Shown here: positions 1-64,000 of the stretch, one piece after another | Numbering within the stretch: the first letter of the stretch is position 1 | How the letters are laid out: each line of letters opens with the position of its first letter | Source: Bacteroidales bacterium | GTDB taxonomy: Bacteria; Bacteroidota; Bacteroidia; Bacteroidales; UBA12077 | Assembly (NCBI GenBank): GCA_963665525.1 | Contig: OY762280.1 | Coordinates: forward strand, 705,451 to 769,450 | Reading direction: 5' to 3' | DNA: 64,000 bases | Translations under genes and position numbers: made by a program | Notes under the pieces: generated by a model | Database searches by the model: none | Told to the model about the DNA's origin: nothing | What the model saw: the letters and a program-made list of their open reading frames with translations, nothing else

Positions 1-1866
1 AATTTTAGGGATTGAGAAATTGCGAATGTCTTTATAATCATCAATTAATGATATTGTTAAAACAGCTTCTTCTTCGTAGATTTGGCTAACAATATCTTTC
101 TTTTCTTCCAGATCTTCTAGTTTCTTTTCTACTTCTGCTATTAAAATATCAGTATTTTCCAGTGTTGTACCACTAGGCATGGTAACATATAAGGTAATAT
201 CTTTTATTTCTGCTTCCTGCGATGAAATAAAACTTATTCCCAGGCTAATTAATAGAGTAACAAAGAATACTCCTAAAGCTCCTAAAATTGTTTTTCCGGG
301 TTTTCGCATACAGGTTTTTAAAATAACCATGTATATCTGGATGAGCCTGTTGTGAAACGAAATTTTTTCGAAAAGTATAGGTTTGCTTTTATCTCTTAAT
401 TTTAAGAAAGCATGTGTAATCATTGGAATGAGTAACAAGGCAACAACTAATGATACCAATAAAGTTGATATAATTGAAACTCCAATATGTTTACCGATTA
501 AACCAATGAAAAAATTAGTTGAGAAAACGAATGGAAGAAATACAGTAATGGTTGTTAATGTAGCTGCAAAAATAGATCTCCATACTTCTTTTGTTCCCTG
601 TGTTACTGCCTGATCTGGATTTATATTTTTTGAGGCCAGCCTGTAAATATTTTCCAACACAACGACACTGTTATCCAGGAGCATTCCTATGGCCAGGGCC
701 ATCCCCAGAAGCGTTAAACTATTTATGGTTATATCGAATGCGTAAAAGAAATTGAAAGCAGTATAAACAGAAATTGGTATTGCTAAAGCTATAGCTACTA
801 CTAATCGGAAGTTCTTTAAGAATATCCATAGTATAAATATGGCAAGCAATCCTCCAATTAATGCCAGCTGAATAATAGAATCGATGTTTTTTTCCATCGT
901 TTCTGCATTGTTGTTTTGTACAACGATTTCAATATCTTTTTCGGCAAGTTCTTCATTAAGAGCTGCTATTTCATCAATAACTGCATGAGATAGTGCAATG
1001 ATATTAGCCTGAGAGTCTTTGGTGAGGCTAATGGTTACAGATTCTTTACCATTGACTCTACTGTATGAAGTTTGTTCTTTAACTCCATAATGGATCTCAG
1101 CAATATCTTTGAGCTTTATTTTACCTTGTTCTTTTACAACGAGGTTATGAATATCATTAATATCATCAAATTCCGAAATCACATTCACAAAGTGCAGTTG
1201 GTTATTATTGGTTACTTTTCCTGCAAATGTTCTTGATTTACTGTTATTGCTTAAAGCAGTTCGTACATCGGCTGGTGTAATACCATAACTATCGCAGATA
1301 TCCTGATGTAGGATAATCTCTATAGATTTTTCGCGTCCACCAAATACTTCAGAATTAGCTACACCATCAATATTTTTGATTTTATTGATGATTTCACGAT
1401 CCGTAACTTGTCGTACTCGATCAACACCTCCGCTACCACGAACCTGGAGAGTCATAAACATATTATTCAGCATTTCCATGTCGAACTTAAATGTTTGTAC
1501 CTGGAATTCTTCTGGTAGCGTATTTTTTGCTTCATCAACTTTCTCGACAAGCTTTAAATAGGCAAACTTTAAATCTGTATTTTTTTGATACGAGATTCTG
1601 ATATTTCCTGATTGCTGGCCTGCGGTTGATTCAATTTTTTCGATATTTTCAAGTGTTCCAATAGCTCCTTCCAATGGAATAATTGCCTGGTTTTCCATGT
1701 ATTTAGGATCGACCTCTAAAGGAGTACCAACACTAACAAATAACATCGGATAAGTAGCATTAGGATAAAGCTCAACAGGAAGTTGTTTATATGAAATATA
1801 CCCAAGCATAGTTAGCCCCGTAAAGAGCATTGCAATAAGTACTTTTCGTTTTATTATAAAGTTCAT
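1..1866 (-). CDS. RND (AcrB/HAE1-type) efflux permease, N-terminal ~622 codons; 3' end lies outside the window
   Basis: Absent from the ORF track because it is open to nt 1. Reverse complement from ATG at 1866-1864 reads MNFIIKRKVLIAMLFTGLTMLGYISYKQLPVELYPN... and stays in frame to nt 1 (...LTISLIDDYKDIRNFSIPKI). N-terminal TM helix, large soluble loop, then a hydrophobic block (LDNSVVVLENIYR), parallel to the adjacent 1025-aa RND paralog. Confidence 0.8.
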   Translation of the reverse strand, partial: MNFIIKRKVLIAMLFTGLTMLGYISYKQLPVELYPNATYPMLFVSVGTPLEVDPKYMENQAIIPLEGAIGTLENIEKIESTAGQQSGNIRISYQKNTDLKFAYLKLVEKVDEAKNTLPEEFQVQTFKFDMEMLNNMFMTLQVRGSGGVDRVRQVTDREIINKIKNIDGVANSEVFGGREKSIEIILHQDICDSYGITPADVRTALSNNSKSRTFAGKVTNNNQLHFVNVISEFDDINDIHNLVVKEQGKIKLKDIAEIHYGVKEQTSYSRVNGKESVTISLTKDSQANIIALSHAVIDEIAALNEELAEKDIEIVVQNNNAETMEKNIDSIIQLALIGGLLAIFILWIFLKNFRLVVAIALAIPISVYTAFNFFYAFDITINSLTLLGMALAIGMLLDNSVVVLENIYRLASKNINPDQAVTQGTKEVWRSIFAATLTTITVFLPFVFSTNFFIGLIGKHIGVSIISTLLVSLVVALLLIPMITHAFLKLRDKSKPILFEKISFHNRLIQIYMVILKTCMRKPGKTILGALGVFFVTLLISLGISFISSQEAEIKDITLYVTMPSGTTLENTDILIAEVEKKLEDLEEKKDIVSQIYEEEAVLTISLIDDYKDIRNFSIPKI

Positions 1867-1900
1867 CTAAAATAGTTTCAGTTTAAAGTCTCTAGTTATC

Positions 1901-4900
1901 TTATGAAAACAACTTCACTTTTATTTTTTCAAAAACATAATAAACACACGGTATTACAACCAAGGTTAATAAGGTTGATGTGATCAAACCAGCAATAACT
2001 GCTATTGCCATTGGTGATCTTAATGCAGCACTTTCACCAATTCCAAATGTTAATGGAAGCAAAGCTAATATGGTTGTTAAACTGGTCATTATTATTGGTC
2101 TGATACGATTTTCACCTGCTCTTATGATAGAATCTTTTAGTGATAATCCTTGTGCTTTAAATTGATTAATCGCATCAACCAGAATAATGGAATCGTTTAC
2201 AGCTATCCCGGCTAACATAATTATTCCAATATAAGCCATAATACTAAGTGTTTTTCCTAATAATAGGAAAGCCCAAATGGCTCCAACTCCTGCAAGTGGG
2301 ATGGTAAGCAATATGGTAAATGGATGAATTAAAGATTCAAACTGAGAGGCCATTACCATATATACCAGAATGATTGAAAGTATTAAAGCAAAACTTAAGC
2401 TCGACATAGCTTCTTGTCTTTTCTGTTCTTCTCCTACAATCTCAATATTGTATTCTTGAGGAATATCAAGTGTGGTTAACTGCTCGCGTACCTTTGTAAT
2501 AACCTGATCGAATGCAATTGAACGATCAACATCGGCCATTACTTTACCTATTCGGTTCTGGTTTCTTCGGAATAATTGTTTTGGCGAAACTGATTTTTCA
2601 ATGTGAGCAACTTCATACAGTGGGACATTTTTATTTCCATTTTTTAGAGTAATAGAATTAAATTCAGATAAACTCATATCTGGCATTTTGACGGTAATAT
2701 CATTCATTTCACCATCTTTTTCATATTTACCTGCATCTTTACCCATAAGCAAATCTTTTAACTGAGTAATGATTTCGTCTATACTCATATTATAAATACC
2801 TGCTTTATAACGATCTATAATAACATCAATTTCAGGAGCACCTTCTTCGATATTGGTTTTAATGTTAAGTAACTCAGGAATTTCTTGCAGTTTGGCTTTT
2901 ATTTCAGATGATATCTGATCTAAAATATCCAAATCTTTTCCTTTAACTTCTATTACAAGAGGAGCTTCATCGGTTCCTAAAGTGGATTGCAGAGCTGTTT
3001 CGTCTCTTATAATTGAAATCTCAGCATCGGGAATGGTTCCCATTAATTCTTCGATAGAAGAAATAATATATTCCGATTCTTTCAGTAAATTATCTTTTAA
3101 ATGAATTTTGAGAGTAGCTGTGTTTTCGTTCTGGAAAACTGATTTTTCGTTACTGCTTGAACTTGTTGGGCCAATCTGACTGTATACAATTTCCATTTTA
3201 TCGCCCAACATTTCAGTTAACATAGACTCTACATTTTTAACCGTATTTGAAGTTCTTTCCAGTTTTGTTCCTTCTTTCAGTTTAATATCAATACTAAATT
3301 CACCGGCACCACTTTTTGGCAAATATTCAGATCCAACTTTCGGAAAAATAAATGCTGTTAGTGTAAGTAAAAGAACCGAAGAAATTAGAATTATTCCTTT
3401 ATGATCAAGTATCTTCGATAATAAATTTCCATACCATTCAATACGAACAGACTTAATTTCTTTTTTATTATTTTGTTTTCGATAAGCATAGTTGAAAAGC
3501 ATAGGAATTACCAAAATAGCTACAAATAATGAAGCCAGTAAAGAAAAAGCTACGGTCCAGGCCTGATCTTTAAATAGAGCTCCCGATGCACCATGTAAAT
3601 ACACGATAGGTAGAAATACTACAATGGTTGTCAGTGTTGAGGCTACAATTGCACCCCCAACTTCGGCAGTTCCTTGTATTGCAGCTTCGCGTACCGACAT
3701 TCCCTGCTCCATATTCCTGAAAATATTTTCCATTACCACAATTGCATTATCAACCAACATTCCGGCGCCAAGAGCTAGCCCTCCAAGTGTCATAATGTTA
3801 AGTGATAGTCCGTTGAAATACATTAGATTGAATGTTGCAATAACGGAAATAGGGATCGCAAAACTTATGATCGCTGTTACTTTTAATCTTCGTAAAAAGA
3901 TAAAAAGAACAAATACGGCAATTAAGATACCGACTAATGCAGTTTCCTGAACTTCGTCGATAGCAGTTTGAATAAACTCACCCTGATTTTGTACAATAAT
4001 AAATTCATAACCAGGAAGCGCCTTTTTAATTGATTCAAAAGATTTGGTTAAATCTTCGACTGCTTTTACGGTATTAAATCCTGTTTCTTTATAAATTGAT
4101 AATCCAACGCATCGTTTACCATTGATACGAACAATATTTTGAGGATCTTTATTTACAAAGCTTACTTTCGCAATATCTTTTAAGAATATTGGAGCTTTTT
4201 CAACAGAATTAGGATTTTGAGTGCTGTTTACCAGCTTGTAACTTAATATAATGTTTTCAATATCCTGAATATCTTCAACTAAGCTGGTACCTTTAATAAT
4301 GTATTTTTTGCCCATTTCAACAATGGTACCACCTGAAACATTCCTGTTTACATTCTGAATTTCCTGGACAATTTGGCTCGTTGTTAATCCATATGCTTCA
4401 AGTTTATATTGTTCAGTTTCTATGAGGATTTCTTTTTCTTCTGTTCCGGTAAGAGTAACATCAGCAATACCTTCTAAACGGATTAATTCATTGCGGATAT
4501 AATTTTCACCAGCTTTTCGAAGCTCATCCATATCTGTAATTTCGGGATGCAGCATTCCAATAATCATTACTGGCGATGCATTAGGATCGTGTTGAGTAAT
4601 TGTAAACTCATCAATATCGGAGCTTTGAGTGAAAGCTGTTAAAGCTTTTTGCAGATCAAGAAAAGCTTCATCCATATCGCGTCCCCAGTTATATTCTACA
4701 GTAACACGTGCAGAACCAACCATACAAACTGATGAGACTTGCGATACACCTTTTTGGCGAATGGATTGAGCTTCTATATCCTCTACAAATTGTTTTTCTA
4801 TCTCTTCCGGAGGGCGTTCTCCTGCTTTTATTTCGACAAATATTCTAGGAGCATTCATGTCAGGAAAAAGATCAACACTTAGTTTCCCAAATGAGATATA

Positions 4901-4978
4901 CCCTAAAAGAATAATTGCAATAACAATCATCGAAACCGTTACAGGATTATTAACCGAAAATTGTGTGATTTTCTTCAT
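1901..4978 (-). CDS. RND (AcrB/HAE1-type) efflux permease, 1025 aa
   Basis: Length and architecture typical of RND pumps. N-terminal TM (VTVSMIVIAIILLGYISF), two large periplasmic loops, two 5-6 helix bundles (GGLALGAGMLVDNAIVVMENIFR ... AGIAVNDSIILVDAINQF). Follows the MFP and TolC genes on the same strand. Confidence 0.9.
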   Translation of the reverse strand: MKKITQFSVNNPVTVSMIVIAIILLGYISFGKLSVDLFPDMNAPRIFVEIKAGERPPEEIEKQFVEDIEAQSIRQKGVSQVSSVCMVGSARVTVEYNWGRDMDEAFLDLQKALTAFTQSSDIDEFTITQHDPNASPVMIIGMLHPEITDMDELRKAGENYIRNELIRLEGIADVTLTGTEEKEILIETEQYKLEAYGLTTSQIVQEIQNVNRNVSGGTIVEMGKKYIIKGTSLVEDIQDIENIILSYKLVNSTQNPNSVEKAPIFLKDIAKVSFVNKDPQNIVRINGKRCVGLSIYKETGFNTVKAVEDLTKSFESIKKALPGYEFIIVQNQGEFIQTAIDEVQETALVGILIAVFVLFIFLRRLKVTAIISFAIPISVIATFNLMYFNGLSLNIMTLGGLALGAGMLVDNAIVVMENIFRNMEQGMSVREAAIQGTAEVGGAIVASTLTTIVVFLPIVYLHGASGALFKDQAWTVAFSLLASLFVAILVIPMLFNYAYRKQNNKKEIKSVRIEWYGNLLSKILDHKGIILISSVLLLTLTAFIFPKVGSEYLPKSGAGEFSIDIKLKEGTKLERTSNTVKNVESMLTEMLGDKMEIVYSQIGPTSSSSNEKSVFQNENTATLKIHLKDNLLKESEYIISSIEELMGTIPDAEISIIRDETALQSTLGTDEAPLVIEVKGKDLDILDQISSEIKAKLQEIPELLNIKTNIEEGAPEIDVIIDRYKAGIYNMSIDEIITQLKDLLMGKDAGKYEKDGEMNDITVKMPDMSLSEFNSITLKNGNKNVPLYEVAHIEKSVSPKQLFRRNQNRIGKVMADVDRSIAFDQVITKVREQLTTLDIPQEYNIEIVGEEQKRQEAMSSLSFALILSIILVYMVMASQFESLIHPFTILLTIPLAGVGAIWAFLLLGKTLSIMAYIGIIMLAGIAVNDSIILVDAINQFKAQGLSLKDSIIRAGENRIRPIIMTSLTTILALLPLTFGIGESAALRSPMAIAVIAGLITSTLLTLVVIPCVYYVFEKIKVKLFS

Positions 4979-5133
4979 GCCTTTATATTTCTAGCAAAGA
5001 TGCCAAGACGCAAAGAAATTGTAAACTTTTTCTTATGGTATTTACAATCTGAATTTCTTTGGTTTTGTTATTTCTATGCATTAATTCAATTTTTTTGATC
5101 TGTTATCTATAAATCTAAATTCTAATATCTAAA

Positions 5134-6183
5134 CTATTTAATAACTTTAACTTTGGAACGATTTCGAAGAGTTTCGAATCCTTTGATTACTAATCGATCG
5201 CCTTTTTCTAATCCTGATATAATTTGCACTTCATTTGGATTTTCTAGTCCAAATGTTACAACTCTTTCTTGTGCTAAAGCTTTATCAACTACAAATACTG
5301 TATTACCTCGTTGTTTAGAAAGAATAACATCTTTAGGAATCACAATAGTACTATCGGCCGATGCAACAATAATTTCACCTTTTGCAAACATTCCGGGACG
5401 CATTAAAAGATTTTTGTTGTTGATATTGATAATTGTTTTAAAAGATCTGGTATCAGCATCTATTGCAGGAGATATTTGTGTTATTTTACCTGTTAATGTA
5501 TCATTTGGAATCGTGTAATTCGTAATCTTAACATTTTGTCCGGGTTTAATATATCCTAAATCTTTTTCGGCTAAGTTGATTTCCATATATAATTTACTAT
5601 AATCCATTAATTTGAACATTAATGAATTTGCATCTATTTTGGTAGTAGGAGTATAATAAGGTAAATCAACAATTACTCCCGAAAATGGAGCTTTAATAAG
5701 CATTTTTTCTAGTCTTAGTAATGCATCTTTGTAGTTATAATCTGCATTGATATAATTAATTTCTGCATTCTTAAGCTCACTTAAAGTTACACCGCCTTTT
5801 TCGTACAGCGACTGCTGTTTCTCGAAAGTTTGTTTTGTAATCTCAAGATTTAGCTTCAAAGAATTTATTTTCAGGTTATTTTCATACTCTTTATCTTGTA
5901 ATTCGATGATTTTATCACCTTCTTTCACATAATCGCCCAATGCATATTTTTTACCGGTGTTTGGGTTGGTAAGTAGCATATATTTTCCTGCAATTTCAGA
6001 GCGTTTACTTATTTCTTTTACAGGGTTTACAGTTCCTGTTGTTTCAATATATTTCTCGATTGATTTCAATTTTAAATCGATGACCGATACAGGGATTGAA
6101 ATATCTTTATTCAAATCTTTTTCCTCGTTATTACAAGATGTGAATATTGCAATAGCAATGATGAATGTGATTAATCTTTTCAT
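5134..6183 (-). CDS. Periplasmic adaptor (membrane fusion protein, HlyD/RND-MFP family), lipoprotein
   Basis: 349 aa. Lipoprotein-type signal (AIAIFTSCNNEE), coiled-coil-rich middle (NNLKINSLKLNLEITKQTFEKQQSLYEKGG), beta-barrel-like C-terminus. Sits between the TolC-like and RND genes. Confidence 0.85.
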   Translation of the reverse strand: MKRLITFIIAIAIFTSCNNEEKDLNKDISIPVSVIDLKLKSIEKYIETTGTVNPVKEISKRSEIAGKYMLLTNPNTGKKYALGDYVKEGDKIIELQDKEYENNLKINSLKLNLEITKQTFEKQQSLYEKGGVTLSELKNAEINYINADYNYKDALLRLEKMLIKAPFSGVIVDLPYYTPTTKIDANSLMFKLMDYSKLYMEINLAEKDLGYIKPGQNVKITNYTIPNDTLTGKITQISPAIDADTRSFKTIININNKNLLMRPGMFAKGEIIVASADSTIVIPKDVILSKQRGNTVFVVDKALAQERVVTFGLENPNEVQIISGLEKGDRLVIKGFETLRNRSKVKVIK

Positions 6184-6210
6184 TGTATGATGTTTTTGTA
6201 TGGTTGTATT

Positions 6211-7728
6211 TTAATTTTCTGAATTAATATTATTTTGAAACTCTTGAGGAACAAATGAAGTGTTATTTTCAAAATCCCAGAGCGATTGTATTTTCATGTT
6301 TAGCAATTCAAGCTTATAATTGATTAAAGCATTTGCCAGATCCATTTTCTTTTGCGAGAGTTGATTTTGATATCTTTCTAAATCGATACTTGTTAAATCA
6401 CCATTTCGATATCTTTCTAGATTTATATCATATGTTAATTGTGCATTCTTTTCATTTTGTTTGGCAATGGTAATTTGTGAATTTAAATTCTGAAGATTTC
6501 GATAAACCTTGCGAATATTGATGACGATATCATCTTCGAGGCTTTTTAAATTTAACTCTTTAGATTCAACAGCAAGTTCAGCAGCTTTAATTCTGGCTTT
6601 TCTTTCTCCCCAGTCAAAAAGAGGAATTGAAAAAGTAACACCAACTTGAGGACTTCTAGTAGGTTTATCGTAAATATTTGCAAAATTTTCATCATTACCC
6701 ATAATCCCAATTGAAAGATCCATATCTCCACGGAATTCGTTGGTGGCAGATGTTTCAATTAAATCAAATTCAGCATTGTTTAAATCAATTTTTCTTTGCG
6801 AAAGTTCTAAGCGTTGTGATAATCCATTCTCAATTGCTTTTTCTAGATCAACAATTACAGGTGTATAATCAATATCTGTTGATATGGCAATATCTTCATA
6901 CAGAGATACTCCAATTAATTGTTTGAACTGATCTTTTGAGTTTTCTAAATCAACTCTTGCATTGTCAAGGTTTGATTGACTGGTGGCATAATTTAATTCG
7001 CCTTGCAATAATTCTTCCTGGGCTGATAATCCTGCTTCAACTTTACTTCTGATAATTTCAAAACTTACTTTCTGATTTGCAAATTCTTCTTCGGCTATCT
7101 GTACCGACATTTGTTTTTGATATATAGCATAAAATGCTTGAGTAACTTGTTGTTCAATATTTAACATTTGAATAGAGTAGGAGAGTGTTGAATTTTCAAG
7201 AGCAAGCTCCTGTCTTTTTAAATTCATTCTGGTCTTATTATAGGTAAACAAAGGTTGGTTGTAGCTTAAGTATAGGTTATTATCAAATCCTTCATATGTA
7301 TTTGTAATTTTGGTAGGATTAAGAGGATCAGTAAAGTTATCGAATGTTTCCGATGAGGTTGATCTGTATTGAAAATCGTTCCTTAAACTTAATGTTCCAT
7401 CTACCCATTTAATTGGTTGTGTTATAAGAAGTCCTCCTTTAGAGGTAGTGTTTTCTGAGTTATACCACTGCGAATAATATTCTTCGTATGTTTCACTGTT
7501 GGAATATTCGATAGGAGTAACATTTAGCGAAAAATGCGATTTTAACATTGCTAACTGAGCATTCAAATATTCCCGGTTTTGTTCCATGGTCAAACGGGAT
7601 TGTTTTATATCGGGACTATTCTCTAATGCAATATTCATAGCATCTTCTAATGTGAGCACCTTTTGCCCTTTTGAAAGTAAAGCACAGATAATGAATGTTC
7701 CTGTAAGCAGTAATTTTATTCGTGACAT
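6211..7728 (-). CDS. TolC-family outer-membrane efflux protein
   Basis: 505 aa. Signal peptide, typical N-terminus (LTLEDAMNIALENSPDIKQSRL), two repeated coiled-coil halves (AELAVESKELNLKSLEDD...). Start lies 10 nt after the upstream permease stop. Confidence 0.85.
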   Translation of the reverse strand: MSRIKLLLTGTFIICALLSKGQKVLTLEDAMNIALENSPDIKQSRLTMEQNREYLNAQLAMLKSHFSLNVTPIEYSNSETYEEYYSQWYNSENTTSKGGLLITQPIKWVDGTLSLRNDFQYRSTSSETFDNFTDPLNPTKITNTYEGFDNNLYLSYNQPLFTYNKTRMNLKRQELALENSTLSYSIQMLNIEQQVTQAFYAIYQKQMSVQIAEEEFANQKVSFEIIRSKVEAGLSAQEELLQGELNYATSQSNLDNARVDLENSKDQFKQLIGVSLYEDIAISTDIDYTPVIVDLEKAIENGLSQRLELSQRKIDLNNAEFDLIETSATNEFRGDMDLSIGIMGNDENFANIYDKPTRSPQVGVTFSIPLFDWGERKARIKAAELAVESKELNLKSLEDDIVINIRKVYRNLQNLNSQITIAKQNEKNAQLTYDINLERYRNGDLTSIDLERYQNQLSQKKMDLANALINYKLELLNMKIQSLWDFENNTSFVPQEFQNNINSEN

Positions 7729-7738
7729 ATTATTTTAT

Positions 7739-10700
7739 TTAATCGTTTTTAACCCATTTAATAGCGTCGGCAAAGATCATTTTACCAACCGATTTATTTG
7801 TTAATTCAACCTTTGCATTCTCTGGTGAGATATAGAATGTTCCCATATAGTTCCAGCCTTCATCTAATTCTTCATCGGCGAGTGTAATTTCGTCCATTCC
7901 ATCGTCGTGATAAATCTTGAAATTGTAATTTGGTTTCCTTTTAGATCGATCCCACTCTATATTTATCTTTTCTATATTGCAATAAACATCGTAATATCCA
8001 TCGTTTGGTAATTCTGCATTCCATTGAGCTATCCTGGTTCCTTCGCCAGTGCGAGTATACATTGCAGAACGAACATATTTGCCGTAAAATCCAGAACGAA
8101 GTACAGGTTTCCACTCCGATGGTGGATTCCAAAAATGTATTCCGGAATACTTGTAGCGGTCGACTTTATTTTTATGAATGACTGATCGTAAATAACTTTC
8201 GTTTGATTCTTGAATGTATTCAAATCCTTCGTCTTCATTGTCGACAATTATTTCGTTTTTACCAATCATTTCATTAAATAAAGGAATATCTCGTATTTCA
8301 TCGAGCATGGTGACCTTTTTAAGCTCATCAAAACCTGAAAACTCATAAATAAGATTGTTTGGAAGATTCTCTGAAATATTGGTAAAAATATTCATTCTGG
8401 TTGGTTCTGTAGGAAATACAACACCAACTTCTTTAGCTGATTTTGCCGAGATAAATATCTTGGTAGCGAAGTCAGGTTGTTGAGGACCTTCAGCTGTAAA
8501 ACTCCTTGAATTACTTTTATCATCTAAATCAATATTCATGGTAATGATGCCATCGATATCTTCAGGATTAGCTATCTTAAATCGGATTTGATATTTGGTA
8601 TATTCACCATCTAAAACCTTATAAGTCTCTAAATCTTTAATTAAAAATCCTGCTAGTTCTTTTTTAGTAAACCATTGATCAATTTCAGTTGCAATAGAAT
8701 CGCTGAATGTATTTTTAATTTCAGATTCGAGCTGGTTAAAATCAAAGCTTTTATGCTGATTGTTTTTGATAAGTTTATTTAGTAATCGGTTAAATTCTTT
8801 TTCTCCATAACGAGCTCTGAACAAAGAAAAAAGATAGTCTCCTTTAGCTAAAATAACATCGTTAATAGTAAGTGGATCACCATCTTCATCGTCTTCGTTT
8901 CCTTTTTCAACTCCTTTTCTTAATAAGTCGGCAAGACTTGCCTGTTTTAATTCAAGATTAATTTTTTCACCTTTACTAATCCCCCTGAAAAACCAACGAT
9001 ACGACGAGACACTATTTACATTTCGTTCGCGTAAATAAACTTCTAATGCGAGATTTAAAATTGGCCAATCTTCAGATTGTAAGCTGGTAATTTGTGTATA
9101 ATAATGAGGAATTAATGAGTAAGTATATTTATCGACAACTTCCCTGAATTGATACCATTCTGTTGGTGGAGCCATTAAATTCCCGCGAACAAATCGTTTG
9201 AAAATACGGCATTGTAATTCTTCAGGAGATACTTCTTCGTTATTTTCTTTCATTCTTTTTTCGAAGCGATTCCTACGGTTACGGAAATCAGTTTCTTCCA
9301 TAATAACTCCTTTTTCGGGATAGAGAATCATTTCAGGTTGCACCGCATCACTGGTAATTGACCATAAATGTTTATCGAGTGCAAAATGAATAGGAACTTC
9401 GGCAAAAGAAAATCGGTCGAAACCATAATTTAAATCCAGAAGAGTACCATACTCATCTCTTAATTCGCGAATTATTGCGGGCATGGTATCTTTAAATTCT
9501 GTAAAGTGTCGTAAATAGAATTCATTTCCTTTTGTAGTATATATCGAATACTCAACAGAATCGACTTTAACAGAATATTTATTATAATCAGCAATTAACA
9601 GACTAATTTTAGGTAAGGCATAAGTATTCTTAAATTGATATGTTCCAATATCTAAAGAATCGACTTCTCCTTGTGATACTGCAACCAAATCATTTGCTGT
9701 TTTAACTTTTAGGTTAAATAAGGTAAAATCGGGTTGATAAAATGCAGGTTTATTCGTTGCATATGTTACACCAGATTTAGGGTACCATAATGATTCGCTG
9801 GTTAAACAAACAAAATCTTTTTGAAGATAAGCAAAACGCTTTCTTGCTCTGAATATTTCCATCGGGAAATTATCCTCATAATCTTCCAGATTTTTATCGA
9901 GAAGATGTGTGTTTTCATTGATGCTTCCCTGGTATATAAATGTTATCGATTTGCTGTCGCCAACATTTAAATGATTAGCAATTTTTACCAGGTGTAAATT
10001 TCTGGTAAAGTCAACTTTCTTATTTTCAATTTCAATTGAACTGATGAATAATTCAGGATTCAAACTAAAAATTAAAGTGTCAATTGCTTGATTGTTTTTA
10101 TTCGTAACATTCAGTTGTGTAGTTGATTTTATTTGATTCTCCAGGTGTTCAATGTCAATATTGCATTGATTGACATAAACTCTTAAAGCATTAGAATATT
10201 GGTTATTTAGAGCAATAAATTGTTCTTTTTGGCGGATGTTGTCTTTTTTCATATCAATGAATCGATATCCTAAATAAAATCCTAAAAAGATTAAGATTAA
10301 AGCAATAGTAACAGGCAAAAATTTAAACGATTTTGACTGAGGTAATCGATTAAGTTTTGATATGGTAAAAAAGATTAATCCAAGGCCTACAAGAAAGTAT
10401 AAGCTTCGATGAAGTAAAATCTCGGTAAAATTTCCAAATCCTCCAATGGTAGAATGCATCATTGGGACTTTGTAGGCAATATAATCGAACAGGTGATAAT
10501 ATTTGTTTTGCAGGTAGAAAACCGTGAGTGCAATATACCCTAATAATAAGATAAAAGTTATGGCCTGATTTTTAAGAACTGTCATAAGAAAAAATGATAG
10601 TCCCAGGATGAATACCAATGTAGGAATACTAATAAAAATAGGGTATAAGAAAAATTCTAATATTCCTTTAGCTGAGTCGTTGCTTAAGAAAGAAAAACCC

Positions 10701-11089
10701 ATTCCCAGAATCAGAATGATAAAATTCAATATCATGAAAACAGAAATTACTCCAATTGCTTTTCCAATGATGTATTGTCCATTTGTCATCGATCGGGCAT
10801 AGATAACTTCTACCGTGTCATTTTTTCTATCCTGTTTTAAGAATTCAGATGCTAAGAAAACAGCAACAATAGCTTGTCCAAGATTTAGTATCATCAGATT
10901 TGCATACGGAACGGCAGCTGGTAAAGCTCGGTATAACCATGGGGCACCGCTTGATTCAACAAAAACAGCAACATTAAAAATGCCAATCCCAATAATAAAT
11001 AAGCCTGCAAAAATTCTGAAAAACCAACTTCTAAGAAGGGTTTTCATTTCAAATCGGGCAACTATTTTAATGGTTTGAATCGAACTCAT
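7739..11089 (-). CDS. ABC-2-type multi-pass permease fused to a large M1-aminopeptidase-like ectodomain that lacks the zinc motif; golvesin-C-like C-terminal domain
   Basis: 1116 aa. About 7 hydrophobic helices in the first ~280 aa, and the start is 1 nt from the ATPase stop. The soluble part is colinear with the 1206-aa paralog at 54219-57839 (SLLIADYNKYSVKVDSVEYSIYTTKGNEFYL vs SWLSADYEKVEDSWNGVDLAIYYHKGHEYNL), but no HExxH occurs anywhere in the translation. The C-terminus (AQWNAELPNDGYYDVY...GWNYMGTFYISPENAKVELTN...IFADAIKWV) resembles golvesin-C-terminal-like domains. Confidence 0.65.
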   Translation of the reverse strand: MSSIQTIKIVARFEMKTLLRSWFFRIFAGLFIIGIGIFNVAVFVESSGAPWLYRALPAAVPYANLMILNLGQAIVAVFLASEFLKQDRKNDTVEVIYARSMTNGQYIIGKAIGVISVFMILNFIILILGMGFSFLSNDSAKGILEFFLYPIFISIPTLVFILGLSFFLMTVLKNQAITFILLLGYIALTVFYLQNKYYHLFDYIAYKVPMMHSTIGGFGNFTEILLHRSLYFLVGLGLIFFTISKLNRLPQSKSFKFLPVTIALILIFLGFYLGYRFIDMKKDNIRQKEQFIALNNQYSNALRVYVNQCNIDIEHLENQIKSTTQLNVTNKNNQAIDTLIFSLNPELFISSIEIENKKVDFTRNLHLVKIANHLNVGDSKSITFIYQGSINENTHLLDKNLEDYEDNFPMEIFRARKRFAYLQKDFVCLTSESLWYPKSGVTYATNKPAFYQPDFTLFNLKVKTANDLVAVSQGEVDSLDIGTYQFKNTYALPKISLLIADYNKYSVKVDSVEYSIYTTKGNEFYLRHFTEFKDTMPAIIRELRDEYGTLLDLNYGFDRFSFAEVPIHFALDKHLWSITSDAVQPEMILYPEKGVIMEETDFRNRRNRFEKRMKENNEEVSPEELQCRIFKRFVRGNLMAPPTEWYQFREVVDKYTYSLIPHYYTQITSLQSEDWPILNLALEVYLRERNVNSVSSYRWFFRGISKGEKINLELKQASLADLLRKGVEKGNEDDEDGDPLTINDVILAKGDYLFSLFRARYGEKEFNRLLNKLIKNNQHKSFDFNQLESEIKNTFSDSIATEIDQWFTKKELAGFLIKDLETYKVLDGEYTKYQIRFKIANPEDIDGIITMNIDLDDKSNSRSFTAEGPQQPDFATKIFISAKSAKEVGVVFPTEPTRMNIFTNISENLPNNLIYEFSGFDELKKVTMLDEIRDIPLFNEMIGKNEIIVDNEDEGFEYIQESNESYLRSVIHKNKVDRYKYSGIHFWNPPSEWKPVLRSGFYGKYVRSAMYTRTGEGTRIAQWNAELPNDGYYDVYCNIEKINIEWDRSKRKPNYNFKIYHDDGMDEITLADEELDEGWNYMGTFYISPENAKVELTNKSVGKMIFADAIKWVKND

Positions 11090-11090
11090 T

Positions 11091-11999
11091 TTAAAAGTGG
11101 TTTTTGTCAGTTAAATATTCCATAAAATATACATAAGCATGTTCTAGATCGGGTTCAATTTCAATAGCATTTTTTGCTTCTAATTGGTCACCAACCAACT
11201 GAACTTCCCAGCCTTCTTCTGATGGTATAGTAGATATGATGGCGTATTTTTCTTTTAGCATTTCATATTCAAAACCTGAAGTATTAACCTGCCAAACGTG
11301 ACCTCGAGTTTTATTAATAAGTTCTTCAGGCGATCCTTTAAATCCAACTGTTCCCTTGTTTAGCAATGCCAGATCCTGGCAAACACTTGAAATATCTCCA
11401 ACAATATGTGTCGATAGAATTATAATAACGTCTTTCTGGCTTATCTCAGAGAGAATATTTCTAAATCGGATTCGCTCTTCGGGATCAAGGCCGGTGGTAG
11501 GTTCGTCAACAACAATAATTTTGGGATCACCAATTAAAGCCTGAGCTATTCCTAATCGTCGCTTCATTCCTCCAGAAAGCTTATTGGCACTACGCTCGCG
11601 AACATCGAATAAGCCCACTTTATCGAGCCATTCATCTACTTTTTCAAGCCGTTTGGTTTTGTTGTTAATGCCTGATAAACCAGCTGCATAATTTAAAAAT
11701 TCCCATGTTTTAAGTTTTGTAAAGAATCTAAAATCCTGAGGGAGATAACCTAGCATTTTACGAATTTCTCCTCGATCGCTCATTAGATTAAATCCATTTA
11801 CATTAACATTCCCATTGGTAGGTTTCATTAATGTAACAAGAATTCGCATCAAACTCGACTTGCCTGCTCCGTTCGGACCAAGAAGGCCAAACATTCCATT
11901 TTCGATTTCTAGATTTATTCCTGAAAGTGCACGTTTCCCGTTTTTGTAAACCTTATCCAGATTTTCAATTTGTATTTTCATTCTTTCCTGTCCATTCAA
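11091..11999 (-). CDS. ABC transporter ATP-binding protein
   Basis: Walker A GPNGAGKS, ABC signature LSGGMKRR, Walker B IIVVDEPTTGLD, H-loop STHIV. The true start may be the internal Met (MKIQIENL, ~11981). Confidence 0.9.
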   Translation of the reverse strand: MNGQERMKIQIENLDKVYKNGKRALSGINLEIENGMFGLLGPNGAGKSSLMRILVTLMKPTNGNVNVNGFNLMSDRGEIRKMLGYLPQDFRFFTKLKTWEFLNYAAGLSGINNKTKRLEKVDEWLDKVGLFDVRERSANKLSGGMKRRLGIAQALIGDPKIIVVDEPTTGLDPEERIRFRNILSEISQKDVIIILSTHIVGDISSVCQDLALLNKGTVGFKGSPEELINKTRGHVWQVNTSGFEYEMLKEKYAIISTIPSEEGWEVQLVGDQLEAKNAIEIEPDLEHAYVYFMEYLTDKNHF

Positions 12000-12157
12000 T
12001 AATTTATTGTCTAATAAACTATTGTTTAGGTTAATATTTTGATGTTAGACGACTAAGTTAGTAATCAGTTACAGATATTTCTTACATTTTTTTAATGTAA
12101 AAAATAATATTTAACTTAATTTAACTAAATCAGTGTCTTATAAAAAGGCAAGTTACA

Positions 12158-12186
12158 AAGAATGATCCTTTTTGAGGATCATTCTT
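12158..12186 (-). terminator. Candidate intrinsic terminator downstream of the metallopeptidase gene
   Basis: 12-bp perfect stem AAGAATGATCCT (12158-12169) / AGGATCATTCTT (12175-12186) with a 5-nt loop. On the minus strand the T-run is not immediately adjacent. Confidence 0.5.
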
Positions 12187-12210
12187 TAGAATAAATATGA
12201 GTGATGTGGT

Positions 12211-13719
12211 TTATTTTATTTGGTATGATTCAAGATAAGCATCAATATCGAGTGCTTTACCTGTTCCGTTTATAAGTCTATCATTCCAGTCGAAATACTC
12301 TCCGGCACTGTAAAAATGTTCGGCTAAATATTTTCCTACTTCCTTATTAAAAGCATAATCTTTTCCAAATTTTTCTTCCAGGGTTTGGTGTACTTGTCGA
12401 GCAACTACGTCGGCAAGTAAATAATTTTGTAAATACAGTGGATAGGTTACATAAATAATGTTGTTAAGATCTTGGGTTCTGATTTCTTCCGTTTCAATCA
12501 TCATATATTTTCTGGCCAATTCTTTTTGTATTTCATTATAGGTTTTATCAGGATGTAAATATAATTCGGTTTCGCGCATAAAATTTAATAAGTGATAACG
12601 AATAAAAGCAGGAGCGTATTTATTTACTATTTTTTGTTTTTCGGCAATTTGTTCTTCTGTTAGGTTAGTATATTCTTTTAACCATTCAGGGTTTCGAGTA
12701 AAATAAGCTGATGTTTCAGCCATTCCTTCAGCAAACGAAGGATTTGCATTTCCTGGAACCCATTCGTAACCTTCTAAAATAGGAGTGTTTATGGTGTTGT
12801 ATAAACCATGTAATCCATGCCCCATTTCGTGCATCCAAACACCAATATCCATTCCTAAAGTCATTACAGCACGGAAATCGTTAGGGATGTTTATCATTAA
12901 ACCTTGTCCGCCTATACCTTCCGGCAATTGTTGCTCCACTAGTTTCGCTGGTAAAGTATTATAATCAATTCCGATATTCGCAAGAGATGTTTTTACCAGC
13001 TCAATATTGTTTTCGTTTTTTAGATCAGTAGCATCAATATTTCGGTAGTACATTCCAATAAATGTAAAGGCATTTCTTTGCCCAAATTTTTCAATGTTTT
13101 GTTCCGTTTTTATTTCTTCAACTAGAGTTTTGTATGCTTCTTGTGATGATTGATCCATTTTTTCAATGAAATCCATAAACCAATCATAACCTAATCCATT
13201 TGTTTCAAAAATTAAGTGAACATAATTATCAAAGCCTAGTTCAACTGATTTTTTATTTCTAAGTTCAATCAATTGAAGCATTTTATCAGGAACTTGATCT
13301 GATGAACCTTCATTACCTTCTTTAACTTCTAACATTTTTTCTAGTTCGCCTCGAAGTCTCATGATTTCGACATCGTATTCCACTTTAGCTGCCAGTAAAA
13401 CACTATGCCATTTGATAACTCTAGCTCTGAGGATAGTATCTTTTATCTCTGTGTTTTTAGGATACCATTCCTGAATTAAAGTATTTAGTGTGTCGTTAAT
13501 CAATAAATTGTAGAATTTATCTTTAGGTGTTTCTAAATCATATTCTTCTTCAGCAGCATAAAAATTCCAGTAGGCATCGCCCAGTTCGAAAGCTGTTTGT
13601 TCGTATCTGTTTTCAATATCATCCAGAAACTTTTTTAAATTAGGTGAACTGGACAAACATGATGATGAAGTTAAAATAAGAAGTAGGAGAGTTAATAAGT
13701 GAGAAAGTTTATATTTCAT
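12211..13719 (-). CDS. Secreted/lipoprotein zinc metallopeptidase, M2 (ACE-like) gluzincin
   Basis: 502 aa. Signal/lipobox-like N-terminus (LLLILTSSSCLSS). HEMGH followed by GNANPSFAEGMAE, which closely resembles the ACE HEMGH...GANPGFHEAIGD third-ligand segment. Confidence 0.6.
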   Translation of the reverse strand: MKYKLSHLLTLLLLILTSSSCLSSSPNLKKFLDDIENRYEQTAFELGDAYWNFYAAEEEYDLETPKDKFYNLLINDTLNTLIQEWYPKNTEIKDTILRARVIKWHSVLLAAKVEYDVEIMRLRGELEKMLEVKEGNEGSSDQVPDKMLQLIELRNKKSVELGFDNYVHLIFETNGLGYDWFMDFIEKMDQSSQEAYKTLVEEIKTEQNIEKFGQRNAFTFIGMYYRNIDATDLKNENNIELVKTSLANIGIDYNTLPAKLVEQQLPEGIGGQGLMINIPNDFRAVMTLGMDIGVWMHEMGHGLHGLYNTINTPILEGYEWVPGNANPSFAEGMAETSAYFTRNPEWLKEYTNLTEEQIAEKQKIVNKYAPAFIRYHLLNFMRETELYLHPDKTYNEIQKELARKYMMIETEEIRTQDLNNIIYVTYPLYLQNYLLADVVARQVHQTLEEKFGKDYAFNKEVGKYLAEHFYSAGEYFDWNDRLINGTGKALDIDAYLESYQIK

Positions 13720-13789
13720 AATAAATACTTATTTAATGAATTGAATAATTTGTCTGTTATATGATTTAAAAAGAATTATTTGGTTTAAT

Positions 13790-15358
13790 TTATAATGTTC
13801 TTTTTATATCATTCAAAATCCATTCTAATTGATCATCGGTTTCAAGATTCGTATTATTTATATAGAAATCAGGCTTTATACCATATCCGTCGGGAGTAGT
13901 TTTGTAGGGCGAATTGACCGTTAATAAGCCAACTTTCATGTTTAGTTTTGAATTAGGAAGTTCAATGATAGCGCGTAATCCTGCAACAGTTCCATTGTAT
14001 GCTCCTCCGGTTTCGTTGCCAACAAAAGAGGCTCGGTTTGCAGCATCTAAATTTGTTGATAGTATGCAACTAGCCGAGAAACTTGTTGCATTGATTAAGA
14101 CATATATTTTTCCTTTAAAATTATTGTCTTTGGGTTTAGTTTTTTTAGAACTTTTAAAAGCAAAATATGGTACACCATCATATTTTCTTACTTTAGATAG
14201 CTGTATTCCTGCAAGAATTGGATAAAACAATACAGCGGCTGATTTAACAACTATAGAACTGGAATGAAAATATGGATACAAGAAACTTGTTCTTCGGGTC
14301 ATTTTTGATTTTTCGATAAAAACATATTCTTTATTTGTTAAATAAGAATATAATTCGTGTATTTCTGCTAATGAGCCACCGAGATTATTTCTTAAATCAA
14401 TAATTAAGTATTCAGATTTTGCAGAATCTATTTTAGCAAAAGATTCTTCGTAAAATTTCTTGTATTTACCTCCTTCAAATCCCCTGATTTTTATATAAGA
14501 AACCTCGGTAATGGAATCTATATCTATGAATTCAAGGCTTCTGTATTTTTCTTTTTTGTACTTGTCGTAAGCATATTTCTGTTCCCAGACTTTTCTTTGT
14601 TTTTTGCTTTTTCTGTCAAGTTTTTCTTTAGGTTCAGGTTTTGTTGATATAGTATCTGTGCTATCTTTTTTAATGTCCGATTCCTTTCTCTTATGTGAAA
14701 ATAAGTAATGAGAATAAATAGAGTCGTTTTTCAACAAGGTTATTTTAATGCTGTCTTTAAGTTCATGTGTATTTAAATATAATCTGCTAAAAGACGTCAT
14801 CGTGTATCGTGGTACAAAAGTTTTATTGTAACCATCGCCGGTAACCAGGCTTTGAAATGATGAAACTAAATCTTCTGTTTTTTCATTATCCACACTAAGC
14901 ACTTCTGATCCCTCAATAATTGTACTGTCTTTGCCATAATTCTTACTGATAACTAACTTGTTATCTATATTATCGAAAGCGTATGGTTTAAAAGGATTTA
15001 CAACACGTCCATTTTCTTTTATTTCTTTTTTGGTTTGTTTTATGTTGGGAGTATTGGCATAAGTATGTCCTTGCCTGATACTTGCGATTGCAGGAGCTAA
15101 CTGCTTATAAAAATCAATACTCGACATAGGTTCTTGTATACTATTCTTAACCTTGCTAAATTCTTGGTATAATGAATCTTCGCTTATATACCAATATAAA
15201 TCCGGGTGCAGCTTTTTAATTTTCTTATAAGCAAAATCAACATCGCTTTGGAGCTCTTCAGGACTATGTAATTTGGAAATACTTTGATTATACTTTTCTA
15301 CAGAAGTACAACTTGTAAATAATAATAGGAGAAGGTAGATGAACTTGTTTTTAGACAT
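13790..15358 (-). CDS. S41-family (C-terminal processing / tail-specific) serine peptidase
   Basis: 522 aa. Signal peptide with Cys (LLLLFTSCTS). S41 signature blocks YLIIDLRNNLGGS and VLINATSFSASCIL. Confidence 0.75.
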   Translation of the reverse strand: MSKNKFIYLLLLLFTSCTSVEKYNQSISKLHSPEELQSDVDFAYKKIKKLHPDLYWYISEDSLYQEFSKVKNSIQEPMSSIDFYKQLAPAIASIRQGHTYANTPNIKQTKKEIKENGRVVNPFKPYAFDNIDNKLVISKNYGKDSTIIEGSEVLSVDNEKTEDLVSSFQSLVTGDGYNKTFVPRYTMTSFSRLYLNTHELKDSIKITLLKNDSIYSHYLFSHKRKESDIKKDSTDTISTKPEPKEKLDRKSKKQRKVWEQKYAYDKYKKEKYRSLEFIDIDSITEVSYIKIRGFEGGKYKKFYEESFAKIDSAKSEYLIIDLRNNLGGSLAEIHELYSYLTNKEYVFIEKSKMTRRTSFLYPYFHSSSIVVKSAAVLFYPILAGIQLSKVRKYDGVPYFAFKSSKKTKPKDNNFKGKIYVLINATSFSASCILSTNLDAANRASFVGNETGGAYNGTVAGLRAIIELPNSKLNMKVGLLTVNSPYKTTPDGYGIKPDFYINNTNLETDDQLEWILNDIKRTL

Positions 15359-15451
15359 AATATGTTTTTATATGATTTTAGAAAATGCTGTTAAAACTAA
15401 AAAAATACGATTTAGTAAAAAAGGATTGTTTACATATAATGGAGATATATT

Positions 15452-16786
15452 TTAAAATGATAAAGTAAAAGTCGTATTTGAATTTTGCTCGGATTGAACA
15501 GAAATATTACCGCCATGTAAATGTATTATTTGTTGGGCAAGGCTTAATCCAATGCCTGATCCATTCTCTTTGTTTGTATAAAAAGGTAGAAAAATTTTAT
15601 CCATTTCATTTTCTTCTATACCAAATCCATTATCTGTTATTGTAATACATGATTTGTTATCATAGTAAAAAGCTTTTAATACAATTCGCTTATCCTGAAC
15701 ATTTTTTAAGGCATGAATTGAATTCGTGATTAAGTTAATGATGATTTGTTCCAGCAAACTTTCATCGGCATTAATACTCATGCTAATAGGTTCAATTACA
15801 ATATCAAATTGTATATCTTGTAACTCAATTTCGTTTATTAGTAGTTTCTTTATACGACCAAATAAGTTATTCAACTTTATTTCTTTGATAACAGGTTGAG
15901 GAATCTTGGTAAGTTTCTTATAGTTCGTTACAAAATCAGTTAGATTAGAACTTCTTTTTTCGATTGCCTGAATACCTTCTAAAATATTTTCTAATTGAAT
16001 TTTATCAATGTTTTCATTCTTTAATTCATCTGATAATGTTTCATAAATAGTCGATGAAAGAGATTTTATAGGACTTATTGAGTTCATGATTTCATGTGAA
16101 ATTACACGAATGACTTCTTGCCATGTTTTCATCTCTTTTTCTTGCAACTCACTTTTTACATTATAGAAAGTATACAATTTGATTTCTTTATCCTTTATTT
16201 TAAAGTGAGTTAAATTTATTGAGATCGGAATATTCTCACCTTTAATATTGAATATGTGTACGAGCGAATTGTCAAGTGTAACTTTTTGAAGGATGTTTTC
16301 TAATGAAATGTGTAGTTGATTTATATGCTTAATATTCTGAATGTTTTGCTTAAAAATAGTATTGATAAATGAATTATGAAATTCTATATTTTTATCGTTA
16401 ATAGCTAAAACCCCAACATTAACACTTTCAAGCAAATATGAAAGATAATATTCATTAAATAACTTTTCTTTTTCGAGACTTTTATATTTGGATGATAGAT
16501 TGTTTGAAATGTTCTTAATTAATTCTTCATTAAGATTATAAGAGGTGTTGACTAATCTATCTTCTGCATCTTTTAATGTAATATTCTTTAAATAGTGAAT
16601 GATTTTCTGATTCTTTCGCTGTACATAATAGTACAATATGAATCCTTGTCCAATAAGTATAGCAATAAAATAGAAGGTAGTAAATTGTAAGTTTTCTTTT
16701 TGAGTGCTAAATGCAATTAAAAGACTAACCACAATAATTAGTATTATCTGAGTAATAAGACTTATTTCGAATTTCTTATATTCCAT
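15452..16786 (-). CDS. Sensor histidine kinase (module 1), two N-terminal TM helices with a very short outside loop
   Basis: 444 aa. TM1 ISLITQIILIIVVSLLIAFS, ~9-aa loop, TM2 TFYFIAILIGQGFILYYYV. H-box VISHEIMNSISPI, N-box INLITNSIHAL, G-boxes ITDNGFGI and GSGIGLSLAQQIIHLHGG. Confidence 0.9.
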   Translation of the reverse strand: MEYKKFEISLITQIILIIVVSLLIAFSTQKENLQFTTFYFIAILIGQGFILYYYVQRKNQKIIHYLKNITLKDAEDRLVNTSYNLNEELIKNISNNLSSKYKSLEKEKLFNEYYLSYLLESVNVGVLAINDKNIEFHNSFINTIFKQNIQNIKHINQLHISLENILQKVTLDNSLVHIFNIKGENIPISINLTHFKIKDKEIKLYTFYNVKSELQEKEMKTWQEVIRVISHEIMNSISPIKSLSSTIYETLSDELKNENIDKIQLENILEGIQAIEKRSSNLTDFVTNYKKLTKIPQPVIKEIKLNNLFGRIKKLLINEIELQDIQFDIVIEPISMSINADESLLEQIIINLITNSIHALKNVQDKRIVLKAFYYDNKSCITITDNGFGIEENEMDKIFLPFYTNKENGSGIGLSLAQQIIHLHGGNISVQSEQNSNTTFTLSF

Positions 16787-18140
16787 GTTTTTTCATTTTA
16801 CGATATAGAGTAGCTCTGGTAATACCAAGTTGGTTGGATGTTTCCGAAATATTATAATTAAACTTTCTAAGAGCATCCTGAATAATTCTTTTTTCGTTAG
16901 TGTCTAAATTAAAAGTACGTGTTTGAGAAGTTTCAGTGCTTAAGGCCTGATTAATTTGAATATCTTCTTGTTTAATGACATCGTTCTCACATAATATAAG
17001 TGCTTTTTCAATAGTATGCTCAAATTCTCTTATGTTTCCTGGCCAGTTATGCTTAATTAGTAGGTCAATTACATTTGGATAAATTTTAATATCTTCTTTT
17101 TGATATTTTCTTTTGTATTTCTCAAGAAAGAACGAAGTAAGCGCAGGTATATCTTCTTTTCTTTCTCTTAATGGAGGTAGTTCAATTTGGATGGTATTAA
17201 TTCGATAAAGGAGATCTTCCCTGAATTTTGATTGATTAATCATTTCGTATAATGGCATGTTCGTAGCACTTATAAGTCTTATGTTAACCGGAACAGGCTT
17301 ATTTGAACCTACTTTATAAATTTCACGATTTTGTAAAACAGTAAGTAATTTAGCTTGCTGCTCAATGGGTAAATTTCCAATTTCATCTAAGAATAGAGTA
17401 CCTTCCGAAGCTATCTCAAAACGGCCTGTTCGGTCCTTATTCGCACTGGTAAACGAACCTTTTAAATGTCCAAATAATTCACTTTCAATTAAGGATGAAG
17501 GAAAGGAGCTAATATCAACAGAAACAAAAATATCGTTGGCCCGATTAGATTGTTTATGAATTTCACGTGCAATGATTTCTTTCCCTGTTCCGTTTTCTCC
17601 CAGAATTAAAATATTCGTTTCTGTCTTAGCAACCTTCTGAATGGTTGAAAATACCTTTTGAATAGATGCAGATTCACCAACAAATAATCCATACGATTTT
17701 GAGATATCGTATTTTAGTTGTTGTTGTTTGTTTTTAAGCGTTTTTATTTCAATTTTAGACTGCTTTAATTTAACAGCATTTTGAATAGTGGCTAGAATTT
17801 TTTCATTATCCCAGGGTTTCTCGATAAAATCCATTGCACCTTCTTTTAGGGTTCGAACTGCGAGTTCCACATTGCCATAAGCAGTTAAAAATATAATGGA
17901 TGAATCGGGCGAGATTTCTTTGATACGCTTCATCCAGAAAATCCCTTCATTACAATTATTAATTCCTGAAGTAAAATTCATATCCAAAACAATTACATCA
18001 TAATCTTTCGATGAAACATTACTTGGGATCTGTTCCGGGTTACTTATTGTATCAATTGTTGAAAAGTGTTTTGATAAGAACATTTTAAGAGCCAGAAGAA
18101 CTTCTTTATTATCATCAACAATTAGAATATTTGCTTGCAT
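16776..18140 (-). CDS. Sigma-54-dependent response regulator (NtrC family bEBP), module 1
   Basis: 454 aa. Receiver (ILIVDDN...VIVLDMNF), AAA+ Walker A GENGTGKE, GAFTGA-type loop GSFTSA, Walker B LFLDEIG, C-terminal Fis-type HTH (LGITRATLYRKMKKHGI). 11-nt overlap with the HK start. Confidence 0.9.
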   Translation of the reverse strand: MQANILIVDDNKEVLLALKMFLSKHFSTIDTISNPEQIPSNVSSKDYDVIVLDMNFTSGINNCNEGIFWMKRIKEISPDSSIIFLTAYGNVELAVRTLKEGAMDFIEKPWDNEKILATIQNAVKLKQSKIEIKTLKNKQQQLKYDISKSYGLFVGESASIQKVFSTIQKVAKTETNILILGENGTGKEIIAREIHKQSNRANDIFVSVDISSFPSSLIESELFGHLKGSFTSANKDRTGRFEIASEGTLFLDEIGNLPIEQQAKLLTVLQNREIYKVGSNKPVPVNIRLISATNMPLYEMINQSKFREDLLYRINTIQIELPPLRERKEDIPALTSFFLEKYKRKYQKEDIKIYPNVIDLLIKHNWPGNIREFEHTIEKALILCENDVIKQEDIQINQALSTETSQTRTFNLDTNEKRIIQDALRKFNYNISETSNQLGITRATLYRKMKKHGI

Positions 18141-18152
18141 GTATTTATTTGG

Positions 18153-18169
18153 TGTTTAAAAACAATACA
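18153..18169. promoter_or_regulatory. TGT-N11-ACA dyad (candidate regulator site) in divergent region 1
   Basis: TGTTTAAAAACAATACA. The same TGT-N11-ACA spacing recurs in divergent regions 2 and 3. Confidence 0.3.
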
Positions 18170-18177
18170 CAAATGTA
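18170..18177 (-). promoter_or_regulatory. Bacteroidota-type -7 box (TAnnTTTG) for the RR1-HK1 operon
   Basis: Minus strand reads TACATTTG, 30 nt upstream of the RR1 ATG. A TTTG (-33-like) lies 20 nt further upstream (plus-strand CAAA at 18198-18201). Confidence 0.4.
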
Positions 18178-18254
18178 TTAATATTAAACATCAAAATCAA
18201 ATTAAATTTTAATAATAGTCATATAATCAATGATATATGATTTCGGAATAAGAT

Positions 18255-18271
18255 TGGCATACACCTAACTG
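18255..18271 (+). promoter_or_regulatory. Candidate sigma-54 -24/-12-like element upstream of FtsX permease 1
   Basis: TGGCATACACCTAACTG, 50 nt before the ATG. TGGCA matches the -24 box. The -12 GC is not canonical. Confidence 0.3.
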
Positions 18272-18304
18272 AAAAATTAGATTTATTCATTAAATTTATA
18301 GACC

Positions 18305-20692
18305 ATGTTTAGAAATTATTTAAAAATAGCTCAACGAAATATCTTAAAACGAAAAGTTTTTTCTTTAATCAACATCGTTGGTTTATCGGTTAGTATTGCT
18401 GTTAGTATTTTAATATTACTTTATGCTGTGCACGAATTATCATACGATAGTTATTATGATAATGTTGATGCTAAGTATCGTGTTGTTTCGCATGTAATAC
18501 ACGGTGAAGAAGAGTATACCAATAATGTATCGAATGGAACACTGGCAGGCGATATTTTAGAAATAATCCCTGGGGTTAAAAATGCTTTCCAGGTATATAT
18601 TGATTTTCCATATGTTCAGGTTGGTAATGAAACATATTTAGAAGACAATTATGATGTTTATTATGCCGGGGATGGAATATTTGATTTTTTTTCAGTAAAA
18701 TTCACTGAGGGGAATCCTGAAACGGCATTGAAAGAACCTTTTTCTATTGTTCTTACAGAGACCTATGCTCATAAATATTTTGGGGATTCATTAGTATTGG
18801 GTAAATCCTTATTGGTTAATTCAAAATTGGAATATAAAGTAACCGGAGTTGTAAAGGATTTACCTGAAAATACTCATTTTAAGTTTAATATCTTATTCTC
18901 CTTACCATCTCTTTTAAAGACTTATGGTTTAAATGATTATCATCCATTTAGAAATTCTTTTATAACTTATGTTGAATTCTCACACAATGAGAATATTGAA
19001 CAAGTTGAGAAAAAGATAACAGAAATTTCATTGAGTTATTTACCTCCTCAATTAAAAGAAATGATTACTGTTTGGAAAACTTTACAGCCAATAAAAGATA
19101 TTCATTTAAAATCTGATTTTGAAGATAAATACAAGGGAGGAAATATTAAAATTATCTATATTTTCTCATCCATTGCCATATTAATATTACTACTTGCATG
19201 TATTAATTATATTAACTTATCTACTGCCCAATATTCTTCAAGAACAAAAGAGGTTGCTATAAGAAAAACAACAGGAGCGAACAGGAGTAGTCTGGTTAAG
19301 CAATTTATTACTGAATCGGTTATAATAATATTACTAAGTTTAGCAACAGCAATCGTTATTGCCGAATTTTTCTTGCCAATATTTAATACAATTATAAATT
19401 TCCAATTAAAAATAGCATATTTCGAGAAATGGTATAATGTACTTCTTATTCTGGGAGTAGGATTTCTTGTAAGTTTGATTTCATCGCTATATCCTGCATT
19501 TTATCTTTCGTCATTTAAAGTTGTTGATGTATTTAAAATGAAAATTCGTATTGGTAAAGGAAATATTAACATTCGAAGAGTTCTGGTTGTATTTCAATTT
19601 ACTGTGACTGTTTTTTTGATTATTAGTACTTTAATAATTAGTAAGCAGCTTAATTATGTGAATAATAAAGATTTGGGATTTAATAAAAATAACTTAATGA
19701 CTGTTAGGCTAAATAATAAACAGGCTATTAGTCAATTAGAAGTATTAAAAAATGAAATTGAAAATCTTTCTTGTGTTCATTCATCTACAGTTAGTTCTAA
19801 TTTTCCAAGTGGTACAGCTAGTTGGGAGAATATATTTGAATTTGAAGGCCATGAAAGTGAGCAATTTGATGTAATGCCATTATTAGATGTTGATTATAAT
19901 TTCTTAGAAACAATGCAAATTAGTTTATCTAGAGGGCGAAATTTTTCTACAGAATTTTTTACTGATTCAAATGCAGTATTAGTTAATGAAACTTTGGTTA
20001 AATTAATGAATTGGAAAGAACCAATAGGGAAGAAAATTATTGAGAGAGTTGAAGATAAGACTTATACATATCACGTGATTGGAATTTTTAGGGATTATCA
20101 TAAGGAATCGTTACATTCTGCTGTGAAGCCAATGATGCTTAGGTTAGCGCAGAGAAAAAGATATTTGTTGGTTAGATTGACTCATGATTTTTCAGAAGAA
20201 AATATTCAAGAGATAAAAGCAGTTTGGGATAAGTTTTGTCCAGGCAAACCTTTTCAAAATATTTTCATTGACGATGCCTTTGATAGGCTATATCAATCAG
20301 AAAGAAATTTATCAAATATTTTTATTTACTTTTCGGTTATTGCAATAATCATAGCATGTTTGGGACTATTAGGTTTAATAACTTTGTTTACTCAACAAAA
20401 AACAAAAGAAATATCTATTAGAAAAATACTTGGTGCAAAAGCTTCTAATATAACATTGATATTAACCAAGGAGTTTATTATACTTCAACTTATTGCTAAT
20501 GTAATAGCAATGCCTGTTGCTTATTTTGCTATGAACAAATGGCTGGCTGGTTTTACTTTTCATGTTAAAATTGGCTGGCTTGTTTTTGTATTAGGAGCCG
20601 TGATAACAGCTATTATTTCTATTGCAGCAATTAGTATTCAAACTTATAAAGCTGCAGTTTCTAATCCATCAGAAAACCTTCGTTACGAGTAG
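18305..20692 (+). CDS. MacB/FtsX-family permease 1, double FtsX module (about 8 TM, two periplasmic domains), no ATPase domain
   Basis: 795 aa. Family-typical N-terminus (YLKIAQRNILKRKVFSLINIVGLSVSIAV...ELSYDSYY). TM1 + ~240-aa loop + 3 TM, repeated once. C-terminus NPSENLRYE. Confidence 0.85.
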   Translation: MFRNYLKIAQRNILKRKVFSLINIVGLSVSIAVSILILLYAVHELSYDSYYDNVDAKYRVVSHVIHGEEEYTNNVSNGTLAGDILEIIPGVKNAFQVYIDFPYVQVGNETYLEDNYDVYYAGDGIFDFFSVKFTEGNPETALKEPFSIVLTETYAHKYFGDSLVLGKSLLVNSKLEYKVTGVVKDLPENTHFKFNILFSLPSLLKTYGLNDYHPFRNSFITYVEFSHNENIEQVEKKITEISLSYLPPQLKEMITVWKTLQPIKDIHLKSDFEDKYKGGNIKIIYIFSSIAILILLLACINYINLSTAQYSSRTKEVAIRKTTGANRSSLVKQFITESVIIILLSLATAIVIAEFFLPIFNTIINFQLKIAYFEKWYNVLLILGVGFLVSLISSLYPAFYLSSFKVVDVFKMKIRIGKGNINIRRVLVVFQFTVTVFLIISTLIISKQLNYVNNKDLGFNKNNLMTVRLNNKQAISQLEVLKNEIENLSCVHSSTVSSNFPSGTASWENIFEFEGHESEQFDVMPLLDVDYNFLETMQISLSRGRNFSTEFFTDSNAVLVNETLVKLMNWKEPIGKKIIERVEDKTYTYHVIGIFRDYHKESLHSAVKPMMLRLAQRKRYLLVRLTHDFSEENIQEIKAVWDKFCPGKPFQNIFIDDAFDRLYQSERNLSNIFIYFSVIAIIIACLGLLGLITLFTQQKTKEISIRKILGAKASNITLILTKEFIILQLIANVIAMPVAYFAMNKWLAGFTFHVKIGWLVFVLGAVITAIISIAAISIQTYKAAVSNPSENLRYE

Positions 20693-20693
20693 T

Positions 20694-22046
20694 TTAAAAT
20701 GATAAAGTAAAGGTCGTATTTGAATTTTGCTCCGATTGAACAGAAATACTACCTCCATGTAATCGCATAATTTGTTGAGCAAGGCTTAGTCCAATTCCTG
20801 AGCCTTGTTCTTTCGTTGTAAAAAACGGAATAAATATCTGATCCATAATATCTTTTGGAATTCCTGCGCCATTATCGCTAATTTCTAAATGGGGTTTACC
20901 TTTATGATTAATAAATGCTCTTAAGTTAATTTGCCCAGATTTTCCTGAAACTGCATCTACCGAGTTTTTTATCAGATTAATAAAAGTTTGTTCAATGTAT
21001 CTTTTATCAGCATTAATCTCCAGATCAATTGGTAAAATACTGATGTTAAGCTTAATTTCTTTTGTCTCAAGTTTTTCTTTTAACAAGAGTTCCAGGTTAT
21101 AAAAAAGCTCGGCAACTTTAAATCTCTCAAAGTTCATTGTTTTAAGAGAAGAAATACTACGGTAGTTATTTACAAAATCAACCAATCCTTCACCTCGTTT
21201 AGTTATGATGTGTAGACCTTCGGTTGTTTTTGAAATGATATGATCTGTAATTTCGGTTTTTGTGATAGCCCTGTTTTGTTCTTTTATAAAAAGCTTTTCT
21301 AATGAATTGGATAAAGAGGTAATAGGAGATATGGTATTGTTAATTTCGTGTGTTAGTATTCGAATTAATTTATGCCACGATTCGATTTCTTTTTCACTAA
21401 GTTCTGTTTCTATATTTTGAAACGAAACTAGTTTTAACTGATCATTCTTGATTTTAAATTCTGAAATTTTTATGGACAGTGGTAATGCTTTTGTTTGGCC
21501 TTTAATCATCATTGATTTCTCATCTCCAGAATGACTGTTCTTTAAAAAATGATAGAAATTAGGATGAATATTTTCAATTTCTTCAATCTGGTGTATCTTT
21601 TTTATATTAAGAAGCTCGGTAGCACTTTTATTAATTAAATCAACATGACCCGAACTATTAATTGTAATAATTCCTGTTTGTGCATGCTCTATAACCGTTT
21701 TATAATATGACTGTTGGATTTCTTTTAATTCGGTTATATTAAATAACTGATCTCTGATATAGTTAATATTATTTTGAAATTCTTGATTGATATAAGGAAA
21801 TACTTTATCGTGAAATGCAAACGAAGCATCTTGAGTTTTTAGTGCAGCAAAAAAGTTTACAATTTCGCGGTTAAAACGATTGATATATTTTAAAAGCAAA
21901 CCAATTTGCACGATTAGTAAAGCGATCAGGCTGAGTACTGTAAAAAGTTTTTCTGGATTACGAAAAAACGGAACAATGCTAATGCATGTTACAAGGATGA
22001 GAATTATCCTTACCAGTATGTTGATATAAAAATTTTTACTTAACAC
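20694..22046 (-). CDS. Sensor histidine kinase (module 2), short-loop 2-TM type
   Basis: 450 aa with a GTG start. TM1 NILVRIILILVTCISIVPFF, loop RNPEKLFT, TM2 VLSLIALLIVQIGLLLKYI. H-box ILTHEINNTISPI, G-boxes ISDNGAGIP and GSGIGLSLAQQIMRLHGG. Confidence 0.9.
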   Translation of the reverse strand: MLSKNFYINILVRIILILVTCISIVPFFRNPEKLFTVLSLIALLIVQIGLLLKYINRFNREIVNFFAALKTQDASFAFHDKVFPYINQEFQNNINYIRDQLFNITELKEIQQSYYKTVIEHAQTGIITINSSGHVDLINKSATELLNIKKIHQIEEIENIHPNFYHFLKNSHSGDEKSMMIKGQTKALPLSIKISEFKIKNDQLKLVSFQNIETELSEKEIESWHKLIRILTHEINNTISPITSLSNSLEKLFIKEQNRAITKTEITDHIISKTTEGLHIITKRGEGLVDFVNNYRSISSLKTMNFERFKVAELFYNLELLLKEKLETKEIKLNISILPIDLEINADKRYIEQTFINLIKNSVDAVSGKSGQINLRAFINHKGKPHLEISDNGAGIPKDIMDQIFIPFFTTKEQGSGIGLSLAQQIMRLHGGSISVQSEQNSNTTFTLSF

Positions 22047-22048
22047 GA

Positions 22049-23410
22049 TTATAAATTGTATTTTTTAATCTTATTATATAATGTTTGACGTGTTAATCCT
22101 AATTCTTTGGCAGCATCTATCATCTTACCGGAATTATTAGCTAAAGCTCTTTGTATAGCTGTTTTTTCAATTTCTTCAAATTTTAACGGCCATTCCGATG
22201 ATGTTTGCACAGATTTAAGCATAAAATCGCTGGGCTGTAATGTATTGCCAGCACACAAGATAACTGCTTTTTCTATCGTATGCTTAAGTTCGCGGATATT
22301 GCCAGGCCAAGCGTAGGATTGCAATGTATTTATTGCATTATGACTTAATTTCAAGAAAGGCTTTTCGTATTTTGTTGTGAATATCTTTAAATAATATTCG
22401 GCGATTGGAATTATATCATCTTCTCTTTGTCGTAGTGGTGGAAGTTCAATTTGTAACGTATTTATTCGATAATATAAATCTTCACGAAATAAACCTTCCT
22501 GAATGAGCTTGTCAAGATTCTTATTAGTTGCTGAAATTAATCTTACATCAATTTCTGTTGATGAGTTGCTTCCTATTGGAGTTATAGTTTTATTTTGCAG
22601 AGCAGTTAGCATTTTGGCTTGTAGTGAGGTAGGGATATTCCCAATTTCGTCTAAGAATAAAGTGCCTTTATTGGCAATTTCAAATCTGCCTGTACGGTCT
22701 TCTTTTGCATCGGTAAAAGATCCTTTTTTATGTCCAAAGAGCTCACTTTCAAATAATGTTTCAGGAATAGATCCTAAATCTATGCCTATCATAGGGTTAG
22801 ATTTTCGCTTCGATTTTCTATGGATTTCTTTGGCGATAAGTTCTTTACCTGTTCCGTTCTCGCCCAGTATAAGAACATTTACTTCGGTTCCTGCAACTTT
22901 CTCAATCAGATCAAAAACCTCTTTCATTTTAGATGAGAATCCAATGATCTTTTCGGTGGGTTTATTTATTTCATTGCTTAATGTATCTTTTTCTTTCGAA
23001 AGTTTCTTAATCTCTAGTTGCGATTCCCTGATCTTTAAAGCAGACCTTAAGGTGCTTATTAGTTTTTCGTTATTCCATGGTTTGATTACAAAATCAGTAG
23101 CTCCTTCTTTAATGGCTTTAACTGCTAAATCAACATCTCCATAAGCTGTTATGAAAATTACAATCGCATTTTCGTCTGCTTTAAGTATTTCATGTAACCA
23201 AAATATTCCTTCATTTCCGGTATTTAATCCTGCCGAGAAATTCATATCAAGAAGAATAACATCATACTCTTCTTTTTTGTATTCAGATAAAAGAGAATTG
23301 GGATTAGATATTGTTTTGACGACCTCAAATTCGTTATCTAATAATATTTTTAATGAACGTAAGATGTTTTTATCATCATCTACAATTAATATCTTACCTT
23401 TAGATAGCAT
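22049..23410 (-). CDS. Sigma-54-dependent response regulator (NtrC family), module 2
   Basis: 453 aa. Receiver (ILIVDDD...VILLDMNF), GENGTGKE, GSFTDA, LFLDEIG, HTH LGLTRQTLYNKIKKYNL. Confidence 0.9.
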   Translation of the reverse strand: MLSKGKILIVDDDKNILRSLKILLDNEFEVVKTISNPNSLLSEYKKEEYDVILLDMNFSAGLNTGNEGIFWLHEILKADENAIVIFITAYGDVDLAVKAIKEGATDFVIKPWNNEKLISTLRSALKIRESQLEIKKLSKEKDTLSNEINKPTEKIIGFSSKMKEVFDLIEKVAGTEVNVLILGENGTGKELIAKEIHRKSKRKSNPMIGIDLGSIPETLFESELFGHKKGSFTDAKEDRTGRFEIANKGTLFLDEIGNIPTSLQAKMLTALQNKTITPIGSNSSTEIDVRLISATNKNLDKLIQEGLFREDLYYRINTLQIELPPLRQREDDIIPIAEYYLKIFTTKYEKPFLKLSHNAINTLQSYAWPGNIRELKHTIEKAVILCAGNTLQPSDFMLKSVQTSSEWPLKFEEIEKTAIQRALANNSGKMIDAAKELGLTRQTLYNKIKKYNL

Positions 23411-23455
23411 TATATACTTAAAAATTGAATTGAACGTAAAATAAATTTACCTAAA

Positions 23456-23472
23456 TGTAAAAATATTTTACA
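23456..23472. promoter_or_regulatory. Inverted repeat TGTAAAA-ATA-TTTTACA (TGT-N11-ACA) in divergent region 2
   Basis: 7-nt perfect arms with a 3-nt spacer, about 65 nt upstream of the candidate -24/-12 element at 23537. Confidence 0.35.
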
Positions 23473-23536
23473 TTTTAAAAAAGTTTAATTAATTGAGTGA
23501 GGTTTAAAGCGCAGATTATCAATGAATAAATTATGT

Positions 23537-23553
23537 TGGCATTTTTATTGGCA
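23537..23553 (+). promoter_or_regulatory. Candidate sigma-54 -24/-12-like element upstream of FtsX permease 2
   Basis: TGGCATTTTTATTGGCA, 52 nt before the ATG. TGGCA is at -24. TTGGC stands in place of TTGC, so the GC is offset by 1 nt. Confidence 0.35.
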
Positions 23554-23588
23554 TATTGAGTAAAAATGTTAAATAAAAATTCAAAATT

Positions 23589-26006
23589 ATGTTACGCAAT
23601 TTTTTTAAAGTATCTATACGGAATCTAATTCGAAATAAGACCTACTCATTGATTAATATTCTGGGGTTATCAATTGGTATGGCCTGTAGTATCTTGATTT
23701 TTCTCTTCATCATGGATGAATTGAGCTATGATCGTTATCACGAAAAGTCAGATCAAATTTATAGAGTAGGTGTTGACGCAATGTTGCAGGGCAATGAAAT
23801 GAAAGCTTTTGTTACAGGCGCACCAGTGGGAAGAACCTTTGTAAATGAAATTCCGGAGTTTATTAATTCAGCCAGGGTAGTTCGGTTCGAAGATGTTACT
23901 ATTAAAACTGGTGATAAAAAGTTTACTGAAAATAATGCGTTTTTTGTTGATAGTACTTTTTTTGACATGTTTACTGTAGAATTTATTAGTGGGAATTCAG
24001 ATAAGGTACTAAATATGCCCCATACAATATTACTTACAGAATCGACAGCTAAAAAATATCTTGGAAGTGATGATGTTGTTGGGAAATCAATGAATATTGA
24101 GAACGAGGAATATCTTATTCAAGGAATAATTAAAGATTGTCCTGTAAACTCACATTTTCATTATAATATTCTGGTTTCTGCAGTAAGTGCTCCGTTTGCA
24201 AATTTTGAAACCTGGATGTCGAATGATTTTTCATATAACTATGTTTTGCTTGAGAAAGGAGCGGATAGTGAAAAGTTAACCGAGAAAATGTATGAAGTCT
24301 CTATGAAATATATAGGACCTGAGATAGAAGCAGTTTTTGGGACTTCTGCAGATAATTTAATAAATGTAGATGGTAATAGTTATGAATACGTATTGCAGCC
24401 CATAACCGACATCCATTTAAAATCGCATACTACATATGAAATAGAGCCAAACTCCAATATAGTTTACGTTTATACTTTTTCAATCATTGCAATATTTATT
24501 TTGTTTGTTGCTATTATAAACTTTATGAATCTTTCAACAGCACGTTCGGCAACAAGAGCTAAAGAGGTTGGTATTCGAAAAGTAGTTGGAGCCTTTAGGA
24601 TGAGTTTATTTAAACAGTTTCTTTTTGAGTCTATTGTTATGAGTGTTATTTCATTAATAATAGCTATGATTATTATTGAATCTGTGTTGTCTGTTTTCAA
24701 TAGTTTTACTTTAAAAGAATTAACCATCGGATATTTTTCAAACTTATACGTTTTACCTGCTCTTCTTTTATTGGCAATTGTTGTTGGTGTATTGTCAGGA
24801 TTATATTCTGCCAGCTATTTATCGTCAACAAAAATTCTGAATGTTATTAAGGGTAAAATTTTGTCTGGAAATACACACAGTTGGTTTAGAAGTTTCTTGG
24901 TGGTTTTTCAGTTTTCGGTTTCTATAGCTTTATTCATTTGTACTTTTATAATTTATAATCAGCTAAATCTTTTAAGAAATAAAGATGTTGGATTTAATAA
25001 AAAGAATATTGTTGTAATTGAAAATATGGGTGAATTAGGGAACTCGTATCAATCCTTTAAAGACGAATTAGAAGCTAATCCGATTGTTAGAAGTATAAGC
25101 ACTTCTAGTTCATTGCCGGCAAGAAGTATTGGAGGATTGCCATTGGCAATTGAAGGGGATGCTTCGAATAAAGTGTATGCGCCTAGGTTATTTGCTGTTG
25201 AAAACAGTTTTATGGAGTCATATGAACTTAAATTAAAAGAAGGAAGATTTTTTTCAGATGATTTAGCAAGTGATTCATTCGCTATTGTTCTTAACGAGGC
25301 TGCTGTTAAAGAGTTTGAATTGGAAGATCCTGTGGGTAAAAGACTGGTGACGAAATTTTATGGTCATGTTTTTCGTTGGAATATTATCGGAGTTGTTGAA
25401 GATTTTAATTACAGATCTTTTCACGATGATATTGATGGAGTTGTTTTAACATCGTTTGCAGTTAGTGTTCCAAGCTTGATATCAATTAAGCTTAATACTG
25501 AAATCAATGAAAGTTCATTAAAAACCATCAATAAAGTATGGGATAGTTTTGCAGAAGGAACCCCTATGGATTATTATATTATGGAAGATGATTTTGATAA
25601 TCTTCATAGCGAAGAGTTCAGAACCGGTGATATATTTGTTGTTTTTTCTATTCTGGCAATATTTATAGCATGTTTAGGATTGTTTGGTTTAGCTTCTTTT
25701 ATGGCAGAAAATAAAACCAAAGAGATAGGTATAAGAAAAGCACTGGGAGCATCAACTCGAAAAGTGGTAAGTATTTTAATCGTACAATTTACAAAATGGG
25801 TATTATGGGCAAATGTAATAGCTTGGCCTGTTGCCTATTTGTTTATGAATAATTGGTTGCAAAATTTTGAATATCGAGTAAAAATCCAATGGTGGGTGTT
25901 TATTGTATCAGCTATTTTGGGATTCTTTATTGCTATAACTACTGTTAGTTTCCAAGCTCTAAAAGCAGCAAGGGCAAATCCTGTGAATAGTTTAAGATAT
26001 GAGTAA
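23589..26006 (+). CDS. MacB/FtsX-family permease 2, double FtsX module, no ATPase domain
   Basis: 805 aa. N-terminus FFKVSIRNLIRNKTYSLINILGLSIGMACSILIFLFIMDELSYDRYH, two TM1-loop-3TM halves, C-terminus NPVNSLRYE. Confidence 0.85.
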   Translation: MLRNFFKVSIRNLIRNKTYSLINILGLSIGMACSILIFLFIMDELSYDRYHEKSDQIYRVGVDAMLQGNEMKAFVTGAPVGRTFVNEIPEFINSARVVRFEDVTIKTGDKKFTENNAFFVDSTFFDMFTVEFISGNSDKVLNMPHTILLTESTAKKYLGSDDVVGKSMNIENEEYLIQGIIKDCPVNSHFHYNILVSAVSAPFANFETWMSNDFSYNYVLLEKGADSEKLTEKMYEVSMKYIGPEIEAVFGTSADNLINVDGNSYEYVLQPITDIHLKSHTTYEIEPNSNIVYVYTFSIIAIFILFVAIINFMNLSTARSATRAKEVGIRKVVGAFRMSLFKQFLFESIVMSVISLIIAMIIIESVLSVFNSFTLKELTIGYFSNLYVLPALLLLAIVVGVLSGLYSASYLSSTKILNVIKGKILSGNTHSWFRSFLVVFQFSVSIALFICTFIIYNQLNLLRNKDVGFNKKNIVVIENMGELGNSYQSFKDELEANPIVRSISTSSSLPARSIGGLPLAIEGDASNKVYAPRLFAVENSFMESYELKLKEGRFFSDDLASDSFAIVLNEAAVKEFELEDPVGKRLVTKFYGHVFRWNIIGVVEDFNYRSFHDDIDGVVLTSFAVSVPSLISIKLNTEINESSLKTINKVWDSFAEGTPMDYYIMEDDFDNLHSEEFRTGDIFVVFSILAIFIACLGLFGLASFMAENKTKEIGIRKALGASTRKVVSILIVQFTKWVLWANVIAWPVAYLFMNNWLQNFEYRVKIQWWVFIVSAILGFFIAITTVSFQALKAARANPVNSLRYE

Positions 26007-27371
26007 TTAAAACGATAAAATAAAAGTTGTAGTGTAATTAGAATCGGAAGAAGATACAACATAGATATTACCATTGTGTAATCGCATAATTTGACGAGCA
26101 AGGCTTAACCCTATTCCGGAGCCTTGCTCTTTTGTTGTAAAAAATGGCATAAAAATTTCGTCGATAATTTCCTGGTTAATCCCTTTCCCGTTATCACTGA
26201 TTGTAATTAGTAATTGATTATTTTTATCTTTTGTTGAACTCATCTTTATCGAATTGGCATCTGCTTCAAGCGCATTTTTAATTAGATTAATAATGATTTG
26301 TTCTATTTGATTTTTATCAATAAGAATGTGCTCCGTTAAATGATCTTCAGGTATCTTAAATTCAATTTTTTTATTTTCGAATTCGTTTTTCCAGAATGAT
26401 TTTATGTTTTCAAATAAATCTTTAATGATGATCTTTTCAAAGTTAGGTTTTGGTAATTTTGAAATTGATCTGAATTTATCGACAAATTGTTGCAATCCAA
26501 TATTCCTTTCTTTTACTATCTTTAATCCTGATGAAATATCACTGATGATCTCGTTATTTAAATGATCTATCTGAACTATTTGGTTATTGTCAGGGTTGGT
26601 GATTAACTCATTTAAAGTATCTATGGTTGATGAAATAGGCCCGATAGAGTTCATTATTTCGTGACGCAGAGTATGCACCAGTTTTTGCCACGATTCCAGT
26701 TCTTTTTCATCTAATTCATTTTTAATATCATGTATAGAAACAATTCTTAATTTCTCATCTTGGGTTTTAAAATCTGCCGAACGAAGTATTAATTGCAGCA
26801 ACTCTTTGTTCGCATTATTCGAAAGTGTAATTTTAATTAATTTGTGTTCTGTAGGAGAAAGTGTTTTTAAAATCTCTGCAAAATTAGGGTGAAAAACATT
26901 GAGTTCTTTAATATTTACAATATTGTTAAGCTTGAATAGATCTTTTAAAGCTTTATTAGCAAGTTTTACACTTCCTTTTTCATTAAAACTTAACAAACCA
27001 ACATTGGCTAATTCTGTTATGGTTTGGAAGTACTGATTTTCGCGAGCGCTTTTTTCTTTCAGTTTTAATATTTGATTATTTACAGTTTGTAATCTTCGAC
27101 TGAGTCGCATATAATTTATATGCTGAAACTCATTGGTTAATAAAATTGAAGAATCATCGTATTTGAGTGAATCAAAAAAAGCAATTAAATCACGATTTAG
27201 GTAATTTAATCTTCTAATTAGCAATATAACCTGTATGATTAATGCTCCAACTATATTTATATTGATAATAATATCTTGAAACTTTTTATGAGCAAATGGT
27301 AGTAAAAAGCAAGTTGCAGCAATTAATATAACTCTGATAATAATATTATAATAAAGGTTTTTAAATATCAT
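26007..27371 (-). CDS. Sensor histidine kinase (module 3), short-loop 2-TM type
   Basis: The ORF track extends to 27407. I prefer the Met at 27371 (MIFKNLYYNIIIRVIL), which aligns with the HK4 start MIYKRFYFNIIIRIIL and recreates the 11-nt ATG...TAA overlap seen in modules 1 and 4. H-box TLRHEIMNSIGPI, G-boxes ISDNGKGI and GSGIGLSLARQIMRLHNG. Confidence 0.85.
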   Translation of the reverse strand: MIFKNLYYNIIIRVILIAATCFLLPFAHKKFQDIIININIVGALIIQVILLIRRLNYLNRDLIAFFDSLKYDDSSILLTNEFQHINYMRLSRRLQTVNNQILKLKEKSARENQYFQTITELANVGLLSFNEKGSVKLANKALKDLFKLNNIVNIKELNVFHPNFAEILKTLSPTEHKLIKITLSNNANKELLQLILRSADFKTQDEKLRIVSIHDIKNELDEKELESWQKLVHTLRHEIMNSIGPISSTIDTLNELITNPDNNQIVQIDHLNNEIISDISSGLKIVKERNIGLQQFVDKFRSISKLPKPNFEKIIIKDLFENIKSFWKNEFENKKIEFKIPEDHLTEHILIDKNQIEQIIINLIKNALEADANSIKMSSTKDKNNQLLITISDNGKGINQEIIDEIFMPFFTTKEQGSGIGLSLARQIMRLHNGNIYVVSSSDSNYTTTFILSF

Positions 27372-28734
27372 ATCTCTCAATTTTTCTGTATAAAGTCTGA
27401 CGACCAATATTTAATTCTTTCGCTGTTTCACTTATGTTCCAGTTATTTCTCTGGAGTGCATTTCTTATAATGATTTTTTCTCCATCTTCGAGCGAAATAA
27501 CTTTGTTAAGCTCATCACTCGTTGATACCTGTTTTTCGAAAAAGAAATCTTCAGTAGTTAATGTGTTTTCATTACATAGAATAACTCCTTTTTCTATGGT
27601 ATGTCTTAACTCGCGAATGTTTCCTGGCCATGAGTAAGTAATTATTTTTTCAATGGCTTTATTATTGATTTTTAGTCCTGGTTTATTATATCTTTTTGAA
27701 AATAAATCTAAAAAATGATTGGTAAGAATAAGAATATCTTCTTTTCTTTCCCTTAGTGGTGGTAGATATATTTGAATGGTATTAATTCGATATAACAAAT
27801 CTTCTCTGAAAAGATTTTCTACAATTAATTGATCTATATTTTTATTTGTAGCTGATATGAGCCTAACGTCGAGAGGTATTTTTGTATTAGAACCAACTTT
27901 AGAAATTTCTTTATTTTGTAATGCAGTTAAAAGTTTGGCTTGCATCGAAAATGATAGATTACCTATTTCGTCTAGAAATAGGGTTCCGCCCGAAGCTGCT
28001 TCAAATTTACCTGTTCTATCTTCTTTGGCATCAGTAAAAGCACCTTTGCAATGGCCAAAAAGCTCACTTTCAAAAAGAGTTTCTGTTAGCGAAGCCATGT
28101 CGATATTCATAAAAATCTCATTATTTCTTGACGAGAGCTGATGAATTCTTCTGGCTATAAGTTCTTTTCCTGTACCATTTTCTCCTAAAATTAAAACATT
28201 TGCATTGGTTTTGGCAACTTTGCTTACAGTACTTAAAACCTTATCCATTGCCGTTGAATTTCCTATTATAAAATCAAAATCCTGATTAATATTTTGTTTT
28301 AGGATGTGCTCTTTATTTTCAAGTTCTTTTACTTTTAATTTTGATTTCCGTAACTCAAAAGCTGCATTTAAAGTTGCCAGTAGTTTTTGATTATTCCATG
28401 GCTTTTCAATAAAATCAAATCCACCATTTTTTATGGCTTTTACGGCTAGTTCTGTATCTGCATATGCAGTTATTAAAATTGTTATGATTTCAGGATCTAT
28501 TCTTGAGATTTCATTTAACCAAAACAAGCCTTCGTTACCTGTATTTATTCCTGCTGAAAAATTCATATCCAGAAGAACAATATCAACATGATTTGATCTA
28601 ATGGTATGTTGAAGATTGCTAGGATTACTAATTGTTAAAACTTCGGTAAACTTGTATTTTAAAAATAATTTAAGTGAATTAAGAACACTTTGATTATCAT
28701 CCACAATAAGTATGGTTCCTTCTCTAATATCCAT
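27361..28734 (-). CDS. Sigma-54-dependent response regulator (NtrC family), module 3
   Basis: 457 aa. ILIVDDN...IVLLDMNF, GENGTGKE, GAFTDA, LFLDEIG, HTH LNIGRQTLYRKIERYDI. Confidence 0.9.
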   Translation of the reverse strand: MDIREGTILIVDDNQSVLNSLKLFLKYKFTEVLTISNPSNLQHTIRSNHVDIVLLDMNFSAGINTGNEGLFWLNEISRIDPEIITILITAYADTELAVKAIKNGGFDFIEKPWNNQKLLATLNAAFELRKSKLKVKELENKEHILKQNINQDFDFIIGNSTAMDKVLSTVSKVAKTNANVLILGENGTGKELIARRIHQLSSRNNEIFMNIDMASLTETLFESELFGHCKGAFTDAKEDRTGKFEAASGGTLFLDEIGNLSFSMQAKLLTALQNKEISKVGSNTKIPLDVRLISATNKNIDQLIVENLFREDLLYRINTIQIYLPPLRERKEDILILTNHFLDLFSKRYNKPGLKINNKAIEKIITYSWPGNIRELRHTIEKGVILCNENTLTTEDFFFEKQVSTSDELNKVISLEDGEKIIIRNALQRNNWNISETAKELNIGRQTLYRKIERYDI

Positions 28735-28753
28735 AATAAATACTTTTGTAAAT

Positions 28754-28761
28754 CAAAGCTA
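28754..28761 (-). promoter_or_regulatory. Bacteroidota-type -7 box (TAnnTTTG) with -33 TTTG for the RR3-HK3 operon
   Basis: Minus strand reads TAGCTTTG, 20 nt upstream of the RR3 ATG. A TTTG lies 19 nt further upstream (plus-strand CAAA at 28781-28784). Confidence 0.45.
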
Positions 28762-28790
28762 TTGTTTATTTTCATTGATTCAAAATATGT

Positions 28791-28807
28791 TGTATGATTT
28801 TGGAACA
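28791..28807. promoter_or_regulatory. TGT-N11-ACA dyad in divergent region 3
   Basis: TGTATGATTTTGGAACA. It overlaps a direct repeat ATGATTTTGGA (28794-28804 and 28816-28826). Confidence 0.3.
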
Positions 28808-28893
28808 CTTGGTGGATGATTTTGGATCATAGTATGTAAAAGATTAAATTTAAAAATTCATTAAGTAATTGATTGTAAGCTTGAAAAAGTTTT

Positions 28894-28910
28894 TGGTATA
28901 AGATTAGATT
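28894..28910 (+). promoter_or_regulatory. Candidate sigma-54 -24/-12-like element upstream of FtsX permease 3
   Basis: TGGTATAAGATTAGATT, 45 nt before the ATG. GG is present at -24, but the -12 box is weak. Confidence 0.25.
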
Positions 28911-28938
28911 TAATCATCTAAACCGAAAATTACTAGTT

Positions 28939-31308
28939 ATGTTTATAAAGAATATTATTTTATCGATACGAATTATGTTAAGAAGCAAACTGTTTTCGTT
29001 TCTTAATATTGTTGGATTAGCTTTTGGATTGGCTTGTACAATTCTATTGTATTTATGGGTTACCGATGAATTATCATATAATACTTACCACGAAAAAGTC
29101 GATCGTATATTTATTGTTCAGCACTGGCAACATTATGGCGACGAAGATTATCATGTTTGGGTGGGACCTGGTCCTATGGCTGCAGCATTTAAAGAAAAAT
29201 ATCCAGAGGTTGAGGCAATTGCGCGATATAGTAGAGCTTATAATGGTTTAGTAAGTTATAAAGATAAAAAATTAACACAAGAGGTAGGTGCTGCTGATCC
29301 TGAAATTCTTGATATTTATACCTGCCCGTTTGTACAAGGAAGTAAGGAGGATTTTGCTTCAGGACTAGATAATATAATTATTTCAGAAGAGATTGCTCAA
29401 CAATATTTTGGAGATGATGACCCCATTGGAAAAACATTGGTTGTTGATGGTAAATTTTCTTTTATCGTACAAGGAGTATTTAAGAATTTTCCAGATAATG
29501 TAAGTTTTGATTTTGATATTTTAATCCTCTTTGAAAAACTTAAAGATTTTGGACAGGATTTAGAGTCTTGGGGTACGAATTGGTGTTTTAATCTTGCTTT
29601 GCTTCACGAAGGAGTAGACTACAAAGAATTTGAGAAGAAAGCAGTTACCTTTCTTGATGAGATGAAGGAAAATCCGGAGGACCGTAAAAACGAAGTATTT
29701 TTAAATCCTTTAGCTAGGGTGTACTTGCATGACATTGAAGGTGGCGGTCGCATTGAAATGGTTCGTCTTTTTGGTATCATTGCTGCTTTTATTCTAATTA
29801 TTGCTTGTTTTAATTATACCAATTTGGCTACAGCTAGAGCTGAGAACAGGGCAAAAGAAATAGCGGTTCGAAAAGTGATGTCTGCTTCAAAAGGCAGGTT
29901 AATTAAACAATTTTTAGGTGAGTCTTTAATTTTTACATTTTTAGCTCTTAATTTTTCGCTCATCATTGTTCAGCTTTTACTGCCAACATTTAATGAAATG
30001 GCTAATAAAGAGCTATACATGGATTATTCAAATATAACAATCATATTAAGTTTAATATTTATATGGTTGTTTACAAGTTTAGCAGCAGGAATTTATCCTG
30101 CTTTTGTATTATCATCATTTAAAGTAGTAAGCACATTAAAAGGATCCAAAGGAAATAGTTCTCGAGGTGGAGTTTTTAGAAAAGTGCTTGTAGTTATTCA
30201 GTTTTCGTTATCTATTGGGTTAATAATATGTACTTTAGTTGTTAATAAGCAAATAGAGTTTCTAAAGCAGAAAGATTTAAAGTTTGATAAAAACAACATG
30301 GTGTATGTTCAAATTCAAGGAAAAATGATGGATAGGTATGATATTATTAAACAGGGATTGTTAAATAATCCTAACATTCTTAGCCTTACAAGAACATCTC
30401 ATCAATCTCCATTTATGGTAGGTAGTAATGGTGGTGGATGGCAATGGGAAGGGAAAGATCCAGATGTTAGTCCATTAGTATCAGCGATGGTTGCAGATGA
30501 GAATTTTATTAAAACATTTAAAATTAAGCTTTTCGAAGGTAGATATTTTTCTCCCGAATTTAGTTCAGATACTGCTAGTGCCAGCACAAAGGTATACAAT
30601 ATCGTAATTAATAAAATGTTTGCCGATATTATTGGCGATAATGCGGTTAATAAGATTTTGCATCGCGGCGGGACATATAAATTCCCTGTAATTGGAATTA
30701 TTGATGATTTTGCATATTTACCGGCAAATCAAATGAACAGGCCGTTAGCTATTTATTTTTATGAAGGTGAATATCGTTATATTTTTATTCGGGTAACTGG
30801 AAACGAAATAGCAGAAACAATTAAATATATTCAGTCAGTATTTGAGGAATATAACCCTGGTTTTGTATTCGATTATGGTTTCTTAGCTGAAGGATATGAA
30901 ACTTTATATAGTGATGAAGAACGTGTTAGTAAGATTATGAGATCGTTTACCATTTTTGCAATTTTAATCTCATGTTTAGGATTATTTGGTTTGGCGGCCT
31001 TTTCGGCACAAAAGAAAACTAAAGAAATTGGAATAAGAAAAGCTTTAGGAGCTCCAGTTATGAACATTATCTTATTGCTTTCGAAAGAAATGACAAAGTG
31101 GGTATTGATTTCTAATATTATTGCCTGGCCTGTTGCATATTTTCTAATGAATAAACTTTTAGATAATTATCCATATCACTACGAAATGACCATCTGGATA
31201 TTTTTAATAGCTGGAGTAACTGCATTTGGTTTATCAATCTTAACAGTCATTTATCAAGCCTTGGTTGCATCAGTTAGAAATCCAGTCGATAGCTTAAGGT
31301 ATGAATAA
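28939..31308 (+). CDS. MacB/FtsX-family permease 3, double FtsX module, no ATPase domain
   Basis: 789 aa. N-terminus IILSIRIMLRSKLFSFLNIVGLAFGLACTILLYLWVTDELSYNTYH, two TM1-loop-3TM halves, C-terminus NPVDSLRYE. Confidence 0.85.
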   Translation: MFIKNIILSIRIMLRSKLFSFLNIVGLAFGLACTILLYLWVTDELSYNTYHEKVDRIFIVQHWQHYGDEDYHVWVGPGPMAAAFKEKYPEVEAIARYSRAYNGLVSYKDKKLTQEVGAADPEILDIYTCPFVQGSKEDFASGLDNIIISEEIAQQYFGDDDPIGKTLVVDGKFSFIVQGVFKNFPDNVSFDFDILILFEKLKDFGQDLESWGTNWCFNLALLHEGVDYKEFEKKAVTFLDEMKENPEDRKNEVFLNPLARVYLHDIEGGGRIEMVRLFGIIAAFILIIACFNYTNLATARAENRAKEIAVRKVMSASKGRLIKQFLGESLIFTFLALNFSLIIVQLLLPTFNEMANKELYMDYSNITIILSLIFIWLFTSLAAGIYPAFVLSSFKVVSTLKGSKGNSSRGGVFRKVLVVIQFSLSIGLIICTLVVNKQIEFLKQKDLKFDKNNMVYVQIQGKMMDRYDIIKQGLLNNPNILSLTRTSHQSPFMVGSNGGGWQWEGKDPDVSPLVSAMVADENFIKTFKIKLFEGRYFSPEFSSDTASASTKVYNIVINKMFADIIGDNAVNKILHRGGTYKFPVIGIIDDFAYLPANQMNRPLAIYFYEGEYRYIFIRVTGNEIAETIKYIQSVFEEYNPGFVFDYGFLAEGYETLYSDEERVSKIMRSFTIFAILISCLGLFGLAAFSAQKKTKEIGIRKALGAPVMNIILLLSKEMTKWVLISNIIAWPVAYFLMNKLLDNYPYHYEMTIWIFLIAGVTAFGLSILTVIYQALVASVRNPVDSLRYE

Positions 31309-31309
31309 A

Positions 31310-32659
31310 TTAAAATTGTAAAGAAAAACTTGTTTCTGTTTCGCTAGACTGAGCAGAAATACTACCACCATGCAATCGCATTATTTGACGAGCAAGGCTT
31401 AATCCAATTCCGGAGCCTTGCTCTTTTGTTGTAAAGAATGGCATAAATATTTGGTCTATGATTTCGTCAGGTATGCCAGGTCCATTATCTACTACTGATA
31501 TTTCGGTTCTTTTATCTGCGTTCACATGTGCAATCATCTTTATTTCTTTATGATCAGTATGAATAATGGATTCGATTGCATTCTTTAAAAGATTAATTAA
31601 TATTTGCTCAATAAGTTTTTTATCAGCTTCAATCATAATTGCTTCTGGATTTGTATTTGTTGCAATTTTGATATTATTCTTATCTATAGAATCTTGAAAA
31701 AGTAAAATAATCTTATGAAAAAGAGGGGTGAGTTCAATTTTACTAATTTTTAAAGCTTGTATTTTTGTCAAACTTCTGTATTTCTCTACAAATTCTTGAA
31801 GTCCGGCACTTCTATCTTCAATTAAGGAAGTGTTTATGAGTGCATCTTTAATTTGATCATTATCTAAATTTTCAATAGTCCCCGGTTCTCCATCAATAGT
31901 TAGACACTTATTTATTGCAAGGGTTAGATTAGAAATAGGAGTAATGGAGTTCATGATTTCGTGAGTTAAAATACGAATTAGTTTTTGCCACGAAATCAAT
32001 TCGTTTTCTTCCAGTTCATTTTTAACATCCTGAAATGAGATAAGTTTTAGATGATCATTTTCGAATTTAAATTTTGTTGAACGAACTAATATTTGAGTAA
32101 ACTGATTGTTTATTTTTAAACGTATAACCTTTTGATCTCCCGGGTTTATATTATCTAATTCCTTATGTAAATCAGGAATTGTAGATTTAATTTTGCCTAG
32201 AGAATTAACTGATTCCAGGCAAAGTAATTTTTTTAGTGCTTGATTAGTATGTATTATATTTCCGGTTTCATTAACTGTCAATATTCCTATAGGGATATGT
32301 TCGACAACAAATTCGAAATATTTGGAGCTTTTTTCTGATTTAATTCTAGATTGTCCAATTAAATCAGCCACTTCGTTTAAGGTAGAAGCTAATTCCTTAA
32401 ATGCACCTTTATTATCGTTAAATTTTAATTGTGTTGATGAACCTTCATCTTTCAGTGCAGCAAAGAAACGAGATAGTTCAAAATTTGTTTTATTAATATA
32501 ATTGATAAGCGAAATCACTTGTATTACAAGTAATGAACTTAAAGTGATAATGGTATATATTTTATCAAGCTCACGAAAACTAAATGATAACCACAGACAA
32601 TTAAGCAAAAGCAAAATTATTCTGATAATGATATTAAAATAGAATCTTTTATAAATCAT
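31310..32659 (-). CDS. Sensor histidine kinase (module 4), short-loop 2-TM type
   Basis: 449 aa. TM1 FNIIIRIILLLLNCLWLSFSF, loop RELDKIYT, TM2 IITLSSLLVIQVISLINYI. H-box ILTHEIMNSITPI, G-boxes VVDNGPGIP and GSGIGLSLARQIMRLHGG. Confidence 0.9.
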   Translation of the reverse strand: MIYKRFYFNIIIRIILLLLNCLWLSFSFRELDKIYTIITLSSLLVIQVISLINYINKTNFELSRFFAALKDEGSSTQLKFNDNKGAFKELASTLNEVADLIGQSRIKSEKSSKYFEFVVEHIPIGILTVNETGNIIHTNQALKKLLCLESVNSLGKIKSTIPDLHKELDNINPGDQKVIRLKINNQFTQILVRSTKFKFENDHLKLISFQDVKNELEENELISWQKLIRILTHEIMNSITPISNLTLAINKCLTIDGEPGTIENLDNDQIKDALINTSLIEDRSAGLQEFVEKYRSLTKIQALKISKIELTPLFHKIILLFQDSIDKNNIKIATNTNPEAIMIEADKKLIEQILINLLKNAIESIIHTDHKEIKMIAHVNADKRTEISVVDNGPGIPDEIIDQIFMPFFTTKEQGSGIGLSLARQIMRLHGGSISAQSSETETSFSLQF

Positions 32660-34022
32660 ATTTACTCATTTTGGAATATAATGTAGATCTTGAAATATCT
32701 AATATCTTGGCTGCTTTACTTAGATTGCCATTTGCCTTTTTTAGAGCATTCTCAAGAACAAGTTTTTCGGCATCAGCTAAGGTCTCAATATTTGTGAATC
32801 CTTGCTGTTTAATAGTGTAATCGTGACCAAAGAAATCCGATTCATTTAAACTGTTTGATTCGCATAAAATAACTGCTTTTTCAACAGTATGTTTTAATTC
32901 TCGAATATTTCCCGGCCAGTTGTGATTCATTAATTTATCGTAAGCCTTTCCGCTTAATTTTAATAATGGCTTTTGATATTGTTTACAGTATTTCTTAACA
33001 AAATATTCAGCAAGTTCAATAATATCATCGTCTCTGTCTCGTAATGGAGGTACAGTTATTTCAATTGTATTTAATCGATATAACAAATCTTCTCGGAAAA
33101 GATTTTCTTTCACTAAATTTTTCAGGTTATTATTTGTGGCAGAAATTAAGCGAATATCAATAGGAATATTAGTATTTGAACCCAGCGGTACTATTTGTCT
33201 TTGCTCTAATACAGTTAATATTTTCGATTGTAGTAATAATGATAGATTACTGATCTCATCTAAGAATAAAGTTCCTTTATCGGCTAATTCAAATCTACCA
33301 ATACGCGATTCTTTGGCATCGGTAAAAGCACCCTTAGCGTGTCCAAAAAGCTCGCTTTCAAAAAGGGTTTCTGCAACTGATCCCATATCAACACTAATAA
33401 ATGGATCTTTATTTCGTGCCGATAAAAGATGAATCTCACGTGCAATGAGTTCTTTCCCGGTTCCATTTTCTCCCTGAATTAAAATATTAGCATCAGTCTC
33501 AGCAACTTTTTGGATCGTTTTTAAAAGATTTTTAATGACAGGTGAGTTTCCAATTATTTGGTTTTCTAATTTATTGATATCGGCATTTAAAGCTTTATTT
33601 TTGTTTTTCAACTTATTCAGTTCGGTTTTTGCTTTTCTAAGTTTTAGTCCTGATTGAATGGTTGTGATCAGTTTGTTAGGATCCCAGGGTTTGGTAATGA
33701 AGTCGGTTCCACCTTCTTTTATTGCTTTTACAGCAAGTTCTATGTCACCATATGCTGTCATTAATAAAACAATGGCATTTGGATCTATATTTAAGATTTC
33801 TCTCAACCAGTAAATCCCTTCGTTTCCCGTATTTTCAGAAGCTTTAAAGTTCATGTCCAATAATATTACATCAAATTGCAATGTGCTAATCAGATGATGT
33901 ATGGAATTTGGATTTGAAATGGTTTTTATCTCGTTAAAATCGTGTTTTAATAATTGTTTTAGAGAACTAAGTATGCTGGTGTTGTCGTCAACAATTAAGA
34001 TATTTCCTTCTTTTTTAGTCAT
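32649..34022 (-). CDS. Sigma-54-dependent response regulator (NtrC family), module 4
   Basis: 457 aa. ILIVDDN...VILLDMNF, GENGTGKE, GAFTDA, LFLDEIS, HTH LDISRSTLYSKMSKYDL. Confidence 0.9.
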   Translation of the reverse strand: MTKKEGNILIVDDNTSILSSLKQLLKHDFNEIKTISNPNSIHHLISTLQFDVILLDMNFKASENTGNEGIYWLREILNIDPNAIVLLMTAYGDIELAVKAIKEGGTDFITKPWDPNKLITTIQSGLKLRKAKTELNKLKNKNKALNADINKLENQIIGNSPVIKNLLKTIQKVAETDANILIQGENGTGKELIAREIHLLSARNKDPFISVDMGSVAETLFESELFGHAKGAFTDAKESRIGRFELADKGTLFLDEISNLSLLLQSKILTVLEQRQIVPLGSNTNIPIDIRLISATNNNLKNLVKENLFREDLLYRLNTIEITVPPLRDRDDDIIELAEYFVKKYCKQYQKPLLKLSGKAYDKLMNHNWPGNIRELKHTVEKAVILCESNSLNESDFFGHDYTIKQQGFTNIETLADAEKLVLENALKKANGNLSKAAKILDISRSTLYSKMSKYDL

Positions 34023-34042
34023 TTTAATACTTATATTTAATA

Positions 34043-34050
34043 CAAATATA
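34043..34050 (-). promoter_or_regulatory. Bacteroidota-type -7 box (TAnnTTTG) for the RR4-HK4 operon
   Basis: Minus strand reads TATATTTG, 21 nt upstream of the RR4 ATG. Confidence 0.35.
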
Positions 34051-34064
34051 AATTAAAAAATAAA

Positions 34065-34105
34065 ATTGTATAAAATATGGCACCTATTGTCGTATTTTAT
34101 ACAAT
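34065..34105. promoter_or_regulatory. 13-nt perfect inverted repeat ATTGTATAAAATA-N15-TATTTTATACAAT in divergent region 4
   Basis: Arms at 34065-34077 and 34093-34105. The spacer contains TGGCAC (34078-34083). It lies 64-104 nt upstream of the candidate -24/-12 element at 34169. Confidence 0.4.
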
Positions 34106-34168
34106 TCTTAATGTGAAAGTATTAGTATATTGTAGGTAAGTTGCATATATATAATATTTTAAGTTGTT

Positions 34169-34185
34169 TGGTATAATGTTGGCAA
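34169..34185 (+). promoter_or_regulatory. Candidate sigma-54 -24/-12 element upstream of FtsX permease 4
   Basis: TGGTATAATGTTGGCAA, 37 nt before the ATG. The GG and GC dinucleotides are at canonical -24/-12 spacing. Confidence 0.35.
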
Positions 34186-34205
34186 TATGTAAATAAAATA
34201 TTGTT

Positions 34206-36569
34206 ATGATAAAAAATTATTTTAAAACAGCCATAAGAAACTTGTTACGTTACAAGTGGAACTCTTTATTTAACATCTTAGGATTGTCAATTGGAATTGC
34301 ATGTTTTATTTACATTTTATTTTTATTGAGGTTTGAACTAAAGTATGATAGCTTTCATAAAGATATTGAGAGGATTTATCGTATTCCTATGACATTGAAG
34401 GTTAAAGGACGAACAACTAACTATGCTGGTATGCCTAGTAAATATGGTAGGTATATAAAGAATAATTTTAGCGAGGTTGAGAAATTTGCCAGAATAAGAC
34501 CATCAACAACGACTATCTTCTCGTATCAGGATAAAAAGTTTATTGAGGAAAATTTTAAATATGTAGAACAAGATATCTTCGATATTTTCACATTTGAATT
34601 TATTAATGGAAATCAAAAAACAGCTTTGGTCAATCCTTTTACTGCAGTTATTACCGAAGAGATATCTGCTAAGTATTTTGGTGCAGAAAACCCAGTTGGA
34701 AAACTTATTAAAATTGATACTGCATTTTATGAAGTTACTGGGGTTATTAAAAAACTTCCTCGAAATTCCAGATTAAAACTCGATGTGTTTTTATCTTTTG
34801 TTACAGGAAACCCTGATCAACATGATGATTGGAGAGCAGGAGGTTTTTTGCATACCTTTATTAAATTAAAAGAAGGGATTAATCCAGATGAATTTAATAA
34901 GAAACTACTACAAGTTCCTGAAATAGTATCGGGTGAAACCCTTAAAGAGCAAGGAGAAGTAAATATACCATATCTTCAAGCTTTAAAAGATATTCATACG
35001 GATAATTCTATTGATTATACATGGGATACAGAACCAATTACAAACCCTACATATATTTATATTCTTTTTGTAACAGGTATATTTATTTTAATCATTGCCA
35101 GTTTAAATTTCATTAATCTATCAACAGCAAAATATATATCACGTTCAAAAGAAGTTGGTTTAAGAAAAGTATCGGGGGCTTCACGTTGGCAGTTAATTAT
35201 TCAATTTTTTGGGGAATCGGTTTTATTGGTTTTTATTGCTCATATTATAGGAATGTTTTTAGTAGAACTAAGTATTGATAAGTTTAACGAGATAACACAA
35301 ATTAATCTGGATGTCGATTATAGTTCTCTGTTTATATGGATTATTATAATTGGGTTGATTTTATTTATAGGGATTATTGCAGGAAGTTATCCTGCATTTC
35401 TATTATCTTCATTCAACCCTGTTAATATTTATAATAATAAAGCTGGACGTAAAAGAGGAAGCAGCCTAAGAAAGATACTGGTAATCATTCAATATACAGT
35501 AACAATAATTCTGATAATTGGTACAACGTTTATTATTAAACAAGTCAATTTTATGGTTAACGCTCCTTTGGGTTTTAATAAAGAGCAAAAACTGATTGTT
35601 GAATTTCCTCGTGAGTTATTGAATATAAATAGTTATAAAGCTGTTAAAAATGAGTTCAACGAAATTCCTGGAGTATATTCAACTTGTTTTTCGTCAAGCG
35701 TTCCCGGAAGATGGCGTTATAAGTGGAGAATATGGGCTACTGGCGAAGAAGAGATGTCTAAACATATTTATTGCACTCAGGTTGATAATGACTATTTTGA
35801 TGTTTATGATATTAAGCTATTAAAAGGAGAGAAATATTTTATAGAAAATACAAGAGATACTGATTGGATATTGAATGAATCGGCAATGAAAATTTATGGA
35901 TGGAATATTGATTCAGTTTTGTATCAATCGTTACAAGGAAGACATAATATTAAAGCTGTTGTTAAAGATTACCATTTTGAAGGTTTACAGAAAAAGATTG
36001 AACCTTTAGCTTTCTTTCATATTAGTGATGATATTCGTTATTTGACAATTCAGTTAGAAAAAGGAAATACAGGTCAGCAATTAGCACGTGTTAAAGAGAA
36101 GTATCTGGCATTATATCCTGATTTAGTTTTCAATTACTTTTTTCTTGATCAAGATTTTGAAAGGCAGTATCAAGCAGAAAAACGTATTGTTAAACTGTTT
36201 TCAATATTTACAACAATAGGTTTAATCATAGCGATAATAGGAATATTTGGGTTGGCAGTGTTTATGTGTCAACAAAAAGAAAAAGAAATTGGAATTCGAA
36301 AAGTGAATGGAGCTTCAAGTTGGGATATATTCAAGCTTTTATCTTTCGATTTTTCTAAATGGATTTTCATATCCTTTGTTATTTCTATTCCAATTGTGTA
36401 TTGGGGAGTAAGTATTTGGATTAAAAACTTTGCTTATCAGGTTAATGTTTCTTGGTTTGTGATCTTATTATCAGGCATTTTAGCTTGGTTGATTGCTATA
36501 CTAACCATATCTTATCAGGCATTAAGGTCGGCACGAAAAAATCCTATTGAGTCATTGAGATACGAATAA
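34206..36569 (+). CDS. MacB/FtsX-family permease 4, double FtsX module, no ATPase domain
   Basis: 787 aa. N-terminus YFKTAIRNLLRYKWNSLFNILGLSIGIACFIYILFLL, two TM1-loop-3TM halves, C-terminus NPIESLRYE. Confidence 0.85.
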   Translation: MIKNYFKTAIRNLLRYKWNSLFNILGLSIGIACFIYILFLLRFELKYDSFHKDIERIYRIPMTLKVKGRTTNYAGMPSKYGRYIKNNFSEVEKFARIRPSTTTIFSYQDKKFIEENFKYVEQDIFDIFTFEFINGNQKTALVNPFTAVITEEISAKYFGAENPVGKLIKIDTAFYEVTGVIKKLPRNSRLKLDVFLSFVTGNPDQHDDWRAGGFLHTFIKLKEGINPDEFNKKLLQVPEIVSGETLKEQGEVNIPYLQALKDIHTDNSIDYTWDTEPITNPTYIYILFVTGIFILIIASLNFINLSTAKYISRSKEVGLRKVSGASRWQLIIQFFGESVLLVFIAHIIGMFLVELSIDKFNEITQINLDVDYSSLFIWIIIIGLILFIGIIAGSYPAFLLSSFNPVNIYNNKAGRKRGSSLRKILVIIQYTVTIILIIGTTFIIKQVNFMVNAPLGFNKEQKLIVEFPRELLNINSYKAVKNEFNEIPGVYSTCFSSSVPGRWRYKWRIWATGEEEMSKHIYCTQVDNDYFDVYDIKLLKGEKYFIENTRDTDWILNESAMKIYGWNIDSVLYQSLQGRHNIKAVVKDYHFEGLQKKIEPLAFFHISDDIRYLTIQLEKGNTGQQLARVKEKYLALYPDLVFNYFFLDQDFERQYQAEKRIVKLFSIFTTIGLIIAIIGIFGLAVFMCQQKEKEIGIRKVNGASSWDIFKLLSFDFSKWIFISFVISIPIVYWGVSIWIKNFAYQVNVSWFVILLSGILAWLIAILTISYQALRSARKNPIESLRYE

Positions 36570-36713
36570 GCAAATGTTGAAAAATAAAATACTTGCTTAA
36601 ATTCATTGATATAATGGATCAACTTATTTGTATAATTAAGTCACATGTTTGTATAATATCTTTTTTTCATTTTTAGAAATATCTTTAATTTATGAGGTAT
36701 TAAAAAATAGAAA

Positions 36714-38432
36714 ATGGATTTACATAAATATTTTAGAAATACCTTTCTAATGATTATTTTAAGTTTAGTTAATCTTTTTAATCTGTTTGGTTTATCTAAC
36801 TCAGCAGGATTACAAGAAAATCAAGAGAAATCTGCTCCAGTAAAGATCTTTTACGGTTTAAATGAAAGTCATAGTAATGACTGGGCACAAATTGCAACTA
36901 ATGGAGAAGTGGGTATCGTCTATTTTAATGAGGTAAATAAGCTAATTTACAGGTCAATAAATCAGTCTGGGGAAAGCAATGAAGAAGTAATAACCACTGG
37001 AAATCATTTAGAGATTTCAGTTTTGTTATTCGATTTGAATTCAAGCCCTCATGTGTTTACTGCAAGCTCGAGTGATACAAAACAAATTATTACTCACTAC
37101 TTTAAGAATGAAAACAAAGATTGGATAGAAGAGCAAACTATTAGTTTTCAAAACGAAGGAGGAAAATTTATTTATGAGCTTTCTGCAGAAATTGGAAATG
37201 ATGGTTCTTTTCATTTACTTGCATTGAAAACCAGATCAAATCCAGACTCGGAAGACTATTACTATGCTTACCTCGATGCCCATTTATATTATATTACGAA
37301 TAGAGATAATAGGTGGGTAAAAGAATTAATTTGCAATTACGATATGATTTATACTGCTGATGAATATTCTAAGGCTTTAAATCGACAAGATATTGATATT
37401 GATGAGGATGGATTTGTTCATGTTGTATTTGGAGAGCAAATTGATGGTTCATCTTGGAGTTCACCTAGTAGATTACAGTACGTAACAAATAAAACTGGTA
37501 ATTGGGTAATCGAAACAGCATTTAACCCTAATTTAAGCTCAAGAGATGATGCGGGCTGGTTTCCATCATTGAAATTAGATCATAATAATAATCCAAATAT
37601 TGCTTGTACATATGTTAAAAGGTATGCTACAGGTTCGTCAATGAGTGCAAAGTTATACTATTTAAAACGATCTGGTAATTCACAATGGAGTTCAGAAATT
37701 GTTGTAGAATCAGATGATGGTTATTATGGAACAGATGGCAGAAGATTTTCAGGAGGATTAAATAGCTTACTTTTTGATAAAGAAAATAATCCTCATATTA
37801 TTTTTACAGATATAGCTTCTTCACATGCTGGCCGAAATTATTGGAATTTGGGAAATGTGAGGCATGCTACAAGAAGTTATAATAAATGGCAGACTGCAAA
37901 CATATATAGACAGCCGAATCCCGATAGTTATTACGACGCAAAAGAAATATACAGTATTTGCGGACTAAGTACTCAAGATTCTATTATAAATGTGGTTGTT
38001 CAAGAGTTAGATATTTCAAGTGTTAGTAATTATAGCTTTTTTATTAAGACTTTTAGATATAACTATTTTAATGATTTAATCGATACAATTACTGATGTTA
38101 CTAATAATACAGATACAGTTGCAACATTTAATAATATGAGTGATGAATTAGTTAAGAATACTTTTATAATGACTTATCCTAATCCTTTTAAAGATTTAAC
38201 AAATATAAAAGTGAATGTTCCAGAACCAACAATTATAAATCTTGATATTTATGATATAAATGGAAGAATAATAAAACATTTAGTTAACGATACCTATATT
38301 CGAGATGAAGATATATTTGAATGGAATGGCATTGATAATTCAGGAAATGAAACCATGGATGGAGTTTATTTTTGTGCTTTAACTACAGATGATAATATGT
38401 TTATAATTAAACGAATATTGCTAGTTAAATAG
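36714..38432 (+). CDS. Secreted repeat (beta-propeller-like) protein with T9SS C-terminal sorting domain
   Basis: 572 aa. N-terminal hydrophobic signal. A recurring blade-like unit (SSPHVFTASS, GSFHLLALK, GFVHVVFGEQ, NNPNIACTYV, NNPHIIFTDI, each followed by a W-containing strand). The last ~85 aa (YPNPFKDLTNIKVNV...DGVYFCALTTDDNMFIIKRILLVK) fit the T9SS CTD pattern. Confidence 0.6.
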   Translation: MDLHKYFRNTFLMIILSLVNLFNLFGLSNSAGLQENQEKSAPVKIFYGLNESHSNDWAQIATNGEVGIVYFNEVNKLIYRSINQSGESNEEVITTGNHLEISVLLFDLNSSPHVFTASSSDTKQIITHYFKNENKDWIEEQTISFQNEGGKFIYELSAEIGNDGSFHLLALKTRSNPDSEDYYYAYLDAHLYYITNRDNRWVKELICNYDMIYTADEYSKALNRQDIDIDEDGFVHVVFGEQIDGSSWSSPSRLQYVTNKTGNWVIETAFNPNLSSRDDAGWFPSLKLDHNNNPNIACTYVKRYATGSSMSAKLYYLKRSGNSQWSSEIVVESDDGYYGTDGRRFSGGLNSLLFDKENNPHIIFTDIASSHAGRNYWNLGNVRHATRSYNKWQTANIYRQPNPDSYYDAKEIYSICGLSTQDSIINVVVQELDISSVSNYSFFIKTFRYNYFNDLIDTITDVTNNTDTVATFNNMSDELVKNTFIMTYPNPFKDLTNIKVNVPEPTIINLDIYDINGRIIKHLVNDTYIRDEDIFEWNGIDNSGNETMDGVYFCALTTDDNMFIIKRILLVK

Positions 38433-38452
38433 TGTTTTTAAGGACTAAAATT

Positions 38453-38495
38453 ATGTCCGAAATTGTGCAAAAGCTGTTCAGTTTCGGGCATTTTT
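38453..38495 (+). terminator. Candidate intrinsic terminator after the T9SS cargo gene
   Basis: 10-bp stem ATGTCCGAAA (38453-38462) / TTTCGGGCAT (38482-38491) with one G-U pair and a 19-nt loop, followed by TTTTT. Confidence 0.5.
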
Positions 38496-38547
38496 CATTA
38501 TTCACAGATGTAAGTAAATGTCACATAATCAAGTGATAATAATATTG

Positions 38548-38564
38548 TGGCATAAAATGTGATA
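38548..38564 (+). promoter_or_regulatory. Candidate sigma-54 -24/-12-like element upstream of FtsX permease 5
   Basis: TGGCATAAAATGTGATA, 110 nt before the ATG. This is farther from the start than in the other five copies, and the -12 box is weak. Confidence 0.25.
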
Positions 38565-38657
38565 TTTCTAACTATTCAATAAGCGGGGAAATAAGAATAA
38601 AATACCTTAACAATATTATTAAGAATTAATTTGTCAATTAACCTAAAATAATGAATT

Positions 38658-41042
38658 ATGCTTAAAAACCTTTTTAAAACTGCTATAAGAAATATATTTA
38701 AGGACTTTGGTTATAGTAGTTTAAATATTCTTGGTTTAACACTTGGAATTGCCAGTGCCTTATTTTTAATTATTTATATTGCTGATGAAATTAGTTATGA
38801 TAAATACCACGAAAATGCTGAACGTATTTATCGAGTGGCATCACACATAACAGAAACCGATGATGAATTTACCTGGATTGTTGCTCAAGTTCCTTTTGCA
38901 CCTCAAGTTGTACAGGATTATCCAGAAGTTGAGCATTCGGTTCGTTTTATTGATAACGGGCGCGAATTATTTAAATACGAGGATAAAGAGTTTTATGAAG
39001 AGAGTTTCTTTTACACAGATTCTAACGTTTTTGATGTTTTTACATACGAATTTATCAAAGGTAATCCTGTTGATGCTTTAACTGAACCAAACAACATAGT
39101 TTTAACAGAAACAGTTGCCGCAAAATATTTTGGTAAAGAAGATCCAATAGGTAAATCATTAGTAAATAGGGATGATACTTATAAAGTAACAGGAGTAATT
39201 AAGGATGTTCCTAATAATTCTCACTTTCGTTTCGAAGGCTTAATGTCAAGAAGTAGTTTACCTCCGGATTTTGGAAATTCATGGGGAAATTTTGGAGTTT
39301 TTACTTATTTGCTTTTGCCCGAACATGTAGATTATAAGGTTTTTGAGAGTAAGATACAGGAAATGTATGGAAAATATATGGCCGAGATTTTTGAACGAAT
39401 GGGAATTAAAATAGAGTATGTATTAGATCCAATTACAGATATTCATTTAAAATCTACATATCAAGGAGAACCTGAACCAACAGGGAGTTATGCTTATGTA
39501 ATAATATTTGCAATTGTTGCTTTATTCTTAATACTAATTGCAGCTATGAATTATATGAATCTGGCCACAGCTCGATCTACCAAACGTGCTCGTGAGGTTG
39601 GTTTAAGAAAAGTGGTTGGTTCTCATCGAGGTAGTTTAATATTTCAGTTTTTAACTGAATCAACAGTTTTAACATTTATTTCATTGTTGCTGAGTATAAT
39701 ACTCTTAATTCTTTTGTTGCCATACTTTAATCAATTGGCAGGTAAATCATTTAATATTGATGTTTTATATAGTCCGGTAGCAATTATAAGTATTGTATCA
39801 GTAATTGTTGTCGTAGGTATAATTGGGGGAAGTTATCCTGCTTTTTATTTATCGAAATTTAACCCCGTTATTGTGTTTAAGGGAGAAGTAACAAAAGGAT
39901 CTTCAGGAAGCATGTTTAGAAAAGTTTTAGTTGTGATTCAGTTTACGATATCGGTTGCCATGATTGTATCAACTTTGGTTGTTTATAAACAATTGAATTA
40001 TTTAAAAACAAAAGATTTGGGTTATGATATGGATAACGTTGTTAGTCTTGAGTTTACAACTCGACAAATGGTTGATAAATATCCAGTGCTAAAACAAGCA
40101 TTACTCGAAAATCCGAATATAAAATATGTAGGTTCAACAGGGACAAGAGTAGGAGAAGGTTCTGGGAAAGTAATTCTGAATGTTGAGACAGAAGATGGTA
40201 TGCAAGAAAGAGGAATTAACCTGGCAAGTGTTGATCATGATTTTATTGAGGCATTAGGAATTACAATGAAAGAAGGGAGAGATTTCCAGGAAAACATGCC
40301 ATCTGATACTCTTCTGGGAGTTATTGTAAATGAAACCATGGCAAAACGCTTGAATTGGGAAAATCCAATAGGAAAAAGAGTTGAGATGGAAGGTAGAGGA
40401 GGTCAGGAATTTCTTAGAGCTACAGTTGTTGGTGTTATGAAAGATTTTCACCAAACAGGAATGTATAACGAAATAGAAACAATCTTATATTTTTATCGTG
40501 TTAATAACCGTTTGGTTTACATAAAACTTACCGACGCTTCAGTTCAGGAAACAATAAAATTTATTGAGAATGCCTGGAATGAAGTATTTCCTGAACAGCC
40601 ATTTGAATATTCGTTTTTATCGGATAGATTTAATGAACAGTTTGGTGCTGACGAAAAAAGGGGCTTTATTTTTACTTTATTTACTGTACTGGCAATATTG
40701 ATAGCATGTTTAGGCTTGTTTGGATTAGCTTCGTATACCGTTGAACAACGTACTAAGGAAATTGGAATCAGAAAAGTTGTTGGCGCTAGTGAAGGAACTG
40801 TAGTGAAGTTAATTTCTCGAGAATTTTTAATACTGGCAACGATTTCAATTCTAGTAGCATTCCCATTATCTTTTTATTTTATGCGCGACTGGTTACAACA
40901 ATTTGTGTATAGAACTAATTTAGGATTATTTGTGTTTATAATTGCGGGATTAATTACAATAACGATAACTTTTATAACAATTAGCTATCAGGCATGGAAA
41001 GCAGCAAATGCTAATCCTGCAGAGTCGTTACGGGTAGAATAA
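38658..41042 (+). CDS. MacB/FtsX-family permease 5, double FtsX module, no ATPase domain, no adjacent two-component system
   Basis: 794 aa. N-terminus LFKTAIRNIFKDFGYSSLNILGLTLGIASALFLIIYIADEISYDKYH, two TM1-loop-3TM halves, C-terminus NPAESLRVE. Confidence 0.85.
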   Translation: MLKNLFKTAIRNIFKDFGYSSLNILGLTLGIASALFLIIYIADEISYDKYHENAERIYRVASHITETDDEFTWIVAQVPFAPQVVQDYPEVEHSVRFIDNGRELFKYEDKEFYEESFFYTDSNVFDVFTYEFIKGNPVDALTEPNNIVLTETVAAKYFGKEDPIGKSLVNRDDTYKVTGVIKDVPNNSHFRFEGLMSRSSLPPDFGNSWGNFGVFTYLLLPEHVDYKVFESKIQEMYGKYMAEIFERMGIKIEYVLDPITDIHLKSTYQGEPEPTGSYAYVIIFAIVALFLILIAAMNYMNLATARSTKRAREVGLRKVVGSHRGSLIFQFLTESTVLTFISLLLSIILLILLLPYFNQLAGKSFNIDVLYSPVAIISIVSVIVVVGIIGGSYPAFYLSKFNPVIVFKGEVTKGSSGSMFRKVLVVIQFTISVAMIVSTLVVYKQLNYLKTKDLGYDMDNVVSLEFTTRQMVDKYPVLKQALLENPNIKYVGSTGTRVGEGSGKVILNVETEDGMQERGINLASVDHDFIEALGITMKEGRDFQENMPSDTLLGVIVNETMAKRLNWENPIGKRVEMEGRGGQEFLRATVVGVMKDFHQTGMYNEIETILYFYRVNNRLVYIKLTDASVQETIKFIENAWNEVFPEQPFEYSFLSDRFNEQFGADEKRGFIFTLFTVLAILIACLGLFGLASYTVEQRTKEIGIRKVVGASEGTVVKLISREFLILATISILVAFPLSFYFMRDWLQQFVYRTNLGLFVFIIAGLITITITFITISYQAWKAANANPAESLRVE

Positions 41043-41070
41043 GACCTTGAAAATAATCATATTTAAAAAA

Positions 41071-41102
41071 CAAATTCCCGCTTTCTGTGGGAATTTGTTT
41101 TT
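41071..41102 (+). terminator. Rho-independent terminator after FtsX permease 5
   Basis: 9-bp stem CAAATTCCC (41071-41079) / GGGAATTTG (41089-41097) with a 9-nt loop, followed by TTTTT and preceded by an A-run. Confidence 0.75.
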
Positions 41103-41215
41103 ATATAATATAGTCAATAACTTACCTTTTGTCGGATATAAAAACCTCTCGAAGAAAAAACATTTTATTCAATTTAATAAATTAAAATCTTGCAGAAACC
41201 TAACTTACAAATCTA

Positions 41216-42898
41216 ATGAAAACAAAAATCTATTTATTATTAACATGGCTATTCATATCAACAAGATTATTTGCACAAACATTTTATCAGGATTTATGGC
41301 AAGGAAATACAGAAAATGTTGAAGAATATATCAAGAATAATCCTGATATAGTTCATGATGTGAATCAATGGGGTTTGTCACCAATTCAAGTAGTAATTTC
41401 CTGGGGGCATAGAAATCATAAAGAAATAATAGATAAACTTTTGATAAATGGTGCTGATATCAATCAGCTTTCTAATAACGGGCGAACGGTTATCCATTTT
41501 GCAGCAGAGTCTGCTTCCATTGACTTATTAAAATACTTAATTGATAAAGGTGCTGATATTTCAATTCTAGATGATGATAACAATAGCGCATTATACTATG
41601 CTGTATTAAGGAAAGATAATCAGATTATTGACTTAGTTAATAATGAAACTATTCAACTACCTGCTACTGGAGAAAAAGGACGAAAGTTATTGTTAAGTGC
41701 AGTGTCATGTGGTAATGAAAAAATAGTGAATGCTCTAATTCAAAATGGGGCCGATATTTATGTAAAAAGAGCAGATGGGGCAACGCTTTTACATTGTGCA
41801 GCAGAAGGGAATATGATAAATTTGTTAGATCAATTGATTCGAGAAGGTTTCGATATTAATGCACAAAACAAATACTATTATACTCCTTTGCACTTAGCGG
41901 TTAAGAACAAGAATATTGGTGCTATAAAGAAACTGATTAAGAAAGGAGCTAATATTGAGAGTGAAACTAATACCGGACTAAAACCATATCATATAGCAAT
42001 TGAAAATGAAAATAAGGATATAGTAGAAATATTGGTAAACTCTGGAGCCAAAACTGATCAATTCGAATTTAATATTGTAGGAGAATATTTTGGACAAAAA
42101 CTGCCAGGAAGTATACCTGAAATTTTTGCTCCGGGAATTGTATCTACTATGGATGGTTTTGAGTTTGCCGGGGTATTTACTCCCGATAATAAAGAATTTT
42201 TCTTTACACAGCGAGGTTTGGGATTTGGGCAAAGAATCAGATATTTAAAAGTTAAAGATGGAAAATGGCAACGGCCAGATTTTGCACCTTTTACATATGA
42301 TTGTTTTGAGTTTGAACCTGGAATATCTCCTGATGGAGAGGCCATTTTCTATGGATCCATGAGACCATTGCCAGGTTCTGATGAGATAAACCGAAGTATA
42401 TTCATCTGGAAAGTAACAAAAAATGAAGGTTGGAAAAATCCGCAATTGATTGGTGGTGAGATGATGTATGTAAATGTTGCAGCTAATGGCAACATTTATA
42501 CTACTAGCCTCAAAAGAGATGGCGATAAGGGGATAATAAAAAGAGAATTGCATAAGAATGAATATAGCGATTTCATCAATTTAGGTGATAGTATAAATTT
42601 TATGTTGGGTACAGCTCATCCTTATATTGCTCCTGATGAAAGCTATGTAATTTTCGATGCACAACCTGAAGAATATGGTGAAAATGGAGCTTTGTTTATT
42701 AGTTTTAAAAAGAATAATGGAACCTGGACCAAAGCAAAAGCTTTTGGAGATGAGATTAATTTTGGCCAGGTCATGACCGCGTGGGTATCGCACGATCAGA
42801 AATATATGTTCTTTCATTCTACAGTAGATGGTTTTGGTGATATATATTGGGTTGATGCTTCAGTAATTCAAAAAATGAAAAAAGAAATATTGAAATGA
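41216..42898 (+). CDS. Periplasmic/secreted ankyrin-repeat protein fused to a PD40 (TolB-like beta-propeller) domain
   Basis: 560 aa. Signal peptide (LLLTWLFISTRLFAQ). About 7 ANK repeats (GRTVIHFAAESASIDLLKYLIDKGADI, GATLLHCAAEGNMINLLDQLIREGFDIN, YTPLHLAVKNKNIGAIKKLIKKGANI...). C-terminal ~275 aa are homologous to the three downstream PD40 proteins (GQKLPGSIPEIFAPGIVST, HPYIAPDESYVIFD, DIYWVDASVIQKMKK). Confidence 0.7.
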   Translation: MKTKIYLLLTWLFISTRLFAQTFYQDLWQGNTENVEEYIKNNPDIVHDVNQWGLSPIQVVISWGHRNHKEIIDKLLINGADINQLSNNGRTVIHFAAESASIDLLKYLIDKGADISILDDDNNSALYYAVLRKDNQIIDLVNNETIQLPATGEKGRKLLLSAVSCGNEKIVNALIQNGADIYVKRADGATLLHCAAEGNMINLLDQLIREGFDINAQNKYYYTPLHLAVKNKNIGAIKKLIKKGANIESETNTGLKPYHIAIENENKDIVEILVNSGAKTDQFEFNIVGEYFGQKLPGSIPEIFAPGIVSTMDGFEFAGVFTPDNKEFFFTQRGLGFGQRIRYLKVKDGKWQRPDFAPFTYDCFEFEPGISPDGEAIFYGSMRPLPGSDEINRSIFIWKVTKNEGWKNPQLIGGEMMYVNVAANGNIYTTSLKRDGDKGIIKRELHKNEYSDFINLGDSINFMLGTAHPYIAPDESYVIFDAQPEEYGENGALFISFKKNNGTWTKAKAFGDEINFGQVMTAWVSHDQKYMFFHSTVDGFGDIYWVDASVIQKMKKEILK

Positions 42899-43866
42899 GA
42901 AGAATTAGAATTTTAGTATTAACAGTTTTAGTTTCAGTCAATTTTGCTATAGGACAAACAAATGTAGATTTCTTTGGTCAAAAGCCAATTGGTGAGAATG
43001 CGGTTATATTTGCTCCTGCAATACTATCAACAATCCATCACGAGCATAGTAGATTAGAGTTTTCAAAAGATGGGAATGAAATATTTTGGGCTGTTATACC
43101 AATTGATACAGTTAAAAGAAATAAGCATCAGAATGCGTATTTAATTGATCAGCAAAAAATATGGCATATTTATAAAACAAAACAAGGTTGGTCAGAGCCT
43201 AGGGTTCTTGAATTTACTGCAGATTCGAAAAGTGGAGTGCCGACTTTATTGGTAGATCAGCAGTCTTTATTCTTTTACCAAACAGATCCTAATACTCCCA
43301 AAGATGTTCGTCCTAAAAAATCAAACTTACTATCCGTTAAAAGGAAGGGTGAAAATTGGGGTAAGCCTGAAATTATAGAAAATATGATACCTAAAGTAGA
43401 AGGAAAGGCTACTATGGCATTCACAATTGCAGATAATGGAAATGTATATTACGACTTGGGTGGACCTGATGAACATGGAAACTGGATTTGGAAAATATAT
43501 TTCAGAGAATTTAAGGATGGGAAATATCAAGATCCGATCATGCTTAAAAATAAAATTGATATTTCAATGGTAAACTGGTGCCCGTTTGTTGCACCTGATG
43601 AGAGCTATCTGATATTTTCTTCGCATAGGTATGGAGGTTATGGAAATGGCGATTTGTACATTTGTTTCAAAGGTAAAAATAATGGCTGGACTGAACCAAT
43701 TAATATGGGGCAGAGCGTAAATACATCTTCACAAGAACGATTCCCTTCGGTAAGTCCTGATGGTAAATACTTATTTTTTGCACGTCATCAGTATAAAACC
43801 TTTAATGATTATTTCTGGATAGATGCTTCAATAATTGAAAAATTAAAAAAACAAATATATAAATGA
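42895..43866 (+). CDS. Periplasmic PD40 (TolB-like beta-propeller repeat) protein, paralog 2
   Basis: 323 aa. Signal peptide. PD40-type motifs FVAPDESYLIFSSHRYGGYGNGDLYICF and SVSPDGKYLFFARH. ATGA start/stop overlap with the upstream gene. Confidence 0.65.
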   Translation: MRRIRILVLTVLVSVNFAIGQTNVDFFGQKPIGENAVIFAPAILSTIHHEHSRLEFSKDGNEIFWAVIPIDTVKRNKHQNAYLIDQQKIWHIYKTKQGWSEPRVLEFTADSKSGVPTLLVDQQSLFFYQTDPNTPKDVRPKKSNLLSVKRKGENWGKPEIIENMIPKVEGKATMAFTIADNGNVYYDLGGPDEHGNWIWKIYFREFKDGKYQDPIMLKNKIDISMVNWCPFVAPDESYLIFSSHRYGGYGNGDLYICFKGKNNGWTEPINMGQSVNTSSQERFPSVSPDGKYLFFARHQYKTFNDYFWIDASIIEKLKKQIYK

Positions 43867-44834
43867 AAACAATTAAAGTTCTAATAAGCTTATTAATCTT
43901 AAGTTGTAGTCTAGTCTATGCTCAAAATAATAATGATTATTTGGGTCAAAAATTTCCAGGAAGTACGCCTCAATTATTTGCACCGGGGATTGTTTCATCG
44001 GGTAATCACGATATGGATATTACTATTTCCCCAGATGGGAATGAGATTTTTTTTACAAGATGTGGAATAAATTGGTATGCTGAAATACTTTATGTCCAAC
44101 GAACTGAAAATGGTTGGCAAGATCCTGTTGTTTTACCTTGGACAATAACTCGTAATAATAATTATCCATTTGTATCTCCTGATGGAAATTATTTGTTATT
44201 TGAATCTAAGGTAAAGTCCAAAGAAGGAGATGGCGATAATCGTGAAGTATTTTATTGTAAAAAAACCAAGAGAGGATGGAGTAAAGCAGTTATTTTCGAT
44301 AATGGATTAAACACAGAATATGCAGAGATGTACACGAGTATTTCATCGAATGGTACCATATATTTTTGTGCCAATTATCCAGAAAGTAATGGTAGGTTTG
44401 ATATTTACAAGTTCAATCCCGATAAAGATACAAAAGCAGTTAATTTGGGTGATTCTATTAATAATGAGTCCAATGAATTTCATCCATATATTGCCCCTGA
44501 TGAAAGCTATATTATATTTGATGCATCGCGAGAAGAAGGATTTGGAAGTAATGATTTATACATTAGCTTTAAGAAATCAGATGGAACTTGGTCAAAAGCT
44601 GTTAATATTGGCGAATCTATAAACACTCCTTATTCAGATATGCGCCCATTTGTTACTTACGATGGTAAGTATTTGTTTTTTTCAAGTACCAGAACGTTAA
44701 AAGAAGATATGCCTAATAATGAAATAGATTATGAAATCTTTATGAACAAGATTAATTCTTCAGGCAATGGAAGCCAGGATATTTATTGGGTCGATGCAAA
44801 AATTATTGACGAACTTAAAAAGAAAGTATTATAA
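43863..44834 (+). CDS. Periplasmic PD40 (TolB-like beta-propeller repeat) protein, paralog 3
   Basis: 323 aa. Signal peptide. ISPDGNEIFFTR, FVSPDGNYLLFES, YIAPDESYIIFDASREEGFGSNDLYISF, DIYWVDAKIIDELKKK. ATGA overlap with the upstream gene. Confidence 0.65.
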   Translation: MKTIKVLISLLILSCSLVYAQNNNDYLGQKFPGSTPQLFAPGIVSSGNHDMDITISPDGNEIFFTRCGINWYAEILYVQRTENGWQDPVVLPWTITRNNNYPFVSPDGNYLLFESKVKSKEGDGDNREVFYCKKTKRGWSKAVIFDNGLNTEYAEMYTSISSNGTIYFCANYPESNGRFDIYKFNPDKDTKAVNLGDSINNESNEFHPYIAPDESYIIFDASREEGFGSNDLYISFKKSDGTWSKAVNIGESINTPYSDMRPFVTYDGKYLFFSSTRTLKEDMPNNEIDYEIFMNKINSSGNGSQDIYWVDAKIIDELKKKVL

Positions 44835-45763
44835 TGAGAAAAATAGTAATATTTATTCTAGTTGGATTTTCTTTTATAAATATTAATGCTCAAACAAATA
44901 TTGATTATTGTGGGCAAAAAGTGCCTGGAAAAATACCAGAGCTATTTGCCAAGGGAATTGTTTCTTCGAATAATCAGGAACATAGTTTACTTTGTATTTC
45001 GCAAGATGGAACAGAAATGTGGTGGAGTATTTGGGACTTACCCTATTCACCTGAAAGTGTGCAAAAAATATATTTTATAAAAAAAGAAGATGGGAAATGG
45101 CAACAGGCACAGTTAGCTCCATTTAGTGGAAAATACAGGGATGGAGGACCATTTTTAAGTTATGATGGGAATAAGTTATTCTTTTACTCTAGAAGACCTA
45201 TTATGCATGATTCTTTAGTAAACGATAATGATATTTGGTATATTAATCGAACTAAAGATGGATGGAGTGAGCCTGTAAATGCTGGTAATATTATAAATAC
45301 TGATTTTGTTGAGGCTAATCCTGTGCTGGTAAAGAATAACAATCTGTATTTTACGTCAAATCGAGATGGTAATCCTGATATTTATTTATCAAAGTTTATT
45401 AATGGAGATTATACCAAACCTGTAAAACTGAGCGAAAATATCAATACTAGAGATGCCCGCGAAATGTTCTTTACCGTTTCTCCTGATGAAAGCTTTATCA
45501 TATTTACTCGTGATGACAGAAAATTTTCAACTGAAGGAGAGTTATTAGGAGGCGACAGGAATTTAATGATCAGTTTTAAAAATGAAGATGGAAGTTGGGG
45601 ATATGCAAAAGATATGGGGAGTATTTTTAATGATAAAAAGGCTCGATTTCCAAGTTTATCACCCGATGGTAAGTATTTGTTTTTTACTCGTTATACTGAA
45701 GGTAATGATGAGGACTTTTATTGGGTTGATGCTAACATCATTAGAACCCTGAAGACAGAGTAG
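44834..45763 (+). CDS. Periplasmic PD40 (TolB-like beta-propeller repeat) protein, paralog 4
   Basis: 309 aa. Signal peptide. GQKVPGKIPELFAKGIVSS, TVSPDESFIIFTRDD, SLSPDGKYLFFTRY, FYWVDANIIRTLK. TAATG 1-nt overlap with the upstream gene. Confidence 0.65.
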   Translation: MRKIVIFILVGFSFININAQTNIDYCGQKVPGKIPELFAKGIVSSNNQEHSLLCISQDGTEMWWSIWDLPYSPESVQKIYFIKKEDGKWQQAQLAPFSGKYRDGGPFLSYDGNKLFFYSRRPIMHDSLVNDNDIWYINRTKDGWSEPVNAGNIINTDFVEANPVLVKNNNLYFTSNRDGNPDIYLSKFINGDYTKPVKLSENINTRDAREMFFTVSPDESFIIFTRDDRKFSTEGELLGGDRNLMISFKNEDGSWGYAKDMGSIFNDKKARFPSLSPDGKYLFFTRYTEGNDEDFYWVDANIIRTLKTE

Positions 45764-45853
45764 TACATAATTGAACATTTATGTCCAAAAACGTACACTT
45801 TTAAAAGATTTCAAACATTTATAATTAACTTAAAGTCAATCAAATAGATCTTT

Positions 45854-45870
45854 TGGAATATAGTTTGATT
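45854..45870 (+). promoter_or_regulatory. Candidate sigma-54 -24/-12-like element upstream of FtsX permease 6
   Basis: TGGAATATAGTTTGATT, 49 nt before the ATG. GG at -24, and TTGA in place of TTGC at -12. Confidence 0.3.
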
Positions 45871-45902
45871 AATGAAAATTATAACCATTTAATAACTATC
45901 AT

Positions 45903-48317
45903 ATGTTTAAACATAATTTAATAATTGCATTGAGGAATATTGTTAAGTATTGGAATTATTCAATAATTAACATTGGAGGTTTAGCAATAGGTTTAGCTAG
46001 TTTTATTTTTATCGTACTTTATATCGATGATGAATTAAAATACGATCAACATCACGAAAATGCAGAAAGTATTTATCGTGTTAACAGGTTGTATAATAGC
46101 AATGATGTAGATGAAGATGCTGCAACTTTATCATTTCCAGCAGGGCCAACACTTGTTTTAGATTATCCAAATATTGTAAAAAATCAAGTCCGGTTTTTTA
46201 ATCAACTAAGAAACCAATGGTTTTTTGATTATCAAAAAAATGAGGATGAAATCATTCGTTTTAACGAACCACGATTTATGTTAGCTGATTCAACGGTATT
46301 TGATGTATTTACATTTCCGTTTATTGAGGGAGATCCGGAAACAGCTTTAGATAACCCTGGAACAATTGTTGTTACAGAATCAACTGCTAAAAGATATTTT
46401 GGTGATGAACCAGCAATAGGAAAAGTATTACGTGTTGAGGAAGGTTTAAATTTTGAAATAACTGGTGTTATAGAAGATTTACCTACTCAATCGCATTTTA
46501 AAATTGATATTTTAGGTTCTTTAAATACATTTCGTCAGTTTAATAGGAATGGACAGTTCCCTCAGACCTGGATATGGAATCCTTGTTGGACTTATGTTCA
46601 ACTACACGATGGCATAGATCCTGGAATGCTTGACGAAAGAATGCCAGAATTTTATCAAAATCATTACAATGATCTGCAAGATGCTGATGTAACTTTATAT
46701 TTACAGGCACTTACAGATATTCATCTTAAATCTCATCATGTATATGAAATGAGGCCTAATAGTAATATCGTTTATGTTTATATATTGTCTATTGTTGCAG
46801 CTATCATTTTAATTCTGGCATGCATAAATTTCATGAATCTGGCAACTGCCAGTTCTGCCGGAAGAGCAAAAGAGATTGGGGTTAAAAAGGTTTTCGGAAG
46901 TCATAAAAAAAGTTTGGTTTTTCAGTTTCTTGGTGAAGCTGTTGTACAAAGCTTTGTTGCTATGTTAATTGCCATTATCATTGTAGAGCTTTTACTTCCG
47001 GGATATAATAATTTTACCGGGAAAAATATTACTCCTTCCTTTTTGGTTGAGCTAAAAATACTTGGTTTCATATTAGGTGTTGCTTTTGTTGTAGGACTGA
47101 TTTCTGGTATTTATCCTGCATTTATTCTTTCTTCATTTAAACCTTTAAAAGTGCTTAAAGGAGCATTAAAAAGTGGAGCAAAATCAGGAACAGCCCGAAA
47201 AGTGTTGGTTATTGTACAGTTTTCTATTTCAATAAGTTTAATTATAGGAAGTTTGGTAGTCTTTTCTCAACTAAAGTTCTTACGAAATGCGGAGCTCGGG
47301 TTTAAAAAAGATCATATTATTAACATTAGAAGAGTAGGGCCTTTGTTTAATAACTATGAAGCTTTCCGACAAGAACTATTAAGTCATAAAGATATTGATT
47401 TTGTTACCGGTGCAGAAGATTACTTAGGAATAAACCATAATACTCGTGATTATGAGGTTGAAGGACTTACTCCGGGACAAAGGTTTTATATTCCAACTTT
47501 TATGGTAGATTGGGATTTTATAGAGGCATTTGATATAAAGGTAGTTGAAGGACGAGCATTCTCTCGTGATTTCCCTAGCGATACTATCAATGCAGTAATG
47601 ATCAATGAAACCATGGCGAAAGATATGGGATGGTCGAATGCTGAAGCTATTGGTAAAAGAATTACTTCTAGAGATGGCGATGAGAGAGTAATTGGAGTTT
47701 ATAAAGATTTTAATGCCATGTCGTTACATCGTCCGGTGAATAAGTTTATTCTGGATATGTTCCGAAGACCAGATGTTTTTGCACGCGTAATATCAGTTCG
47801 GTTTAGCTCAAATAATTATCAAGAAGTGGTTAAGCATATTGAGAAAACATGGAATGATTTTGTTCCTACCAGGCCGTTCGAATATCAGTTTTTCGATCAA
47901 CAGTTAGATGATCTTTATAAAGATGAGTTGAAATTTGGTAGATTCTCTGTAATGTTAACTATTCTGGCTATTATAATTGCAAGTATGGGACTTATTGGGT
48001 TAACATCATTTTTGGCAGAACAACGAACAAAAGAAATTGGTATTAGAAGAGCTTTAGGGTCTTCAACAGGTGGAATTATAGGATTAATGGCAAAAGAGTT
48101 TTTATGGTTACTACTTGTTGCTAATGCTATTTCATGGCCAATAACTTACTATTTTACAACAAACTGGTTGGAGAGTTATTCAAAACATATAAATACTAAC
48201 TGGGGGATTTATGTTCTTTCTGGTATTCTTACCATGTTTATAGCAATGTCAATAATTACATACAGAGCATATAAAACAGCATTATTGAATCCTGCACAAA
48301 CTTTACGTTACGAATAA
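45903..48317 (+). CDS. MacB/FtsX-family permease 6, double FtsX module, no ATPase domain, no adjacent two-component system
   Basis: 804 aa. N-terminus LIIALRNIVKYWNYSIINIGGLAIGLASFIFIVLYIDDELKYDQHH, two TM1-loop-3TM halves, C-terminus NPAQTLRYE. Confidence 0.85.
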   Translation: MFKHNLIIALRNIVKYWNYSIINIGGLAIGLASFIFIVLYIDDELKYDQHHENAESIYRVNRLYNSNDVDEDAATLSFPAGPTLVLDYPNIVKNQVRFFNQLRNQWFFDYQKNEDEIIRFNEPRFMLADSTVFDVFTFPFIEGDPETALDNPGTIVVTESTAKRYFGDEPAIGKVLRVEEGLNFEITGVIEDLPTQSHFKIDILGSLNTFRQFNRNGQFPQTWIWNPCWTYVQLHDGIDPGMLDERMPEFYQNHYNDLQDADVTLYLQALTDIHLKSHHVYEMRPNSNIVYVYILSIVAAIILILACINFMNLATASSAGRAKEIGVKKVFGSHKKSLVFQFLGEAVVQSFVAMLIAIIIVELLLPGYNNFTGKNITPSFLVELKILGFILGVAFVVGLISGIYPAFILSSFKPLKVLKGALKSGAKSGTARKVLVIVQFSISISLIIGSLVVFSQLKFLRNAELGFKKDHIINIRRVGPLFNNYEAFRQELLSHKDIDFVTGAEDYLGINHNTRDYEVEGLTPGQRFYIPTFMVDWDFIEAFDIKVVEGRAFSRDFPSDTINAVMINETMAKDMGWSNAEAIGKRITSRDGDERVIGVYKDFNAMSLHRPVNKFILDMFRRPDVFARVISVRFSSNNYQEVVKHIEKTWNDFVPTRPFEYQFFDQQLDDLYKDELKFGRFSVMLTILAIIIASMGLIGLTSFLAEQRTKEIGIRRALGSSTGGIIGLMAKEFLWLLLVANAISWPITYYFTTNWLESYSKHINTNWGIYVLSGILTMFIAMSIITYRAYKTALLNPAQTLRYE

Positions 48318-48339
48318 ATATACGATAGTATAGAGAAAT

Positions 48340-48389
48340 AGCCTTTAATCGATAAGTTTTACCGCTTAAAGATTAAGGGCTTTTCTTTT
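48340..48389 (+). terminator. Candidate terminator after FtsX permease 6 (long loop)
   Basis: Stem AGCCTTTAATC (48340-48350) / GATTAAGGGCT (48371-48381) with one mismatch and a 20-nt loop, followed by TTTTCTTTT. Confidence 0.4.
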
Positions 48390-48432
48390 GCTTTTGATAA
48401 ATTACTTTTGAAATAAAACAATAGAAAAAAGA

Positions 48433-49956
48433 ATGTTAAAAAACTTGATAGTTATATTACTTCTTGTTCTTAGTCCATGTTTGTACGGACAGAACATCAT
48501 TGAAAAAGCAAATTTAATTGCAGGAAAATACCATGTGGGGTTTCAGTTGAAAGAATACAAAGATTATTCGCGAACAGCAATTTTGAATAGTAAAGATGTT
48601 ACTCTTTTGGCAGAAGAGCAAGCTCGAACAATCAGGATGTATATGTGGTATCCGGCCAAAAGTAATCAACAAGAACCAAATACCGTAAAAGACTTTTTTA
48701 CGAAACAAGTTGAGGACTTTGGAAAATTAGATCAAAATAAATTAGAAGAGATAATTTATTATGCTCCTCAGTTTAATCGAATTCCAAAATCGAAAGTAGA
48801 TAAGCTCTTGATGCAAGAGTGCGCATCAGTTGATAATGTTTCATTTGCTGAAGGTAAATTCCCGGTTATTATTTTAGGGCAAGGTTACTACTACGAATCG
48901 CCAATATCGCATTTGGTTTTGTGTGAATATTTGGCCAGTCATGGATATATCGTGATGACTTGTCCATTGTTTGGAACAAATTCGAAAGCTGTTGAGCTTA
49001 ATATGATCGACTTTGAAACTCAAATTCGAGATCTCGAATTTCTGATGTCAAAAGCTAATGAATTACAAAATGCCGATTTAAATAGTATAGCGGCGCTTGG
49101 TTTCGATTTGGGAGCCATGTCGGCTACTTTAGTACAAATGCGTAATTCGAATATAAAAGCACTTATAACTTACGATGGTGGAATTATGTTTGAGCATAAT
49201 ACAACACAATTATTGAATCCTTCTCCATATTACCAACCTGAAAAATTGGATGTGCCAACTATGATATTTACAAGAACAATTGAAGGTAATATACAAATGG
49301 GACTAAAGGAGGATAGCACCATATTTCATCATTCGCCTTATGCAAAAAAATATTTAGTTCGTACCGAAGGAATGAAACATAACTATTATACTTCGCTACC
49401 TGTATTGGGAATTGAAAGTCGTCCATCACCTGAACTTGCTATTAAAGCATATCCTATAATTTGTTCTTATACATTAAATTTTTTCGATTTTTATTTAAAA
49501 AATAATGAAAAAGGATTGCAGTTTATTAAAGATGATCCAACAAGATTTAATGAAGATGGGGTTCATATATCTGTTGAAGAAATTGAGGCAAAAGAAAAGC
49601 CTATTAATTTAAGCATGTTAGAATATGCAATATTGAATGGAGAAGTCGATGATGGAATAAGTCTATACCACAAGGCAAGATCTAAGAATCAGATTATTTC
49701 TGAAGAAAAGCTTAACAGTTTAGCGTATCTTTTTTTATATAATTACGGACGTCCTCACGATGCCATATCAATTTTTAAACTAATAATTAGTGAATATCCA
49801 CAATCGGCTAATGCTTACGATAGCTTAGGAGAGGCTTACCTTTACACAAAAGATTATACCAAGGCCAAAGAAAATTATCAAAAATCATTGGATTTAAATC
49901 CTAAAAATGCCAATGCAAAAAGAATTATTAATCAACTATCAAAATTAAACATATAA
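48433..49956 (+). CDS. Secreted alpha/beta-hydrolase-fold protein (dienelactone hydrolase / PAF-acetylhydrolase-like) with C-terminal TPR repeats
   Basis: 507 aa. Signal peptide. RMYMWYPA and VIILGQGYYYES blocks typical of this fold. The nucleophile-elbow position reads GFDLGA, not GxSxG. C-terminal TPR (ANAYDSLGEAYLYTKDYTKAKENYQKSLDLNPKNANA). Confidence 0.5.
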   Translation: MLKNLIVILLLVLSPCLYGQNIIEKANLIAGKYHVGFQLKEYKDYSRTAILNSKDVTLLAEEQARTIRMYMWYPAKSNQQEPNTVKDFFTKQVEDFGKLDQNKLEEIIYYAPQFNRIPKSKVDKLLMQECASVDNVSFAEGKFPVIILGQGYYYESPISHLVLCEYLASHGYIVMTCPLFGTNSKAVELNMIDFETQIRDLEFLMSKANELQNADLNSIAALGFDLGAMSATLVQMRNSNIKALITYDGGIMFEHNTTQLLNPSPYYQPEKLDVPTMIFTRTIEGNIQMGLKEDSTIFHHSPYAKKYLVRTEGMKHNYYTSLPVLGIESRPSPELAIKAYPIICSYTLNFFDFYLKNNEKGLQFIKDDPTRFNEDGVHISVEEIEAKEKPINLSMLEYAILNGEVDDGISLYHKARSKNQIISEEKLNSLAYLFLYNYGRPHDAISIFKLIISEYPQSANAYDSLGEAYLYTKDYTKAKENYQKSLDLNPKNANAKRIINQLSKLNI

Positions 49957-49967
49957 GAACTTTTAAG

Positions 49968-51122
49968 ATGAAAACTTTGAATACGCTAATTGTTATGTTG
50001 TTATTTATCAACTCTTTCGGGCAGCCAGAAGATTTGAATAATAATACTTTTATTAAATCGGATCAGGATTTTGAGCCTGCCAGAACAAATACGGTTGGAT
50101 TAGCTGATTTAGATTCAGACGGTGATTTAGATGCTGTTTTCGCCAATATGGGTTTTAACGATTCTCGAATTTTGCTAAATGATGGGAACGGGAATTTTAC
50201 ATATACAAAACAGAAGTTAACGCAGCAAGGTCATGGTACAGGTATAGGAGATATAGATGCTGATGGCGACCTAGATTTGATAATTCCATGTGCAGGATTT
50301 GGCTCAAAAGATAATTATAGGCAATTATCTACAAAAATTTATTTGAACAATGGAGAAGGTTATTTTACAGATTCTGGGCAGAGCCTGGGAGATTCTTTAG
50401 AGTCTGGTAATGGAGTTAATTTAATTGATATTGATTCGGATAATGACTTAGATGCTCATATTTATTATTATTCAACAGAAACGAATTCTCATTATCATCG
50501 AATTTATTTGAATGATGGTAAAGGTAAATTTACTCTTAGTAAGATTTCCTTTAAAGAAGGATATAACATAACTTGGGGAGATTTGGATAATGATTCAGAT
50601 GTAGATGCCTTGGTAAGATACTATGGAAAAGGAATATTATTATTTACTAATAATGGTAATGCAGAATTTACCGAATCCTGGATTATAAAAGATACTAGTA
50701 TTTATCGTGGAGGTACTGGTTTATGCGATTTTGATGATGATAAAGATATAGATATTATAGTGACACGAGGAACAAGAAAGAATCCTGAATCAACAGTAGT
50801 GTTAATAAACCAGGGAGATGGTATTTTTAAAAAGATGAACAAGGAATTGCCAGTTTTATCTGCTGCAGCTAAATTTTTATTTGCAGATCTTAATAATGAT
50901 GGAAATATGGATACATATATTAGAGGATTTTTTAGGCCTAATCTAATTTGGATGGGTGATGGGAAAGGTAATTTTATTGAAACTGAAATAAAATTATGTG
51001 ATAAAGAACCAACCGGAACTTGTGGCTTAGGCGATTTGGATAAAGATGGTGATATAGACATTTTTAATGCCTTTTTTGGGAATGGATCAAATAGTGTTTA
51101 TTTTAATCAAACAATAAAATAA
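49968..51122 (+). CDS. Secreted FG-GAP/VCBS-repeat (integrin-alpha-like 7-bladed propeller) protein
   Basis: 384 aa. Signal peptide. Seven Ca-binding-type DxDxDGxxD loops: DLDSDGDLD, DIDADGDLD, DIDSDNDLD, DLDNDSDVD, DFDDDKDID, DLNNDGNMD, DLDKDGDID. Confidence 0.75.
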   Translation: MKTLNTLIVMLLFINSFGQPEDLNNNTFIKSDQDFEPARTNTVGLADLDSDGDLDAVFANMGFNDSRILLNDGNGNFTYTKQKLTQQGHGTGIGDIDADGDLDLIIPCAGFGSKDNYRQLSTKIYLNNGEGYFTDSGQSLGDSLESGNGVNLIDIDSDNDLDAHIYYYSTETNSHYHRIYLNDGKGKFTLSKISFKEGYNITWGDLDNDSDVDALVRYYGKGILLFTNNGNAEFTESWIIKDTSIYRGGTGLCDFDDDKDIDIIVTRGTRKNPESTVVLINQGDGIFKKMNKELPVLSAAAKFLFADLNNDGNMDTYIRGFFRPNLIWMGDGKGNFIETEIKLCDKEPTGTCGLGDLDKDGDIDIFNAFFGNGSNSVYFNQTIK

Positions 51123-51128
51123 AAAGAC

Positions 51129-51941
51129 ATGAAACAACAGATTAGAAGATGGTTAACGATTAGCTATTTATTAATAGCATGTACTCCAATTTCTTATAGC
51201 AATCATCCGGTAAATGATAATTCATCGGGACAAGAAATAAAAGTAAGCATCATATATGACAACTATGATTTTAAACCAGGCTTAGAATCAGATTGGGGAT
51301 TTTCGTGTTTAATTGAAGGATGTGAGAAAACTATTCTTTTTGATACAGGTGCAAGAGGAAGAATCTTTAAACAAAATTTTGATGCTCTGAATATTGATGC
51401 AAATAAAGTTGATTATGTAGTTATATCTCACGATCATTATGATCATGTGGATGGCTTAGAAGTATTTATTGAAATGAATAAAGAAGCTTCAGTTTATATG
51501 CTGCATGAATTTTCTAATAAGGTAAAGAATATTGTTGAAGACTTGGGAGGTAAAATTGTATATGAGCCTGAAATTACAGAAATATGCAAAAATGTTTACT
51601 TGAGTGGCGAACTTGGGAATAGAATAAAAGAACAATCATTAGCTATTGATACCCCCAATGGTTTAGTTATTATAACAGGTTGTTCGCATCCGGGAATTAT
51701 TGAGATATTAAAACATTTTAAAATAGAATTGACTAAAGAAATTTATATGGTTTTTGGAGGTTTTCACTTAATGCAAAAGAATAAAACCGAAATAGATCAA
51801 ATTATTACAGAAATGAAAGCCCTTGGAGTTCAAAAGTGTGGAGCCACACATTGTACAGGTAAGAAACAAATAGAAATGTTTAAAGAATCTTTTGGCGCCG
51901 ATTATGTCCAAATGGGTGTTGGTAATTTGGTTGAATTATAA
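51129..51941 (+). CDS. MBL-fold metallo-hydrolase (MJ0301-like subfamily) with signal/lipoprotein N-terminus
   Basis: 270 aa. HxHxDH motif in VVISHDHYDHVDGL. The upstream block IIYDNYDF...DWGFSCLIEG..TILFDTGA is typical of this MBL subgroup. Confidence 0.7.
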   Translation: MKQQIRRWLTISYLLIACTPISYSNHPVNDNSSGQEIKVSIIYDNYDFKPGLESDWGFSCLIEGCEKTILFDTGARGRIFKQNFDALNIDANKVDYVVISHDHYDHVDGLEVFIEMNKEASVYMLHEFSNKVKNIVEDLGGKIVYEPEITEICKNVYLSGELGNRIKEQSLAIDTPNGLVIITGCSHPGIIEILKHFKIELTKEIYMVFGGFHLMQKNKTEIDQIITEMKALGVQKCGATHCTGKKQIEMFKESFGADYVQMGVGNLVEL

Positions 51942-51950
51942 ATAGATCGT

Positions 51951-53093
51951 ATGAAAAAAATAACCTTTATTCTTTGTTTGATTTTAACAAGTAAGATTTA
52001 TGCACAAAATGTAGGAGATGATATTGTAATTGGAAAATACGATCGAGTACATTCAGAGATTCTTAACGAAGATAGATTACTTTTAGTTAGTCTTCCAGAT
52101 GGCTATGATAAAACGAATATTGATTATCCTGTTGCTTATCTGTTTTATGGCGATCGGATAATGCAATACTATGCTCCTACAATATCCGAAATTGATAAAC
52201 TCAGTTCGGATGGTTTTATGCCACAAATGATTGTTGTTGGAATTGGAAATACTGATCGATATGGTAATTTTTTACCTAATAATAGAAATGGAGTTAATGC
52301 AGGGGTTGATGATTTTAGAAAATTTTTAAAAGAGGAGTTGTTCCCTTTTGTCGAGAATAAGTTTAGAACTAAAGAATCGCGTATATTTATTGCGCCACAA
52401 GCTTCTGGGGTATTTAGCATGAATGTCATGTTCGAAGAGCAAGATATGTTCGATGCTTGTTTTATGAATAATCCGTTTCGTTGGCCTTATAATCGTGAAT
52501 ATTTATTGAATAAAAGTTTAAAATACTTTAATTCAAACCCTGAGGCTAAGAATTATATCTATGCATCATTTAATTTAAATGATGAGCTTGATAAAATTGG
52601 GTTAGAATATATTCGAAAATGGGAAAAGCAAATCGATTCTTTAAACCTTAAGAATTTTCATGTAGAGGTTAATTTTCAATCAGAAAGTAATGATTTTGTA
52701 TCATCGCTTGAACTTAAAGATGGGTTAAAAAGTTATTTTAAAGATTATATTTTCCCTAATGATGTAAAAGTTGAAAGTCTGGCAGATATTCAAAAATTTT
52801 ATAAAGATTTATATTCTAAATTTGGGTATGTGCCTGATGAACCGGATGTTATCATGACATTGGAAAGTGATAAGTTACAGCAGAAAGGAGAAGTGGAAAA
52901 ATCAAAAGAAATATTAAACTACATTCTTTCAAAATATCCTGAATCGTTAAATGCCTTATATCGTTTGGCAAATATTTATCGCGAAGAGGGAAATACAGAA
53001 AAAGCGATCGAATATTATACAAAGTGTGTTGAAATTAATGCTGATATGGCACCTGCTCGTAGGTGGCTCGAAACTTTACAGAAAAAGGAATAA
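51951..53093 (+). CDS. Secreted esterase-family alpha/beta-fold protein with C-terminal TPR repeats
   Basis: 380 aa. Signal peptide. YPVAYLFYGD and MIVVGIGNTDRY blocks resemble the putative-esterase family. The closest thing to a nucleophile elbow is PQASGVF. C-terminal TPR (LNALYRLANIYREEGNTEKAIEYYTKCVEINADMAPA). Confidence 0.5.
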   Translation: MKKITFILCLILTSKIYAQNVGDDIVIGKYDRVHSEILNEDRLLLVSLPDGYDKTNIDYPVAYLFYGDRIMQYYAPTISEIDKLSSDGFMPQMIVVGIGNTDRYGNFLPNNRNGVNAGVDDFRKFLKEELFPFVENKFRTKESRIFIAPQASGVFSMNVMFEEQDMFDACFMNNPFRWPYNREYLLNKSLKYFNSNPEAKNYIYASFNLNDELDKIGLEYIRKWEKQIDSLNLKNFHVEVNFQSESNDFVSSLELKDGLKSYFKDYIFPNDVKVESLADIQKFYKDLYSKFGYVPDEPDVIMTLESDKLQQKGEVEKSKEILNYILSKYPESLNALYRLANIYREEGNTEKAIEYYTKCVEINADMAPARRWLETLQKKE

Positions 53094-53125
53094 ATCGTAC
53101 TGTAATTTAAATACTATCAACTAAA

Positions 53126-53163
53126 TTTAGGGATCATTAACAGAGTTAAAAATGATCCCTAAA
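53126..53163 (+). promoter_or_regulatory. 13-bp perfect hairpin/palindrome whose 3' arm contains the AraC-family gene start codon
   Basis: TTTAGGGATCATT (53126-53138), a 12-nt loop, then AATGATCCCTAAA (53151-53163). The ATG is at 53152-53154. No T-run follows on the plus strand, so it is not a canonical terminator. Confidence 0.5.
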
Positions 53164-54084
53164 AATCGATATCAAAAAGAATATATTTATAGAATCAATA
53201 AGGTTGTTGATTACATTGATGCAAATCTTAATCAAGAATTAAATCTTGAAATTCTGGCAGAAGTTGCCAATTTTTCTCCTTTTCATTTTCATAGAATTTT
53301 TACTGCTTTTACCGGTGAAACTTTAAATGGTTTTGTAAAGCGTATTAGAGTTGAGAAAGCAGCTAGTTTATTGTTAACTAATGAAGATTGGACTATAGGA
53401 GAGATTGCATATTATTGTGGTTATAACAGTGCTTCAGTATTTAGTAGAACGTTTAAAAGTCACTTTAAAATGAGTGCACAGGACTATAGAAAAAGCATGC
53501 TTTTTGAATTTAGCAAGAATGGTCAAATCAAAAGCAAGAAGGATAAACAAGAAGATTCTTCCGATAACTACATTCGTATGGTAGAATTTAACGAAAAATG
53601 GAAGAACATGATGAAAACAAACATTGAAGTAAAAGAAATGCCGGCACTGGATTTAATTTATTGTCGACACATTGGTCAATACGATCAAATAGGTAAAGCT
53701 TATGAAAAATTATTTAAATGGGCAGGACCAAGAGGATTATTAAACTTTCCTGAGACCAAGACAGTAACTGTTTATCATGACGATCCTAAGGTTACAGATA
53801 TTGAAAAGGTTCGTCAGAGTGCTTGTATTACGGTAAATAAGGATGTAAAACCAGAAGGAGAATTTGGTAAACTAAATGTTCCTGCCGGGAAATATGCCGT
53901 TGGTCGATTCGAGATTGATGTTACAGAATTTGCTCAGGCTTGGGATGCCATGTGTATTTGGGTGTCGGAGAGTGGTTATCAACCTGCTGATGAAAATCCT
54001 TACGAATTGTATTATGCCGATCCTGAAAATCATCCAGAGAATAAATTCGAACTGGATATTTGTATTCCCGTAAAGCCTTTATAA
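53152..54084 (+). CDS. AraC-family transcriptional regulator with C-terminal GyrI-like (Rob/SbmC-type) effector-binding domain
   Basis: 310 aa. AraC HTH (FSPFHFHRIFTAFTGETLNGFVKRIRVEKAASLL ... GYNSASVFSRTFKSHF). C-terminal ~150 aa with GyrI-like hallmarks (VKEMPALDLIYCRHIGQY ... YELYYADPENHPENKFELDICIPV). Confidence 0.8.
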   Translation: MIPKNRYQKEYIYRINKVVDYIDANLNQELNLEILAEVANFSPFHFHRIFTAFTGETLNGFVKRIRVEKAASLLLTNEDWTIGEIAYYCGYNSASVFSRTFKSHFKMSAQDYRKSMLFEFSKNGQIKSKKDKQEDSSDNYIRMVEFNEKWKNMMKTNIEVKEMPALDLIYCRHIGQYDQIGKAYEKLFKWAGPRGLLNFPETKTVTVYHDDPKVTDIEKVRQSACITVNKDVKPEGEFGKLNVPAGKYAVGRFEIDVTEFAQAWDAMCIWVSESGYQPADENPYELYYADPENHPENKFELDICIPVKPL

Positions 54085-54090
54085 TAAGAA

Positions 54091-54121
54091 AAAGACCGAA
54101 GTTAATTAGACTTCGGTCTTT
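54091..54121. terminator. Bidirectional intrinsic terminator between convergent genes
   Basis: 12-bp perfect stem AAAGACCGAAGT (54091-54102) / ACTTCGGTCTTT (54110-54121) with a 7-nt loop. An A-run lies upstream, and the 3' arm itself ends in TCTTT, followed by T at 54122. Confidence 0.75.
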
Positions 54122-54218
54122 TAATTTATAAATGCTGCCCTTAGATTTAATGAATAGAGTAATAGAAAATGACTGTGTTTTAAATCCGGGGCAGCATTTG
54201 CTTAAGCATCGTTAATAA

Positions 54219-57200
54219 TTATGTTGAAATCGTTGCAGTCGATTTGGTATTATCATCCCTGTGACGATCAATTAATTTATAATAAGGATCAATTCCAACC
54301 TTACTAGGTTTATGGTCTATAACGAATTCAAAATCTCTATTATTTTCTTCAATTTTAAATTTCTTTAAGAAAATTTCAGTTTCCTTTTTAGTACTGTCGT
54401 TAACTTCTTTCGAGAAAACTGCTATATCAATCCAGTCGTTCAATGGAATTTCTTCTTCTCGACCTAGGCTGTCTGCTCTAAATTTCTGACATTCAACAGA
54501 GAAATTTACTTTGTATTTTCCGTCTTCAAGCTCTTCATAATCTACTTCAGCAACTTTATTTTCAAATAAAGTAATGGTTTCAAACATATCGTGAATTAAA
54601 TATTGAAGCGAATCAGGAGTAACTTCTTTAATGTAATCGATAAACTCAAGTGAGGTAACAAACGGTGGTTCCTGGAAAGCGTAATCTGCCACAAACTTTT
54701 TGAGAGCTTCATTAATTTTATCTTCACCAATATAATCGGCTAATGCATACATCACAACATTTCCTTTTTTATAGTGTAAATAGCCTTGATCCGGGCGTAG
54801 ATATAACAATGGTGGCTCATAATGTGACTCTGTACTTCGTCCACTTAAATAACTATCCATATCGTATTTAACCATATCACGAACCTTTTCAATACCATAA
54901 GCCTTCTCAATAACTTTAAGTGAAGAATATTGACAAAGCACTTCGGATGTTACGGTAGCACCTTCAACAAATGCGCCAATTACCTGGTGTGCCCACCATT
55001 GATGTGCTACTTCATGCGAGGTTACCCAGAATGGATAATTGTTGTCTTCTTCTTCAATTTTTGCTATAAAACCAATGCTTTCACTAAATGGAATCATATT
55101 TGGAAAAGACTGAGCGAAACTAGAAAATCGAGGGAATTCGAAAACTCTTAACTGTCGATATTGGAATGGGCTAAAGTTCTCAGTATAATACTCAAGCGAC
55201 ATTTTCATAGCTTTCATCATATCTTCAAGGTTATATTCATGTCCCTTATGATAGTATATTGCTAAATCAACACCATTCCAGCTATCTTCAACCTTTTCGT
55301 AATCGGCCGATAACCACGATACAAAATTCAGGATCTTACTATCCATCTTGTAATGGAAATATTTACGTCCGTTTTCTTCCCATTCTTTTTCAAGATACCC
55401 TGGAGCAATGGCTGTTTGTTCCGGAATGGTACTGACTACGGTTTCAAATCGAATCCAGTCGCCATCGTTAGAAATATAAGTATTTTGTAGTGCTATGGTA
55501 TCATTTATACTTGCTATGAGTTGCTTTTCGGGCAAATCATATTTCTTCCGTTTTTTCTCATTAGTAAGCTCATAACCTTCATTATAACCAATGGATGGTA
55601 ACATACTACTTGTTAAAAATGAACCATTATGTATTAACCTTGTATTTGAACCACTATTGCGGAAGCCTTTGGTAATCATATTTTGTTCTATAATAACTTT
55701 GGTAGAGTCTCCCGGCATTAATGGTTCTTTAAATTTGCAAATACGGAATTCCATGTTGGTATCATCATAAACAATGTCGAAAGGTTTTTCGAAATCAAAT
55801 TTGATGAGATCTATATTTCCACTATAGTTTACAAAAACAGAATCGATAGGTTTATTCGACTTGTTTTTTACAATGTAGAATCCTTTAAAATAAGCATTAC
55901 GTTTTTTTGGATAGATATCCACATTTATATTCATTTCAACAATTCTTGGTTGATTATATCCCTGGTATTTTTTGTATTGCTTTTCATAATTAACCGATTC
56001 CATTAATCTTTCTTTACTTGTGGTATATTCGTTTAGAATATTGGTATTGTAATAGATATATCCTCCAAGTCCAATAAAAATGATGATGAAAACTGATAAA
56101 GCAATTCTGGTTTTTAGAGTTATTCTTTGTTTAAAGAGTTTTAATCTTTCAGAGAATTTTTTATCATTCCCTCTAACCCAAAGTAAATTTGATAAGATAG
56201 CTAGAATGATAGCAAACGAAATCCAGTAAGCCTTATATATTAAGAATGGTCCTACGAAATGGCCATATCCATTCATGTCGGAATATGCAATTCCTGGGTC
56301 AGAAGCAAAATCATAAAGATTATGTTCTAGTCCCATTCCTCCCATAAAGGAGCTAAATAGATAGTAGAGGATCATTACAAAATGACCGATGTATTTATTA
56401 TTGACAAGTGTATGTACAATAAAAGCCAAAAAGCAAAGTAAGATATAGTCTATCATGGCTACACCATATAAGCCTTTGATGTACAGTCCAATTTCAAAAT
56501 TGAAATATCCCATTACGGCTTGTGCAATAATACCAATAAACATTATAATTGTCATTAAGATAACTTGCACTGAAAAAAGAGCTGAAAGTTTCGATGTGTA
56601 AATAGTCCAAGTAGGTATAGGCAACGAGTCAACAATTTCATTTACTTTAAATGACCTTTCGTTCCATACAATTTCGCCCGATAAGAAGGTTATTATAATT
56701 AGCACAAACAGGGTAAATGTTGCCCCTAGTATTTCAATAACCTGATATGTTACAGGGTAAGTAGTTGTTCCGTAGAATCTACCCAGTTGAGCTGTATTAA
56801 TCATGATAAACAAAATACCTGTAGCTAAGATGCCTAAAAAATAAGGATTCTTAATGAGATTTTTGGTTTCAAATTTAATAAGCCTAATAAGTTGACTAAT
56901 CCTTGCTTTTGTAGAAAAAACCTGATTTACTTTAGGAAGTTTAAGCTTGAATAATTTATGAACAGGATTAATGTTTGCAAATATCATCCTCGAATTTTTT
57001 CTAAAGCGTAATTGAAATACACTTTGAGAAAATTTGAAGCGAATCAATAAAATTGAAAATACGACTACAGCAACAGAACTCCAAATTAAACGGTTAAACA
57101 GTAATAGCCAGGTAAACGGAATGAGCATTTCGTTTTTCTCTGTTACTGTCCAGTATTTTGTTAGTGTTTCAAACGCTGTTCCTCCAAAAGGATCAATTAG

Positions 57201-57839
57201 CGAAGAAAGGGTGGTGTTTTCAATGTCACTGATCAAGCTACCAGCAACTCCATATAATACTAATAAAGCAATGCAACCTAAATAAGTTGCAAGAAGATTT
57301 CTGGAGATAGCAGCAATTGTAAAAATTAGAATTCCTACAATTAAGATATTTGGAATAACATTGGATAAATAAGGACTTATATAAGCCATAAACTGATTGT
57401 CACCAAAGAAATCTCTGTTTAAATACGGCATTAACGATGCCATATACATTCCTAAGCCAATACTTGAAAAAACAAAAATCGCGGCAATAAATCCACCAAA
57501 AAATCTTCCTCCCAAATATCCAAACTTACTCATCGGATATGAGAATAAAAGTGCATGTGTATTATTTTCGTAATCTCTATAGATCGAATTTCCTACGAGA
57601 GCAGGAAGAAGAATTAAGGCCATAAAGCTTAAGCCAGTTACCATGTTGTATATAACAAAAGGCGAATTGGTAAGAACTTTGCCTCCCATACCTCCAATAG
57701 ATACTGATACTCCATCAATTAAACCACTGAATGCATTAATGATAAGAAAAGTTAAGGCAAATAAAATTCCCCAGTAGATATATACAGCTGGTCGACGGAA
57801 TTTATATTTTAATTCAAATGATAATATTCTGAAAAACAT
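54219..57839 (-). CDS. ABC-2-type multi-pass permease fused to an M1-family aminopeptidase domain (zinc site intact)
   Basis: 1206 aa. Roughly a dozen hydrophobic helices in the first ~600 aa, then a soluble domain with HEVAH (nt 55002-55016) in WVTSHEVAHQWWAH, followed about 20 residues later by a Glu (TSEVLCQY). Lies 16 nt downstream of an ABC ATPase gene. Confidence 0.75.
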   Translation of the reverse strand: MFFRILSFELKYKFRRPAVYIYWGILFALTFLIINAFSGLIDGVSVSIGGMGGKVLTNSPFVIYNMVTGLSFMALILLPALVGNSIYRDYENNTHALLFSYPMSKFGYLGGRFFGGFIAAIFVFSSIGLGMYMASLMPYLNRDFFGDNQFMAYISPYLSNVIPNILIVGILIFTIAAISRNLLATYLGCIALLVLYGVAGSLISDIENTTLSSLIDPFGGTAFETLTKYWTVTEKNEMLIPFTWLLLFNRLIWSSVAVVVFSILLIRFKFSQSVFQLRFRKNSRMIFANINPVHKLFKLKLPKVNQVFSTKARISQLIRLIKFETKNLIKNPYFLGILATGILFIMINTAQLGRFYGTTTYPVTYQVIEILGATFTLFVLIIITFLSGEIVWNERSFKVNEIVDSLPIPTWTIYTSKLSALFSVQVILMTIIMFIGIIAQAVMGYFNFEIGLYIKGLYGVAMIDYILLCFLAFIVHTLVNNKYIGHFVMILYYLFSSFMGGMGLEHNLYDFASDPGIAYSDMNGYGHFVGPFLIYKAYWISFAIILAILSNLLWVRGNDKKFSERLKLFKQRITLKTRIALSVFIIIFIGLGGYIYYNTNILNEYTTSKERLMESVNYEKQYKKYQGYNQPRIVEMNINVDIYPKKRNAYFKGFYIVKNKSNKPIDSVFVNYSGNIDLIKFDFEKPFDIVYDDTNMEFRICKFKEPLMPGDSTKVIIEQNMITKGFRNSGSNTRLIHNGSFLTSSMLPSIGYNEGYELTNEKKRKKYDLPEKQLIASINDTIALQNTYISNDGDWIRFETVVSTIPEQTAIAPGYLEKEWEENGRKYFHYKMDSKILNFVSWLSADYEKVEDSWNGVDLAIYYHKGHEYNLEDMMKAMKMSLEYYTENFSPFQYRQLRVFEFPRFSSFAQSFPNMIPFSESIGFIAKIEEEDNNYPFWVTSHEVAHQWWAHQVIGAFVEGATVTSEVLCQYSSLKVIEKAYGIEKVRDMVKYDMDSYLSGRSTESHYEPPLLYLRPDQGYLHYKKGNVVMYALADYIGEDKINEALKKFVADYAFQEPPFVTSLEFIDYIKEVTPDSLQYLIHDMFETITLFENKVAEVDYEELEDGKYKVNFSVECQKFRADSLGREEEIPLNDWIDIAVFSKEVNDSTKKETEIFLKKFKIEENNRDFEFVIDHKPSKVGIDPYYKLIDRHRDDNTKSTATIST

Positions 57840-57855
57840 ATTTTTAGCGATTTAA

Positions 57856-58740
57856 TTAAACATGAACTGTTTCTTTTACTTTTTTTATGGATGAAAAGTA
57901 AACATCTTCCAATGTTGGAGTTACCTGTTCAAAAGAATCAGGATTTATGTCGCTAAAAGCATGAATAATGATTTTCCCGGTATATAATCGTGATGAAATA
58001 ATGTTATATTTCTCCTGATGTTCTTTCAGTTCATTTTTCTCAATAACCTTTTCCCATATTTTACCTTCAACATTTTTAATTAAATCAGCAGGCTCACCTT
58101 GAAGTAATAGCTGACCTTCATTTATAATAGCCATGTTTTTACATAAATCGCTTACATCATCTACGATGTGTGTTGAAAGAATAACAATGATATTTTCACC
58201 AATTTCGCTTAATAAGTTATGAAAACGATTTCTTTCAGCAGGATCTAAACCAGCTGTAGGCTCATCTACTATGATTAGTTTTGGGTTTCCAATCAAAGCT
58301 TGGGCAATACCAAAACGTTGCTTCATACCTCCCGAATATCCGCTCAGGTTTTTCTTTCTAACATGATAAAGGTTTGTTTGTTCTAATAAAGATTTAACAA
58401 GCTCTTTACGTTCTTTTTTATCTATAACTCCTTTTAATTCTGCAAAATGATCCAATAGCATTTCCGCTGATATCTTAGGATATACACCAAACTCTTGAGG
58501 TAAATAACCTAGTTGTTTTCTCACTTCATCTTTTTGTTTTAAGACATTCATTCCATCCAGAGTAACATTGCCTTGATCTGCTTCTTGCAAGGTTGCAATA
58601 GTTCGCATTAAGGTTGATTTCCCAGCTCCGTTTGGACCGAGTAGTCCAAACATGCCTTTGGGTATTGTTAAATCAACATTTTTTAAAGCCTGTACTCCGT
58701 TAGGGTAAGTCTTTGATAGACCAGAAATTTTTAATTCCAT
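57856..58740 (-). CDS. ABC transporter ATP-binding protein (paralog of 11091-11999)
   Basis: 294 aa. Walker A GPNGAGKS, signature YSGGMKQR, Walker B LIIVDEPTAGLD, H-loop STHIV. Confidence 0.9.
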   Translation of the reverse strand: MELKISGLSKTYPNGVQALKNVDLTIPKGMFGLLGPNGAGKSTLMRTIATLQEADQGNVTLDGMNVLKQKDEVRKQLGYLPQEFGVYPKISAEMLLDHFAELKGVIDKKERKELVKSLLEQTNLYHVRKKNLSGYSGGMKQRFGIAQALIGNPKLIIVDEPTAGLDPAERNRFHNLLSEIGENIIVILSTHIVDDVSDLCKNMAIINEGQLLLQGEPADLIKNVEGKIWEKVIEKNELKEHQEKYNIISSRLYTGKIIIHAFSDINPDSFEQVTPTLEDVYFSSIKKVKETVHV

Positions 58741-59002
58741 TGTATTTTGTTATTAAATTATGTGTTAAGTTAATGACGATTGATTGTATAGTTAGTTACA
58801 GCAAATGGTAATTTATTACATTTTTCAGGATTAAAATTAATAAGAATATAGATTACAAATAAAATTAAATGAAAAGCATGGTAAGATTTATTTATAGCAA
58901 ATGTATTTTCATATCTAAAACCTTTTGTTAAAATTAATGTTTTAAAATTGACTACAATCATATAATGTTATAAGTTTACATTACATAATGATAGGATAAG
59001 AT

Positions 59003-59488
59003 ATGAAAAATATAAAAAATATAATTGTCATTTTATTGCTGTTTCTTGCAGGTTGTGCTACGAAACAAAAAAGTACTCAAGTTAATACATTAAATAATAA
59101 AGAAACAAAGTTAATTGAGATTGGCATTATAGAAAAGAGCGATAAGCTTGTTTTTAATGTAAAAAATATTTCTGATGCACCCATTGACTTTTTTCAACTA
59201 AATAAACTACAGATTGAAAAATATATTGATGGAGAATGGAAAGGATTAAGAATCTTAGCTTGTCCTTGCGATGCACCATGCAATGCTCCATCTGAAAGGA
59301 CAGAACTTAAAAAAGAAGAATCTTATGAAATTATCTGGAATAAGCAAGAAAGTTGGTGTGGTACTGAAAGAATAGGGCATGTTAGGAATATAGTAAGACA
59401 AGATGTCGAAGAGGGAAAGTATAGAATCAAAATTTCTTTTTATAAAGGAAATGCAATAGAGACTACGTTCAAGGAATTTTCAATATAA
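59003..59488 (+). CDS. Small lipoprotein of unknown function (Cys-containing beta-sandwich-like)
   Basis: 161 aa. Lipobox LFLAGCATKQ. Cys cluster LACPCDAPCNAPSE...WCGTE. No family recognised. Confidence 0.5.
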   Translation: MKNIKNIIVILLLFLAGCATKQKSTQVNTLNNKETKLIEIGIIEKSDKLVFNVKNISDAPIDFFQLNKLQIEKYIDGEWKGLRILACPCDAPCNAPSERTELKKEESYEIIWNKQESWCGTERIGHVRNIVRQDVEEGKYRIKISFYKGNAIETTFKEFSI

Positions 59489-59509
59489 ATCATTAAACAG
59501 GATAGGGAT

Positions 59510-62500
59510 ATGAAAACAAAATTACTTTTAATTGTATTGGCATTTTTAACCTTAAATGTAAAAGCACAACCATGGTTGCCTGTGCTTGAGAAAGAGGCTA
59601 ATACAAAAGCAGAACTTACTTTTTACGATATTCAGAAAATAGTCAATAAGTATTATAAAGATGATCATTTTGATAAAGGCTATTATTATATTGAAGGGAA
59701 AAAGAGTAAAGCTCCCGGCTGGAAACAGTTTAAACGTTGGGAATGGTATTGGGATACAAGAGTTGATGTTAAAACAGGTGAATTTCCTAAAACATCTAGC
59801 GTAATTGAAAAGGAGAAATTTCTAAATGACAATCCAAAAGCAAAATCTGTGTCAGGAAATTGGCAGGCATTGGGACCAAATTTATCGGATGGTGGATATG
59901 CTGGCATAGGAAGAATTAATTGTATTTCATTTCATCCTTCAGATACGAATACATATTGGGTCGGTGCACCGTCTGGTGGCTTATGGAAAACAACAGACGA
60001 TGGAGAAAACTGGACAGTTTTTACCGATGAAAATAGTGTGTTGGGTATAAGTGATATTGCAATACCTTCCGATTATGAAACAACCAATACGATTTATATT
60101 GCTACAGGAGATAGAGATGGAGGTTCTGTTTGGACACTAGGAGGTGCCCAGCATTATGATAATCATACCATTGGTGTTTTAAAATCAACAGATGGTGGTA
60201 CAACCTGGAACGAAACAGGATTAGATTATACTGTTGATGAGTCTTCAATCATAGGGCGATTATTGATTGATACTACCGATAATATAACTTTATATGCATC
60301 TTCAAATACAGGAATATATAAAACTACAAACGGAGGAGTAGATTGGACTAAGGTTTTAACTGCAGATTATGTTATTGATATGGAGTTTAAACCAGGAGAT
60401 CCAAATACAATTTATGCATCAACAATAGCATGGAACAGTTCAAAAATATATCGAACAATTAATGGAGGAGATAACTGGACTGAAGTAAAGAATTTTAGTA
60501 CTGGTTCAAGACGTACAGAGTTAGCTGTTACAGATGATGATCCCGAGTATGTATATGCTTTAGTATCCAATACAAGCGGTGGATTACGTGGGATTTATAA
60601 GTCAAGAGATGGGGGCGATAATTTTGAAGAAACATTTAGTGGTACTGGTACAGATCATAGTTTATTGTATTATTATAGTGATGGATCAGGAGATAATTCA
60701 GGGCAAGGAAGTTATGATCTGGCTATAGCAGTTGCTCCTAATGATACGAATACTATTATTATTGGAGGTGTTAATTCGTGGAAATCGGAAGATGGAGGTT
60801 ACACCTGGAATATTAATAATATGTGGACATCTCATGCTAGTTATAATTTTGTAGGAGCACCTGCTGTACATGCTGATAAGCACGTTTTAAAATATAGAGA
60901 CACACTGGCATTGTTTGAGGGTAATGATGGAGGAATTTATAAAACAAACAATGAAGGTATAGATTGGACCGACTTAACAGATGGAATGGTCATAAGCCAG
61001 TTTTATCGATTAAGTACATCTCAGTCTTCAGCTAATATGGTTATTGGGGGCTTGCAGGATAATGGTACCAAATTGTTATATACCGATGGAAATTGGTATG
61101 ATGTAAAAGGAGGGGATGGAATGGAATGTATTATTGATCCAACAAATGATAATTACCAATATGGAACTTATATTGATGGTGAAATAGAACGGACAACGGA
61201 TGGATGGTATTTGAGTGAAAATAGAACAATTATTTCTGATAATATTGCTGATGCTGATGGTGGTTGGTGGGTTTCTCCATATATGTTAGATCCAAATAAT
61301 TCGCAAATACTTTATGTGGGTTATAATGATGTTTGGAAATCGACAGATAGAGGAGATAGTTTTACTCAAATTTCATCAATGAACAGTAGCGATAATTTAA
61401 GATCGATGGCTATGTCACCTGCAAATAGTAGTGTTTTATATGTGGCAGATAGATATAATATTTGGAAAACCGATAATGGAGGGACATCCTGGACGGATAT
61501 AACAGGTACTTTGCCTGGAGCATATGCTATTACCAATATTGCAGTTAAGCATACAAGTGCAGATACGCTTTGGGTTACCTTCGGAGGTTACGATGCCAAC
61601 AGAATATATGAATCTACTGATGGAGGTTCGTCGTGGTCAAATATCTCTGCTGGTTTGCCAAATTTACCAGTGTTCTCAGTTATTCAAAATCGACAAGTGC
61701 TAGATTCTGTTTCATTATATTTAGGTACCGATATGGGAGTCTTTGTTAAAAACGGCAATGATAATTGGACGATGTTTAGTGAGGGATTGCCAAATGTAAT
61801 GGTTACTGAACTTGATATTTATTATGATGATGTTACTCCTGAAAATAGCCGATTAAGAGCTGCAACATTTGGAAGAGGATTATGGGAATCTGATTTGTTC
61901 AGTGAACCTGAAATAACAGTGGATGATATTAATGAAATATTTTATATTTCTGAAACAGTTACTGATGAGGCTGATATAACATTTAAGATCTATACAACAT
62001 TCTCTTCCAATACTTTTACTGCATATTTATCTGATGAAACCGGAGATTTTTCATCCGAAACAGCAATAGGTACTTTAACATCAGATAATGAAGGGACTAT
62101 AATTTGTACTATTCCTGCAAATATACTATCTGGAACAGAATATAAAGTAAGAGTGAAATCTTCTAATCCGATTTATACAAGTGCGGCAAGTAATGCATTC
62201 GAAATTGTTTTAGATAATATTGCTCCAACCGTTAGTATCACATCATCAGAAAGTGGAACAACATCAACAAATCCATTTGATATAGATATTGAATTTAGTG
62301 AGAAAGTATATGGTTTTGAACAAACGGATGTTGTTATTGCGAATGCTACTATTTCCGATTTTGATGATTCATCGGCTCCTGTATATACACTTGCAATTTC
62401 TCCAACAGCAAGTGGTAGTATTACTATTGATGTGCCAGAAAATTCTGCTACTGATTCTATAGGCAATCAGAATACTGCAGCAAGTCAGTGGTCCATATCA

Positions 62501-62764
62501 TATACTGCTACAGGAATTGAAGATTTTGATAACTTAGGTATTAATATCTTTCCAAACCCTTCGAATGGTAAGTTTACTGTTGAGTTTAATAAAGAAAAAA
62601 CAGGAGATATAATTATTTATAATTTGTCAGGAAAGAAAGTTTACCATGAACAATTAAGTGAAAAATCTCAAGAAATTGATTTGAGTTCTTTGCCAAAGGG
62701 AGTTTATATTCTTCGGTTGAATATTGATAAGAATGAGCTTTCAACAAAATTACTTATTAAATAA
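59510..62764 (+). CDS. Large secreted BNR/Asp-box repeat (sortilin/VPS10- or Ycf48-like double propeller) protein with Ig-like domain and T9SS C-terminal sorting domain
   Basis: 1084 aa. Signal peptide. At least 10 Asp-box-type motifs (TTDDGENWT, STDGGTTWN, TTNGGVDWT, TINGGDNWT, SRDGGDNFE, SEDGGYTWN, TNNEGIDWT, STDRGDSFT, TDNGGTSWT, STDGGSSWS). Ig-like segment (APTVSITSSESGTTSTNPFDIDIEFSEKV). CTD (IFPNPSNGKFTVEF...LPKGVYILRLNIDKNELSTKLLIK). Confidence 0.75.
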   Translation: MKTKLLLIVLAFLTLNVKAQPWLPVLEKEANTKAELTFYDIQKIVNKYYKDDHFDKGYYYIEGKKSKAPGWKQFKRWEWYWDTRVDVKTGEFPKTSSVIEKEKFLNDNPKAKSVSGNWQALGPNLSDGGYAGIGRINCISFHPSDTNTYWVGAPSGGLWKTTDDGENWTVFTDENSVLGISDIAIPSDYETTNTIYIATGDRDGGSVWTLGGAQHYDNHTIGVLKSTDGGTTWNETGLDYTVDESSIIGRLLIDTTDNITLYASSNTGIYKTTNGGVDWTKVLTADYVIDMEFKPGDPNTIYASTIAWNSSKIYRTINGGDNWTEVKNFSTGSRRTELAVTDDDPEYVYALVSNTSGGLRGIYKSRDGGDNFEETFSGTGTDHSLLYYYSDGSGDNSGQGSYDLAIAVAPNDTNTIIIGGVNSWKSEDGGYTWNINNMWTSHASYNFVGAPAVHADKHVLKYRDTLALFEGNDGGIYKTNNEGIDWTDLTDGMVISQFYRLSTSQSSANMVIGGLQDNGTKLLYTDGNWYDVKGGDGMECIIDPTNDNYQYGTYIDGEIERTTDGWYLSENRTIISDNIADADGGWWVSPYMLDPNNSQILYVGYNDVWKSTDRGDSFTQISSMNSSDNLRSMAMSPANSSVLYVADRYNIWKTDNGGTSWTDITGTLPGAYAITNIAVKHTSADTLWVTFGGYDANRIYESTDGGSSWSNISAGLPNLPVFSVIQNRQVLDSVSLYLGTDMGVFVKNGNDNWTMFSEGLPNVMVTELDIYYDDVTPENSRLRAATFGRGLWESDLFSEPEITVDDINEIFYISETVTDEADITFKIYTTFSSNTFTAYLSDETGDFSSETAIGTLTSDNEGTIICTIPANILSGTEYKVRVKSSNPIYTSAASNAFEIVLDNIAPTVSITSSESGTTSTNPFDIDIEFSEKVYGFEQTDVVIANATISDFDDSSAPVYTLAISPTASGSITIDVPENSATDSIGNQNTAASQWSISYTATGIEDFDNLGINIFPNPSNGKFTVEFNKEKTGDIIIYNLSGKKVYHEQLSEKSQEIDLSSLPKGVYILRLNIDKNELSTKLLIK

Positions 62765-62784
62765 TCATTTATCATTTTATAACT

Positions 62785-62820
62785 AAAGAGCCCTTAGTAT
62801 AATAAGGGCTCTTTTCTTTT
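62785..62820 (+). terminator. Rho-independent terminator after the BNR-repeat gene
   Basis: 12-bp perfect stem AAAGAGCCCTTA (62785-62796) / TAAGGGCTCTTT (62803-62814) with a 6-nt loop, followed by a T-rich run. Confidence 0.8.
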
Positions 62821-62935
62821 ACTAATAATTTAAAAATTAGGTTGTAGAATAGAAAAAAGCTTTAACTTTGCCTCGCTAAATTATGATATTTCTCATGATT
62901 TTAATGTGATCTGTTATATTATTAAAATAGAGCAT

Positions 62936-64000
62936 ATGATTAATACACAGTATAAAGAGAATGTAGCTTTAATTACCAAAGATAAGTCTTATACTTATCT
63001 TCAACTTTTTGAGAAGATTAATCAGTATTCGCAGCTTTTCGAAAAGAAAACATATCAAAGAATAGCTATACATTCAGAGAATAGAGAAGAGTGGGTGTTT
63101 GCGTTTTATGCAAGCTGGAAGTATAATTGTATTGTTGTTCCAATCGATTTTTTATCATCAGTTGATGATGTATCATATATATTAAATGATTGTACTCCGG
63201 ATCTGGTATTCATTAGTAATGAGACTGCTAAAAAATTTGAAAAGGTTCAAGAGAAATTAGAGTATACGCCAGAAATTCAGAGTTTCGATGAACTATCATT
63301 GGCTGAAACGAAGAGTGAATTTGCCTGGAATGTTTCGGCGAATAAAGAAGAAACAGCAGTTATAATATATACTTCAGGAACAACAGGAAGTCCTAAAGGC
63401 GTTATGCTTAGCTATAAAAATTTATTGGCAAATGTTGATGCAGTGTCTAATAAAGTAAGAATATTTACGAAAGATAGACAAACACTATTATTACTTCCTT
63501 TACATCATATTTTTCCTTTAGCAGGCTCAATGATGGCACCTCTTTTTGTGGGTGGAACAATTGTGATGTCTCCTTCGATGCAATCGTCCGATTTATTGGA
63601 AACCTTAAAGAGTAATAAGGTGAATATTATGATTGGAGTCCCAAGATTGTATGATTTATTATATAAAGGATTAAAAGCAAAGATTTATGCTTCGTTTGTA
63701 GGTAAAGTTGTTTTTAATATAGTGAAGGCATTACATTCTAAAAAAATTGCCAAGAAGGTTTTAAAGAAAGTTCATGAAGGTTTTGGAGGACAACTTACTT
63801 ATCTTGTTGCAGGTGGAGCAGCATTGAACAAAGAAACAGGAAGTTTTTTTCATGCTTTAGGATTTGAAGTATTAGAAGGCTTTGGAATGACAGAAGCAGC
63901 ACCCATGATAACTTTTACACGACCTGGGAAAGTTAAGATAGGATCTCCAGGACATGTTTTACCTGGTTTATCAGTTGAAATTAGAGATGGCGAGATATGT
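62936..64000 (+). CDS. AMP-dependent synthetase/ligase (long-chain acyl-CoA ligase-like), N-terminal 355 codons; 3' end outside the window
   Basis: Absent from the ORF track because it is open to the window end. ATG at 62936, in frame through nt 64000. Reads MINTQYKENVALITKDKSYTYLQL... with the AMP-binding core motif IIYTSGTTGSPKGVMLS and, later, EGFGMTEAAP. Confidence 0.8.
   Translation, partial: MINTQYKENVALITKDKSYTYLQLFEKINQYSQLFEKKTYQRIAIHSENREEWVFAFYASWKYNCIVVPIDFLSSVDDVSYILNDCTPDLVFISNETAKKFEKVQEKLEYTPEIQSFDELSLAETKSEFAWNVSANKEETAVIIYTSGTTGSPKGVMLSYKNLLANVDAVSNKVRIFTKDRQTLLLLPLHHIFPLAGSMMAPLFVGGTIVMSPSMQSSDLLETLKSNKVNIMIGVPRLYDLLYKGLKAKIYASFVGKVVFNIVKALHSKKIAKKVLKKVHEGFGGQLTYLVAGGAALNKETGSFFHALGFEVLEGFGMTEAAPMITFTRPGKVKIGSPGHVLPGLSVEIRDGEIC

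Follow-up and report, generated by a model that had tools for sequence, protein, structure and literature searches.

Six paralogous MacB-like FtsX permease genes of a Bacteroidales-like genome are preceded by probable sigma-54-type promoters whose -12 element is relaxed

NtrC-type systems that drive transporter genes are textbook examples of bacterial regulation. The arrangement described here resembles NtrC-activated sigma-54 promoters (glnAp2 with NtrC, zraP with ZraR, and Aquifex NtrC1 and NtrC4) in its GG-N10-G(C) core and TGGCAY -24 box, in a divergent or adjacent activator gene encoding a receiver, an AAA+ Sigma54_activat domain and a Fis-type HTH, in repeats located about 70-90 bp upstream, and in a target gene lacking a sigma-70-type promoter. 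A dedicated two-component system encoded beside an FtsX-family permease, which it presumably induces, is also found in detoxification modules of the MacB/FtsX type under sensor control, such as the BceRS-BceAB systems of Bacillota, with multiple paralogous modules per genome, as here; the BceRS-type regulators are OmpR-type, whereas those described below are NtrC-type and predicted to be sigma-54-dependent. Sigma-54 promoters of Flavobacterium psychrophilum have been described as typical -24/-12 promoters. Carrera-Reyna et al. (PLoS One 2025; PMC12316311) predicted that COG0577/FtsX-like ABC permeases are under sigma-54 control in Bacteroidia, Opitutia and Gammaproteobacteria, and their survey reports these permeases as enriched for sigma-54 promoters in Bacteroidia. 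It relied on stringent class-specific matrices for TGGCAC-N5-7-TTGCT, and says that promoters deviating from the consensus were missed. Our analysis shares gene family, sigma factor, bacterial class and a purely computational approach with those predictions, and its biological novelty is modest because the FtsX/sigma-54 link was already reported there. It differs in that a canonical matrix gives the present sites no more than 7.8 bits, and in the private two-component modules arranged in tandem, which the survey does not appear to describe.

We analyzed a 64,000-nt stretch of DNA (the window) from an uncultured Bacteroidales-like genome; its features are collected in Table 1. The six permeases are approximately 790-805 amino acids long and contain two MacB_PCD and two FtsX stretches each, as seen in a Pfam run for FX1, FX5 and FX6; FX2-4 are paralogs that are 30-38% identical. 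FX1-4 are each divergent from genes for a response regulator and a kinase. All four regulators contain Response_reg, Sigma54_activat (E=1e-66 to 1e-67), AAA_lid_14 and HTH_8 domains, and RR2 aligns over its full length with the NtrC-family structures 4l4u, 3dzd and 1ny5. HATPase_c was found in HK1 and HK2, of which HK3 and HK4 are paralogs (32-39% identical). With a receiver, an AAA+ sigma-54 activation domain, an HTH and an adjacent kinase, RR1-4 are NtrC-family response regulators, and FX1-4 each have a cognate enhancer-binding protein with a GAFTGA-type loop. The L1 loops retain the F-T core, but read G[AS]FT[DS]A rather than GAFTGA. GAFTDA and GSFTGA are functional natural variants (PMC4641369), while GSFTDA and GSFTSA are absent from the variants listed there. 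No activator gene for FX5 or FX6 was found in the window, nor were sigma-54 (rpoN) domains among the window ORFs scanned against Pfam.

Table 1. Coordinates of permease, regulator and kinase genes, predicted promoter boxes and candidate activator sites in the window
Feature	Position	Strand	Remarks
FX1 promoter box	18244-18259	+	cGGAAT-AAGAT-TGGCA; -24 box 18244-18249; GG 18245-18246, GC 18257-18258; predicted TSS ~18270
FX2 promoter box	23537-23552	+	TGGCAT-TTTTA-TTGGC; predicted TSS ~23563
FX3 promoter box	28894-28909	+	TGGTAT-AAGAT-TAGAT; predicted TSS ~28920; lineage PWM rank 6
FX4 promoter box	34169-34184	+	TGGTAT-AATGT-TGGCA; GG-N10-GC spacing correct, GC 34182-34183; predicted TSS ~34195
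FX5 promoter box	38548-38563	+	TGGCAT-AAAAT-GTGAT; 110 nt before ATG; predicted TSS ~38574, leader ~84 nt
FX6 promoter box	45854-45869	+	TGGAAT-ATAGT-TTGAT; predicted TSS ~45880
Candidate RR1 site (UAS)	18148-18195		nested inverted repeat, 22-nt arms, 82% complementary; centred ~73 bp upstream of FX1 GG
Candidate RR2 site	23453-23475		inverted repeat AAATGTAAAA-N3-TTTTACATTT, 100% complementary; ~74 bp upstream of FX2 GG
Candidate RR3 site	28788-28829		20-nt direct repeat TGTTGTATGATTTTGGAACA / TGGTGGATGATTTTGGATCA; ~87 bp upstream of FX3 GG
Candidate RR4 site	34064-34106		perfect 14-nt inverted repeat AATTGTATAAAATA-N15-TATTTTATACAATT; ~83 bp upstream of FX4 GG
FX1 permease	18305-20692	+	duplicated MacB_PCD+FtsX (Pfam)
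FX2 permease	23589-26006	+	paralog of FX1
FX3 permease	28939-31308	+	paralog of FX1
FX4 permease	34206-36569	+	paralog of FX1
FX5 permease	38658-41042	+	Pfam
FX6 permease	45903-48317	+	Pfam
RR1 NtrC-type response regulator (bEBP)	16776-18140	-	L1 loop GSFTSA
RR2 NtrC-type response regulator	22049-23410	-	L1 loop GSFTDA; E=7e-85 to Aquifex NtrC-family chain 4l4u
RR3 NtrC-type response regulator	27361-28734	-	L1 loop GAFTDA
RR4 NtrC-type response regulator	32649-34022	-	L1 loop GAFTDA
HK1 histidine kinase	15452-16786	-	downstream of RR1; HATPase_c (Pfam)
HK2 histidine kinase	20694-22046	-	placed like HK1 relative to own RR
HK3 histidine kinase	26007-27407	-	placed like HK1 relative to own RR
HK4 histidine kinase	31310-32659	-	placed like HK1 relative to own RR

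The first-pass annotation had reported a TGG-containing element upstream of all six permease genes and put these forward as candidate sigma-54 promoters. The six strings (at 18255, 23537, 28894, 34169, 38548 and 45854) were confirmed, each being unique in the window, and five of them lie 37-52 nt before the ATG (50, 52, 45, 37, 110 and 49 nt for FX1-FX6). Between -130 and -15, TGG[ACT]A[CT] precedes 6/6 FtsX genes versus 7/29 other ORFs, and TGG[ACT]A[CT]-N7-G, with G at position 14, precedes 5/6 versus 2/29 (Fisher p=0.0004). The proposed common box is real, but its pattern is TGGYAT-N5-TnG and not one with a TTGC-type -12 element. For the strings as originally given, it also holds that five of the six carry G at position 14 and that a GC is correctly spaced only at 34169 and off by one at 23537. 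The string at 18255, however, had been taken for the -24 element of FX1, a register that is off by 11 nt. Alignment with the 67% identical ortholog L175, where the aligned columns read gGGCAT-GGCTT-TAGC, sets the FX1 -24 box 11 nt further upstream, so that the TGGCAT at 18255 is the -12 half; a lineage-trained matrix (below) likewise gives 9.3 bits (rank 41) to the 18244 register versus 3.6 bits (rank 409) to the 18255 register.

After this correction, GG-N10-G is present in all six window sites, with a full GC only at FX1 and FX4 and GA in place of the canonical -12 GC at FX3, FX5 and FX6. At FX2, a 12-nt direct repeat coincides with the box, the second TGGCAT is shifted outward by one base relative to the orthologs, and the GC is displaced outward by one base both in the window and in L082; changes in sigma-54 promoter spacing are probably poorly tolerated. 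Across 20 phylogenetically non-independent sites, GG is invariant (20/20), as is a G twelve bases 3' of it (G14, 20/20), which is the sigma-54 spacing GG-N10-G; A5 occurs in 19 and T12 in 17. The -24 half is canonical, and in the -12 half just two positions persist, T(-15) and an invariant G(-13). In this relaxation to TnG(n) the sites differ from known NtrC/sigma-54 systems: T(-14) occurs in 10/20 sites versus 82/85 published ones and C(-12) in 6/20 versus 76/85, the apparent conservation of the published set being inflated by its alignment to the consensus. The -12 half of the regulator-linked promoters (FX1-4) is often TGGCA or TAGCA, a near-repeat of the -24 box. Retention of G(-13) with replacement of C(-12) by A or T is also seen in E. 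coli pspA (TTGTA), rhizobial nifH (TTGAA) and the published site table, but a non-C base is occasional there, whereas it is the majority state here across a paralog family and its relatives.

A canonical sigma-54 matrix derived from the 85 published sites gave the six sites scores of -0.8 to 7.8 bits (rank 21-359 of ~128,000 positions), and intragenic chance matches outrank them. By contrast, a matrix built from 12 sites, all outside the window and none an FX4 ortholog, placed the window sites at ranks 1, 6, 10, 21, 34 and 41 of 127,962 positions, the first being the FX4 box. A generic matrix scan had been suggested as a refuting test; given the poor canonical scores, the six sites would fail it and be wrongly rejected.

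In orthologs (52-93% protein identity) the spacers are otherwise diverged, and the box is kept for FX1, FX2, FX3, FX5 and FX6, mostly with its distance from the ATG. The regulator/permease divergon persists together with the box at 52-79% identity, the remaining spacer having diverged. For FX1 the box is retained in L175 and is absent from L174, where the gene lies in a different context. For FX2 it forms a conserved island in the spacer alignment and is retained in L082, L084, L085, L087, L089 and L090, the orthologs reading TGGCAT-N5 followed by TAGC, TGGT, TGGC or TTGA. The FX3 box is retained in L089/L178, and the 69% identical ortholog reads TTTTTGGTATA..ATTgG, i.e., TGGTAT-AGCAT-TGGCA. 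The suggestion that the two permeases lacking an adjacent two-component system belong to the same group also holds comparatively. The FX5 box is preserved in three orthologs: TGGTAT-AAATT-CTGAT at -113 in L172 (79%), TGGTAT-GGTGT-GTGTA at -169 in L085 (77%) and TGGTTC-GGATT-TTGAT at about -153 in L178 (82%). The FX6 box is preserved in two of three (TGGAAT-ATGGT-TTGAT at -47 in L178, 93%; TGGTAT-AATGT-TTGAA at -57 in L172, 74%) and is absent from the Tenuifilaceae ortholog L173.

In other phyla, a more canonical version of this box occurs at a similar distance upstream of FtsX-family operons. In regulator-linked operons, Balneola L073 has TGGCAC-AGTAA-TTGA and L168 has TGGCAC-GATCT-TGGT, both with a canonical -24 box and a non-C -12. 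Of 250 FtsX-family genes taken from other lineages, 12 carry a sense-strand canonical match scoring at least 10 bits at -42 to -87, compared with none for the antisense strand and one for a coding control. Matching sites in unrelated lineages cluster at -39 to -90 (18/22, p=2e-6).

The spacers of FX1-4 also contain paralog-specific repeats, conserved in the orthologs of FX1, FX2 and FX3, which are candidate enhancers. They overlap the promoters of the regulator operons and lie 73-87 bp upstream, as opposed to the 100-150 bp usual for NtrC/sigma-54 systems. The candidate RR1 site overlaps the RR1 -7 box in a stretch conserved in L175. Both arms of the RR2 repeat, also present in L087, L089 and L090, are invariant in five aligned sequences, which amount to about four independent ones because L085 and L086 are identical. 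The RR3 repeat is nearly identical in the 69% FX3 ortholog. A private repeat in each regulator-linked spacer together with a common TGG box is the pattern expected if each module has its own activator and all use one sigma factor.

A sigma-70-family promoter (extended -10-like TGnTATAAT, ECF-type, or a degenerate Bacteroidota -7 box), with the regulators acting elsewhere, could produce some of the same features. Several sites read TGGTATAAT or TGGTATAAG (FX4, FX3, L172, L085), and one-mismatch -7 boxes (TAnnTTTA) occur near FX1 (18278, 18291) and FX3 (28905). However, the invariant bases are G3 and a G 11 bases on, not the T/A/T positions of a -10 element; 8/20 sites have C at position 4, positions 7-9 are variable, and a generic sigma-70 scan yields fewer matches than in shuffled sequence (44 versus 53.9). 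Moreover, Bacteroidota sigma-A promoters combine TTTG at -33 with TAnnTTTG at -7, and the latter box is carried by the regulator operons: perfect copies lie on the minus strand 20-35 nt before RR1 (18170), RR3 (28754) and RR4 (34043), with only TACATTTA, and no perfect -7 box, upstream of RR2. On the plus strand, no exact match was found within ~190 nt of any of the six FtsX start codons; the sole match, TACTTTTG at 28741, belongs to the FX3 spacer, ~200 nt before that gene, and abuts the RR3 start. The contrast that the first-pass annotation had drawn between FX1-4 and three of the four regulator operons holds. We consider a sigma-70-type promoter quite improbable.

It is likewise improbable that the box is recognised not by a sigma factor but by a common DNA-binding protein, as an operator built from direct repeats of 11-bp period (TGGYAT-N5-TGGYAT) beside or overlapping an unrecognised promoter. 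Such an operator would account for near-identical hexamers 11-12 bp apart (TGGCAT/TGGCAT at FX2, TGGTAT/TGGCAA at FX4, TGGTAT/TGGTAT in L089, TGGCAT/TGGTAT in L085) and for a degeneracy at -14 and -12 that is unusual for sigma-54. Yet the FX5- and FX6-type sites lack a repeated hexamer, their second half being [GCT]TGAT; NtrC-type regulators require a nearby sigma-54 promoter, for which the spacers offer no other candidate; distant relatives have canonical TGGCAC-N5-TTGC or TTGA at the equivalent place; and regulator-specific elements vary among paralogs, while the TGG element is common to all. A chance origin of the six matches in AT-rich spacers, without any common function, is very improbable: the pattern is short and was derived post hoc, TGG[CTA]AT occurs 185 times on both window strands, and canonical scores are background-like, but this reading is contradicted by the comparative data, namely the conserved islands, the ranks from the externally trained matrix and the clustering in unrelated lineages, as well as by the enrichment at FtsX genes. 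The best-supported explanation, in view of the regulator domains, spacer conservation, GG-N10-G in 20/20 sites, the occurrence in other phyla and the missing -7 box, is that all six boxes act as sigma-54 (RpoN)-type -24/-12 promoters with a relaxed -12 that drive the six paralogous permease genes. Judged from sequence, we give this a probability of roughly four in five.

Under the sigma-54 reading, for FX1-4 a membrane histidine kinase would phosphorylate its own NtrC-type regulator, whose operon would be read in the opposite direction, from a standard Bacteroidota sigma-A promoter. The phosphorylated regulator would then bind its paralog-specific repeat and spend ATP to open the closed complex of sigma-54 holoenzyme on TGGYAT-N5-TnG, with transcription predicted to start ~11-35 nt ahead of the start codon. 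FX5 and FX6 would need an unlinked activator, because they have the same box type and no neighboring regulator. The proposed wiring spans ~30 kb and is testable: four sensor-regulator pairs would each gate one MacB-like permease via sigma-54, with two further permeases tied to the same sigma factor. The canonical matrix dismisses all six sites, whereas footprinting of orthologous spacers brings them back; the sigma-54 regulons of AT-rich Bacteroidota are therefore probably under-predicted. A more speculative and rather doubtful proposal is that FtsX-permease promoters of the FCB group and neighboring phyla form a distinct grammatical subclass, in which GG-N10-G is fixed, the -12 GC is dispensable and, in this clade, the -12 half is a near-copy of the -24 hexamer, perhaps matched to activators with G[AS]FTDA rather than GAFTGA loops. 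Were this the case, generic matrices would systematically under-call such regulons, and the four tandem private sensor/regulator/permease modules might constitute an extendable set of tightly gated exporters, each specific for its ligand.

In contrast to BceRS-BceAB, the permeases here are ~800-aa proteins with duplicated MacB_PCD+FtsX. Permeases of MacB-type (type VII) ABC transporters, which join a periplasmic MacB_PCD domain to a transmembrane FtsX domain, function together with an ABC ATPase; none of the six FtsX genes has an ATPase gene next to it in the window. At the distant Balneola locus L073, a 418-aa ORF and a 229-aa ORF precede two FtsX-family ORFs.

Six ORFs encoding MacB_PCD plus FtsX permeases (FX1 to FX6) lie on the plus strand within 15.4-48.3 kb of the window, which has a G+C content of about 31%. 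Each encodes a protein of about 790-805 aa, and Pfam searches, run on FX1, FX5 and FX6, found two MacB_PCD and two FtsX stretches in each. They are old paralogs with a pairwise identity of 30-38%, and their nearest named relatives are MAGs labelled "Bacteroidales bacterium". FX1 to FX4 each stand opposite a divergent minus-strand operon encoding an NtrC-type response regulator (RR1 to RR4, 49-56% pairwise identity) and a histidine kinase (HK1 to HK4). The regulators have the Pfam architecture Response_reg, Sigma54_activat, AAA_lid_14 and HTH_8; Aquifex NtrC-family structures align with RR2 over its full length (E=7e-85), and a 232-kb contig of the ENA metagenome assembly ERZ21869602 encodes RR2 exactly. 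FX5 and FX6 have no regulator/kinase operon as a neighbor, and are flanked by genes for a T9SS-tailed protein, an ankyrin protein and PD40-repeat proteins. No gene for an ATPase or a fusion protein adjoins any of the six permeases, and Rfam gave no RNA family match anywhere in the window.

Features of the six permease modules (window coordinates; ranks are those of the window boxes on the lineage matrix)
Permease	ORF start (+ strand)	TGG string to ATG (nt)	Rank	Predicted transcription start (near)	Predicted leader (nt)	Regulator (- strand)	Sigma-54-contacting loop	Repeat (candidate activator site)
FX1	18305	50	41	18270	35	RR1, 16776-18140	GSFTSA	18148-18195
FX2	23589	52	21	23563	26	RR2, 22049-23410	GSFTDA	23453-23475
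FX3	28939	45	6	28920	19	RR3, 27361-28734	GAFTDA	28788-28829
FX4	34206	37	1	34195	11	RR4, 32649-34022	GAFTDA	34064-34106
FX5	38658	110	34	38574	84			
FX6	45903	49	10	45880	23			

A first-pass annotation had noticed a TGG string before each FtsX gene and proposed sigma-54 promoters. All six strings are in place, each occurring once and at the distances tabulated, and the observation holds throughout, although the register at FX1 needs correction. The contrast it drew with sigma-A promoters was also borne out: on the plus strand TAnnTTTG is absent from the vicinity of every FtsX start codon, and its sole match in these spacers (28741) falls about 200 nt before FX3, next to the start of RR3. On the minus strand, exact TAnnTTTG boxes occur 20-35 nt before RR1, RR3 and RR4, and the region upstream of RR2 reads TACATTTA in place of an exact -7 box. 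The pattern TGG[ACT]A[CT] with G at position 14 was found between -130 and -15 of five of six FtsX genes versus 2 of 29 other ORFs (Fisher p=0.0004), both exceptions lying inside neighboring coding sequence. The motif is not background.

We scored the window with a canonical sigma-54 matrix of 19 columns, built from 85 published sites (E. coli, Desulfomicrobium, rhizobia, Bacillus and others; PMC12316311, S2 table). The six elements scored -0.8 to 7.8 bits and ranked 21-359 of about 128,000 positions, all window matches above 7.9 bits were intragenic, and TGGCAY-N5-TTGC occurred in none of the spacers. A generic scan of this kind, offered by the first-pass annotation as a way to refute its proposal, therefore scores the six sites weakly and would have rejected them; the canonical matrix cannot discriminate here. 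The same annotation had also suggested a matrix from the same genome or clade, and a lineage matrix trained only on 12 non-window sites, with no FX4 ortholog among them, placed the window boxes at ranks 1-41 of 127,962 positions. Two other scans were discarded: the canonical regex GG.A-N6-..GC gave 5 matches in 69 distant FtsX loci, of which only that in L076 was convincing, and a generic sigma-70 scan gave fewer matches than in shuffled sequence.

The box pattern was compiled from the six window sites and fourteen more in relatives, 20 sites in all, which are not phylogenetically independent. It has T at position 1 in 18, GG at positions 2-3 in all 20, C or T at position 4 in 8 and 9, A at position 5 in 19 and T at position 6 in 17. 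Against the 85 canonical sites, whose conservation is flattered by their alignment to the consensus, the lineage sites agree at position 12 (T in 17/20 versus 59/85, Fisher p 0.27) and position 14 (G in 20/20 versus 83/85, p 1) and diverge at position 13 (T in 10/20 versus 82/85, p 1e-6) and position 15 (C in 6/20 versus 76/85, p 2e-7). The pattern is that of the GG-N10-G frame of sigma-54 promoters, relaxed in its -12 half.

The divergent regulator/kinase-permease arrangement is preserved in each of the FX2 orthologs (79, 69, 67, 57, 55 and 52% identity). In the aligned spacers of the closer ones (79-67%, alignment A1) only two islands are invariant, an inverted repeat (AAATGTAAAA-N3-TTTTACATTT) and the box. 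The latter reads TGGCAT-TTTTA-TTGGCAT in the window and L082, TGGCAT-TTTGT-TAGCAT in L084, TGGCAT-TTTTT-TGGTAT in L085, TGGTAT-ATTTT-TGGCT in L087, TGGTAT-TAAGT-TGGTA in L089 and TGGCAT-TCGCC-TTGAA in L090, in every case 49-54 nt before the ATG. The second TGGCAT at FX2 was rejected as a -24 box (8.1 versus 10.5 bits, and no ortholog support). The FX3 ortholog (69%) keeps the 20-nt direct repeat and TTTTTGGTATA..ATTgG, its box reading TGGTAT-AGCAT-TGGCA. A partial copy of the FX3 promoter region, 89% identical and lacking the GG, lies 60 nt further upstream (28836-28853 versus 28896-28913) and is not kept in orthologs.

The FX5 box lies far upstream of the ATG in orthologs, as in the window: TGGTAT-AAATT-CTGAT at -113 in L172 (79%), TGGTAT-GGTGT-GTGTA at -169 in L085 (77%) and TGGTTC-GGATT-TTGAT at about -153 in L178 (82%). 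That of FX6 reads TGGAAT-ATGGT-TTGAT at -47 in a 93% ortholog and TGGTAT-AATGT-TTGAA at -57 in a 74% ortholog, and is lost in L173 (68%, a Tenuifilaceae MAG). Two sigma-54-like sites occur elsewhere in L173 (7492 and 12638): TGGCAA-AGGAT-TTGCT (14.5 bits) before a DUF4352 gene, and TGGCAA-GGTTA-TTGTG (9.6 bits) just 3' of the permease gene, ahead of a small ORF and an ABC ATPase gene. Motifs resembling TGTCCGAAA and CGTACAC recur in the FX5 and FX6 spacers and in those of the orthologs (window 38453-38491 and 45782-45798; L172 2800-2850 and 9850-9900; L173 about 9830-9870). They were considered as a common enhancer and may be sites for an unlinked regulator, but are given here as an observation only. 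Much of the signal coincides, in some of the loci, with terminator-like hairpins after the preceding genes; a hairpin with a T-run overlaps the motif at 38453-38491, with equivalents in L085 and L178.

At FX1, the string TGGCAT chosen in the first-pass annotation is real and part of the putative promoter, but as its -12 half rather than the -24. The ortholog in L175 (67%), which retains regulator and kinase, has TAGCGC under this string and, 11 bases upstream, gGGCAT aligned with cGGAAT of the window. Because of these aligned columns, the register of the putative FX1 promoter is cGGAAT-AAGAT-TGGCA (18244-18259), with GG and GC correctly spaced; the lineage matrix gives this register 9.3 bits versus 3.6 for the original. 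A 15-mer common to FX1 and FX3, ATTAGATTTAWTCAT (18275-18289 and 28902-28916), was dropped as a candidate element, being absent from both orthologs; its register relative to the box differs between the two genes.

None of the four regulators has GAFTGA as its sigma-54-contacting loop. Ortholog loops read G[AS]FTDA or GSFTGA, with GSFTGA in the RR1 ortholog and G[AS]FTDA in the regulator of the distant locus L168. In Desulfovibrio, GAFTDA and GSFTGA are among the variants compatible with activation (PMC4641369); the effect of the G-to-D change has been left open (PMC10714721). In the few cases at hand, loop variant and -12 sequence show no clean covariation. The four regulator-linked spacers carry different repeats, centered 73-87 bp upstream of the GG. 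Private repeats together with a common box fit a model of private activators, predicted to bind these repeats, and a common sigma factor. The repeats overlap the -7 boxes of the regulator operons, and may therefore also mediate their autoregulation. The perfect inverted repeat at FX4 encloses a 15-nt spacer (34078-34092), TGGCACCTATTGTCG, which contains the canonical -24 hexamer TGGCAC and no usable -12; as a promoter it was rejected, at 0.3 bits on the lineage matrix.

Sequence anatomy, conservation and domain content are direct observations, and from them we infer the remaining steps. Each kinase would phosphorylate its regulator, which would oligomerize on its own repeat, and ATP-driven remodeling would open the sigma-54 closed complex at TGGYAT-N5-TnG; at FX5 and FX6 this role would fall to an unlinked activator. 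The near-identical hexamer halves at the regulator-linked sites could instead mark the box as the site of a common repeat-binding protein, which is unlikely, since this misfits FX5 and FX6 and gives the four sigma-54 activators no promoter to act on. We regard a sigma-70-type promoter as quite improbable: although TGGTATAAT resembles an extended -10 box, invariance falls on the wrong positions, and the sigma-A box of Bacteroidota is TAnnTTTG. That the six matches arose by chance is scarcely credible given the statistics and conservation, which contradict it. The proposal that the six boxes are sigma-54 promoters is supported, with the comparative evidence behind it.

Relatives retrieved from genome_contigs and metagenome_contigs, at only 33-41% identity, served as a family-wide control rather than as orthologs. 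An NtrC-type regulator flanks 2 of 160 such FtsX loci, L073 and L168, and each of these two operons is preceded by a canonical -24 box paired with a -12 box that lacks the C. In L073 (Balneola sp. MAG, 600-7821), TGGCAC-AGTAA-TTGA is followed by ORFs of 418 and 229 aa and then by two FtsX genes; L168 has TGGCAC-GATCT-TGGT. Among 250 FtsX-family genes without a flanking regulator, 12 had a sense canonical match of at least 10 bits at -42 to -87 (antisense 0, coding control 1), several of them carrying TTGA or TTGT. A looser regex gave 22 valid matches, 18 of them at -39 to -90 (p=2e-6), as were 10 of the 14 without C at -12 (p=0.0025). Candidate sigma-54 promoters at such distances thus recur across the permease family, and often lack C at -12. 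The loci concerned (L001-L080 and L092-L171) come from Aminicenantes, KSB1, Ignavibacteria, Bacteroidota and others; strong sigma-54-type boxes occur at -42 to -87 of about 5% of their regulator-less permease genes, and an identical string, TGGCATATTTATTGCA, occurs in five of the loci.

A link between FtsX and sigma-54 in Bacteroidia has already been reported computationally: a 2025 study (PMC12316311) describes COG0577/FtsX permeases as enriched for sigma-54 promoters, calls this the first such evidence, and says of its own method that it misses non-consensus promoters. The arrangement in the window appears to be standard NtrC-type/sigma-54, and is mildly unusual in its tandem array of four private modules, its G[AS]FT[DS]A loops and its -12 half, which is systematically relaxed at the FtsX boxes. 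The sigma-54 promoters of Flavobacterium psychrophilum have been described as typical -24/-12.

Only three FX1 orthologs above 40% identity were present in the protein collection. The third, in L174 (65%), has neither regulator nor box; at 5977-16033 it lies between genes for a radical-SAM enzyme and LytTR/HisKA proteins and those for a C39-peptidase ABC exporter and an AprE/HlyD-like protein. These surroundings resemble a cluster for the export of a peptide (bacteriocin or RiPP), a hint that the permeases may have a peptide-related role. In relatives (L082, L085 and L178), an M3-like peptidase gene directly adjoins the HK2/RR2-FX2 module, whereas in the window (12211-18140) an S41 peptidase gene and the entire HK1/RR1-FX1 module lie in between. 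L178 has the gene order FX2-FX3-FX5-FX6 and lacks the FX1 and FX4 modules. Upstream of the array is an RND efflux operon (AcrB-like, HlyD-like, outer-membrane factor; 1901-7728), and about 5 kb 3' of FX6 an AraC/GyrI-like regulator is encoded (53152-54084); in L172 a regulator of this type comes immediately after the FX6 ortholog.

Follow-up and report, generated by a model that had tools for sequence, protein, structure and literature searches.

Six fused FtsX permeases of the ADOP/DarB-like kind in a Bacteroidales genome, probably served by an ATPase encoded elsewhere

The permease array and its two-component neighbors

The stretch of Bacteroidales DNA analyzed here as a whole (64 kb, hereafter the window) carries six paralogous permease genes on the plus strand, four of them divergent from genes for a response regulator and its histidine kinase. 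These genes are the following:

15452..16786, minus strand: histidine kinase 1, with two N-terminal TM helices and a 6-aa loop
16776..18140, minus strand: response regulator 1, with REC, sigma-54 activator AAA+ and Fis-type HTH domains, divergent from permease 1
18305..20692, plus strand: permease 1, 795 aa, double MacB_PCD-FtsX, 8 TM
20694..22046, minus strand: histidine kinase 2, with a TM hairpin and a 5-aa loop
22049..23410, minus strand: response regulator 2 (sigma-54 activator), divergent from permease 2
23589..26006, plus strand: permease 2, 805 aa, double MacB_PCD-FtsX, with orthologs in the related loci L001, L005, L013 and L016
26007..27407, minus strand: histidine kinase 3, with a TM hairpin and a 5-aa loop
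27361..28734, minus strand: response regulator 3 (sigma-54 activator), divergent from permease 3
28939..31308, plus strand: permease 3, 789 aa, double MacB_PCD-FtsX, with orthologs in L001, L004, L005 and L009
31310..32659, minus strand: histidine kinase 4, with a TM hairpin, an 8-aa loop and a weak PAS match
32649..34022, minus strand: response regulator 4 (sigma-54 activator), divergent from permease 4
34206..36569, plus strand: permease 4, 787 aa, double FtsX, with a single MacB_PCD stretch above threshold
38658..41042, plus strand: permease 5, 794 aa, modelled structurally and used as the query of the search for related loci
45903..48317, plus strand: permease 6, 804 aa, double MacB_PCD-FtsX, with a 92% identical ortholog in L005

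The open reading frames and the Pfam matches agree with a sequence-only reading of this DNA, which had placed six FtsX paralogs of 787-805 aa at these starts. FtsX is found twice in all six proteins and MacB_PCD twice in five of them, permease 4 having one passing stretch. The covalent pseudo-dimer of that reading, in which the succession of TM1, loop and three TM helices occurs twice, is borne out both by hydropathy, with 8 TM helices in two such halves, and by a concordant AlphaFold model of permease 5 (pLDDT 82.9). The 4-TM FtsX unit typical of type VII ABC permeases, in which a large periplasmic domain separates TM1 from TM2, is present. The C-termini also end as reported, with LRYE in five proteins and LRVE in one. 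Pairwise identity among the six paralogs amounts to 30-38%, which implies that the duplications are old, and the named close homologs all belong to Bacteroidales or Bacteroidota MAGs. Exported esterases are encoded on both sides of permease 6.

All four kinases share the topology of intramembrane-sensing kinases, with two N-terminal TM helices connected by a loop of 5-8 residues and without a periplasmic sensor domain, and they display about 170 cytoplasmic residues, with a weak PAS match, ahead of the DHp domain. No kinase adjoins permeases 5 and 6. Kinase-regulator pairs also adjoin permease orthologs in seven related loci (L001, L004, L005, L009, L013, L016 and L028).

Candidate sigma-54 promoters and activator sites

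Sequences resembling the -24/-12 elements of sigma-54 promoters can be recognized 5' of the permease genes, and several of them are accompanied by repeats:

18148..18195, no strand assigned: inverted repeat with 22-nt arms, 82% complementary, 5' of the permease 1 promoter element; candidate activator site
18244..18270, plus strand: two overlapping sigma-54-like -24/-12 candidates of permease 1, CGGAATAAGATTGGCA and TGGCATACACCTAACT
23453..23475, no strand assigned: perfect 10-nt inverted repeat 5' of the permease 2 promoter element; candidate activator site
23537..23552, plus strand: sigma-54-like element of permease 2, TGGCATTTTTATTGGC, 52 nt 5' of the ATG
28788..28829, no strand assigned: direct repeat of 20 nt, 85% identical, with 22-nt spacing, 5' of permease 3; candidate activator site
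28894..28909, plus strand: weak sigma-54-like element of permease 3, TGGTATAAGATTAGAT, with 3 mismatches and below the test threshold
34064..34106, no strand assigned: perfect 14-nt inverted repeat, AATTGTATAAAATA / TATTTTATACAATT, with a 15-nt spacer, 63-105 nt 5' of the permease 4 element; candidate activator-binding site
34169..34184, plus strand: sigma-54-like element of permease 4, TGGTATAATGTTGGCA, 37 nt 5' of the ATG
38548..38563, plus strand: sigma-54-like element of permease 5, TGGCATAAAATGTGAT, 110 nt 5' of the ATG
41066..41102, plus strand: perfect 14-nt stem, 24 nt 3' of the permease 5 stop; probable terminator
45854..45869, plus strand: sigma-54-like element of permease 6, TGGAATATAGTTTGAT, 49 nt 5' of the ATG

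When the canonical sigma-54 pattern is searched with at most 2 mismatches on the plus strand of the six permease upstream regions, it is found in five of them, a count reached in none of 5000 shuffles (P ~1.7e-5). This significance is limited to the positional test on the six regions, as over the whole window neither the canonical pattern (58 observed vs 47 expected) nor a data-derived one (20 matches vs 16 expected) is enriched, and several -12 boxes differ from TTGC, reading GTGA, TTGA or TTGG. The repeats 5' of permeases 1-4 lie at the distance of activator sites, and perfect repeats such as that at 34064..34106 occur only twice in the 64 kb. From these sequence elements, the permeases may be under sigma-54 control. 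The stem that follows permease 5, as a probable terminator, would make this gene its own transcription unit.

ATPases encoded in the window

Two genes for ABC ATPases are present in the window:

11091..11999, minus strand: ABC ATPase of DrrA/GldA type, ruled out as a partner of the six permeases
57856..58740, minus strand: ABC ATPase of DrrA/GldA type, paired with an ABC-2/M1-peptidase fusion and ruled out as a partner

A scan of all six frames of the window for strict Walker A motifs returns only these two genes and one chance match inside an AcrB gene. No MacB-type ATPase is encoded within the 64 kb, and a tblastn search with the MacB-type ATPases of related loci retrieves only the same two genes, at 31-34% identity. 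Both were rejected as partners on account of this low identity, of their DrrA/GldA type and of their own adjoining multi-TM permeases (7 TM or ~14 TM), which lie 1 or 16 nt away, in line with the tight packing described in the sequence-only reading. Between them, the only other proteins of the P-loop class are the four sigma-54 activators, so that the Walker A scan and tblastn together uphold the earlier statement that no cognate ATPase lies nearby. The HlyD and OEP genes of the window are solely those of an RND operon.

Coupling helices and conservation of the ATPase interface

Type VII permeases being expected to contact an ATPase through coupling helices, that reading had proposed to look for them in each half, and they are found in both halves of all six proteins. 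In permease 5, they are encoded as follows:

39588..39614, plus strand: major coupling helix 1, residues 311-319, REVGLRKVV, between TM2 and TM3, a short helix in the model
40752..40778, plus strand: major coupling helix 2, residues 699-707, KEIGIRKVV, between TM6 and TM7, a helix in the model

The motif around helix 1 can be aligned with the major-coupling-helix motif of MacB, TERTQEIGVRMAVGA, and the cytoplasmic loop that contains this helix has 7 residues invariant across the six paralogs. A C-terminal minor helix is formed by residues 787-792 of the model. Among 159 family members, the most conserved 15-mer, EQRTKEIGIRKVVGA, is the second coupling helix, and the third corresponds to the end of TM2 with the start of the first coupling loop, the lowest conservation being that of the periplasmic domains. 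The six paralogs follow the same trend, with conservation values of 0.68 and 0.69 for the coupling loops, 0.73 for the C-tail and 0.52 and 0.47 for the periplasmic domains. Such near-identical coupling-helix motifs in six paralogs are expected if they have one common partner. The closest PDB structure to the permease 5 model in a Foldseek search is YbbAP (E 4e-17), with MacB, LolCDE and BceAB also among the best matches. The equivalent pair of helices in YbbAP binds two YbbA subunits, one per helix (PMC12646458).

Likeness to known permease families

The best NCBIfam match of the permeases is ADOP (TIGR03434), full-length over ~800 aa with 229-298 bits (E 1e-68 to 1e-89), below its curated cut-off of 622.3 bits. 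The second best is DarB (NF038008), with 99-151 bits and below the equivalog cut-off of 700 bits. The name ADOP stands for Acidobacterial Duplicated Orphan Permease, a family originally defined for an acidobacterial lineage. Like the genes of the window, its members have two FtsX units per chain, many paralogs per genome and no adjacent ABC ATPase gene, whereas the host is here a Bacteroidales and the neighbors are sigma-54 two-component systems. To our knowledge, a linked ATPase, adaptor and outer-membrane factor are essentially never seen according to the ADOP description; in contrast, relatives of the window permeases do show such linked partners. The sequence-only reading had presented the missing ATPase as an unexplained gap. 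The absence stands, but its novelty was overstated, since a named and curated family of duplicated FtsX permeases without adjacent ATPase is the best match. The array is thus of a known, ADOP/DarB-like kind, with a testable modular twist.

The darobactin exporter DarBCD likewise combines a fused double-FtsX permease with a separate ATPase and a membrane-fusion protein. The ATPase of related loci has its best match in DarD (NF038007), yet below the equivalog cut-off of 375 bits. Unlike in DarBCD, the permease genes are here multiplied and unlinked from the ATPase, and no darobactin-type genes (radical-SAM, precursor or other peptide biosynthesis) are found among the window ORFs.

In Escherichia coli YbbAP-TesA (PDB 9GE6, 9GE7; PMC12646458), the permease is likewise a pseudo-dimer in one chain; it has two periplasmic domains as well as two coupling helices, each of which binds one copy of a separate ATPase. 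The system works with the exported esterase TesA, and exported esterases flank permease 6 here. YbbP, 13% identical in sequence, has 10 TM helices with two linker helices, whereas the window permeases have 8; moreover, ybbA adjoins ybbP, and YbbAP includes neither adaptor nor outer-membrane factor. With MacAB-TolC, the permeases share the FtsX 4-TM unit, the periplasmic core domain and the coupling-helix motif, and their relatives have HlyD-type adaptor and OEP partners. MacB, however, carries its ATPase domain fused to the N-terminus and works as a homodimer, whereas the permeases of the window join both halves in one chain and would rely on a separate, remotely encoded ATPase. BceAB-BceRS similarly associates an FtsX-class permease with a two-component system whose kinase has a TM hairpin without extracellular sensor domain. 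It differs by the 10 TM helices and single extracellular domain of BceB against 8 TM here, by the adjoining BceA, by the OmpR-type BceR in place of NtrC-type sigma-54 activators, and by the host, which is here Gram-negative.

ATPase-adaptor sets beside permease orthologs in relatives

Components of an OEP-HlyD-ATPase set are encoded within 10 kb in 31 of the 80 loci with permease-5 orthologs, and the ATPase is included in 30 of these 31. Each of the 30 loci has a single DarD/LolD/MacB-like ATPase at most 10 kb from the ortholog, for one to four full-length permeases, and in 23 of them it lies amid two to four. In 9 loci the ATPase gene is followed directly by a permease gene, and in 20 it is not. 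In L028 and L021, the order on a single strand is HlyD, ATPase, small ORF, OEP and permease-5 ortholog. Profile ranking of the ATPase places DarD first (280-286 bits), then the bacteriocin-export ABC ATPase, then LolD, MacB and FtsE; a second, FtsE-like ATPase occurs in some of the loci. The 30 ATPases are 90-100% identical to each other, which is weak evidence for a hub since the nucleotide-binding domains of ABC systems always diverge less than the permeases they serve. The linkage is seen only for more distant orthologs (62-70% identity), and the close relatives of the window (L001-L016) have no adaptor-ATPase engine within 10 kb.

A split arrangement is found in MAG82 (GCA_020444275.1). 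Its contig 2 carries a syntenic permease cluster with orthologs of permease 5 (82%) and permease 6 (92%), and its contig 1 carries genes for a histidine kinase and a response regulator, then, divergently, for a membrane-fusion protein and an ATPase, with no FtsX gene within 10 kb. This kinase and this regulator are homologous to those of the window (33-38% and 47-52% identity, respectively). The same-genome link is to be read with MAG orthologs 55-92% identical and with MAG binning that can mix contigs. A permease-less adaptor-ATPase operon is also present in GWC2_33_15; as GWC2_33_15 and GWF2_33_16 are different MAGs, the same-assembly link is taken from MAG82. In L082 and L088, sigma-54-like elements similar to those of the window precede the adaptor-ATPase operon, and no OEP gene is found near it. 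An 803-aa ORF beside the ATPase of L088 was considered as a hidden permease and rejected, as it encodes a TPR protein. The 30 related loci and the MAG82 split together support the suggestion, made from the sequence, that one distant LolD/MacB-type ATPase serves many permeases.

A shared-engine model and its alternatives

The products of the six genes are probably functional permeases of type VII (MacB/FtsX class) that belong to the fused ADOP/DarB-like kind with 8 TM helices and are energized by a shared engine. Each permease would bind, via its two coupling helices, a dimer of a separately encoded and highly conserved DarD/LolD/MacB-like ATPase. A MacA-like membrane-fusion protein and a TolC-like outer-membrane factor would complete a tripartite pump that works by mechanotransmission. 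We infer efflux as the function of the permeases, and likewise their substrates, compounds that the pump would expel or extract from the periplasm or the outer leaflet of the inner membrane. Adaptor and ATPase, the engine, would form a separate shared operon elsewhere in the genome, hence the orphan look of the permease genes, and one ATPase would be physically shared among permeases acting as interchangeable specificity modules with divergent periplasmic domains. A separate sigma-54-type promoter would drive each permease gene, and four of these genes are accompanied by their own dedicated pair of an intramembrane-topology histidine kinase and an NtrC-type activator. More tentatively, as a reading that we hold possible rather than probable, Bacteroidales may possess a plug-in efflux system in which a near-invariant, sigma-54-switched adaptor-ATPase engine is combined with interchangeable double-FtsX permeases, each induced by a kinase and a sigma-54 activator of its own; these permeases might also be co-sensors of the kinases, and some might pass substrates to exported hydrolases encoded alongside them, in a YbbAP-TesA-like manner.

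One energizing module for many separate specificity components is known from group II ECF transporters and from the MsiK-type multitask ATPases of importers, although these are analogies only, with unrelated folds and import as their function. No documented ATPase sharing among type VII ABC systems and no paper on ADOP or Bacteroidota double-FtsX orphans were found in the literature searched. Few unexplained paralog families of Acidobacteria and Bacteroidota are as large as those of the duplicated FtsX permeases that lack ATPase genes, whose members are annotated only as "ABC transporter permease". For them, the comparative evidence names a testable partner, a DarD-like ATPase accompanied by a MacA-like adaptor, present in one copy and probably used in common. 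If this is true, many inducible routes of efflux or detoxification in Bacteroidales of the environment and of the gut would fail together with this one ATPase, and the shared-engine principle would be carried from importers to type VII mechanotransmission pumps. If the plug-in reading also holds, it would provide an exporter counterpart of the group II ECF shared module and a mechanism for ADOP-type orphan permeases.

Alternatively, the permeases could chiefly be signalling partners, detecting ligands as co-sensors of the adjacent kinases in the manner of BceB-BceS, with transport secondary or absent. The hairpin topology of all four kinases, the persistence of kinase-regulator pairs by permease orthologs in seven loci and the presence of BceAB among the structural matches speak for this explanation. 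It is nevertheless unlikely, as permeases 5 and 6 lack an adjoining kinase, a homologous pair also stands beside a permease-less adaptor-ATPase operon, the ~170-residue cytoplasmic region of the kinases could itself sense, and the regulators are NtrC-type rather than OmpR-type; BceB-type sensing is, besides, still ATPase-dependent. Still less likely is a set of dedicated ATPases, one per permease, scattered and unlinked through the genome without any shared engine. Indeed, whereas Bacteroidales abound in MacB-type ATPases (8000 candidates at E 1e-30) and some loci have the additional FtsE-like ATPase, related clusters in which as many as four full-length permeases accompany a lone DarD-like ATPase, operons of adaptor and ATPase devoid of any permease, and the nearly alike coupling-helix motifs of the six paralogs all argue against it.

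The other option of the sequence-only reading, which had suggested sensors or scaffolds, was a function independent of ATP hydrolysis, in which the proteins, their ABC coupling lost, would serve passively as scaffold, channel or receptor. It would fit the lack of a partner ATPase in 64 kb and the ADOP family, for which we know of no assigned function in its TIGRFAMs description. It is not supported by the highly conserved coupling helices in both halves: conservation is highest at these major helices and at the C-terminal minor helix, orthologs share an operon with an ATPase, and all solved relatives act with a nucleotide-binding domain, which makes this option quite improbable. That the ORFs are decaying or silent duplicates can hardly be entertained at all, as all six are intact and of family-typical length and orthologs are maintained in many MAGs. 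Compared with these orthologs, the permeases have pN values of 0.05-0.21, far below the pS values of 0.67-0.73, which indicates purifying selection.

Six permeases and a missing ATPase

Six double-FtsX permease genes, numbered by position, are present in the window and encode proteins of 787-805 aa:

18305, + strand, start of permease 1
23589, + strand, start of permease 2
28939, + strand, start of permease 3
34206, + strand, start of permease 4
38658, + strand, start of permease 5
45903, + strand, start of permease 6

Pfam detects two FtsX domains in all six and two MacB_PCD domains in five, permease 4 having one above threshold. As the sequence-only reading had described, each protein is a pseudo-dimer, with eight TM segments by hydropathy forming two TM1-loop-3TM halves, and ends in LRYE (5/6) or LRVE (1/6). 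Because pairwise identity is only 30-38%, the duplications are old. Comparison with orthologs (pN 0.05-0.21, pS about 0.7) shows, at sequence level, strong purifying selection on all six. The window has a G+C content of about 31%, and all named close homologs of the permeases are from Bacteroidales or Bacteroidota metagenome-assembled genomes. Two window proteins (36714-38432 and 59510-62764) have C-terminal sorting domains for type IX secretion, which supports a Bacteroidota origin.

The cognate ATPase, already reported as missing, is indeed absent from the 64 kb. In a strict six-frame scan, Walker A is found only in the two ABC ATPase genes, 11091-11999 and 57856-58740, besides one chance match inside the AcrB gene. 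The best-scoring type of both ATPases is DrrA/GldA. Their distances to the neighbouring genes, for a 7-TM and a roughly 14-TM protein, are 1 and 16 nt, which agrees with the earlier pairing of each with its own permease. MacB-type ATPases of related loci match only these two genes in tblastn, at 31-34% identity. From the Walker A scan, the typing and tblastn, it follows that no MacB-class ATPase is encoded within the 64 kb.

The two genes lie in these gene strings:

1901-11999, - strand, resembling a single composite operon: DrrA/GldA-type ABC ATPase, 1116-aa protein (7 N-terminal TM helices, C-terminal Golvesin_C domain), OEP, HlyD adaptor and AcrB-type RND pump; for an ABC-2 system to share a gene string with an RND pump is unusual
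54219-58740, - strand, 1206-aa protein that joins an ABC-2 membrane domain (about 14 TM) to an M1 aminopeptidase domain, with its own ATPase; the fusion is kept in relatives (L084, L085)

A probable partner in related genomes

An ortholog scan with permease 5, limited to one genome per species, returned 80 loci at 62-85% identity. The close relatives (L001-L016) have synteny in common with the window and no small ATPase within 10 kb of the permease-5 ortholog. At 31 more distant loci, this distance holds parts of a conserved set made of an OEP (TolC-like), a HlyD-type membrane-fusion protein (MFP) and a 220-234-aa ABC ATPase, the latter present in 30. The ATPase is of the MacB class: it scores best as DarD (280-286 bits), with a bacteriocin-export ABC ATPase and then LolD, MacB, FtsE and YbbA ranking lower. 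Its identity is 90-100% among linked loci and 84-90% over the 120 best database clusters. On one strand of loci L028 and L021, the order is HlyD, ATPase, small ORF, OEP and permease-5 ortholog, followed in L028 by two more permeases. In all 30 loci with the ATPase, a single ATPase accompanies one to four full-length permeases. A permease stands immediately 3' of the ATPase in only 9 loci and not in 20, so the adaptor-ATPase operon often lacks a permease of its own.

In Bacteroidetes bacterium GWC2_33_15, the ATPase of cluster P0221 is encoded in a small operon, made of an MFP of 417 aa, the ATPase of 227 aa and a 98-aa ORF. A histidine kinase and a sigma-54 response regulator are encoded divergently from this operon, and neither an FtsX nor an OEP gene is present within 10 kb. 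A like arrangement (cluster P0229) is found on contig JAHLLG010000001.1 of GCA_020444275.1 (MAG82), the assembly of a close relative, and the six window permeases have no tblastn match at either locus. Contig JAHLLG010000002.1 of the same assembly (L005) carries the syntenic permease cluster, ordered response regulator, permease-2 ortholog, kinase-regulator pair, permease-3 ortholog, permease-5 ortholog (82%), permease-6 ortholog (92%), MBL and AraC. Thus, this one related genome holds ATPase-less permeases and a permease-less adaptor-ATPase operon on separate contigs. The kinase and regulator beside the adaptor-ATPase operon are homologous to the four pairs of the window (33-38% and 47-52% identity).

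A small ORF of 98-157 aa without Pfam match follows the DarD-like ATPase in every such operon examined, including the permease-less operons of L082 and L088:

L082, 10842-11138
L088, 11043-11339
L028, 8151-8522
L021, 1960-2433

The L088 copy has no BLAST match to those of L028 and L021 at E 1e-5.

Family, fold and coupling helices

The best NCBIfam model for the permeases is TIGR03434, "ADOP family duplicated permease", matched end-to-end at 229-298 bits, below its cut-off of 622 bits; next comes DarB, the fused permease in darobactin export. ADOP stands for Acidobacterial Duplicated Orphan Permease in TIGRFAMs, a name that reflects members which are duplicated, highly paralogous and, to our knowledge, essentially never adjoining an ABC ATPase gene. 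The orphan-permease phenomenon was therefore already curated and named, and orphan ADOP-like permeases are known as a kind, of which the window permeases are a Bacteroidota sister group. Beyond this, the analysis names a specific likely partner and offers a modular model that can be tested.

The AlphaFold model of permease 5, from a 36-sequence alignment (pLDDT 82.9, pTM 0.74), has E. coli YbbAP as top PDB match (E 4e-17), then MacB, a Porphyromonas gingivalis permease domain (3IS6), LolCDE, BceAB and HrtBA. The six permeases are genuine parts of type VII ABC systems. Whereas YbbP and BceB have 10 TM helices (PMC5985334; PMC12646458), they are a direct 4+4 fusion.

By phmmer, permease 5 residues around 307-321 (TKRAREVGLRKVVGS) match TERTQEIGVRMAVGA of MacB, between TM2 and TM3. 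The model places short helices in the cytoplasm at residues 311-319 and 699-707, and another helix at the C-terminus (787-792). Across 159 aligned family members, 696-710 (EQRTKEIGIRKVVGA) ranks first in conservation among all 15-residue stretches of the protein and 293-307 third, and the periplasmic domains are least conserved. Among the six paralogs, conservation scores are 0.68 and 0.69 for the coupling loops, 0.73 for the C-tail, and 0.52 and 0.47 for the periplasmic domains. The coupling helices for which a check had been proposed are therefore found, between TM2 and TM3 and at 699-707, among the best-conserved segments. In YbbAP, each of two equivalent helices binds one YbbA subunit, with 2:1 stoichiometry (PMC12646458).

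Regulation

Genes for a kinase and an NtrC-type activator (REC, Sigma54_activat and HTH_8 domains) lie divergently to each of permeases 1-4. The canonical sigma-54 pattern (TGGCAY-N5-TTGCW, up to 2 mismatches) is not enriched window-wide. It occurs on the + strand in 5/6 permease upstream regions, 37-110 nt ahead of the ATG, and these hold five of the eight non-coding matches of the window (positional test, P about 1.7e-5; 0/5000 shuffles as good); the copy at permease 3 is weaker. In L082 (TGGCATAATTCGTGAT) and L088 (TGGCATAGTAAATGAT), the MFP gene has a similar element ahead of it. As several -12 boxes are non-canonical, we infer rather than assert sigma-54 dependence. Repeats 50-120 nt upstream of the elements of permeases 1-4 are at the distance expected for candidate activator sites. 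Only two perfect repeats of their kind exist in the window:

34064-34106, perfect 14-nt palindrome, one of the upstream repeats of permeases 1-4 (at permease 4)
41066-41102, terminator-like repeat after the permease 5 stop codon

Many distant permease-5 orthologs (L019-L079) carry the tandem direct repeat GTTAAT-N5-GTTAAT (e.g. TGTTAATCTTCTGTTAATG) about 60-110 nt upstream of the gene, which stands at position 10001 in each locus, and closer ones (L001, L004, L009, L013) TTTAAC-N6-TTTAAC. No sigma-54-like element was noted in sequences bearing these repeats, which look like the site of another regulator; with such a different-looking site, permease-5 control appears rewired between lineages. 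Palindromes of the TACGAA...TTCGTA type recur upstream of the adaptor-ATPase operon (L088 8540-8585, e.g. TGTACGAATTCGTAC; L082 8555-8600) and also within the leader of certain permease-5 orthologs (L001, L004, L009, about 40 nt upstream of position 10001), and may be a common operator or RNA structure.

Export or sensing

The sequence-only reading had proposed either a distant shared ATPase or an ATP-free role. The latter is disfavoured, as the coupling segments and C-tail remain top-conserved, and if a permease had given up its ATPase, peak conservation in just these segments would be unexpected. All four kinases have two N-terminal TM helices with a 5-8-residue joint and no periplasmic domain. 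This topology is that of BceS and other intramembrane-sensing kinases, whose sensing runs via their FtsX-class transporter. The permeases may thus be co-sensors for the kinases; a purely sensory role is argued against by permeases 5 and 6, which have no kinase, by the homologous pair flanking the permease-less operon, and by the sizeable cytoplasmic linker of the kinases, with its weak PAS match.

The permeases most likely need a DarD/MacB-like ATPase that is encoded in trans and shared, together with a MacA-like adaptor. Their divergent periplasmic domains and separate putative sigma-54 switches point to a set of pumps that differ in substrate and are induced one by one; these would physically share the ATPase and each mediate efflux of its own substrates.

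Neighbouring genes

The genes between permeases 5 and 6 (41216-45763) and those after permease 6 (48433-53093) all have products with N-terminal signal peptides (ankyrin-repeat, three paralogous PD40 beta-propellers, two esterase-TPR, FG-GAP and metallo-beta-lactamase-fold), followed by an AraC/GyrI-like regulator gene. This layout recalls YbbAP with the exported esterase TesA. PD40 genes follow the permease cluster in L028 too (18555-21538). At 12211-15358 (- strand), genes for an S41 (tail-specific-type) and a weakly M3-like peptidase adjoin the first kinase-regulator-permease module.

Follow-up and report, generated by a model that had tools for sequence, protein, structure and literature searches.

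The question raised by this locus is what four exported repeat proteins, encoded between two FtsX-type permeases of a Bacteroidales bacterium, may do for the cell, and in particular whether they are partners of these permeases. In the window (the whole stretch of 64,000 nucleotides analysed here), the genes A (41216-42898, 560 aa), B (42895-43866, 323 aa), C (43863-44834, 323 aa) and D (44834-45763, 309 aa) follow one another on the + strand, with successive overlaps of 4, 4 and 1 nt and the junctions aATGA (A/B, where the start of B overlaps the stop of A), aATGA (B/C) and TAATG (C/D). They form a true operon of exported five-bladed PD40 β-propeller proteins, the first one being fused to ankyrin repeats: A comprises a signal peptide (residues 1-20), an ankyrin region (~30-277) and a C-terminal part (~286-560) with the family N-terminal motif and the propeller, and B, C and D are stand-alone propellers. 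Sec-type features were recognised heuristically (charge, hydropathy, cleavage motif) in all four products: an n-region of charge +2/+3 is followed by a hydrophobic core (10-residue Kyte-Doolittle mean of 2.4-3.1) and an A/G-Q cleavage motif (LFA-Q, AIG-Q, VYA-Q, INA-Q). The Gln at +1 in all four proteins agrees with the Q-rule for signal peptidase I substrates of Bacteroidetes (PMC5837995). Thus, the ORF positions, the overlaps at all three junctions and, by this heuristic check, the four signal peptides proposed in the initial annotation were borne out.

Over their whole length, B, C and D align with one another and with the last 280 residues of A at 30-36% identity (31-36% between the A propeller and B-D), and BLASTP E-values between the propellers range from 1e-33 to 1e-55. 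Judged from these alignments, the paralogy of A-D is far beyond chance, as had been claimed, with B the most divergent member. All four proteins carry the family-specific N-terminal motif YxGQKxPGxxPxxFAPGxxS and end with a DIYWVDA strand followed by a helix; the shared blocks noted previously are found, if somewhat diverged, in these proteins (GQKPIGENAVIFAPAILS in B, TVSPDESFIIF in D). The suggested Pfam searches reported PD40 (PF07676, gathering cut-off 20.9 bits) above the cut-off in B (39 bits), C (80 bits, spread over 4 stretches) and D (67 bits), and only ankyrin matches in A (Ank_2, 126 bits), whose orthologues bear precomputed PF07676 matches. No catalytic domain was found by Pfam in A-D. 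The dN/dS values against a 96%-identical relative (A: 0.18, C: 0.22, D: 0.20) indicate real, selected genes under ordinary purifying selection.

The family that includes A-D is very large (8,068 clusters at 50% identity, E<=1e-30, in many phyla), and none of its members has been characterised. The exported ankyrin fusion had been regarded as uncommon in bacteria; this view was not upheld, as there are ~1,000 homologues with the Ank-PD40 architecture in at least six phyla. The fusion is present at 15 of 80 genome loci, and at six further loci ankyrin repeats are encoded separately, close to the PD40 genes, with signal-peptide-like N-termini in the products from L006, L048 and L019. Other fusion partners of the family include metallo-β-lactamase (MBL), TPR, ECF sigma-factor regions, peptidase domains and a T9SS sorting domain, and tandem arrays of 2-9 PD40 paralogues occur at 17 of the 80 loci.

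The structure prediction that had been suggested gave confident propellers for both C (AlphaFold2, pLDDT 92.9, pTM 0.89) and A (pLDDT 93.1, pTM 0.89). The model of A contains five strand groups and eight helix pairs, which fit ~7-8 ankyrin repeats, in agreement with the earlier estimate of about seven. Exactly five blade units were detected in each of A, B, C and D. No solved structure was matched by sequence, even with a profile search. Foldseek reported TolB propellers as the closest PDB matches of C (E = 3e-12, TMq ~0.5), with the substrate-gating propellers of the tricorn protease and S9 peptidases ranking next. The description of A-D as TolB-like therefore holds for the propeller fold and the top PDB match, but not for the blade number, since TolB has six blades and A-D five; the TMq of only ~0.5 fits this difference. 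On inspection of an alignment of 60 homologues, not structural mapping, the near-invariant and invariant columns appear to correspond to the repeated PD40 blade motif and the N- and C-terminal closure motifs.

The C-terminal propeller of TolB from the Tol-Pal system (PDB: 1c5k, 2hqs, 2w8b; Foldseek E = 3e-12 to 1e-10 as the closest structural match) is also a periplasmic PD40-repeat propeller, with a non-catalytic protein-binding role such as we propose for A-D. However, A-D lack the TolB N-terminal domain, score 25-30 bits against TIGR02800 (cut-off: 343), and have no tol-pal genes nearby. The best curated sequence matches come from the same phylum (Bacteroidota) and are PorE (PG1058) and the CHU_0125-family OmpA-like proteins (NF052230, NF053607; E = 1e-16 to 3e-28), in each case over the propeller region only. 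The PorE propeller has been described as five-bladed (PMC7192894), the type also seen in A-D, and has a part in the binding of PorP (PMC12773672). PorE and CHU_0125 are nevertheless lipoproteins of ~640-670 aa with TPR, CRD and OmpA_C peptidoglycan-binding domains, all absent from A-D, which reach 59-99 bits where the cut-offs are 600 and 620 and, unlike them, bear the family-specific N- and C-terminal motifs. PD40-type blades also make up the gating propellers of tricorn and of the S9 peptidases acylaminoacyl peptidase and DPP4 (Foldseek E = 1e-6 to 3e-8). Faint Pfam matches of A-D homologues to Tricorn_N and Tricorn_2nd and the fusion of some family members to peptidase domains recall these enzymes, but there the propeller, of 6-8 blades, is covalently joined to a catalytic domain, while A-D are stand-alone or ankyrin-fused.

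The operon is flanked on the same strand by genes for two ADOP-like double-FtsX permeases, FtsX5 upstream (38658-41042, 794 aa) and FtsX6 downstream (45903-48317, 804 aa), each with two MacB_PCD and two FtsX domains according to Pfam. FtsX5 scores 298 bits against TIGR03434 (ADOP), under the 622-bit cut-off, and no ABC ATPase gene was found adjoining either permease. The terminator claimed between FtsX5 and the operon is genuine: the hairpin at 41066-41102 (+) has a 16-bp stem and a 5-nt loop, with an A run before and a T run after it (-21.5 kcal/mol, z = -9.3; 0/200 shuffles fold as well), and it is kept in the 96%-identical relative (L001) and missing in L085, which has just 17 bp at this place. 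For FtsX6, the candidate promoter could be located as a -24/-12-like motif, TGGAATATAGTTTGAT, at 45854-45869 (+) 5' of the gene. The pattern GGNAT-N4-T-NN-G sits 37-110 nt 5' of five of the six permease genes, and the element recurs 5' of the L085 orthologue of FtsX6 as TGGAATGTGGTTTGAT; its assignment as a putative sigma-54-type element is tentative because the -12 GC is not canonical. A search for a promoter of the A-D operon itself identified none. The 139-nt spacer before FtsX6 has no stable hairpin (z = -0.23), and 3' of FtsX6 a strong hairpin with a T-rich stretch behind it (48319-48399, +; -29.1 kcal/mol, z = -5.5; 0/200 shuffles fold as well) is likely to mark the end of the transcription unit. 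Strong hairpins enclose A-B-C-D-FtsX6 and none separates D from FtsX6; judged from the latter alone, A-D are probably co-transcribed with FtsX6, and the products would thus likely be made together with FtsX6 and the exported hydrolases encoded downstream.

These hydrolases belong to a same-strand gene run (48433-53093, +) that recurs beside PD40 paralogues elsewhere and encodes, according to Pfam, an α/β-hydrolase-TPR protein (48433), an FG-GAP protein (49968), an MBL-fold protein (51129) and an esterase-TPR protein (51951), all except the MBL-fold protein with signal-peptide-like N-termini. Homologues of the downstream genes neighbour PD40 genes in L086, L089, L172, L002, L048 and a JGI contig, and homologues of the two TPR-linked hydrolases were found at 10/80 PD40-anchored vs. 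3/80 permease-anchored loci. PD40 paralogues lie beside exported esterase-TPR, α/β-hydrolase-TPR, MBL and β-lactamase-like genes about as often as beside FtsX permeases. Next to the PD40 genes the gene content is very heterogeneous (137 immediate neighbours with 238 Pfam families, the commonest seen only six times), and no single partner class is established. The operon itself varies among relatives: L085 has A only, L087 has A-X-D (D orthologue 70% identical, no B orthologue), the present locus has A-B-C-D, and in L001 D is broken by a 17-bp deletion. The window also holds T9SS cargo proteins with sorting domains (36714-38432 and 59510-62764).

MacB/FtsX-family permeases act via periplasmic partners, such as EnvC with FtsEX, LolA with LolCDE and MacA with MacB, and A-D could likewise be dedicated partners that dock on the periplasmic MacB_PCD domains of FtsX5 or FtsX6, where they would deliver or receive a substrate or be switched mechanically. 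The likeness consists in an exported protein encoded beside a permease with large periplasmic domains; in sequence and fold A-D are unrelated to these partners, of which EnvC combines a coiled coil with a LytM domain, LolA folds as a half barrel and MacA is a membrane-fusion protein. The order FtsX5, Ank-PD40, FtsX6 is kept in L001 and in L085 (A orthologue 61% identical; gaps of 17 bp and 143 bp), and together with the terminators that enclose A-D and FtsX6 this argues for a local connection. Among 80 distant PD40-family loci surveyed over 10 kb, an ADOP-type permease was found within this distance at 14 and as the immediate neighbour at 6, which include Gemmatimonadota and several Bacteroidota families. 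However, 66 loci were without such a permease, and the permease fraction stays at ~4% from gene rank 1 to 7 without an adjacency peak, as expected from shared islands in permease-rich genomes and not from operonic partnership. In the reciprocal survey, anchored on FtsX6 homologues (80 loci, 1.02 Mb in total), a PD40-family gene was present at only one locus, and not at that of the closest homologue (57% identity). Operon orthologues occur without an FtsX neighbour in L087, L172, L170, the P0125 contig and L002 (the last with Ank, PD40 and PD40 together), A orthologues of 68%, 48%, 47% and 44% identity have none on the available sequence, and the permease pair of L085 encloses A but lacks B-D. 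The linkage is kept only among close relatives, which differs from the EnvC, LolA and MacA analogy. Of the permease partnership proposed in the initial annotation, the conserved local order and the occasional adjacency remain, but not a general linkage, and the counts come close to the lack of statistical co-occurrence that it had named as evidence against the idea. That A-D lie between two FtsX-type permeases is a feature of the local arrangement rather than the sign of a general partnership, and we consider dedicated partners unlikely.

Arrays of diverged PD40 paralogues (up to 9), the fast shifts of gene content among close relatives (L085, L087, L001 and the present locus) and the recurrence beside esterases, MBL-fold and β-lactamase-like proteins might alternatively point to periplasmic inhibitors or immunity-like proteins that restrain nearby exported hydrolases or those of competitors, the paralogues covering different enzymes. 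Ankyrin and propeller proteins are known inhibitor scaffolds; nonetheless, among the annotated ORFs of the window no T6SS, CDI or Rhs delivery system adjoins the operon, most of the neighbouring hydrolases bear a signal-peptide-like N-terminus themselves and resemble ordinary exported enzymes, one-to-one pairing of PD40 and hydrolase genes is not seen, and dN/dS of ~0.2 is ordinary, which makes this explanation quite improbable. Like several other five- and six-bladed propeller families, A-D might themselves be enzymes, for example lactonases, esterases, cyclases or glycosidases, in line with weak Foldseek matches to a five-bladed GH43 arabinofuranosidase (TM 0.45) and a putative neuraminidase and with SGL/lactonase-type propeller genes among the PD40 neighbours. 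We find this very doubtful, as the top structural matches are non-catalytic, the conserved columns fall, in our reading of the alignment, on the repeated structural motif, neither Pfam nor NCBIfam identified an enzyme family, and fusions to separate catalytic domains (MBL, peptidases) suggest an accessory role. The TolB, PorE and CHU_0125 matches, together with the T9SS cargo encoded in the genome, would also suit a tethering role in the envelope, in which the propellers bind the T9SS or an outer-membrane lipoprotein and connect it with the cell wall or the inner membrane, but the scores lie far under the curated cut-offs, the additional TolB and PorE domains are missing, the genes beside the operon include neither tolQRA-pal nor por, and 4-9 paralogues per locus with thousands of clusters are unlike a single housekeeping tether; we therefore give little credence to this possibility.

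We tentatively favour the interpretation that A-D are non-catalytic periplasmic binding modules in an accessory module with exported hydrolases, co-made with FtsX6; the role of a binding module, suggested by the fold, the conservation pattern and the domain partners, is the most likely one. A-D would be soluble binding or scaffold modules for a protein, peptide or envelope ligand, with TolB and the PorE propeller as possible models, by analogy, for their mode of action and with the ankyrin solenoid of A supplying a second protein-binding surface. Translational coupling would lead to co-ordinated and roughly stoichiometric production, and the four proteins may assemble into a hetero-oligomer or work in parallel as binders that differ in specificity. 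The varied fusions and tandem arrays of 2-9 paralogues suggest the behaviour of a promiscuous binding module. We further propose that the PD40 family behaves as a mobile accessory module that travels mostly with exported serine/metallo-hydrolases (esterase-TPR, α/β-hydrolase-TPR, MBL, PF00144 β-lactamase-like) and sometimes accompanies ADOP-type permeases, and that in this lineage the operon may have been placed inside an array of ADOP permeases bearing sigma-54/two-component regulator pairs.

Genes A (41216-42898, 560 aa), B (42895-43866, 323 aa), C (43863-44834, 323 aa) and D (44834-45763, 309 aa), all on the + strand, form the run of four consecutive overlapping genes described in the initial annotation, with junctions ATGA, ATGA and TAATG sharing 4, 4 and 1 nt, respectively. 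The paralogy proposed there is also directly evident: B, C and D can be aligned over their entire length with one another and with the C-terminal 280 residues of A, at 30-36% identity (pairwise BLASTP E-values of 1e-33 to 1e-55), a level that argues for old paralogues, not recent duplicates. Competing ORFs on the opposite strand and a 91-aa TTG ORF at 41047 are accounted for by the long coding frames. Comparison with L001, the locus of a 96%-identical relative, revealed purifying selection, with dN/dS of 0.18 for A, 0.22 for C (96% identical to its L001 copy) and 0.20 for D, and B differs from its L001 copy by 2 nucleotides only; the values of 0.18-0.22 argue that A-D are real, selected genes. 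In L001 gene D (10972-11884, corresponding to 44834-45763 of the window) carries a 17-bp deletion that leaves ORFs of 183 and 126 aa, and represents either a pseudogene or an assembly error. Nucleotide identity to L001 across 34206-51122 of the window differs gene by gene, from 81.5% (ABH-TPR) through 89-90% (the flanking permeases FtsX5 and FtsX6) to 99.8-99.9% (B and the FG-GAP gene), a mosaic pattern suggestive of recent recombination or gene conversion inside the island.

All four products are predicted to carry the signal peptides ascribed to them, with a +2/+3 n-region, a strongly hydrophobic core and a small-residue cleavage motif. The predicted cleavage sites are LFA-Q, AIG-Q, VYA-Q and INA-Q (A, B, C and D, respectively), and the Gln at +1 in each corresponds to the Bacteroidetes Q-rule for signal peptidase I (SPI) substrates (PMC5837995, PMC10653852). 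At position 15, C also contains a Cys that lies within a weak lipobox (ILSC); we read C as an SPI substrate, although it might be lipidated. T9SS sorting domains occur in two other proteins of the window, in keeping with a Bacteroidota origin; A-D have none, so a periplasmic location is the default assignment for them. The gene between the permeases FtsX4 and FtsX5 (36714-38432) encodes a 572-aa protein whose sole Pfam domain is a C-terminal T9SS sorting domain; homologues of this protein are present in 3 of the 80 PD40-anchored loci.

The PD40 domain (PF07676) was found by the Pfam scan in B (39.2 bits), C (79.9 bits) and D (66.7 bits), above the gathering cut-off of 20.9. The same scan reported no PF07676 match for A, only strong ankyrin matches (Ank_2, 126 bits; Ank, 116 bits); A aligns to B-D, and PF07676 is present on its orthologues. 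The AlphaFold2 models are confident (C, 60 homologues: mean pLDDT 92.9, pTM 0.89; A, 50 homologues: mean pLDDT 93.1, pTM 0.89), and for A the high pTM fits a defined orientation of the modelled ankyrin and propeller domains to each other. DSSP identified five strand groups in the models of both A and C and eight helix pairs in A, the latter forming the ankyrin solenoid expected from its repeats. From the family alignment a 58-position blade profile was derived, and each of A-D contains exactly five contiguous matches to it; the blade boundaries of the profile were taken from C, which makes the test partly circular for B-D, and A lies outside that alignment. By the strand groups and the blade profile, A-D are five-bladed PD40 propellers. 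A Foldseek search of the PDB with C reported TolB propellers first (E = 3e-12 to 1e-10, TMq about 0.5), then those of S9 peptidases, hydrazine synthase, lectins and tricorn (probability 1.00 for TolB and other propellers), in agreement with the propeller fold foreseen in the initial annotation, and that with A mostly DARPins and ankyrins (E = 1e-16). Searched by sequence, the PDB yielded only spurious antibody matches to a single sequence and nothing at E <= 0.01 to a 60-sequence profile.

Neither the domain type nor the fold is new, nor is the generic annotation "PD40 domain-containing / TolB family protein"; the specific PD40 family of A-D is uncharacterised. The family is large and widespread: a search with C gave more than 7,100 significant matches among 8,000 candidates scored, and when 1.84 billion cluster representatives were searched with a profile, 46,629 matched at E <= 1e-3, 29,303 at E <= 1e-10 and 8,068 at E <= 1e-30. 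Matches in genomes come from Bacteroidota, Zixibacteria, Gemmatimonadota, Aminicenantes and other Acidobacteriota, KSB1, Ignavibacteria, Fidelibacterota, Thermotogae, Verrucomicrobia, Phycisphaerae and Lysobacterales. Members exhibit a conserved N-terminal signature (Y.GQK.PG..PE.FAPGI.S), a blade motif (IN(S/T)...E..P..SPDG..L.F.S.R....D(I/L)Y.....G.W..P..L) and a C-terminal element (DIYWVDA...I..LK). The exported ankyrin-repeat protein, initially regarded as uncommon, belongs to a common architecture: a search with A gave 984 significant matches in at least six phyla, mostly Ank-PD40 like A itself, and the fusion is present in 15 of the 80 genome loci. Six more of these loci have an unfused ankyrin gene near the PD40 genes, and those of L006, L048 and L019 encode signal-peptide-like N-termini. 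Tandem arrays of 2-9 PD40 paralogues are found in 17 of the 80 loci; L034 (1-10891), L041, L047, L086 (4391-11909), L006 and L048 are examples of such arrays, which reach nine paralogues. Two MAG loci contain four PD40 genes and a separate 285-aa ankyrin and DUF3471 protein with a signal-peptide-like N-terminus, and are an unfused counterpart of the operon in the window. The propeller is also fused to MBL, TPR, ECF sigma regions, peptidase domains, BNR or a T9SS sorting domain, and duplicated propellers of 600-690 aa are present. Unusual architectures among the protein matches (P0173, P0153, P0167, P0210, P0200) are MBL-Ank-PD40, MBL-PD40, TPR-PD40, ECF sigma region 2/4-PD40 and PD40-T9SS sorting domain, of which the ECF-PD40 fusion would suggest a role as an extracytoplasmic sensor. 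Such a fusion repertoire is the pattern of a promiscuous binding module. Our literature search found no paper on Ank-PD40 proteins.

The window encodes six ADOP-like permeases, all on the + strand (starts at 18305, 23589, 28939, 34206, 38658 and 45903), each with two MacB_PCD and two FtsX domains according to Pfam. FtsX5 (38658-41042) and FtsX6 (45903-48317), which flank A-D, are indeed orphan, as no ABC ATPase gene adjoins any of the six; the nearest ABC_tran genes (11091-11999 and 57856-58740) lie beside other genes. We call the permeases ADOP-like and not curated ADOP members because their TIGR03434 scores (263-298 bits) fall short of the cut-off of 622. Some FtsX6 homologues elsewhere adjoin a gene of ~235 aa (L092 9252-9971, L090 12436-13140), which by size alone would fit a MacB-type ATPase and bears on the "orphan" status of this permease subfamily. 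On the minus strand of the window (54219-58740) an ABC ATPase gene adjoins that of a 1206-aa protein with an ABC-2 membrane domain and a peptidase M1 domain, and at the left edge (1901-7728, minus strand) lies an RND efflux operon (AcrB-type pump, HlyD-type adaptor and outer-membrane factor), which together with the permease array and an AraC/GyrI-like regulator (53152-54084) gives the region an efflux or detoxification flavour. Within 15452-36569 a module of a minus-strand histidine kinase and sigma-54 (NtrC-type) response regulator, divergent from a + strand permease, is repeated four times; the permeases at 38658 and 45903 have no regulator pair. Since this module was found in only 3 of 80 permease-anchored metagenome loci, we rejected it as a general permease feature and regard it as lineage-specific.

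Five of the six permease genes are preceded, at a distance of 37-110 nt, by a -24/-12-like motif, (T)GGNAT-N4-T-NN-G (at 18245, 28895, 34170, 38549 and 45855), and the sixth by a copy shifted by 1 nt (23537); the copy before FtsX6 is kept upstream of its orthologue in L085 (9343-9358), the locus of a relative with a 61% identical A. Its -12 half is non-canonical (often TTGAT or TGGCA instead of TTGC), and the relaxed motif, derived from the same permease-upstream sites that it marks, is not over-represented in the whole window (14 matches vs 17 expected). We tentatively consider it a candidate sigma-54 promoter; a computational study has proposed that sigma-54 controls FtsX-like permeases in Bacteroidia (PMC12316311). 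The canonical promoter TGGCAC-N5-TTGC, with one mismatch allowed, gave 2 matches, no more than expected by chance and neither near the operon. Upstream of A-D we found no Bacteroidetes -7 box (TAnnTTTG) and nothing comparable to the -24/-12-like motif. The terminator assigned to FtsX5 corresponds to a strong hairpin (41066-41102, -21.5 kcal/mol, z = -9.3), identified by direct RNA folding; the automated terminator scan gave only weak intragenic sites at chance rate. The spacer between D and FtsX6 has no stable structure (z = -0.23), and a second strong hairpin lies 3' of FtsX6 (-29.1 kcal/mol, z = -5.5). The simplest reading of these signals would be that A-B-C-D-FtsX6 is transcribed as a single unit, within which FtsX6 may also have a promoter of its own.

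FtsX6 is followed on the same strand by genes for, in order, alpha/beta-hydrolase-TPR, FG-GAP, MBL-fold and esterase-TPR proteins and the AraC/GyrI-like regulator; signal-peptide-like N-termini were seen in three of these products, hydrolase-TPR, FG-GAP and esterase-TPR. The gene types of this stretch (48433-53093) recur in the contexts closest to the operon: beside PD40 genes we found esterase-TPR in L089, L172 and L048, a PETase/chlorophyllase-like hydrolase-TPR with FG-GAP in L086, MBL on one JGI contig and hydrolase-TPR-SGL in L002. Homologues of the two hydrolase-TPR proteins of the window are present in 10 of 80 PD40-anchored vs 3 of 80 permease-anchored loci. The census of neighbouring domains (238 Pfam families in 137 proteins) revealed no single dominant partner, the maximum being 6/137. 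The commonest immediate neighbours are beta-lactamase-like PF00144 proteins (6/137) and, in a separate count, FtsX permeases (6/143), followed by TPR (5), HTH_3 (4), and amidohydrolases, esterases and S33 hydrolases (3 each of 137). DUF3471, a domain that usually accompanies PF00144 enzymes, is present in the unfused exported ankyrin proteins of L006 and L048. An S41 peptidase as a split tricorn-like partner was rejected, as the 80 PD40 loci contain no homologue of the S41 gene of the window. The PD40 family is associated with exported hydrolases no less strongly than with permeases, and neither association is tight.

A-D might be inhibitors or immunity-like proteins, a role that we hold to be improbable. 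Nor do we expect them to be enzymes: no separate conserved polar residue set hinting at catalysis was seen in the columns of the family alignment. A role as TolB/PorE-like tethers appears to have an equally small chance of being correct. TolB has six blades and A-D have five, which fits the modest TM-scores; against the TolB profile TIGR02800 (equivalog cut-off 343 bits) C and D score 24.7 and 30.0 bits and A and B do not match; the N-terminal alpha/beta domain of TolB has no counterpart (no TolB_N match) in A-D, whose mature forms begin with the family motif; and no Tol or Pal gene is among the ORFs annotated in the window, hence no tolQ-tolR-tolA-tolB-pal cluster. The nearest curated families, PorE (NF052230) and CHU_0125 OmpA-like (NF053607), are matched in the propeller region only (E = 1e-16 to 3e-28), with 59-99 bits against cut-offs of 600 and 620, respectively, and the TPR, CRD and OmpA_C of those proteins were not found in A-D. 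The propeller of PorE has five blades according to its description (PMC7192894), and it helps to bind PorP (PMC12773672).

The remaining alternative, that A-D are dedicated partners of a permease, develops the suggestion of the initial annotation that they serve the FtsX array. The link holds in close relatives: L001 has the same gene order as the window, with D broken, and L085 contains the FtsX5 orthologue, a 17-bp gap, an Ank-PD40 gene (A, 61% identical), a 143-bp gap and the FtsX6 orthologue. The gene content of the operon varies between relatives, B, C and D being absent from L085. L087 (A 68% identical) has A, an unrelated PD40 paralogue and the D orthologue, preceded by 564 non-coding bp, and lacks FtsX; L172 (A 48%) has PD40, esterase-TPR and Ank-PD40; no permease was found on the sequence examined of the P0125 contig (A 47%) and L170 (A 44%), nor within 10 kb of the Ank, PD40 and PD40 genes that L002 carries amid hydrolases. 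As a general partnership the link finds little support. An ADOP-type permease lies within 10 kb in 14 of the 80 distant family loci and is an immediate neighbour in 6; permeases make up 3-7% of the genes around PD40 at ranks 1-5 and 7 and none at rank 6, with no adjacency peak, a flat profile as expected where permease-rich genomes house both in shared islands. The reciprocal sample comprised 80 metagenomic loci anchored on FtsX6 homologues of 35-57% identity (1.02 Mb, with 2.45 permeases per locus), and a PD40-family gene occurs in a single one of them. These low forward and reciprocal counts and the missing peak exclude an obligate PD40-permease partnership and argue against a general one. 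Counted within the sampled loci alone, permeases may still be regionally enriched near PD40 genes, and a lineage-specific functional link is possible. A dedicated permease partner is unlikely, though somewhat less so than the other alternatives, and PD40 proteins do not look like general partners of "orphan" ADOP permeases, which limits the permease idea.

Our preferred, still tentative, reading is that A-D are non-catalytic periplasmic binding or scaffold modules, the production of which would be co-ordinated, as translational coupling suggests, which are probably co-expressed with FtsX6, and which would share an envelope process with the exported hydrolases encoded nearby. We may further speculate, at long odds, that Ank-PD40 and PD40 propellers are the missing periplasmic adaptors of ATPase-less ADOP permeases in some Bacteroidota, Gemmatimonadota and Aminicenantes, coupling MacB_PCD movements to exported esterases and hydrolases. 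If true, this would be an FtsEX-EnvC-like hydrolase-control system built from unrelated parts, and the loose linkage would reflect adaptors that serve many paralogous permeases in trans. The operon neatly exemplifies an exported PD40 family of at least 8,000 clusters at 50% identity in many phyla. Its descriptors (five blades, N- and C-terminal closure motifs, frequent ankyrin fusion, tandem arrays and hydrolase neighbourhood), useful if not surprising to a specialist, provide an annotation handle and a testable set of proteins; without overturning current understanding, the operon thereby offers groundwork for annotation and for hypotheses.
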